From Squalus acanthias (taxonomy: Eukaryota): 64,000 bases of DNA. The position numbers and the translations under genes were made by a program. The notes beneath the pieces were generated by a model that worked only from the letters and a program-made list of their open reading frames with translations, searched no databases and was not told the origin of the DNA. This document shows, piece by piece, positions 1 to 64,000 of this stretch (position 1 is its first letter; each line of letters starts with the position of its first letter). The DNA lies in NCBI GenBank assembly GCA_030390025.1, contig JASTWF010000048.1:496001-560000 (forward strand). The letters run 5' to 3'.

Positions 1-109
1 GCTTTGGGACGTCCTGGGGTCGCAAAATGCATTTACTTCATTATATGTTGTCCCTGTTCTATTCAATTATTGACGGAAATAAGAATCTAATCGATGTTCC
101 TTTCGACAG

Positions 110-403
110 GAATACTCGCCTCGTACTTGGAACAGTCGCCTTCTGCCCTATCTATTGGAGCAGGAGAGTCGACCACGCTCAGATGCACGCTGACGAATGA
201 TGCTTATTCCTATTTGTACTGGTACAGACAACAACCCGACCGGGCATTAGAAGCCCTTTTCTATTCTGCTGCAGCAGGTGCTGTTACGAAATACACGTCC
301 GAGTCCTTTAAGGCCGAAAGAAGCAGCGAAGCGCTGTTTACTTTGGAACTGAGCGACGCCTCTCCGTCTCACACCGCTGTCTATTACTGTGCTTGTAGTA
401 TCG
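110..403 (+). CDS. TRBV: TCR beta V exon (V1), apparently intact; leader lies upstream of the window
   Basis: Acceptor ttcgacAG at 108-109, phase 1. Open frame GILASYLEQSP...LRC...LYWYRQ...AVYYCACS has Cys23, Trp41 and Cys104, and a 23-RSS follows. Paralog of V10. Confidence 0.9.
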
Positions 404-442
404 CACAGCGTTTGAGAAAGCGGCTCCCCATCGACAAAAACC
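404..442 (+). other. 23-RSS of V1
   Basis: CACAGCG (404-410) + 23 bp + ACAAAAACC (434-442). Confidence 0.95.
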
Positions 443-479
443 TGCAGCGGATGAATTGGAGTTCAGTGATCATTTTCCA

Positions 480-495
480 CCAACAGGTGGCAGCA
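480..495 (+). promoter_or_regulatory. CTCF-like motif 3' of V1 RSS
   Basis: CCAACAGGTGGCAGCA resembles the CCASYAGRKGGCRS core. The paralogous site at 46472 is a full match. Confidence 0.55.
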
Positions 496-1529
496 CTAGA
501 TGGAAGTACAGTGCAAATGTTCTGCCGATAAGGTCAGAGCATCATAGAATGATCCAGTACGGAAGGGGGCCATTCGGACCATCGTGCCTGTACCAGGTCT
601 TTGAAAGAGCTATCCAATTAGTTCCACTTCCCCCTGCTCTTTCGCCATATTGCTAATTCTTTCCCTTCACGTTATTATTCAATACAATTTTTAAAGTTAT
701 TTTTGAAGCTGCATCCACCACTCTTTCAGACAATGTATTCGGCATTAAAACAACTCGCTGCATAAAGAAAAAAATCTCCTCATCTTCCCCACTGATTCGT
801 TAGCCAATTACTTTAAATCTGTGCCCTTTGTTTACCGTCCCTTCTGCCACTGGAAAGAGTTTCTCCTTATTTAGTCTCATCAAATCATTTATGATTTTGA
901 ACACCTCTGTCAAATTGTCCCTTCAGGTTCTCTGCTCTAAGGAGAACAAACCCAACTTCTCCACTCTCTGCACGTAATTTAACCTCTGCATTCCTGGTGG
1001 CAGACAAGTGAATCTCTTCTGCGCACTCTCTGAGGACTTGACATTAACTTGGCTCCATTTAGTTTATATTGCCAGGTGACAGCTCGAAATGGAACTTCAG
1101 TGTTGACGTTTCGCCACCTGGTGCCAGCTCGAGATAGATGTTCAGTGCTTATTTCCGCCACAAGTTGGCAGCACTTGTGTCATGCGCACATTGACAAAGT
1201 TGTATGGACGCTCGCGGCCTTTTTAATCGGCGCCATTGGATGGAGGGATTGAGGCAGAACAGGTTTCAACACAGAGCAAGACTCAGCTCACGTTGCACAG
1301 TATCAGCATTGGCTCAGTGGTTCGCACTTTCCTCTCTGAGTGAGAAGGCCGTGGCTTGAAGTTAAACGCCATCGGCTTGAGCCAATCATTCAGGATGACA
1401 CTTCATTGCCTGTACTAAGGCAGCATCGCACTGGCGGAAGGGCAGTACTGGAGGAGTGTTGCACGGTCGGAAGACACATCTTAAAATCATCTGCCCTCTC
1501 GGGTGAACAAAAAAGAAGAATGAAAGAAA

Positions 1530-3077
1530 GACTTGCATTTCTACTGCACTGTTCAAGACGACATCACGTCTAAAAGCGCCTTACGACCAAAGAAATACAT
1601 TTATAAGTATAGTCATTTGTAACGTAGGACACTTTGCAGACAATTTTTGCACAGCAAGCTCCCACAAACCGCAATAAGATACTGGATTAGTCAATCTTTT
1701 TAGTGATGTTGGTTGATGATATATATTGGCCCACGAAATCGGGGAGAATGCCACTGCACATCTTCCAATAGTGTCCATGGGCAGATGGGGCCTTGTTTTA
1801 CGTCTCTTTCGAAAGAAGGCACCACCGACAGTACAGCGCTCCCTCAGTACTACCCATCTGACAGTGCATGCACACTCAGTAATGCGCCTCCGACAGTGCA
1901 GCACTCCCTCACAACAGCCCCTCCGACAGTGCAGCGCTCCCTCAGTATTGCCCATCTGACAGTGCACACACACTCAATACTGCACCTCCGACAGTGCAGC
2001 GCTCCCTCAGTACTTCCCATCTGAGAGTGCACGCAAACTCAATAATGCGCCTCCGACAGTGCAACGCTCCATCAGAGCTGCCCCTCCGACAGTGCAGCGC
2101 TCCCTCTCTACTGCCCTTCTGACAGTGCAGCACTCCCTCAGTACATCCCCTGTGACAGTGCAACGCTCGCTCAGACCTGCACTTCAGACAGTTCAGCGCA
2201 CCCTCAGTACTGCCCGGCCGACAGTGCAACGCTCCCTCAGTGCTGTTCCTTCGACAGTAAAGCGATCCCTCAGAATTGCCCCTCCGACAGTGCAGCGCTC
2301 CCTCAGTACTGCTCCTCCGACAGTGAAACGCTCACTCAGTATTGCCCCTTTCACAATGCAGCACTCCCTCAGTACTGCCCCTCCGACAGTGCAGCGCTCC
2401 CTCAGTACTGCCCCTCCGACAGTACAGTGCTCCCTCAATAATGCACCTCCGACAGTGCAGCGCTCCCTCAGTCCTGCATCTCAGACAGTGCAAAGCTCCC
2501 ACAGTACTGCCCCTCCGACAGTGTAATGCTCCCTCAGTACTTCTGATGCGACACTGCAGCGCTCCCTCAGTACAGCTCGTCTGATAGTGCAGCGCTCCTG
2601 CAGTATTGCCCTTCTGACAGTGTAGCTTGTTCTCAGTACAGCCCCTCCGACTGCGCAGTGCTCCCTGACTATTGCCCCTCCGACAGTTTAGCGCTCCCTC
2701 AGTAATGCCCCTCTGACAGTGCAGCGCTCCCTCAGTACTGCCCCTCCAACACTGCAGTGATCCCTCAGTACTGCCCCTCTGCAGTGCAGCGTGCCCTCAG
2801 TACTGCCCTTCTGACAGTGCAGCGCTTCCTCAGTACTGCCCCTCCGATCGTGCAGCGCTCCCTCATACTGCCCCTCCGACAGTGCAGCGTTTCCTCAGTA
2901 CTTCCCCTCTGACAGTGCAGAGCTCCCTCAGTACTGCCACTCTGACAGTGCAGAGCTCCCTCAGTATGTTTGCGCGCAGTGTCGTCCTGAGTTATGTGTT
3001 TGTGTCTCTTGTGTGGGGCTCGAACGCCCAGCCTTCTGATTCAGTGTCAACAGCACTATCTGAGCCACGGCTGACAC
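1530..3077 (-). mobile_element. Shark DeuSINE (SacSINE1-like) with internal ~33-bp minisatellite expansion (~1826-2965)
   Basis: tRNA-like head (reverse complement of ctgagccacggctgacac) at ~3060-3077, Deu-type body, tail cttgcatttcta near 1530, and tandem ccgacagtgcagcgctccctcagtactgcccct units. Confidence 0.75.
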
Positions 3078-3086
3078 GTGACTTCA
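3077..3086 (+). promoter_or_regulatory. CRE-like TRBV promoter decamer (V2)
   Basis: CGTGACTTCA ~75 bp upstream of the leader ATG, resembling AGTGAYRTCA. Conserved at 49055-49064. Confidence 0.5.
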
Positions 3087-3160
3087 GTATATGACGCTTC
3101 AAACATAATCCGACACTCCGGCGGAGAAAGGACTATTCTGTCCTTGTACCGGAACTAAAC

Positions 3161-3209
3161 ATGTTTCGTGAAGTGTCCTATTTAATCTTGTCGATTGCTT
3201 TAATTTCAG
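3161..3209 (+). CDS. TRBV: Leader exon of V2
   Basis: MFREVSYLILSIALIS(G) followed by a phase-1 GTAAGT donor at 3210. Confidence 0.9.
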
Positions 3210-3949
3210 GTAAGTTTAAACAATGCGCCAATCTGAACGTCGGAACACAATGCATATTTAACAATAGTTTCTATGATTAGGCTGGTTTAATCCACGAAAA
3301 CATAGATTCCTACTTTTATAGGGTACAGAAGCAATGAAGTTATGCTAAACCATTATAAAACACTGGGTATGCATCAGATCAACTAATGTGTTCAGTTCTG
3401 GGCATCACACAGGCCAAGGATGTCAAGGCCTTGGAGACAATGAAATGAGATTTACCAGAATGGTACCAGGAATGAGGGAGTTCAGTTACACGGAGAGACT
3501 GGAGAAGCTTGATTTTTTCTCCTTGGAGAAGGGAAGATTAGAGGAGATTTAACAGAGGTGTTCAAAATTATAATGGGTTTCGTTAGAGTAAATAAGGAGA
3601 AAATGTTTCCACTGGCAGGAGTGTCGATAACCAGAGGACACAGAGGGAAGCTGACTGGCAAAATAACCAGTAGGGAGATGAGTAGAATTTATTTTGCACA
3701 GCGAGTTGTTTTTTGGAATGCACAGCCTGAAAGTGTGGTGGAAGGAGATTCAATAGTAAGTTTCAAACGGGAATTGTGTACATACTTAAGATGGTAAGCA
3801 TTACTGTACTATGAGGAAAGAGCTTGTTGGCAGTGGGACTAATGGATAGCTCTTTGAAAAAGCCGGTACAGGCAATATGGATAAATTGGCCTTCTTCTGT
3901 ACTATATAATTCTATCAAAACAAATCTGACTCTTTCCTCCATTTGACAG

Positions 3950-4243
3950 AAGTGTCTGCTTCGTTCGTTGACCAGTCGCCGAAAACTGTGTCTGTTGGCT
4001 CAGGAAAATCGGTCGTAATGAGATGTATCCTAAGGAACAGTAACTATCGCGACATGTACTTGTACAGACAAGGGACAAGCCGGGAACTCGTTGCTCTATT
4101 CCATTCAGCTGGGACCGACCACGTTTCAAATTACACCTCCGGACCCTTCAAAGCCCAGAGACCCAGCGACACCGAGTTTACTCTGGAACTCATCGGAGCC
4201 TCTCAGTCGGACACCGCCGTCTACTTCTGCGCTTGCACTAATG
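3950..4243 (+). CDS. TRBV: TCR beta V exon (V2), open frame but conserved Trp41 replaced by Leu
   Basis: Acceptor at 3948-3949. Frame ...MRC...DMYLYRQ (TTG at 4060-4062)...VYFCACT. Paralog V11 has TGG at this codon. Confidence 0.85.
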
Positions 4244-4282
4244 CACGGCGGGTGAAAACACCGCCTCTCTGTGACAAAAACT
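4244..4282 (+). other. 23-RSS of V2
   Basis: CACGGCG + 23 bp + ACAAAAACT (4274-4282). Confidence 0.9.
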
Positions 4283-4579
4283 CCTTGAACCAGAACCAGA
4301 GGAATGCTATGAGTTCACTCGCCAGATGGTGGCGCTGTGGCCCTTCGACACCCGCGAACACCCGGAAGTGTCCCCCCCGACCGTTCATTCATTGCACGCA
4401 GATCGGGATGTTACCCATTTGATCCACGAGATGCTAACTTCATGTAAACATTGTGAGAACCTGGACGTGTTTAGGTGGAGAAAACGCTTCTGGTCTAACG
4501 TCCAATATTTCCATTGTAGCCGAGAATTGATCGATATTTAAAAAAAAAGTTAGCTTTCATTTTGTTTGTAAAACTGCTT

Positions 4580-4960
4580 TCTTTTCTCTCTCTCTCTTGC
4601 CTTGTCTCTCTCTCTATCCATCTCTCGCTCGCTCTCGCTCTCGCTCTCTTTATCTCTGTCGTGTCTCTCTGTCTGTATCTATCTCTTTCTCTCATTATCC
4701 CTCTCTGTTTCCCTCTATCGTGTCTCTCTTCTGTCTTGCTCAGTCTGCCTCTCTCACTCACTCATTGTCTCTCTGTCGCTCTCATTTTTTCTAACTCCAT
4801 TTCTGTGTGTCTCGTCTCTCTTTCTCTCATTCTCTCTCTGTGTTTCTATCTATGTTTATCGCTGTGTCTGTCCTTCTGTCTCTCTCTGTCTGTCTCTCCC
4901 TGCCACTCCCTCGGCCTCTCTCACCCATTCTCTCACATTCTCTCCCTTTCTCTACCTCAT
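4580..4960. repeat. CT-rich low-complexity tract
   Basis: Degenerate (CT)n/(CTGT)n. Paralog at ~50025-50400. Confidence 0.85.
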
Positions 4961-5330
4961 TTCACAATTCGTTCTGAACCTCGATCTCCACACGGTAGCA
5001 GCGGTTTTATTAAGGTTTCTAGAACCTTACATAAATTAGTTTCCTTCTAAGATCTTTCAGATCAAGTCTCAGATAGGTTGCATTTGTCGTTTTCACTTTT
5101 TACTTTGAGGACATTATAATTTTATCAGTTCAATAAACCCGACGTATTATTTGACTTAACCTGTAGAGTGCATATAAGCGAGAAGTTCGCACCGCAATTT
5201 GAGGAAAGTAATTTGTTTCTTTCCTTTTCTCTCACTTCTGCTCCTGCCTCAATCCCTTTCATACTCCCTGCCATCACCTATTGTACTCTCACGATTGATC
5301 TGCCTTAATGTTTTTTAAATACTCTTTCAG

Positions 5331-5630
5331 ATTTTCGTTCCCAACGACTGTTCATCCAGAGCCCGTCGGCCACCGTCCAGGTTCTAGGGGAGGAAGCCGT
5401 GTTCTACTGCGGAATCGGGCAGGGCAAGATGAGTAACTATTGTTTGGCCTGGTACGTGCAGATCGGTGACCGCCTGGATTGGATCAGATCGGCTGTACTT
5501 CCTGCATCCAACAGCAGAAAAAGATACTGAAGTCTATTACGAGCCTACAAATAACACTTTCACCCTGTCCCTGAAAAACGCCCTGTTCAAGAACAGCGGA
5601 ATATATTACTGTGGGGCCGGCGAGGATGCG
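5331..5630 (+). pseudogene. TRBV: TCR V pseudogene (V3): frameshift and LINE-disrupted RSS
   Basis: After acceptor 5329-5330 the frame reads FIQSP...FYC...LAWYVQ...DWI and stops at TGA 5528-5530. The NNTFTLSL...SGIYYCGAG half is in another frame. Heptamer CACAGTA (5631-5637) runs straight into LINE sequence. No leader identified. Confidence 0.85.
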
Positions 5631-5639
5631 CACAGTATT

Positions 5640-6226
5640 CTGCGGCGAGTGTCTCACCTCCTGACTCCGCAAAGCCATGCCACCATCTACAAGGCACAAG
5701 TAAGGAGTGCGATGGAATACTCTGCACTTGCCTGAATGAGTGCAGCTCCAGCAACACGGAAAAAGCTCGACACCATCCAGGACAAAGCAGCCCGCTTGAT
5801 TGGCACAACATCCACCACCTTAAACATTCACTCCCTCCACCACCGGCGTACCGTGGCTGCAGTGTGTACCATCTACAAGATGCACTGCGCCACCTCGCCG
5901 ATGGTTCTGCTGCAGCACCTCCCAAACTCGCGACCTCTACCACCTAGAATGAGAAGGGCAGCAGGCGCATGGTTACACCACCACCTCCAAGTTCCGCTCC
6001 AAGTCACACACCATCCTGACTTAGAAGTATATCGCAGATCCTTAATCGTCGCTGGGTCAAGGTCCTGGAAATCCCTCCCGAACAACACTGTGGGAGCACC
6101 TTCACCACATAGACAGCAGCGGTTGAAGAAGGGGGCACTCCAACACCTTCTCTAGGGCAATTAGGGAGGGACAATAAATGCTGGCCTTGCCAGCGATACC
6201 CACATCCCATGAACGAATTTTAAAAA
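5640..6226 (+). mobile_element. 5'-truncated CR1/L2-group LINE 3' fragment inserted in the V3 RSS
   Basis: Encodes an ORF2 C-terminus-like peptide (TIYKAQVRSAMEYS...KKLDTIQDKAARLIG). Ends gccagcgatacccacatcccatgaacgaattttaaaaa, the same 3' end as the SINEs ending at ~26220, 37380 and 44010. Confidence 0.8.
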
Positions 6227-7722
6227 TATGTTATAGGAATTCAGGGGATCTACGCGAAAATTCTCAATCGAATAAAGTACCATTCTCCCCAACTCCTCTG
6301 TGCTCGCCGATATATTTTGGCTCCCAGCTGAGCAGCACTTCAACTTTAAAATTCTCATCCTCGTGTTCAAATCCCTCCCTTCCTTGTCTATGTAACCTTC
6401 TCCAGCCCTACAACCGTCCGAGGTCTTTGCTCTCCTCCTACTCGGACCTCTTTGGCATCCCCGATTTCCATCTCTCGACCATTGGCGGCCGCGACTTCAG
6501 CTGGCTCAGTAATAATCTCTGAAATTCTCTAATCCCTAAACCTCTCCAACTCTCTCTCCTCCTTTAAGACACTCCTTAAATCCTACATATACGACCAAGA
6601 TTTACTTCACCTGTTCTAATCTATCCTTATGTGTTTCGCTGTCAGATTTTGTTTGATAACTGTGCAGTTGGTTGTGTTATTTGGATTTACTACATTAAAG
6701 GCGCTATATAAATGCCAATTGTTTTGTTGTAAAGTCATCTCTGCATGCGTCAATAGGAAAGCACAATAACCAGTAAAATTACTGAGCAAGTCTGTCTTCT
6801 CAATGCTGATTACTCGAGAGTTGTTCTGTGATTGATTGATAGCCATCCACACTGAAGTTTACAATCAAAATAATTCGCCCCATCAGTCCATCTGGATTAG
6901 CATGCATTTCTCTCGGAATTAGAACCAACAAACTTATAATTTACTGCAGATTCTTCCATTTTCTATCTATATTCTTGCCTATTTCAATGCGATTGACACC
7001 GTGTACGTTCCTACTAACTGATCTATTAGTCTTAAGTATCACCACTGCAGAAAAGTGAGCGGAATATCCTAGAAATTCAGCAGTTCTTCTCCCGATCACC
7101 CACCCTTTCTCTAGGAAAGGGGCTTCCTGTTAAATCAAAGAATCAGATTAATCCTAAATATATCGGTTCCCATGCCAGTAATAAAACAACTTGTTGTTTT
7201 TATTAATGGCGACAGAAAGTAGAAGCAAGTCTAGACGTCTATGCACTTACAAGTAGGCTATCCATAGGGAACTACGAACTCCCAACCAATCCAGGGGCGT
7301 TCTCAGCACAGAATACCAAAGTATTGATGAAAACAATACAGATTTATGCACCTTAAAGACAAATGCGAAGCAGTCAGATTACTTGTCCTGAACCTATCAA
7401 TTTCGCGATTACTGTCATGTGATCCTTAAGTTTCATATGCTATCACGTCAGTAGATGGCGATGTTGCACCACATCTATTCCAGTCTCACTGGATATTCAA
7501 TAAATGATCAGTTAATTTAGCCAGATGCTATACATATCAAATTTGACCAGGTAACTAACAATTGAAATATAAACAGGCTCTCTCCAAACTAGGCTATATT
7601 TCTTTACACAAATACATTGATTCTTCTTTAGTGACATAAACGGATGCCTGCTGCTTGCTTAGCTTTGGACTGTGGAATCCTAAAGTCCTAATCTAATCCA
7701 TCTGTTAGCCTCTATCACACAG

Positions 7723-8273
7723 TAATTAGGAAAGCTAATAGAATGTTATCGTTTATTGCCAGTGTAATTGAGTACAAAATTAGGGCGGTTATGCTGCAGT
7801 TATACAGGGCATTGGTGAGACCACATTGGAGTACTGAGTACAAGATTGGTCTCCTTATTTAAGAAAGGATGTAAATGCGCTGGAAACAGTTCAGAAAAGG
7901 TTTACTGCATTAATACTTGGAATGGGCGGGTTGTTTTATGAGGAAAGGTTGAAAGGCTAGGCTTCTATCCGCTGGAGTTTAGAAGAGCAAGAGGTGACTT
8001 GATTGAAACATATAAGATCCTGAGTGGTCTGGACAGGGTGGATGTGTAGAGGATGTTTCCTCTTGTGGGAGAATCTAGAACTAGGGGTCACTGTTTAAAA
8101 ATAAGGGGTCGTCCACTTAAGACAGAGATGAGAAGAATTTTTTTTGGAACTATCTTCCTCAGAGGGCGGTGGAAGCAGAGTATTTAAATATTTTTAAGGC
8201 AGAGGGAGATAGATTCTTGTTCAGCAAAGGGGTGAAAAGTTATCGAGGGTAGGCGGGAATGTGGAGTAATCGA
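7723..8273 (+). mobile_element. CR1 LINE 3' fragment
   Basis: Degenerate LYRALVRPHLEY...GLYPLEFRR coding segment. Paralog at ~53728-54390. Confidence 0.8.
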
Positions 8274-8366
8274 ATCACCTGACGAAGGAGCAGCGCTCCG
8301 AATGCTTGTGATTTCAAATAAAGCTGTTGGGGTATAACCTGGTGTTGTGCGACTTCTCACATTTGT
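8272..8366 (+). mobile_element. Short Penelope-type terminal fragment with a minimal hammerhead-like motif
   Basis: atcacCTGACGAaggagc-agc-gctccGAATgcttgtgat...aataaa...ctggtgttgtg. Absent from the paralogous copy. Confidence 0.6.
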
Positions 8367-8416
8367 TCACATTCTGTACGACAGATACAACTTGAACGTG
8401 GCTGCGTCGTCTGGGA

Positions 8417-8433
8417 AAGGATGTCACTTCCGG
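8417..8433 (+). promoter_or_regulatory. CRE-like decamer plus Ets site, V4 promoter
   Basis: AAGGATGTCA overlapping ACTTCCGG ~110 bp before the leader ATG. The paralog is AATGATGTCACTTCCGG at 58500-58516. Confidence 0.6.
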
Positions 8434-8540
8434 GGGCTCGGTTTCGGGTCGTACCTGGACTGCCGGTCAGTCAGAATCGGAGGCACTCGGTGTGAGAACA
8501 CGTTCATTGCAGCAATCAACCCGTCCACTTCGATCCAATT

Positions 8541-8586
8541 ATGCAAATAGATTTAATTTTATTTATTTTTCTACTTTTCCTGCCGG
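8541..8586 (+). CDS. TRBV: Leader exon of V4
   Basis: MQIDLILFIFLLFLP(G) followed by a GTAAGT donor at 8587. Confidence 0.9.
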
Positions 8587-9386
8587 GTAAGTATACTGCA
8601 TTCAAATAAGATTCTTTTTAGAGCGATGTATTCCATTAGACAGTAGATTTCACTAAACTGGCAGCGATTGATGTGCGGCTGAATGGGTGCAAACTCGTCT
8701 TAGGCTTTACCGCATTAACGGAGTTGAATATCAGACGCAAAGCGAATAACGCGTGGCCCATAGATTAGCACCCGTTTTGCGCTACCGCCCGTCGAATTTC
8801 TAACCCACTGTTTAATATTCACTTGGTTAAGTTATAAATTGGGGATCAATTGTTTATTTAGGAACAATATAGAAACAGGTTCACTGGAAATCGAGGGATT
8901 GCCACACCAGGAACCAATGCAGGTCAGCGAGTCTGTGCTGCAGGGGTGATAGGCGAGCGGGACTTATTGTGAAATAGGATAATAATGACATATGATGTTT
9001 TTGCGAAATACAACACATGCAACTGACTTACTCTAGTCGCGGACCTGCTCCATTTTACAAGCAAATTCGGGCATCGATTTAAGATAATTGACAAAAGAAC
9101 CAGAGGGGACATGAGGAGAAATTGCTTTTTTTTCATCCCAGCGAGTTATGATGACCTGGTATCCACTGCCTGTAAGGCCAATGGCAGTAGTTTGAACAGT
9201 CACTTTCGAAAGGGAATTTGTTCAAGACCTGAAAGGGAGAACGTTGCAGGGCTAAGGGGAAAGAGCAGGTGAGTGGGATTAATTGGAGAGCTTTACAAAA
9301 AGATCCGACACAGACACTATAGTCCGAATGGCCTCATTCTGTGCTTTCGGATTTAATTAATTCTCTTAATTTGTTTTGTTTTTTAG

Positions 9387-9690
9387 ATTTAACACACGGA
9401 TTGAGGCCTCTTCAAAGTCCACTCACGCTGGTGATTGAAGAAGACAAACTTACAACCATAAGTTGCTATGAACAGGATTCGACACCTCAATCCATGCTCT
9501 GGTACCGCCAATCGGCTGGCCAGGGTCTCACGTTGATCGGATACATTCAAGTCGGTGGAACGGTTCGTTATGAAGAGAAGGATGAAACCCGTTTTGAAAT
9601 TTCAGGAAACGGCATTAGAAACTCCAATTTGAAGCTTCCCAGGTCCGCACCTGCAGACACGGCGGTCTATTACTGTGCGACGAGTAAACG
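9387..9690 (+). CDS. TRBV: TCR beta V exon (V4), apparently functional
   Basis: Polypyrimidine tract and AG at 9385-9386. Open frame PLQSP...ISCYEQ...MLWYRQSAGQGLTLIGY...DTAVYYCATS. Confidence 0.92.
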
Positions 9691-9729
9691 CACAGTGTTG
9701 CAGACTGATTGAGCGCCCTGTCAAAAACC
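9691..9729 (+). other. 23-RSS of V4
   Basis: CACAGTG + 23 bp + TCAAAAACC. Confidence 0.95.
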
Positions 9730-9762
9730 CAGCAGGCTCGAAGCATGAAGAAGGAACGAAAG

Positions 9763-10712
9763 AACTTGCATTTCTATCGCGTCTTTTACGACCTCAGGGC
9801 TTCATGAAGCGCTTCCCAGAAAATGAAGCACCTTTTTTAAACTGTGGTCGCTGTTGTAATCTGAGGAAACGGGGCCGCCAATTTTCCCACAGGAAGATCC
9901 CCACAAACAGCAATGAGGCCATGACCAGATATTCTGTTGTTTTATGGATGTTTCATTGTCACGAGGAAAAACTCAGCTGCTGTTCTTCCAATACTGTCCG
10001 TTGGATGTTTTACATCCACCTGAGAGAGAAGACGAGGCCTCGGTTTAACATCACATGCAAAATGACACCTCTGACAGTGCAGCGCTCACTCAGTGCTGCC
10101 AGTCCTACAGTGCAGCCCTCCCTCAGTATTGCCCCTCTGAGAGTGCAGCGCTCCCTCAGTACTGCCTCTCCGACAGTGCAGCCGTCCCTCAGTATTCTCC
10201 CTCCGGCAGTGCGGTGCACACTCATTGCTACCTCTCTGATAGTGCAGCACTCCCTCAGTACTACATTTCTGTCAGTGCAGCGCTCCCTCAGTACTGCCTC
10301 TCCGACAGTGCGTTACTCCCTCAGTATTGCCCCTCTGAAAGTGCAGTACTCTCTCAGTACTCCATTCCGAACAGTGCATCACTCCCTCAGTAATACATCT
10401 CCGACAGTGCAGCGCTCCCTCAGTACTACATCTCTGACATTGCAGCCCTCCGTCAGTACTGCCCCTCCGAAAGTGCAGCGTTCCCTCAGCACTGCTCCTC
10501 CGACAGTGCCGCGCTCCCTCAGTACTACCTCTCCGACAGTACTGCGCTCCCTCAGTACTACCTTTCCGACAGTGCAGCGCTCCCTCATTACTGCCCCTCC
10601 GACAGTGCGAAACTGTCAGCCGAATTTATTCGTTCACTTCTCTGGAGCAGGGCTCGAACCCACAAACTTCTTTCTCAGAGGTGAGTGCGCGATCCACTCG
10701 GCCACAAGTTAA
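9763..10712 (-). mobile_element. SacSINE1-like SINE with 33-bp minisatellite (~10070-10605)
   Basis: Same tail, body and head arrangement and same repeat unit as 1530-3077. Confidence 0.75.
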
Positions 10713-10829
10713 TGCGAAAAATTTATGGAAATTTTAGAGCGAGAACCCGGATTGCAGTTTACATAAATCTCATATTCACTACTGTCTTTTAGATAAATAA
10801 ACCTGCATCTCCAAACAACAACAGCAACA

Positions 10830-34580: not shown

Positions 34581-37205
34581 CATAGAAGATAGGAGCAGGA
34601 GTAGCCCATTCGGCCCCTCGATCCTGCTCCGCCATTCAATGCGATCATGGCTGATCATCGAATTTCAGTACCCTGTCCGAGCTTTCTCCCCATATCCCTT
34701 GATCCCCTTAGCCTTAAGAAATATATCTCACACCTTCTTGAATATATTTGATGAATTGGATTCAATTGTTTTCTGTGGTAGAGAATTCCACAGGTTCACC
34801 ACTCTCTGGGTGAAGAAATTCCTCCTCATCTCAGTCCTAAATGGCTAACCCCTTATCCTTATACTGTGACCCCTGATTCTGGACTCCCCCGCCATCGGGA
34901 ACATCCTTCCTGCATCTAGTCTGTCTAGTCCTGTTAGAATTTTATAAGTTTCAATGAGATCCCCTCTCATTCTTCTAAACTCTAGCGAATACAAGTCAAA
35001 TCGAACCAATCTCTCTTCATACTTTATTCCTGCCATCCCAGGTATCAGTCTGGTCAATTTTCGCTGCACTTCCTCCATGGCAAGAACATCCTTCCTCAGA
35101 TAAGGCGACCAAAACTGCACACAATACTCAAGGTGTGGTCTCACCAAGGCCCTTGTACAACTGCAGCAAGACCTCGTTGCTCCTGTACTCGAATCCTCTC
35201 GCTATGAAGGCCAACATAACATTTTGCCTTCTTAACCGCCTGCTCCACCTGCATGCTTACCTTCAGCGACTGGTGCACAACGACACCCAGGTCTCGTTGC
35301 ACTTCCCCTTTTCCCAATCCATTGCCGTTCAGATAATAATCTGCCTTCCTGTTTTTGCCACCAAAGTGGATAACCTCGCATTTATCCACATTATACTGCA
35401 TCTGCCATGCATCTGCCCAATCACCCAACCTGTCCAACTCATACTGGAGTTTTTCTGCATCCACCTCACAGTACACACGCCCACCCAGCTTTGTGTCGTC
35501 TGCAAACTTGCAGATGTTACATCTATTTCACTCGTCTAGATCATTAGTATATACTGTGAATATCTGAGGTCCTAGCACCGATCCCTGCGGTACCCCACTA
35601 GTCACTGCCTGCCACTCTGAAAATGACCGGTTTATTCCAACTCTTTGCTTCCTGTCTGCCAACCAGTATGCTATCCAAGTCAGTACCTTACCCCTAATCC
35701 CATGTGCTTTAACTTTGCACGCTAATCTCTTATGCGGGACTTTATCGAAATCCTTTTGAAAGTCCAAATGCACCACATCCACTGGTTCTCCCTTATCTAT
35801 TCGACCAGTTACATCCTCAAAAAATTCCAGTCGATTAGTCAATCATGACTTACCTTTTGTAAATCCATGTTGACTTTGTCCAATCCTGTCACTGTTTTCC
35901 AAGTGCTCTGCTATTACATCTTTTATAATGAACTCTAGCATTTTCCCCACTACCGATGTCACGCTTACCGGTCTATAATTCCCAGTTTTCTCTCTACCAC
36001 CTTTTTTAAATAGTGGGGTTACATTAGCTACCCTCCAATCCATGCGAACTGTTCCAGAGTCTATAGAATTTCGGAAGATGACCAGCAATTCATCTACTAC
36101 TTCTAGGGCCACTTCCTTAAGTACCGTAGGATGTAGATTATCAGGCCCTGGGGATTTATCGGCCTCCAATCCCGTCAATTTCCCTAACACCATTTCCCTA
36201 CAAATACTGATTTCATTCAGTTCCTCCCTCTCGTTTTAACCTATGTCCCCGACATCTCTGGGAGGTTATTTGTGTCTTCCTTTGTGAAGACAGAACCAAA
36301 GTTTGTATTTAATTGGTCAGCCATTTCTTTGTTCCACATTATAAATTCCCCTGATTCTGACTGCAAGGGACCTACGCTTGACTTCACCAATCCTTTTCTC
36401 TTCCCATATCTACAGAAGATTTTACAGTCAGTTTTTATGTTCCCTGAAAGCTTACTTTCATACTCTAATTTCCCCCTCTTCATTAATTCCTTTGTGCTCC
36501 TTTGTTGAATCCTAAACTGCTCCAATCCTCAGGTTTTTTGCTTTTTCCGGCCAATTTATATGTCCTCTCCTTGGATCTTATGCTATACCTAATTGCCCTT
36601 GTTAGCCACGGTTGAGTCACATTTTTTGTTTTATTTTTATGCCAAACAGGGATGAACAAATTCTGTAGTTCATCCATGCGATCTTTAAACGTTTGCCATT
36701 GCTTATCCACCGTCAACCCTTTAAGTAACGTTCCCCAATCCATCCTAGCCAACTCGCGCCTCATACAATCGTAGTTTCCTTTATTGAACTCAGGACCCTA
36801 GTCTCTGAGTCAACTACTTCACTCTCCATCTTAATGAAGAATTATATCATATTATTATCGCTCCTCCCCTAGGGGCCTCGCACAACAAGATTGCTAATTA
36901 ATCCTTTCTCATTACATAATACCCAGTCTAAGATGGCCTTATCACTAGTTGTTTCCTTGACATATTGGTCCAGGAAACCATCCCGTATACACTCACGGAA
37001 TTCCTCCTCCACAGTATTGGTACTAATTGATACCCAATCTATGTGATTAAAATCACCCATGATAACTGCTGTGCCGTTATTGCACGCGTCTCTAATTTCC
37101 TATTTAATGCCATCCCCAACCTCTGCATTACTGTTTGGGGGTGTGGATAAGACTCCCACTAACGTTTTCTGCCCCTTGGTATTTCTCAGCTCTACCCATA
37201 CAGAT
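34581..37205 (-). mobile_element. Degenerate CR1 LINE inserted into a tRNA-derived SINE
   Basis: Minus-strand ORF2 fragments (MGDFN, GNYRPVS, GVPQGSVLGP, RPHLEYC). The host SINE resumes after 37205, with a possible ATTAA target duplication. Confidence 0.9.
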
Positions 37206-38439
37206 TAATAAGCTAGTATCATGACCATGAAACTACCGAACTGTCGAAAAAACTCATCTGGTTCAGTTAACTGCCCTCTTGCGGTTCAAGAATGCGGCTC
37301 ACCACCACCTTTCTCAAGAACAATTCGGGATGGGCAATAAATGCCCGCCTTGCCAGCGACGCCCACATCCCATGAATGAAAAAACAATCTCAATTACATC
37401 TCCCATTAATATTCTCTGCTTTAAGGAGAATAATCCCAGCTTCCCTGGACTCTCCTAACTGACGTCATTCATCCCTGGTACCATTCTGGTAAATCATTCT
37501 TTACCTTCACTAAGGCGAACTACCCCATACACATAGGATATAATTCCTCTTAGAACTCTTAAACGTGTCACGAATGTTTGGCACTGTGCAAAGGCGAGAT
37601 GCCTCCCCAGATATGTTTTTCACTGAGACACCTGCTTCCTGACGGCGGTTACAACATCTGTTGAAAACCGTTTACCCACTTCTCTGTCAGACTCTTGGCG
37701 CCTTTTGATGTGTTTTTTCAAAGAAACTAGAAGTTCAGCCCAGCGAAGAACTTAACCCTTTAATTCTCGTTTTGCAGATGGGAACTGAAAGCTGGACTGC
37801 CTGAAACAAGAATGAACCTTGACCCAAAAATGATCCGCGTTTTACAGAATCATGGAATCGTACTCAGGGAGGCTACTCATTCAGTCCAGTCCGTGCCGAC
37901 TCTTTGATAGACAGATCCAATTAGTCACACATGAGACTTCTCCCACCCTCCTCCATCTTACACTATCAACATATTGCTTTCTCCCTCATGTGTTTATCTC
38001 GCTTCCCCTTAAACGCATCTATATTACTTCCCTCAAAAACGCCTTGTGTTAGCAAATTCCACATTCTCACCACTCTCTGGGTAAAGAGGTTTCTCTCGAA
38101 TTCCCTATTTGATTTATTACTGTCTTTCTTATACTTATGGACCCTAGTTTTGGCCTCTCCTATCCAATTATTCCCACACCCCTGCTCATTCCCCACATCC
38201 CTGTTTTTTCCTCTTCAAGTTCATGTCCAATTCCCTTGTAAGATCTTAAATGATCACTGAGTTCTTGGACAAGACACCAATAGGCAGCAGCCAGTATGTT
38301 TGAGCAATAGATGAAGATGTATTAAGCTTACAGCGTCATCAATACTGAACATTAGGCGATAGTTCTAACGAGTTTCTCGCGGCCCTTGGTCTTTGGAACC
38401 TCTTTGCCACAGATTACGCCATCTTAAGTCTGTTCCTCT

Positions 38440-39940
38440 GTTCTCGCTGTACCTCTGTGAGATATGTGGAACACTATTTGTTCCAGTCCTGCTCAGGTCC
38501 CCTCCCTCAACTCTTTTTCCGGTACATTGATGACTGTATCGGTGCCGTTTCCTGCTCTCGCCCTGAACTAGATAATTTAATTCACTTTGCATCCAATTTC
38601 CACCATTCCCTCACCTTCACATGGTCCATCTCCGACTCTTCCCTTCCCTTCCTCGGCTTCTCCGTCTCCATCTCTGTTGATAGGTTATTGACAAACATTC
38701 ACTACAAGCCCACTGACTCCCACAGCTACCTGGACTACAATTCCTCCCACCCCGCCTCCTGTCAGGACTCTATTCCATTCTCCCAGTTTCTCCTTCTCCG
38801 CTGCATCTGCTCTGACGATGCCACCTTCCATACCAGTGCTTCCGACATGTCTTCCTTTTTCCTCATACGAGGATTCCCCTCTACTGTGGTTGACACGGCC
38901 CTCGACCGTGTCCGTTCTATCTCCCGCACTTCTGCCCTCACCACTGCCCCTCCCTCCCGGAACCACGATAGAGTTCCCCTTGTCCTCACCTTTCACCCCA
39001 CCAGCCTCCACATTCAACGGATCATCCTCCGATATTTGCGCCACCTCCAGCGTGATCCCAACACCAAACGCATCTTCCCCTCAAGTCCCCTTTCAGCATT
39101 CCGCAGGGACCGCTTCCTCCGCGACACCCTAGTCCACTCCTCTATCGCCCCCAACACCCCTTCCCCTTCGCCCATCACCTTCCCTTGCAAGCGCAGGAGC
39201 TGCAGCACATGCCCTTATACCTCCCCACTTCCCACTGTCCAGGGCCCCAAACACCGCTTCCAGGTGAAACAGCGATTTACTTGTACTTCTTGCAATTTAG
39301 TATACTGTATTCGCTGCTCACGATATTGTCTCCTCTACATTGCGGAGAACAAACGCAGATTGGGTGACCGCTTTATGGAACACCTCCGTTTAGTCCTTAA
39401 GGGGGACCCCGAGTTTCTGCTCGCTGTCACTTTAATTCGCCGCTCCACTCCCACTCAGACCTCACCGTCCTCATCCTCTTGCATTTTTTCTCGGGAACTC
39501 AGCGTGAGCTCGAGGAACAGTACCTCATCTTTCGATTAGGCACTTTAGATCCTTCTGGACTCAACATAGAGTTCAACAATTTCAGATCATAACCCCGGCC
39601 CCTATCATATATATATATTTTATCCACACTTTTGTTCTGTTCTACTCTCCCACATGGCAGTTATTTTTCTTTCTGCCAGCGCAATTTACACTTCATCTAG
39701 TGCCATCCTTTGTTTCTTAACCAGTCCGATTACCATCTCCTTTTGCCTTGAATATCTCTTAATGTCTCTCAATGTCTCTTAAGCTCTCCTGCCTTCTATC
39801 CTATCACAGGCCTTCCCTTTTGTTCTTTCATCCCCTCCCCCATTTCCCAGCTACTACACTTCCTTAAAAATCTGTTCCATTTCCTGCTTTTTTCCAGTTC
39901 TTACGAAAGGTCATCGACATGAATCGTTAACTCTGTAAAT
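38440..39940 (+). mobile_element. Penelope-like element (RT C-terminus plus GIY-YIG endonuclease), 5'-truncated
   Basis: ORF 38457-39539 has FRYIDD, HYKPTD..YL, a Cys cluster and LVYCIRC..LYIAE.KRRLGDRF.EH. A degenerate hammerhead-like terminal motif lies at ~39896-39935. Confidence 0.88.
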
Positions 39941-41566
39941 TTGTTCTTTGAGTATCGAGGTTTTTCAATTTGTTCTAATGATCAAAATAGCATTGTCACT
40001 CAGACATCTTGGGCGCTCCTTTTTTCAATACTTTTCCATCAACCCTATCCTTCTGTCTTGCTTTCTTGTTTATAGTTCTTCACCCCACTGGAAATTTTCC
40101 ATATCTCTTTCATTTCATCGCCTCCCTGGTACAAGGCCTTTATTCCAAGTTCTGTTTGCTATCAAAGCTTGGTCAAAACTGCTCTTGACTCTCCTTGCAG
40201 CTGCATCCTGAACAAGTCTTAGCTTTTTAGTTACCCAGTAGTAATTAACGGTAATATTATTTGGTCAATGGCTACACTTGAATTTATATGTATATGATTC
40301 TCGTCCACTAAATATCTCTAGATATCAGCCTTTCCTACACGCTTGTGAAAGTTACCACTGCATCTGTCTCCAGCACCCTTTCAGGCACTGCATTCCCGAT
40401 CATAACATCTTGTTTGCATAAAAAACTGTCTCCTCACCTACCAGTTGGATGTTTTGCCAATTACCTTAAACCTGTGCCCTCTGGTCACAGATCCTGCCGG
40501 CAGAGGAGTCAATTTCTCCTTGTCTACTCTATCACAACCGCTCTTACATTTGAACACCTCTATTAAATCTCAACTTATCGTCTGTTTTGATTCATTCTAT
40601 GAAGTTGCTAAACTACCTTCGTTTCAAGCGGCTCACCATATAGAAATACTCTGATATATCCTTCTGCAGTCCTAAAGGATGACCTCACACTTTCCCACAA
40701 TGTATCCATCTGTCACTGTTTAGCTCACTCATTTAATGTGTCTACGTCCCCTTTGAAACAGACTTTACCCTTCTGCTCTGCTCACTGCCAATCAGAGAGA
40801 GACGGATTGGACTGTCAAACAGGAAGAGGGAGTCAGGGCTGCGAATCAGACAGCGCGTTGCAGGGCTGTCAGTCAGAGAGGGGAGGGGCGGAGCTGTCGA
40901 TGAGAGACGGTGGCGAGCTGTCAATCAAAGACGTCTCAGCAGCTGTCAATCAGAAAGAGAGGGTCGGGGCTGTCAATCAGAGAGGGGAGGGATGGATCTG
41001 TCAATCAGAGAGGGCGGGGCAGGGCTCGCAATCAGAGAGTGAGGGGTGGTGCTGCAAATCAGCGGGGGTGACGAGTTGTCAGAGAGGGCTGGAGCGGAGC
41101 TGTCAATCAGAGAGTGGAGTGGTGGAACTGTGAATATTTACATAGGGTTACATAGGATATTTGGCACAGGAACAAGCCAAAGGAACCTCCTACCGTCTTT
41201 CCTCATCTAAATCGATCAGCATATCTCTCGATTTCCTTTACCCTCATATACTTGTCTTTCCTCCCCTAAAAAGCATCATGCTATTCGCTTCAAACACTCC
41301 CTGTGGAATCAGAGAGATTAGGGGTGGTGCTGTTAATCAGAGATGGGAAGGGCGGTGCTGTCAATCAGACGGTGAGGATCGGGGCAGGGCTGTCAATCAG
41401 AGAGTGAGGGGCGGGGCATTGTATATTCACTGTTTTCTTATGAATGATAGAGATCGTGGCGTTTACACGCGTTAGTCCGGCCTTTCAAACAACAGTCTCA
41501 TAACTCCCATCGCTCGGCTGCTTATAGGCCGTGGGAGTTCCGCTCTCAGACACTCTCTCGCTGACC

Positions 41567-41925
41567 ATGCGGACCAGTCTCCTGTCCTGCACGTTGCAGC
41601 TGTTTCTATTGGCTGGTAAGAAAAGCGAGAGGCTGGTGTCCCATGGAGGCCTTTGGCTCTGGCGCAGACATGTATTAAAATCCTTCAAAAGAATTGTTCA
41701 ATAATTAGCGAAGAAAGAAGGTAAAGGAGAAAGAAAGAAAGAAAGTCAATGAGGGAACAGCGTTGTGGGAATACATAGACTGTATCTGATCAGTGAAAAA
41801 TAAAGAAGACAAATTGTGTTAAATACAGTCGGGATGGGATTATAGAGAACAGGGTTATTCCTGTATTGTTTAAACCAGTGAGTGATTTTAGATTGTTGGA
41901 TAGATAGATAGATAGATAGATGAAG

Positions 41926-41962
<37 letters not shown>

Positions 41963-42643
41963 CATACATCGTTGTACAGCTCTCTCTCCCTCTGTCCTCT
42001 CTATCTTCAGTCTCTCTCTTCCCCTGTCTTAATCTCTAAATCTGCTTCGCTCTCACCATCGCTTCCCCTCTCTCTGCCTCTCTCCCATCTCTCACCCTCT
42101 CCCTCTCTCTCGCTGCGTCTCCTTCTCTCACACTCGCTCCCTCTCTCTATCCCTCTTCTTCGTTCACCCTCGCTCCCTCTCTCTATCCCTCTTCTTCGTG
42201 AACCCTCGCTCCCTCTCTCTATCCCTTTTCTTCTCTTTTCCTTGCTCGCACCCTATCTCTTCCGCTATCCATCCGTCATTCTCCCGCTATCTATCAAGCG
42301 TTTGTAAAATGAGGAAATGTCCATTAACACCCGTGTCTTTTACAGGAGCGCAGTCCGAATCGGTTATCCAAAGGCCCAAATTTCTCACCGGTTTCCAATC
42401 GGGCTCGGTGATTGTGACATGTTTTGTACCCAAAGACCATCCCAGAACCTACTGGTATCGACAGACTCCAAACCTGGTATGGGAGCTCCTGATCTACGCC
42501 TATCGGACGAACACACCCGAGATATCCGAGGTGTTCAAAGGGCGAGTGTCTGCAGTCAGAGGAACGGACGATTCCTACCACCTCAATCTGACCTAACTGC
42601 AGCCCAGTGACACGTCTGTGTATTACTGCGCTAGCGATAGTAC
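41567..42643 (+). pseudogene. TRBV: TCR beta V pseudogene (V9): leader 41567-41615, V exon 42346-42643, single in-frame stop
   Basis: Leader MRTSLLSCTLQLFLLA(G). Exon SESVIQRP...VTC...TYWYRQ...LNLT*LQPSDTSVYYCAS with TAA at 42594-42596. Confidence 0.88.
41897..41968. repeat. (GATA)n microsatellite
   Basis: Directly visible in the V9 intron. Confidence 0.9.
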
Positions 42644-42682
42644 CACAGCGGTACGAACACGGCGCGACTCGCTGCAAAAACC
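42644..42682 (+). other. 23-RSS of V9 (intact)
   Basis: CACAGCG + 23 bp + GCAAAAACC. Confidence 0.92.
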
Positions 42683-45309
42683 TTTCTCAGATGGCGTTTG
42701 CTGTGTGAGACAGAGCTGGAAACTACAGCGGGTCATCGGCAGGAAATACACAGAGTAAACGAACAACTAAAGGTTTCAAATCNNNNNNNNNNNNNNNNNN
42801 NNNNNNNNNNNNNNNNNNNNNNNNNNNNNNNNNNNNNNNNNNNNNNNNNNNNNNNNNNNNNNNNNNNNNNNNNNNNNNNNNNNNNNNNNNNNNNNNNNNN
42901 NNNNNNNNNNNNNNNNNNNNNNNNNNNNNNNNNNNNNNNNNNNNNNNNNNNNNNNNNNNNNNNNNNNNNNNNNNNNNNNNNNNNNNNNNNNNNNNNNNNN
43001 NNNNNNNNNTGTCTTTCATTCTGTCTGTCTGTCTATCTGTTTATCTGTCTATCTTTGAATGATTACAACTTGTTATTAATTAATTATAAAATGCTATATC
43101 AATGTATCCAATGTCCTTTGTTAGCAAATTATCTACATTTTAATCAGCAGGTTATGCGGTGGGATAAATGAGTTAACGTCAGTGGAGAAAGTGTGGATGG
43201 TGGAATATGTGCAGGCGATATCCGTAACTTCCGATAGGCCAGTGAATTATTCCTGTTATTTCCGCTATTGCAATGGCGACGAGAGAGGCGCGCCTTATCA
43301 CAGAATCCGGGAATGATACATCACAGAAGGAGGCCATTCGACCCATCTTGCCTCTGCCAGCTCTGTGAAAATGCTATCAAATTTGTGCCATTCCCCTGCT
43401 CTATCCCCCATCGATCTGCAAATTTTTTTCCAGGAAATATTGATCCAATTCCCTTTGGAAAGTTACCATTGAATCTGCTTTCACCAACCTTTCAGGATGA
43501 GCATTTGAGATCATAACAAACTGCTGTTTAAAAAAATGTCTCCGCATGTCACCTCTGCATGGACAAGTTGGGCCGAATGGCCTTTTTCTGTGCTCTATGT
43601 TTTATGTATTCCTATGGTTCTTTTACCAATTACCTTATATCTGTGTCCTTTGGTTATCGACCCTCCTGCCAGTGGAAGCAATTTCTCATTATTTTCTCGA
43701 TCAAAACCCTCTATTATCTTGAACAGGGTGAATGGTAGCATAGTGTTTATGTTGCTGAATGAGTAATGCAGTAAGTCTGGACTAAAGATGCCGAGACTAT
43801 GAGTTCATAATCCCACCACGGCAACTGGGGAATTTCAATTCAGTTTAGTAAATAAATCTAGAATTAAAAAGCTGTTGTCGAAACCCATCTGGTTCAATTA
43901 ACTGCCCTCTTGCGGATCAAGAAGGCGGCTCACCACCACCTTTCTCAAGGGCAATTAGGGATGGACAATAAATGCCCGCCTTGCCTGTGACGCCCACATC
44001 GCATGAATGAAAAAAAATTCTCTATTACATCTCTCATTAACATTCTCTGCTTTAAGGAGAACAATCCCAGCTTCCCTAGTCTCTCATAACTGACGCCTCA
44101 CATCCCTGGTACCATTCTGGTAAATCGCCTCTTAACCTTCACTAAGGCGAACAGCCCCATACACAAAGGAAATAATTCATCTTCGAACCCTTAAACGTGT
44201 CACGAATGTTTCACACTGTACAAAGGCGAGATGCCTCCCCGGATATGTTTTTCACTGAGACACCTGCCTCCGGACGGCGGGTACAAACTCTGTTGAAAAC
44301 CGTTTACCCACTTCTGTATCAGACTCCAGGCGCCTTTTGAATTGTTTCTTCAAAGGAATTAGAAGTTCAGCCAGCGAAGAATTTAACCCTTTAATTCTCG
44401 TTAAGCACATTGGAACTGAAAGCTGCACTGCCTGAAACAAGAGAGAACTTTGACCCAACAATGATCCGTGTTTTATAGAATCATAGAATCCTACTGCACA
44501 GAGGGAGGTCACTCGGTCAGTCCAGTCCGTGCCGGCTCTTTGAAAGAGCGATCCAATTAGCCGCCCACGAGTCTCCTCCCTCCCTTCTTCCTCTCACCCT
44601 GTCAACAAACCCTTCTATTCCTTTACCCTCATGTGTTTATCGATCTTCCCCTTAAATGCATCTGTGTTATTTCCCTCAACCATTCCCTGTGGTAGCGAGT
44701 TCCACATTCTCACCACTCTGGGTAAACACATTTATCCTGAATTCCCTATTGGAATTATTCATGTCTATCTTACCCATATGGCCCTTTGTTTTGGCCTCTC
44801 CTATCCAATTATTCCAACACCCATGCTCATTCCCCGCAGCCCTGGTTTTATCCTCTTCAATTTTATGTACAATTCCCTTGTGAAATTTACCAATGAATCT
44901 GTCTGCAGCACCCTTTGAGGATGTGCTTTATCGATCATAACATCTTGCTGCATGAAAAACTGTCTCCTCATCTACCAGTTGGATTTTATGACAAATAACT
45001 TAAATCTGTGCCCTCTGGTCACCGACCCTGCCCGCAGAGGAATCCATTTCTCCGTGTCTACTCTGTCACAACCGCTCTGAAATTTGAATACCTCTATTAA
45101 TTCACCCAATACCGTCTGTGTTGCATCATTCTATGAAGTTGCTAAACTGCCTAAGTAATGGGATGGTGGGTGGGTTTCGCAGGAAGTGATGTGTATATAT
45201 CAATGATAACCGGATGCTCCTTATTTAAAGAAATACAACAGAGAAACGACCTTCAGACGTGGTATTGAGCTGCACTCGTTCACACAGCGATCCCGAGTCG
45301 AATGAATAA

Positions 45310-45361
45310 ATGATGTTTCATGAAGCTCATTACCTATTCTTGATAGCTGCATTAATCCCAC
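45310..45361 (+). CDS. TRBV: Leader exon of V10
   Basis: MMFHEAHYLFLIAALIP + C, then a GTAAGG donor at 45362. An upstream GGAAGTGATGTG (Ets/decamer-like) lies at ~45182-45193. Confidence 0.85.
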
Positions 45362-46101
45362 GTAAGGCAAAATAACAAACTTAAAAGAATAATGTATTAT
45401 AATGTGAGCTGTGTTTCAGTTGATTGCTTTCTTGCCACCGAGCCAGAATGCCGCGGATTCGAGTCTCACTACAGAAATTGAACAGCAAATCAAGGCTGAC
45501 GCTCCCAGTGCCAGTGAAAAGGGAGTGCTGCAATGTCGGAGGTGCAGTAGTGAGGGAGTGCTACACTGTCGGAGGGGCAGTACTGAAGTTGTGCTGCAGT
45601 GTCGGAGAGGCAGTACTGAGGGAGCACTCCACTGTCGGAGGGGCAGTACTGAGGGAGCGCTGAACTGTCGAAGGGTCACTACTGAATGTGGGCTGCAGTG
45701 TCGGAGAGGCAGTACTGAGGGGATGTTGCACCGTCGAAGGGGGAGTCCTGAGGTTGTGCCGCACTGTCGGAGGTTGCATCAGTCGGATGTTACGTTAATT
45801 AAAACTTCCCTCTCAGGTGGACGTATGTTAAACAATATTGATCCCGCAAACAGAACCTAAAAAAATACCCAGTTTTCACATTGCACTTCGTGGAATCTTG
45901 CTTTGTGAAAATTGACTGTCGTGATTACTACATTACAAGAGCGCATAAACTTAGAAAAGTTCTTCCTTGGTTGTAAAATGCTTTGGGACGTCCTGTGGTC
46001 GCGAAACATAGTGTAAAAATGTATTTATGTCATTATATGTTGTCACTGTTCTATTCAATTATTGACGGAAATAAGAATGTAATCGATGTTCCTTTCGACA
46101 G

Positions 46102-46395
46102 GAATACTCGCCTCGTACGTGGAGCAGTCGCCTTCTGTCCTATCGATTGGGGCAGGAGAGTCGACCACGCTCAGATGCACGCTGACGAATACTGGCTATC
46201 CCAACATGTTCTGGTACAGACAACAACCCAACCGGGCATTAGAAGCTCTTTTCTCTTCTGCTGGCGAAGGTGATGCTAGGAAATACACGTCCGAGTCTTT
46301 TAAGGCCGAAAGAATCAGCAATACGCTGTTTACTTTGGAACTGAGCGCCGCCTCTCCGTCTCACACCGCTGTCTATTACTGTGCTTGTAGTATCG
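46102..46395 (+). CDS. TRBV: TCR beta V exon (V10), apparently functional; paralog of V1
   Basis: AG at 46100-46101. Open frame with Cys23, Trp41 and YYCACS. Confidence 0.92.
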
Positions 46396-46434
46396 CACAG
46401 CGTTTGAGAAAGCGGCTCCGCAGCTACAAAAACC
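46396..46434 (+). other. 23-RSS of V10
   Basis: CACAGCG + 23 bp + ACAAAAACC. Confidence 0.95.
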
Positions 46435-46471
46435 TGCAGCGGATGACTGGGAGGTCAGTGCTCATTTTCCG

Positions 46472-46487
46472 CCACCAGGTGGCAGCA
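46472..46487 (+). promoter_or_regulatory. CTCF motif 3' of V10 RSS
   Basis: CCACCAGGTGGCAGCA fully matches the CCASYAGRKGGCRS core, 37 bp after the nonamer. Confidence 0.7.
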
Positions 46488-47539
46488 CTAGATGGAAGTT
46501 CAGTGGAAATTTTCTGCCTTCCAGGTCATAGCATCATGGAATGATCCAGTACGGAAGGAGGCCATTCGGACCATCGTGCTTGTACTGGCTCTTTGAAACA
46601 GCTATCCAATTAGTCCCACTTCCCCTGCTCTTTCGCCGTATTGCAAATTTTTCCATTCACTTATATATTTAATTCCGTTTTTAAAGTTATTATTGAATCT
46701 GCTTCCACCGCTCTTTCAGACAATGTATTCCCGATTATAACAACTCGCTGCGTAAATAAACAATCTCCTCATCTTCCCCTCTGATTCGTTTAACAATTAC
46801 TTTAAAACTGTGCCCTTTGTTTACCATCCCTTCTGCCACTGGAAAGATTTTCTCCTTATTTAATCTAATCAAAGCTAATATGATTTTGAACACCGCTGTC
46901 AAATTTTCGCTTGTGGTTCCGTGCTCTAAGGAGAACAAACTCAACTTATCTACTCTCTCCACCTAACTTAACTTCTGCATTCCTGGTGGCAGTCGAGAGA
47001 ATCTCTTCTGCGCCCTCTCTGAGGATTTGACATTAATTTTGCTCCATTTAGTTCATATTGCAAATTGACAGCTCGATATGGAACTTCAGAGCTTTCGTTT
47101 CGCCACCAGATGCCAGCTCGAGATAGATGTTCAGTGCTTATTTCCGCCACAAGTTGGCAGCACTTGTGTCATGCGCACCTTGACGAAGTTGTTAGACGGT
47201 CGGCCCTTCTGTATGTGCGCTCGCGGCCTTTTTAATCGGCGTCATTGGCTGGAGGGATTGAGGCAGAACAGGTTTCAACACAGAGCAAGACTCAGCTCAC
47301 GTTGCACAGTATCAGCGTTGGCTCAGTACGTAGCACTTTCCTCTCTGAGTGAGAAAGCCGTGGCTTGAAGTTCAACGCCTTCGTCTTGAGCCAATCATTC
47401 AGGATGACACTTCAGTGCCTGTACTAAGGCAGTGTCGCACTGTCGGAAGGGCAGTACTGAAGGAATGTTGCACGGTCGGAGGAACCATCTTAAAATCGTC
47501 TGCCCTCTCGGGTGAACAAAAAAGAAGAATGAAAGAAAG

Positions 47540-49055
47540 ACTTGCATTTCTATTGCACTGTTCACGACGACAGCACGTCCGAAAGCGCATTACGGCCAAA
47601 GAAATACATTTGAAGTATAGTCTGTTGTAACGTAGGACACTTTGCAGACAATTTTTGCACAGCAAGCTCCCACTAACAGCAATAAGATACATGATTAGTC
47701 AATCTTTTCAGTGATGTTGGTTGAGGATATATATTGGCCCACGAAATCGGGGAGAATGCCACTGCACATCTTCCAATAGTGTCAGTGGGCAGACGGGGCC
47801 TTGTTTTACATCTCTTTCGATAGAAGGCACCACCGACAGTACAGCGCTCCCTCAGTACTACCCATCTGACAGTGCATGCACACTCAATACTGCGCCACCG
47901 ACAGTGCAACGCTCCCTCAGAACTGCCCCTCCGACAGTACAGCGTTCCCTTAGTACTGCCCTTCTGAGAGCGCAGCACTCCCTCAGTACTGACTTCTGAC
48001 AGTGCTACGCTCGCTCAGACTGCCCCTCCGACATTGCAACACTCCCTCAGTACTGCGTCTCCGACAGTGAAACGTTCACTCAGTATTGCCTCTTCGAAAA
48101 TGCAGCAGTCCCTCAGTACTGCCTCTCCGAGAGTGCAGTGCTCCCTCAGTACTGCCCCTCTGAAAGTGCGGCGGTACCTCATTACTACCCCTCCAACAGT
48201 GCAGCCCTCCATCAGTACTGCCTCTCCGACAGTGCAGCACTCCCTCAGTACTGCCTCTGCGACAGTGCAACGCTCCATCTGTATTGCCCCTTCCACAATG
48301 CAGCACTTCCTCAGGACTGCCCCTCCGACAGTGCAACGCTCCCTCAGTACTGGGCCTCCGAGAGCGCAGCCCTACCTCATTACTGCCCTTCCAACAGTGC
48401 AGCCCTCCCTCAGTACTGCCTCTCCGACAATGCAGTGCTCCCTCAGTACTGCAGCTCCGAGAGTGCAACACTCCCGCAGTACTGCCACTCCGACAGTGCA
48501 ACGATCCCTACAGTACTGCCCCTCCGACAGTGCAAAACTCCCTCAATACTTCCCCTGCGACAGTGCAGCGCTCCCTCAGTCCTGCTCCTCTGACAGTGAA
48601 GCGCTCCCACATTACTGGCCCTCTGACAGTGCAGATCTCCCTCAGTACTGTCCCTCTGACATTGCAGCCACACTTCAGCACAGCCCCTCTGACAGTGCAG
48701 CACATCCTCAGTACTGCCCCTCCGAGAGTGCCGTGCTCCCTCAGTACTGCCCCTCCGACAGTGCAACGCTACCTCAATAATGCCCCTCCGATAGTGTAAT
48801 GCTCCCTCAGTACTTCCCCTGTGACAATGCAGCGCTCCCTCAGTACAGACCGTCTGACAGTGCAGCGCTTCCTCAGTACTGCCCCTCTGACAGTGCAGAG
48901 CTCCCTCAGTACTGCCTTTCAGACAGTGCAGAGCTCATTCAGTACGGGTGCGTGCAGTGTCGTCTTGAGTTATGAGCTTGTGTCTCTTATGTGGGGCTCG
49001 AACCCCCAGCCTTCTGATTCAGTGTCGACAGCACTATCTGAGCCACGGCTGACAC
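47540..49055 (-). mobile_element. SacSINE1-like SINE with 33-bp array; paralog of 1530-3077
   Basis: Same flanks and same repeat unit. Confidence 0.75.
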
Positions 49056-49138
49056 GTGACTTCAGTATATGACGCTTCAAATATAATCCGACACTCCGGC
49101 GGAGGAAGGACCATTCTGTCCTTGTACCGGAACTAAAC

Positions 49139-49187
49139 ATGCTTCGTGAAGTGTCTTATTTAATCTTGTCGATTGCTTTAATTTCTG
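49139..49187 (+). CDS. TRBV: Leader exon of V11
   Basis: MLREVSYLILSIALIS(G) followed by GTAAGT at 49188. Confidence 0.9.
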
Positions 49188-49396
49188 GTAAGTTTAAACA
49201 ATGCGCCAATCCACTAGCAGGAGTGTCGGTAAACAGAGGACACAGTATGAATGTGACTGAGGAAAGAGCTTGGGTGGTAGTGGGACTAATGGATAGCACT
49301 TTGAAAGAGCCGGTACAGGCAATATGGACAGAATGGCATTCTTCTGTACTGTATCATTCTAACAAAACAAATCTGACTCTTTCCTCCATTTGACAG

Positions 49397-49690
49397 AAGT
49401 GTCTGCTTCGTTCGTTGACCAGTCGCCGCAAACTGTGTCCGTTGGCTCAGGAAAATCGGTCGTAATGAGATGTATCCTGAGGAACACTAACTATCGCAAC
49501 ATGTACTGGTACCAACAAGGGACAAGCCGGGAACTCGTTGCTCTATTCCGTTCAGCTGGGACCGGCCACGTTTCAAATTACACCTCCGGACCGTTTAAAT
49601 CCCAGAGACCCAGCGACACCGAGTTTATTCTGGAACTCACCGGAGCCTCTCAGTCGGACACCGCCGTCTACTTCTGCGCGAGCAGTGATG
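49397..49690 (+). CDS. TRBV: TCR beta V exon (V11), apparently functional; paralog of V2
   Basis: AG at 49395-49396. Frame MRC...NMYWYQQ...VYFCASSD. Confidence 0.92.
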
Positions 49691-49729
49691 CACGGCGTGT
49701 GAAAACACCACCTCTCTGTGACAAAAACT
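49691..49729 (+). other. 23-RSS of V11
   Basis: CACGGCG + 23 bp + ACAAAAACT. Confidence 0.9.
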
Positions 49730-50760
49730 CCCTGAACCAGAACCAGAGGAATGCGATGGTTTCAACCGCCAGATGGTGGCGCTGTGGCCCGTCGAAACCC
49801 GCGAACACCCCGAAGGTACCCTTCCGAACGTTCATTCATTCCCCGCAGATCGGGATGTTTCCCATTTGATCCACTAGATGCTAACTTCATGTAAACATTG
49901 TGAGAATCTGGACGTTTTTAGTTGGAGAAACCACTTCTGGTCTAACTTCCAATATTTCCATTGTAGCCGAGAATTGATCGATATTTAAAAAAAAAGTTAG
50001 CTTTCATTTTGCTTGTAACATTGCTTTCCTTTCTCTCTTTCTTGCTTCTGCCTCTCTCTCTATCCATCTCTCTTCCGCTCTTGCTCTCTTTATCTCTGCC
50101 GTGTCTCTCTGTCTGTATTTCTCTCTTTCTCTCATTATCTCTCTGTTTCCCTCTATCTTGTCTCTCCAGCTGTTTTGTTCAGTCTGTCTCTCTCACTGAC
50201 TCATTGTCTCTCTGTCGCTCTCATTTTTTCTACCTCCATTTCTGTGTGTCTCGTCTCTCTTTCGCTCATTCTCTCTCTGTGTTTCTATGTATGTTTATCG
50301 CCGTGTATGTCTTTCTGTCTCCCTCTGTCTTTCTCTCCCTGCCTGTCTCTCTGCCTCTCTCACACTCTCTCTCACATTCTCTCCCTTTCTCTACCTCATT
50401 TCACAATTCATTCTGAACCTCGATCTCTACACGTTAGCAGCGGTTTTATTACCGTCTCTAGAACCTTACATTAATTTGTTTCCTTCTAAGATCTTTCAGA
50501 TCCAGATTCAGCTAGCTTTTATTTGCCGGTTTCACTTTTTAGTTTGACGCCATTATAATTTTATCAGTTCAATAAATCCGACGTATAATTGTACTTAACC
50601 TGTTGAGTAAATATAAGAATGAAGTTCGCACCGCAATTGGTGGAAAGTAATTTGTTACTTTCCTTTACTCTCTCTTCTGCTCCTGCCTCAGTCCCTTTCA
50701 TATTCCCTGCCACCCTCTATTGTCCTCTCACGATCGATCTGCCTTAATGTTTTTAAAATG

Positions 50761-51056
50761 TTCGTTCCCAACGACTCTCGTCCAGAGCCCGTGGGCCACC
50801 GTCCAGGTTCCAGGGGAGGAAGCCGTGTTCTACTGCGGCATCAGGCAGGGCAATCTGAGTAACTATTGTTTGGCCTGGTACGTGCAGATCGTTGACCGCC
50901 TTGATTGGATCAGATCACTTGTACTTCCTGCATTTAACTACAGAAAAAGCTACTGAAGTCTATTATGAGCCTAAAAATAACACTTTCACTCTTTCCCTGA
51001 AAAACACCCTGGTCAGGAACAGCGGAATATATTACTGTGGGGCCAGCGAGGATGCG
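50761..51056 (+). pseudogene. TRBV: TCR V pseudogene (V12); paralog of V3
   Basis: Splice acceptor deleted relative to V3, same frameshift, heptamer TACAGTG (51057-51063), same LINE insertion (51066-51644). Confidence 0.85.
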
Positions 51057-53139
51057 TACAGTGTTCTGCGCCGAGTGTCTCACCTCCTGACTCCCCAAAG
51101 CCTTTCCACCATCTACAAGGCCCAAGTAAGGATTGCGATGGAATACTCTCCACTTGTCTGGATGAGTGCAGCTGCAACAACACTGAAAAAGCTCGACACC
51201 GTTCCAGGACAAAGCAGCCTGCTTGACTGGCACCCATTCCACCACCTTAAAATTCACTCCCTCCACTACAGTGGCTGCAGTATGTCGCATCTGCAAGATG
51301 CACAGCACCAACTCGCCGAGGCTTCTTCGTCAGCACCTCCCAAACCAGCGACCTCTACCTCCTAGAAGGAGAACTGCAGCCGGCGCATATTTATACCACC
51401 ACCTCCAAGTTCCCCTCCAAGTCACACAGCTTCCTGACTTAGAATTATATCGCAGATCCTTCATCTTCGCTGGGTCAAGATCCTGGAACTCCCTCCCTAA
51501 CAGAACTGCGCGAGTACCTTCAGCACACGGACTGCAGCGGTTCAAGAAGGGGGAACACCACCACCTTTTCAAGGGTAATTGGGGAGGGACAATAAACGCT
51601 GCCCTTGCCAGCGATGCCCACATCCCAGAAACGAATTTTTAAAAAGTGTTATAAGAATTCAGGGGATCTACGCGAAAACTCTACATCGTATAAAGTCCCA
51701 TTCCCCCCAACTCCTCTGTGCTCGCCGATATACTTTGGCTCCGAGTTGAGCAACGCTTCCATTTTAAAATTCTCATCCTCGTTTTCCAATCCCTGCCACC
51801 CTATCTGTGTAATCTTCTCCAACTCCACAACCCTCCGAGATATCTGCACTCCTCCTACCCGGACCTCTTTTGCATCCACGATTTCCATCTCTCCATCATT
51901 GGCGGCCGTGACTTCAGCTGGCTAAACCATAATCTATGAAATTCTCTTATCCCTAAACCTCTCTCTCCTCCTTTAAGGCACTCGTTAAATCCTACCTATT
52001 CGACCAAGTTTTATGTCACCTGCTCTAATCTATCCTTATGTGTTTCGCTGTCAGATTTTGTCTGATAACTGTGTAGTTGGTTGTGTTAGTTGGTTTTACT
52101 ACATTAACGGCGCTATATAAATGAAAATTGTTTTTGTTGAAAAGTCATCTCCACAAGCGTCAATAGGAAAGAACAATAACCAATAAAATTACAGAGCAAG
52201 TTTGTCTAATCAATGCTGATTACTCGAGAGTTGTTCTGTGATTGATTGATAGCCATCCACCCTGAAGTTTACATCCAAAATACAGAGGAGAATTCGCCTC
52301 ATCAGTCCATCTGGAGTAGCATGCATTTCTCTCGGAATTAGAATCAACAAACTTATAATTTACTGCACATTCTTCCATTTTCAATCTATTTTCTTGCCTA
52401 TTGCAATGCAATTGACACCGTGTACGTTCCTACTAACTGATATATTAGTCTTAAGTATCAACACTGCAGAAAATTGAGTGGAATATCCTGGAAATGCAGC
52501 AGTGCTTCTCCCGATCACACACCCTTTTCTCGAGGAAAGGGGTTTCGCTGTTTAATCAAAGCATCAGATTAATGCTAATTATATCGGTTCTCATGCCAGT
52601 AATAAAATAATTTGTTGTTTCATTAATGGCGAAAGAAAGTAGAAGCAAGTCTAGACGTCTATGCACTTACAAGTAGGCTATCCATCGGGGACTACGAACT
52701 CACTAACCAATCCAGGGGAGTTCTCAGCGCAGAATACCAAAGTATTGATGAAAACAATAGAGATTTATGCACCTTAAAGACAGATGCGAAGCAGTCAGAT
52801 TACTTGTCCTGAACCTATCAATTTCGCGATTACTGTCATGTGATCCTTAAGTTTCATATGCTACCACGCTAGTAGATGGCGATGTTGCACCACGTCTATT
52901 CCAGTCTCAATGGATATTCAGTAGAAGATGAGATAATTTAGGAAAATGCTATAAATATAAAATTTGACCAGGTAACTAACAGTTCAAATGTAAACATGCT
53001 CTCTCCAAACTAGGCTATAATTCTTTGCACAAATATATTGATTCTTCTTTAGTGTCAAACGCGATGCATCCTGCTTGCTTAGCTTTGGACTGTGGAACCG
53101 TAAAGTCCTAATCTAATCCTTCTGTTAGCCTCTATCACA

Positions 53140-54390
53140 ATACCTTGAGTATTGTGTGCAGTGTTGTTCGACTTATCTGAGGAAGGATGTTCTTGCCATG
53201 GAGAGTGTGCAGCGAAGATTCACCAGACTGATACCTGGGATGCCAGGAATGACGTACGAGGAGAGATTGTCTCGATTGGGCTTATACTCGCTGGAGTTTA
53301 GAAGAATCAGAGGAGATCTCATTGAAAATTATAAAATTCTAACAGGGCTAGACAGACTGGATGCAGGAAGGATGTTCCCGATGGCGGGTGAGTCCAGAAC
53401 AAGAGGCCACAGTCTAAAGATAAGGGGTAAGTCATTTAGCACAGAGATAAGGAGGTATTTCTTCACCCAGAGAGTGGAAACCTGTGGAATTCTCTACCAC
53501 AGAAGGCAGTTGAGGCCAAGTCAACAGAAGGCAGTTGAGGCCAAGTCAGTAAATATATTCAAGAAGGAGTTAGATATATTTATTCAGGCTAAAGGTATCA
53601 AGGGATATGGGGAGAAGGCAGGGACAGGGTACTGAGTTTGGATGATCAGCCATGATCTCATCGAATGGCAGAGCAGGCTCGAGGGGCCAAATGGCATACT
53701 CTTGATCCTATCTTCTATGTTTCTATGTAATTAGGAAAGCTAATAGAATGTTATCGTTCATTGCGAGGGTAATTGAATACAAAAGTAGGGAGGTTATGCT
53801 TCAGATATACAGGGCACTGGTGAGACCACATCTGGAGTACTGTGTACAGTATCGGTCTCCTTATTTGAGGAAGGATGTAAATTGGTTGCAAGCATTTCAG
53901 TGAAGGTTTACTAGACTAACACTTGGAATGGACGGGTTGTCTTATGAGGAAAGTTTGAACAGGCTAGGCTTCTATCCGCTGGAGTTTAGAAGAGTAAGAG
54001 GTTACTTGATTGAAACATATAAGATCCTGAATAGTCTGGACAGGGTGGATGTGGAGAGGATGCTTCCTCTTGTTGGAGAATCTGGAACTAGGGGTCACCG
54101 TTTAAAAATAAGGAGTCGCCCACATAAGACAGAGATGAGGAGAATTTTTTTTCTCACAGAGGGTCGTGACCCTTTGGAACTCTCTTCCTCAGAAGGCGGT
54201 GGAAGCAGAGTCTTTGAATATTTTTAAGGCAGAGGTAGATAGATTCTTGTTAAGCAAGGGGGTGAAAGGTTATCGGGGGTAGGCGGGAAAATGGAGTAAT
54301 CGGATCAGCCATGATCTTACTAAATGGCAGAGCAGGCTCGAGGGGCCAAGTGGCCCACTTCTGCTCCTAATTCGGATGTTCGTACGTATG
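53140..54390 (+). mobile_element. Two tandem CR1 3' fragments
   Basis: ORFs 53156-53635 and 53928-54227 (GLYSLEFRR.RGDLIE), each with its own tail. The first is absent from the paralogous copy at ~7720. Confidence 0.85.
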
Positions 54391-55868
54391 TTTGGATAAA
54401 TGCTCATATTACAAAGATATTAATATTGACGCCAGTATTGTGAAGCATTTTTTACCGTTATGTTAAATGCTAAATACCTGCTAAATAATATAAATTTAAA
54501 GGGGGTGCACGGAGAGAGAGACCTGGAAGTGTTTTTGGACTAATCTTTGAAGGAGACACGACAGAACATGACACATAACCAAGCAGTTAATAAAACAGAT
54601 GGTATCCTGGGCTTTATAAATAGAGTCATACAGTACAAAAGCCACCAAGTTATGCTAACCCCATATAAAACAATAGCTCGGACACATGTGGAGAATTATG
54701 CCCAATTCTGGGCACAACACTTTAGGAAAAACGTGAATACTTTGGAGAGGGCACAGAAGAGATTGAGAAGAATGGTTCCAGGGATACGGTTACGTGGATA
54801 GACTGGGCACGCTGGTGTTGTTCCCCTTAGAGCAAAGAAGGCCGGGAGGAGGTTTGACAGAGGTTTTTAAAATTATCAAGAATTTTAGAAGTGTAAATAG
54901 GGAGACATTGTTTCCAATGGCTGAAGGGTAGATAACCAGAGGGCGCAGATCTAAGGTGATTGGCCAAACAACCAGAGGCGACATGAGGAATATCTTTTTT
55001 ACACAACGAGTGCTTAGTATTTAGAATACACTGCCTGATTGGGTGGTGGATAAAGATTCAGTGGTAGCTTTCGAAAGGGAGTTGGATAAATCCTTGTAGG
55101 AGGAAAAATTGCAAGGTTACGGGGAAAGCACGGGGGAGTGCCCTTCGTGTGAATCGGCGCATACTCAATATTATGAACGTTGTCCTCCTGCACTGTACTA
55201 TTCTAATACTCTGTGATGTTATACACTCTCCTGCTCGTTCCTCTCGCGTTCAGGTTATGGCGGGAAAGGGTGGTCTATCTTCAAGGCCATCATAGTATGA
55301 GATCGGAGCGGGCTAAATGCAACAGAAAGAATGGAAGGGACAGAACGAAGGAAAGACCGATGAAAAGCAGACATAATGAAACGTCAAATAGAAAGAAGGA
55401 AGCAAAGAAGGAAAGAAAGAAAGAAGGAATGCAAAGTGGGAAAGAAAGAAGGCAAGACAAGTCAGTAAGAAGGAGTGATTTCATAACCCAGCCCATTTCC
55501 CTAGTATTACCAAACATAAATGTTTCAGGTCTATGCGGAAAGAGCAGGGGAGTGGGACTAATTGGACAGCTCTTTCAAAGACCCTGCACAGGCACGATGG
55601 GCCGAATGGTCTCCTTCTGCGCTGTAAGATGCTACGATTTGACGCTACGGTCTTCCACCTACGTACACAATTTGGCAGAAACAATGCTATCAAAGGAAAT
55701 GCTTCTCATTTGTTCATATCTTTGTCATGGGTGGTCCAAGCAGACGATTGGCTGGTCAGTCCTCCCGCGTAATTCATCACCACCGGTGGCAGCACCGTTG
55801 AGGAGAGCAATTGTACAGCTGACACGTTGTCGCTAAGTAACGCTGCCTGTCATCCCCGGGGAAGGGCG

Positions 55869-55932
55869 ATGTGTTTCTCAGCGAGAATGTTCTTAATATT
55901 GGTCACCGTATCACTCGGACATTTGATCTGTT
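55869..55932 (+). CDS. TRBV: Leader exon of V13
   Basis: MCFSARMFLILVTVSLGHLIC + T, then GTAAGT at 55933. An alternative ATG lies at 55887. Confidence 0.82.
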
Positions 55933-56209
55933 GTAAGTACTATGCATTGACATATCAATTGCAAACAGTAAATGAAAGAAATTGCAAGTGGAAGTAGATT
56001 CAGTAATAACTTTCAAAATGGAATTGGATCAATACTTGAGTGCTGGGGTGGGTGGGGGTATTTGAAGGGCTGCAGGGAAGTGGGAATAACTGGAGAGCTC
56101 TTTCAAAGAGGCGGAATGGTCTGCTTCTGTGCAGTAAGATTCGACGATTTTATGCTACAATTTTCCTTCTATGATTCTAACATATTGTCTTTGTTCAAAC
56201 CTAATCCAG

Positions 56210-56506
56210 GGGTTCGGGCTGCACCCACTGTGGTCCAGTCTCCAGCCGCGGCCGCTATTCTACCGGGAAAGCCGCTCACTTTCATGTGCAGTTTGGAGGG
56301 AGCGAGCATGGGCAGCTATACCATGCACTGGTACAGGCAACATGGAGAGACAATACAGTGGATTTGCAATGAGAACGGCAGCTATGGGCCCAGTTTCGTG
56401 AAGCGATTCAAAGTGCACCTCGACGCAGAAAACAACCAGTTCACTCTGCAGCTGGAAGGCTCCGTGCTGACAGACTCTGCGACCTATTACTGTGCGGCGT
56501 ATTTCG
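56210..56506 (+). CDS. TRBV: TCR beta V exon (V13), apparently functional
   Basis: AG at 56208-56209. Frame VVQSP...MCSLEGASMGSYTMHWYRQ...NNQFTLQL...DSATYYCAA, resembling the fish 'SMSSYTM' TRBV family. Confidence 0.88.
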
Positions 56507-56545
56507 CACAGCGATACAAAACTGCCGCAGACTGATGCAAAAACC
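56507..56545 (+). other. 23-RSS of V13
   Basis: CACAGCG + 23 bp + GCAAAAACC. Confidence 0.93.
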
Positions 56546-56619
56546 TTCTCACCTCCCAGCGTGCGCTCTCGCCACCTGTGATCGAGCACCCTCAAGGCAG
56601 CTCTCTGATGGAGCGAAAT

Positions 56620-57270
56620 CATATGCATTTCTACGGCGCCTTTCACGACCTCTGGGCGACCCAAAACGCTTTACAACCATCGAAGTACGTTCTTTGTTGT
56701 GTGCTCGCCGTTGTAATGCAGGAAACTCTGCAGCCAATCTTTGCACTGGAAGCTGCCACAAACAGCAATGTGATAAAGACCAGATATCGATTTTGTGATA
56801 TTAGTTGAGCGATAATTATTAGCCTGTACTTCCCCTCCGGCAGTGTCAGCACACACTCAGTACTTCCACTCCGACAGTGTGGCGCTCCCTCTGTTCTGCC
56901 CCTCCGACATTGAAGCGCTCCCTCAGTACTGCACCTCCCACAGTGCAGCGTTCCCTAAGTACCGCCCCTTGACAGTGCAGCACGTCCGCAGTACTGACCC
57001 TCTGACAGTGCAGCACTCCCTCAATACTGCTCCTCCGATAATTCAGCGCTCCCTCAGTACTGCCCCTTCGACAGTGCAGCGCCCCGTCTGCACAGTCCCT
57101 CCGACAGTGCAGCGCTCCCTCAGTACTGCCCTCCGACAATGCGGCGCTACCTCAGTACTGCACTGGGAGTATCAGCCCAGATATTTGTTCTTAAGTGTCT
57201 GGAGTGGGCCTCGAACCAACGACCCTCTGACTCAGGGACGAGAGAGCTACCAAATAAGCCACGAGTCACA
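56620..57270 (-). mobile_element. SacSINE1-like SINE with a short 33-bp array
   Basis: Tail, Deu body, repeat units at ~56850-57165 and a tRNA-like head. Confidence 0.7.
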
Positions 57271-58624
57271 CAACTTGCACCAGTCCAACTTACATTTTGG
57301 GATAGAGTTGTGAAGTTCCATTGGCGGCTGTGCTTTCAGCTGGCTCAGAACTGAGCTCTGGAATTCCCTCGTTCAACATCTCCCACAATCTCTCCTCCTT
57401 TTAACCTACCTCTTTGATCAAGCTTTTAGACCCCTGTACTAATATGGTGCTCGGTGTCAAATTACGAACATACGAACAATGACGGCCAGATAAAGACCCT
57501 CTGGTCCATCGAGCCTGTCCCACACAAATGCGATCCCTTCCGTATCAGCATATATATACTCCACCCCACCCGAAATCGTGTGATCTCCTGGGAGAGGCAA
57601 AAGAAAAGCAGATTTAAAAACTCAGGGCAATTTGTGAAAAAAAATCTGGTAAATTTCTCTCCGGCCCAGCTAAGCAATCGAAACTAGTCCAGGAGCTCAC
57701 TCTGGCTCTCAATTCCCTTCAGTAACTACCTTCTGTAAGAGGTGATCTCTGCCCCAGCGAGAAACAGGTCCAGCTTGAAAGAATTCAGCGAAAGCACACG
57801 AGATGTCAGCCTGCTCCAGAAGTCCACTATTCTTTAGGAAAAGAATCAGCTACTGACATCTGCCCTAGATATAGCATGATGCAACTTATAATTATGACTG
57901 CTGGTCCTGCCTAACCTATTAATTGAAACAAACTCTCAACTGGAAAACAATTTATTCCCTTCATTATCTTATACACCTCAATCAGATCACCTGTAAGTCT
58001 ACGCATCTCTAAAGTATAGAGACCCAACTCTTATAGCCTATCTTGTGAACTAAGGTGCTTTAAACGGGGAATTGGTCGAGAGGATCACCGCTGCATCCAT
58101 TCCAAAGCCTCAATATCACCTACCATGTGAGGAGACGCAAACTGGACACAGTATTCCAAGTGAGTCCTGGCTAATGGATGAGTATGGCTCCTCTTATAAT
58201 CAATTCCGCTGTGGATACAGCACAATAGTCTATTTGCTCGAGCGATCGCTTCACGGCATTGCTCATGGAGTTTGATAATCGCTCCTGTGAAGCGCATTGG
58301 GACGTTTCACTACGTCAAAGGCGCTATATAGATGATTGTTGGTGTTGTTGTTGTTATAGACTAATTCTTATCTACCGACTATTTTGGATCCCGGCCCAAG
58401 ACGAATTTCGGTATGTTTTAACACAGCAGGAGAACACGCATGCACTAACTCACATTCTGTACGGCAGATATAACTTGAACGTGGCTGTGTCGTCTGGGAA
58501 ATGATGTCACTTCCGGGGGCTCGGTTTCAGGTGCGCACCAAGACGGCCGGTCAGTCAGAATCGGATGCACTCGATGTGAGAACACGATCATTACAGCAAT
58601 CAATCCGGCCACTTCGATCCAATT

Positions 58625-58670
58625 ATGCAAATAGATTTAATATTAATTATTTTTCCTCTTTTCCTGCCGG
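58625..58670 (+). CDS. TRBV: Leader exon of V14
   Basis: MQIDLILIIFPLFLP(G) followed by GTAATT at 58671. Decamer/Ets motif at 58500-58516. Confidence 0.88.
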
Positions 58671-59373
58671 GTAATTATCCTACGTGCAAATAACATTTTC
58701 TTTTAAAGCGATGTGTTCCATTAGACAGTCGATTTCACTAAATTAGCAACGTTCGATATGCGGTGGAGTGGGTACAAACTGGTGTTGGGCTATACCGCAT
58801 TACCGGAGTTGAATATCAGGCGCAAAGCGACTAACGGGCGGACCATACATTAGCGCTCGTTCTGCGCTATCGCCCAAGTCGAATTTCTAACCCACTGTTT
58901 AATATTTACGTTGTTAAATTATGAATTGTGGATCAATTGTTTATTTAGGAACACTATGGCAACAGGTTCAATAGAAATCAACTGCAAGTGTTGTTTTGCT
59001 GCGGATATTTGTATAATAACAACAGGTTTCATTTATATAGCGTCTTTATCATAGTAAAATGTACCATGGTGCTTCGCAGGAGAGTAAATCAGTCAAAATT
59101 TGATCCAAACCACATAAGGAGCTATTATGACAGGATAAAAAGTTACGTTTTAACTAGGCACTGAAAGGAGGAGAGAGCGGGAGAGCGTTGGAGATGTTTA
59201 AGGAGGGAATTCCAAAGCTTTGGGTCTCGGCCACTGGAGGAACGGCGGCCAATGGTGGGGCAAAGGGAGGAAGGGATGGACGAGAGGCCAGAATTGGAGG
59301 AGTTCAGCGCTCTCGAGGCTTGTAGGTCTTGAGGAGGTTACAAAGATAGGGAATGTGTGAAAGGCCACGGCGG

Positions 59374-62300
59374 CATAAGAACATAAGAACATAAGAACAT
59401 AAGAAATAGGAGCAGGAGTAGGCCAATCGGCCCCTCGAGCCTGCTCCGCCATTCAATAAGATCATGGCTGATCTGATCCTAACCGCCAATCTACTATCTA
59501 TCACAGAACCATCTCCTGCATCTAACAGAATTGCACACACGAAATAGGAGCAGAATCAGGCTACACAGTCCCTGGGCCCGCTCCACTACCCACAGGGCCA
59601 TGACCGATCCGAACCTAGACTCATGTCCAAATTCCTGCCCGCTCCCCGTAACCCTTAATGCCCTTTACTTCTAGGAAACTGTCTATTTCTGTTTTAAATT
59701 TAATTAATGTTGTAGCTTCTACAGCTTTTTGTGGCAGCATATTCCATGGACCTACCACCCTCTGAGTGAAGTAGTTCCTCCTCATCTCAGTTTTGAAAGA
59801 GCAGCCCCTTATTCTAAGACTATGTCCCCTAGTTCTCGTCTCACCCGTCATCGGGAACATCCTCCCCGCATCCACCCGATCCAACCCCTTCACAATCTTA
59901 TATGTTTCAATAAGATCGCCTCTCATTCTTCTGAACTCCAATGAGTAGAGTCCCAATCTACCCAACCTCTCCTCATATGACCACCCCCTCATCCCCGGGA
60001 TTAACCGAGTGAACCTTTTTTGCACTGCCTCGAGAGCAAGGATGTCTTTCCTTAAGTAAGGACACCAAAACTGTATGCAGTATTCCAGGTGCGGTCTCAC
60101 CAATACCTTGTACAACTGAAGCAATACCTCCCTATTTTTATATTCTATCCCCCTAGCAATGAAAGCCAACATTCCATTTGCCTTCTTAATCACTTGCTGC
60201 ACCTGCATACTAACCTTTTGAGTTTCGTGCACCAGGACCCCCAGATCCCTTTGCACTTCAGTACTCTCCAGTTTCTTGCCATTAAGATAATAAATTGCTC
60301 TAGGATTTTTCCTGCCAAAGTGCATCACCTCACACTTTCCAGTGTTGTATTCCATCTGCCAAATCTCTGCCCACTTACTTAGCCTGTCTATGTCCCCTTG
60401 CAGGTTTTTATGTCCTCCTCACTCACTACTTTCCCTCCCATCTTTGTATCATCTGCAAATTTTGATATGTTACACTTGGTCCCTTCCTCCAAATCGTTAA
60501 TATAGATTGTGAAGAGTTGGGGACCCAGCACTGACCCCTGTGGAACACCACTAGTTACTGATTGCCAGTCTGAGAATGAACCATTTATCCCAACTCTTTG
60601 CTTTCTGTTAGATAGCCAATCCTCTATCCATGCCAGAATATTACCCCCAATCCCGTGATTTTTTACCTTAAGCAATAATCTTTTGTGTGGCACCTTGTCA
60701 AATGCCTTTTGGAAGTCTAAATACACTACGTCCACTGGTTCCCCTTTATCCACTCTATATGTTACTTCCTCAAAGAACTCCAGCAAATTTGTCAAACATG
60801 ACTTCCCCTTCGTAAAACCATGCTGAATTTGTCCTATTAAATTATGATTATCCAAATGTCCTGTTACTGTTTCCTTAATAATGGACTCCAAAATTTTACC
60901 TACCACAGATGTTAGGCTAACCGGTCTATAGTTACCAGCCTTCTGTCTACTGCCCTTTTTAAATAAGGGTGTTACATTAGCAGTTTTCCAGTCTGCCGGG
61001 ACCTTAGCGGAATCCAGGGAGTTTTGAAAAATTATTACCAATGCATCTACAATCCCTACCGCCACTTCCTTCAAGACTCTAGGATGTAAGCCATCAGGTC
61101 CAGGTGATTTATCCGCCTTGAGTCCCATTATTTTACCGAGTACCACTTCCTTAGTGATTTTGATCGTGTTTAGCTCCTCTCCCCCTATAGCCCCCTGTTT
61201 GTCCAGTGTTGGGATATTCTTAGTGTCCTCTACTGTAAAGACTGATACAAAATATTCATTCAGTGTTTTTGCCATCTCCATATTTCCCACCATTAATTTC
61301 CCGGTCTCATCCTCTAAGGGACCAACATTTACTTTAGCCACCCTTTTTCTTTTTATATAACTATAAAAACTCTTACTATCTGTTTTTATATTTTTTGCTA
61401 ATTTACTTTCATAATCTATCTTCCCTTTCTTAATCAATCTTTTTGTTATTTTTTGCTGCCTTTTAAAGTTTTCCCAATCCTCTGTCCTCCCACGAGATTT
61501 CGCTACCTTATATGCCCTTGTTTTTAGTCGAATACTATCCTTAATTTCTTTACTTAGCCACGGATGACTGTCCTTTCTTTTGCACCCTTTTCTTTTCAGT
61601 GGAATATATTTTTTTTGGAAGTTGTAAAATAACTCCTTGAATGTACACCACTGATCATGTGTCGTCTTACCCTTTAATCTATTTTCTCAATCCACTCTAC
61701 TCAATTCCGCTCGCATACCTTCACAGTCTCCTTTATTCAAGCTTAGCACGCTTGTTTGAGATCCAACCTTCTCACCCTCTAATTGAATATGGAATTCAAC
61801 CATGTTATGGTCACTCATTCCAAGGGGATCCTTTACTAGGACATTTTTAATTGATCCTGTCTCGTTACACAGGACCAGATCTAAGGTTGCTTGCGCCCTG
61901 GTCGGTTCAGTTACATACTGCTCAAGAAACCCATCCCTAATACACTCAATGAACTCATCCTCAAGGCAGCCCTGCCCCATTTGATTTGTCCAATTAATAT
62001 GATAGTTAAAATCCCCCATAATTATAGATGTTCCCTTATTACATGCCTCAACTATTTCCTGATTGATACTCCGTCCAATAGAGTTGCAACTGTTCGGAGG
62101 CCTATAGACTACGCCCACTAATGTTTTTTCCCCTTATTATTCCTTATCTCCACCCAAACTGTTTCATTATCATGATTTTTTGACCCAATATCATTACTCT
62201 GTATTACAGTGATTCCTTCCTTTATTAACATAGCCACCCCACCTCCCCTTCCTTCCTGCCTGTCCTTCCTGATCGTTAAATAACCTGGTATGTTTAATTC

Positions 62301-63140
62301 CCAGGCATTGTCACCCTGCAGCCATGTTTCTGTAATGGCCACAATATCATAACCATATGTAGTTATTTGTGCCATTAACTCGTCTATTTTGTTACGAATG
62401 CTACGTGCATTCAGATAGAGAACTTTCAAATATGCTTTGTGGCACTTAGTTCCTGCTTTTTCACTTTTTACCAGTTTACCTTTTACTCCACACACTCTGT
62501 CCCTTCCTGCCACGCTCTGATTTGTGCTTCCCCTACTGCTACCTATGTCTATGACCCTCTCTGTTGTCATTTTTATTTTTTGCTCTCTTGAAACCTCCCC
62601 CCCACTAATTAGTTCAAAGCCCTCTCCACAGCCCTAGTTATTCGATTCGCCAGGACACTAGTCCCAGCACTGGCCAAGTGAAGTCCGTCCCAACGGAACA
62701 GCTCTCTCCTGCCCCAGTACTGGTGCCAGTGTCCCAAGAAGCAAAACCCATTTTTCCCACACCAGTCTTTGAGCCACGCATTCAACTCCCTGATTTTATT
62801 TACCCTAGCCAAATTTGCTCGTGGCTCAGGTAGTAATCCAGAGATTATTACCCTCGAGGTTCTGCTTTTTAATTTGGCCCCTAGCTGCTCAAACTCCCTC
62901 AGCAGAACCTCTTTCCTTGTCCTATCTATGTCATTGGTACCAACATGGACCACGACAACTGGATCCTCCCCCTCCCACTCCAAGTTTCTCTCCAGCCCAG
63001 AGGAGATGTCCTTAACCCTGGCACCGGGCAGGCAACACAGCCTTCGGGACTCTCGCTCTTGGCTGCAAAGAACCCTATCTATCCCCCTAATGATACTATC
63101 CCCTACCACTACAACATTTCTTTTTACTCCCCCCACTTGA
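59374..63140 (-). mobile_element. Young CR1 LINE in the V14 intron: ORF1 SGNH-esterase domain, ORF2 endonuclease-RT, (TTCTTATG)n tail
   Basis: ORF1 part has GDS/GTND/DGLH motifs (62609-63140). ORF2 is in long pieces: 62118-62570 (YLNARS, ITETWL), 61687-62118, 60388-61437 (QGSVLGP, FADD) and 59621-60355. Confidence 0.93.
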
Positions 63141-63662
63141 ATTTGAACACAAAGGTTGAGAATTTTAAAATCGACGCACTGCCGCACCAGTAACCAGTGT
63201 ACGTTAGCGAGTCTGTGCTGCAGGGGTTATAGGCGAGCGCGTCTTATTGTGAAATAGGATGATAATGACATATGATGTAGTTGGAAAATACTACACATGC
63301 AACTGATTGCTCTAGTCGCGGACCTGCTCCATGTTACAAGCAAATTCGTGCATCGATTTAAGATAATTGACAAAAGAACCAGAGGGGAGATGAGGAGAAA
63401 AGTATTTTTTGTTATGCAGCATGTTATGATGACCTGGAACCCACTGCCTTTAAGGGCGATGGATGTAGTTTGAACAGTAACTTTCGAAAGGGAATTTGTT
63501 GAAGACTTGAAAGGGAGAACGTTGCAGGGCTATGTGGAAAGAGCCGGTGAGTGGGATTAATTGGATAGCTTTACAAAAAGATCCTGCACAGACACTATAG
63601 GCCGAATGGCCTCTTTCTGTGCTTCGGATTTATTAATTATCTTAATTTGTTTTGTTTTTTAG

Positions 63663-63965
63663 ATTTTACACATGGATTGAGGCCACTTCAAAGTCAACTC
63701 ACGCTGGTGATTGCAGAAGACATACTTGCAACCATAAGTTGCTATGAACAGGATTCGACACCTCAATACATGCTCTGGTACAGCCAATCGGCTGGCCAGG
63801 GTCTCACGTTGATCGGATACATTCAAATCGGAGGAACGGTTCATTACGAAGAGAAGGATCAAACCCGGTTTCAAATTGCAGGAAACGGCGATAGAAACTC
63901 TAATCTGAAGCTCCCCAGGGCTGCACCTGCAGACACGGCGGTCTATTACTGTGCGACGAGTGACG
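63663..63965 (+). CDS. TRBV: TCR beta V exon (V14), open frame; paralog of V4 (missing from the ORF track because no stop falls in the window)
   Basis: AG at 63661-63662. Hand translation DFTHGLRPLQSQ...ISCYEQ...MLWYSQ...DTAVYYCATSD has no stops. Confidence 0.9.
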
Positions 63966-64000
63966 CACAGCGTTGCAGATTGGTTGAGCGCCCTGTCAAA
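63966..64000 (+). other. 23-RSS of V14 (nonamer cut by the window edge)
   Basis: CACAGCG + 23 bp + TCAAA... Confidence 0.88.

What the first reader, a model, noticed from the sequence alone, without database searches (positions are those of the whole stretch)
404..56581. CTCF-like motifs sit just 3' of several V RSSs
Seen: CCACCAGGTGGCAGCA 37 bp after the V10 nonamer (46472) and CCAACAGGTGGCAGCA at the same place after V1 (480). GCCAGATGGTGGCGCTG lies ~38 bp after V2 (4321) and V11 (~49768). V1/V10 and V2/V11 are different families with otherwise dissimilar flanks, yet the spacing and orientation match. Weaker hits occur right after V9 (TCTCAGATGGCG, ~42685), reversed after V13 (~56570) and ~440 bp after V7 (CTACAGAGGGCGCT, ~21567). 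Intergenic hits are at 7448/52869 (forward) and 1111 (reverse). Established: RSS-adjacent CTCF elements raise usage of proximal mouse IgH V genes during cohesin-driven RAG scanning. Inference: a similar V-accessibility design may operate in a cartilaginous-fish TCR locus, which would make it ancestral to jawed vertebrates or convergent.
Basis: partly seen in the sequence, partly recalled or inferred. Interest (0 to 1): 0.7.

Follow-up and report, generated by a model that had tools for sequence, protein, structure and literature searches.

The report
DJ-facing CTCF motifs in shark TCR-beta
In this shark T-cell-receptor beta region, one lineage of variable gene pieces carries a motif for the genome-folding protein CTCF right behind its cutting signal, and most such motifs along both gene arrays point toward the pieces they must join, which suggests sharks likely fold these genes as mice do, although binding and any effect on gene use are untested.

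Summary
The four strong motifs are real, but they are not four events. V1/V10 and V2/V11 are copies from one duplication, and their two families are sisters, so there is probably one origin. The V9 and V13 'hits' fail.

The window lies in the left of two tail-to-tail TCR-beta loci (353 V found in 2.06 of 2.28 Mb). RSS-adjacent motifs mark that one V clade (68/72 and 11/14) and 1 of 275 other V. The clade is absent from the ~160 kb nearest D, unlike mouse Igh.

The stronger signal is locus-wide: 302 motifs face their own D-J-C and 36 face away. After collapsing duplicates it is 18 of 23 site families (p=0.005), and 0 of 100 permuted matrices give as many hits.

Across related organisms, differences fall at 2/38 motif places versus 40/125 flank places. 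Among paralogues there is no significant excess conservation.

Best reading: a mouse-Tcrb/Igh-like CTCF landscape; binding and V usage are untested. No paper found for sharks. This scan noted RSS-adjacent motifs earlier in other windows of this genome.

The parts
109..442 (+). V1 exon (family 1 here) with 23-RSS at 404-442
   Evidence: relatives named TCR-beta in nurse shark and sawshark
477..495 (+). RSS-adjacent CTCF motif of V1, +34 from the nonamer, facing D-J-C
   Evidence: 18.4 bits
1109..1173 (+). two further copies of the same ~45-bp unit: 1109/1111 (near-palindrome, 15.1 reverse / 9.1 forward) and 1155 (15.0 forward)
   Evidence: clustered with the RSS-adjacent site by flanks
3952..4282 (+). 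V2 exon (family 9 here; Leu in place of the conserved Trp) with 23-RSS at 4244-4282
4319..4337 (+). RSS-adjacent CTCF motif of V2, +36, non-canonical core
   Evidence: 16.4 bits
7445..7463 (+). intergenic forward motif, just under the p<1e-5 cut-off; duplicate at 52866
   Evidence: 12.5 bits
19057..19075 (+). weak copy of a separate site class ~215 bp behind family-4 RSSs (9 of 16 members pass 12.9 bits)
   Evidence: 9.8 bits here; class
21560..21578 (+). weak copy of the locus's main intergenic CTCF element (213 copies found by flanks alone), 440 bp behind V7
   Evidence: 10.6 bits
31694..31712 (+). intergenic forward motif
   Evidence: 14.0 bits
46101..46434 (+). V10 exon (family 1) with 23-RSS at 46396-46434
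46469..46487 (+). RSS-adjacent CTCF motif of V10, +34; exact match to the published consensus CCASYAGRKGGCRS
   Evidence: 23.4 bits forward, 17.0 reverse; covered by contigs of 4 other organisms
47100..47162 (+). two further forward copies of the unit (47100, 47144)
   Evidence: 13.5 and 15.0 bits
49399..49729 (+). V11 exon (family 9) with 23-RSS at 49691-49729
49763..49784 (+). RSS-adjacent CTCF motif of V11, readable in two registers (+33, 14.8 bits; +36, 16.0 bits)
   Evidence: covered by contigs of 3 other organisms
52866..52884 (+). decayed duplicate of the 7445 site
   Evidence: 8.7 bits

Best explanation
The sites behind V1/V10 and V2/V11 are one inherited class within a locus-wide set of CTCF motifs that mostly point toward the array's own D-J-C end, and they likely bind CTCF and halt or anchor cohesin loop extrusion so that V genes are brought to the D-J recombination centre. 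Shown: the motifs, their fixed spacing in two sister V families, the orientation bias in both of two tail-to-tail TCR-beta loci, and opposite-facing motifs near the left D-J-C (953,366, weak; 1,049,705, strong). Inferred from mouse: CTCF occupancy, loop anchoring, and any gain in rearrangement. The RSS-adjacent position would be this clade's version of a per-gene site; other families carry theirs about 215 bp to 3 kb away. A specific boost to RSS access as at mouse VH81X is possible but not needed.
For: 302 forward vs 36 reverse hits in the V arrays; 0 of 100 column-permuted matrices reach that total (median 32.5, max 237; at >=16.9 bits 204 vs max 53). After collapsing copies: 18 of 23 site families forward (p=0.005), 10 of 11 at >=16.9 bits (p=0.006). 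RSS-adjacent motif in 68/72 and 11/14 members. Between the sister families the motif is 12/19 identical at +34/+33 while both flanks are at chance. In other organisms, listed differences fall at 2/38 motif vs 40/125 flank places, Fisher p=0.0004. The main intergenic element, collected by flanks only (213 copies; 194 >=8 bits), changes less in the motif than beside it (7.4 vs 11.2 parsimony steps, p=3e-4), and its 40 scored matches all lie in this contig. Both stop-containing family-9 copies lost the motif. Lamprey CTCF binds the mammalian motif (PMC5504073); skate TAD borders show oriented CTCF sites (PMC10115646); mouse Tcrb and Igh V sites all face D-J-C (PMC5859386).
Against: No binding or usage data. 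Among paralogues the RSS-adjacent motif is not significantly more conserved than its flanks (p=0.12 and 0.14), and observed changes are no milder than random in family 1 (p=0.19); damaging variants and an 11-bp deletion occur in open-frame genes. 13 of 72 family-1 sites score better in reverse. RSS-adjacency is about one evolutionary event: P(>=1 of 18 families) 0.036; 11/100 permuted matrices mark >=2 families, and 7/100 mark >=1 at 16.9 bits. The right locus has only weak convergent partners (13.8, 12.7 bits). The cross-organism count needs >=80% alignment, mixes paralogues, includes V10-private changes, and 12 rows were hidden; its one family-9 change hits a high-information C in the +36 register. 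The matrix is recalled.
Confidence: 0.62

Rival explanations
1. One reading: the RSS-adjacent sites work like the mouse VH81X element, stalling RAG scanning at that RSS and raising use of that V gene specifically.
For: Fixed spacing 16-36 bp is within the mouse (17-19) and human (19 or 48) range; presence follows the V tree, as in PMC6746451; motif kept between sister families whose flanks diverged; two family-9 pseudogenes lost it.
Against: One clade only; nearest members lie ~164 kb (left) and ~390 kb (right) from D, whereas the mouse class is D-proximal; mouse Tcrb has 2 of 18 bound sites near an RSS and does not rely on scanning alone (PMC10772921); 4 open-frame family-1 genes lack the motif and one stop-containing gene keeps it.
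Confidence: 0.3
2. Passenger: a chance CTCF-like word arose once behind an ancestral V and was multiplied by tandem duplication and conversion; it may or may not be bound and has no role in rearrangement.
For: All RSS-adjacent copies trace to one clade; no excess conservation among paralogues; family-level enrichment borderline; near-palindromic core.
Against: Does not explain 18 of 23 unrelated site families facing D-J-C, the excess over permuted matrices, or fewer changes in the motif across organisms.
Confidence: 0.2
3. The motifs are bound, but act as insulators or promoter-side boundary elements for V germline transcription rather than as loop anchors to D-J.
For: Many copies of the main element lie ~1.1-1.5 kb upstream of the next family-0 leader; mouse Tcrb sites are often at promoters; the element begins with a splice-acceptor-like tract.
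Against: Insulation alone would not obviously require one orientation relative to D-J-C in both mirror-image loci, though tandem duplication preserves orientation within a family.
Confidence: 0.15

Closest known systems
RSS-associated CTCF sites of mouse and human Igh VH genes (Ciccone 2019, PMC6746451; VH81X element as reviewed in PMC7930373)
   Same: Motif at a fixed short distance 3' of the nonamer, one orientation, presence predicted by the V tree, spacer sequence not conserved between families.
   Different: TCR-beta rather than IgH; +34/+36 (16-33 after deletions); 2 of 18 families against 11 of 16 in mouse; mid and distal rather than D-proximal; binding and function untested.
CTCF-binding elements of mouse Tcrb (Loguercio 2018, PMC5859386; Allyn 2024, PMC10772921)
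   Same: Same locus type; V-array sites face D-J-C; opposite-facing sites flank the D-J-C (candidates 953,366 and 1,049,705).
   Different: About 300 predicted motifs over two loci versus 18 bound sites; a large RSS-adjacent class (mouse: 2); the motif ~2.1-2.2 kb 5' of each D faces D, whereas mouse CBE1 faces the V genes.
Paired opposite-orientation TRB loci of salmonids and pike (PMC10464911)
   Same: Two complete V-D-J-C loci in opposite orientation on one chromosome piece.
   Different: There the V genes lie in the middle; here the constant genes do, and they share only 31-34% identity.

Membership tests
RSS-associated CTCF elements (Igh type) | CTCF consensus motif | tested here: met
   68/72 and 11/14 at p<1e-5 with a recalled matrix; 31 exact matches to the published consensus behind an RSS, all family 1; family 9 does not match that consensus exactly
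RSS-associated CTCF elements (Igh type) | fixed distance within ~100 bp 3' of the nonamer | tested here: met
   50 of 63 at +34, rest 16-33 by deletion; family 9 at +36/37
RSS-associated CTCF elements (Igh type) | one orientation, toward D-J-C | tested here: met
   all read forward; 13 of 72 family-1 variants score higher in reverse because the core is near-palindromic
RSS-associated CTCF elements (Igh type) | motif more conserved than the RSS-to-motif spacer | tested here: inconclusive
   not significant among paralogues; met between sister families and across organisms, with caveats
RSS-associated CTCF elements (Igh type) | D-proximal location (mouse; intermingled in human) | tested here: not met
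   none within ~164 kb of D1 or ~390 kb of D2 (for the 160 kb not fetched, one search lists no family-1/9 hit)
RSS-associated CTCF elements (Igh type) | kept at functional genes, lost at pseudogenes | tested here: inconclusive
   2 of 2 stop-containing family-9 copies lost it (one event); 1 stop-containing family-1 copy keeps it; 4 open-frame copies lack it
RSS-associated CTCF elements (Igh type) | CTCF occupancy and higher usage of the adjacent V | not testable with these tools
   no ChIP or repertoire data were available
Tcrb-type convergent CBE landscape | V-array sites face D-J-C | tested here: met
   302 vs 36; 18 of 23 site families
Tcrb-type convergent CBE landscape | opposite-facing sites flanking D-J-C | tested here: inconclusive
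   left locus 12.9 and 21.4 bits; right locus only 13.8 and 12.7
Tcrb-type convergent CBE landscape | loops between V and D-J sites in thymocytes | not testable with these tools
   needs Hi-C or 4C
TCR-beta V segments | 23-RSS V upstream of 12/23 D, 12-RSS J and C-beta | tested here: met
   D GGGACAGGGGG at ~960,540, 29 J-like segments, C 73% identical to sawshark C-beta, all on the window's strand

The most novel reading that the evidence does not exclude
CTCF sites pointing from V genes to D-J-C are as old as the TCR-beta translocon itself. In this shark they fold two tail-to-tail loci separately, each V array toward its own D-J-C, and one V clade older than the nurse-shark/sawshark split has kept an Igh-style RSS-adjacent site that raises its use.
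Probability: 0.35. Interest if true: 0.75.

Novelty: new variant of a known kind. Interest (0 to 1): 0.5.

Why it matters
CTCF-guided V(D)J assembly has been worked out in mouse; the motif survey I read (PMC6746451) reaches only human, chimpanzee and rabbit. A D-J-facing motif landscape in a shark TCR-beta locus would put the design at the root of jawed vertebrates or show it evolved twice. The locus also offers a built-in experiment: about 70 near-identical V genes with strong, weakened, flipped or deleted sites, in two mirror-image loci, so thymus CUT&RUN and out-of-frame repertoire counts can test the effect without engineering.

Tried and rejected
(1) I first read the window as part of an inverted V array served by a single D-J-C. 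Searches found a second D-J-C on the window's strand, so this was dropped; notebook entry 1 is superseded by entry 2.
(2) V9 and V13 sites rejected.
(3) Haplotype mis-join rejected: the best left-right V identity has median 91%, max 96% (157 V), and the constant genes differ.
(4) A dispersed repeat as source of the main element is not supported (40 of 40 scored matches in this contig; 40 of 160 candidates scored).
(5) A genome-wide strict pattern (RSS plus consensus, 12-42 nt gap) found nothing outside this contig. It is exact-match and short-range, so it does not exclude sites at other loci.
(6) Sequencing runs: no RNA holder listed. Organism D gave no contig on the V11 flank.
(7) CTCF upstream motif not tested; the paper was not held.
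(8) PDB search did not classify the second constant exon beyond C1-set.
(9) The first clustering (22 families, 17 forward) chained unrelated sites and was redone.
(10) Paper searches listed no study of CTCF at shark antigen-receptor loci and no genomic map of a shark TRB locus; subscription papers are not covered.
Full report
1. Observation. All quoted strings are in the window. I scored them with a CTCF count matrix recalled from memory (MA0139.1 form, not from a call; 12.9 bits = p<1e-5, 8.0 = p<1e-4). V10 gives 23.4, V1 18.4, V2 16.4, V11 16.0, the reverse site at 1109 15.1, 7445 12.5, V7 +440 10.6 and 52866 8.7. The V9 and V13 sites score below zero. Bases 1-3233 match 45980-49211 at 85.5% and the RSS flanks of V1/V10 and V2/V11 are near-identical, so the four strong hits are two. 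A tree of 45 V proteins (up to 3 open-frame members of each of 18 families, plus two shark database proteins) makes the two families sisters (95/96), so probably one origin.

2. Locus. The window is G000:C3311:496,001-560,000. I held 2,060,000 of 2,278,436 bases; 1,240-1,400 kb and the last 58 kb were not fetched. The contig carries two complete TCR-beta loci tail to tail. Left (+): V 4-952 kb, D at ~960,540, 29 J-like segments and a C 73% identical to sawshark C-beta. Right (-): V 1,105-2,206 kb, a D, 4 J and a C only 31-34% identical to the first, with its own transmembrane exon. The window's V genes are in ordinary deletional orientation, 400-460 kb upstream of the left D. V1's relatives are nurse shark TCR-beta (65%) and sawshark TCR-beta (69%).

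3. RSS adjacency. Of 353 V genes found by a motif-plus-RSS finder, a forward hit within 150 bp occurs in 63/67 of family 1 (V1/V10), 8/11 of family 9 (V2/V11) and 1/275 of the other 16 families. The finder missed some genes, V2 among them; a tblastn recount gives 68/72 and 11/14. Spacing is +34 in 50 of 63, with 16-33 from deletions that leave the motif intact. A genome-wide exact pattern using the published consensus found 31 forward matches, all family 1 on this contig, 2 reverse (also family 1) and 0 controls. As a count of independent events the enrichment is borderline: P(>=1 of 18 families) = 0.036 and P(>=2) = 0.0005 against resampled flanks, but 11 of 100 permuted matrices mark two or more families, and the two real families are related. 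The class is missing from the D-proximal ~164 kb (left) and ~390 kb (right).

4. Orientation. The left array has 139 plus and 15 minus hits, the right 21 plus and 157 minus, so both face their own D-J-C. With slightly different overlap handling the count is 302 vs 36; permuted matrices give a median of 32.5 hits, max 237, and none of 100 reaches the real total. Collapsing 332 hits by flank similarity gives 23 site families, 18 forward (p=0.005); 10 of 11 at >=16.9 bits. Besides the RSS-adjacent class there is a class ~215 bp behind family 4 (9/16) and a main intergenic element near family 0. Collected by flanks only, that element has 213 copies, 145 >=12.9 bits and 194 >=8; its motif changes less than its flanks (p=3e-4; information content vs change rho -0.44, p=0.06; the motif window ranks 14th of 120). 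Around the D-J-C cores there are reverse motifs at 953,366 (12.9) and 1,049,705 (21.4), D-facing motifs ~2.1-2.2 kb 5' of each D (14.8, 19.6), and only weak partners for the right locus. That a motif read CCACCAGG... points downstream is the usual convention (recalled).

5. Conservation of the RSS-adjacent motif. Among paralogues there is no significant excess (family 1: 2.05 steps vs 2.44 and 2.77, p=0.12; family 9 p=0.14), and damaging variants exist. Between the families the motif is 12/19 identical at +34/+33 while the spacer (6/33) and the downstream flank (6/40) are at chance; both words were picked for looking like CTCF sites, which inflates this. Contigs of four coded organisms lie over the V10 flank and of three over the V11 flank (4 runs laid each, of 22 listed). 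By my count of the listed rows, differences fall at 1/19 vs 19/53 places and 1/19 vs 21/72 places (combined p=0.0004), and several contigs stop aligning just behind the V11 motif. Limits: close relatives only, paralogues mixed, 80% cut-off, V10-private changes counted, 12 rows not shown.

6. Mechanism. The layout is shown; the rest is inferred from mouse. CTCF bound at forward sites would stop cohesin coming from the D-J centre or anchor extrusion starting at a V promoter, as at Trbv1 (PMC10772921, passages). An RSS-adjacent site could also hold its RSS at the RAG centre, as at VH81X (PMC7930373, passages). The machinery is plausible in sharks: lamprey CTCF binds the mammalian motif (PMC5504073, passages) and skate TAD borders carry oriented motifs (PMC10115646, passages; bioRxiv 10.64898/2026.10.19.759930, two passages). 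I put 0.62 on a functional D-J-facing landscape. The RSS-specific boost is a sub-case at about 0.3, and a pure passenger is about 0.2.

7. Known systems. It works like the mouse Tcrb/Igh landscape (PMC5859386, passages and Table 2; PMC6746451, abstract, introduction, first results sections and passages). It meets the sequence criteria of RSS-associated sites but not the D-proximal location, and occupancy is untested, so I do not file it as a proven member. Paired opposite TRB loci are known in salmonids with V in the middle (PMC10464911, passages); inverted 3' V genes in amniotes (PMC11754216, passages). PMC6795676 and PMC10322711 (passages) and PMC12227049 (term search with no hits) gave no shark TRB map. 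The supplementary TRB table of PMC10322711, which I did not read, may already list a second shark C-beta.

8. Novelty and verdict. Nine paper searches listed nothing on CTCF at shark antigen-receptor loci. This scan's own notes report the RSS-adjacent motif in other windows of this locus and of other pieces; these are unchecked and not independent support. New here are the two-locus map, the duplicate-corrected orientation test and the sister-family result. New variant of a known kind; interest 0.5.

Noticed in passing
G000:C3311:1,062,109-1,099,000 (L063-L066), minus strand: A second TCR-beta D-J-C whose constant Ig exon is only 31-34% identical to the canonical shark C-beta, with a transmembrane exon bearing the conserved Lys, 4 J and a non-canonical D (GGGACAGCAACAAC). 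It shares V families with the first locus; one 59% homologue is in the database. Possibly a second TCR-beta isotype.
   Followed up: partly
G000:C3311:4,164-2,205,602: At least 353 V genes in 18 families in two mirror-image arrays with similar family order from D outward; the best left-right identity is 91% median, 96% max, which suggests exchange between the loci.
   Followed up: partly
window 21530-21578 and 212 further copies: The main intergenic CTCF element is directly preceded by a conserved branch-point/polypyrimidine/CAG tract that looks like a splice acceptor; no RNA evidence was available.
   Followed up: no
window 455-495, 1085-1173, 46447-46487, 47075-47162: The RSS-adjacent motif is one of three copies of a ~45-bp unit, each with TTCAGTG-like letters ~10-15 bp upstream; ~600 bp that includes repeat-like DNA separates the first copy from the other two.
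   Followed up: partly
window 3952-4243: V2 has Leu in place of the conserved Trp yet keeps its RSS and motif.
   Followed up: no
window ~5330-5640 and ~50750-51070: Frame-broken V pseudogene pair; no complete RSS was found behind either. V9 (42644) has an in-frame stop.
   Followed up: no
G000:C3311:958,357 and 1,101,105: Each D has a D-facing CTCF motif ~2.1-2.2 kb upstream, with unlike flanks.
   Followed up: partly
family-1 RSS spacers, e.g. window 46403-46425: The 23-bp RSS spacer changes less than the V exon among paralogues in families 0 and 1 (2.3 vs 5.0 and 1.5 vs 1.9 steps).
   Followed up: no
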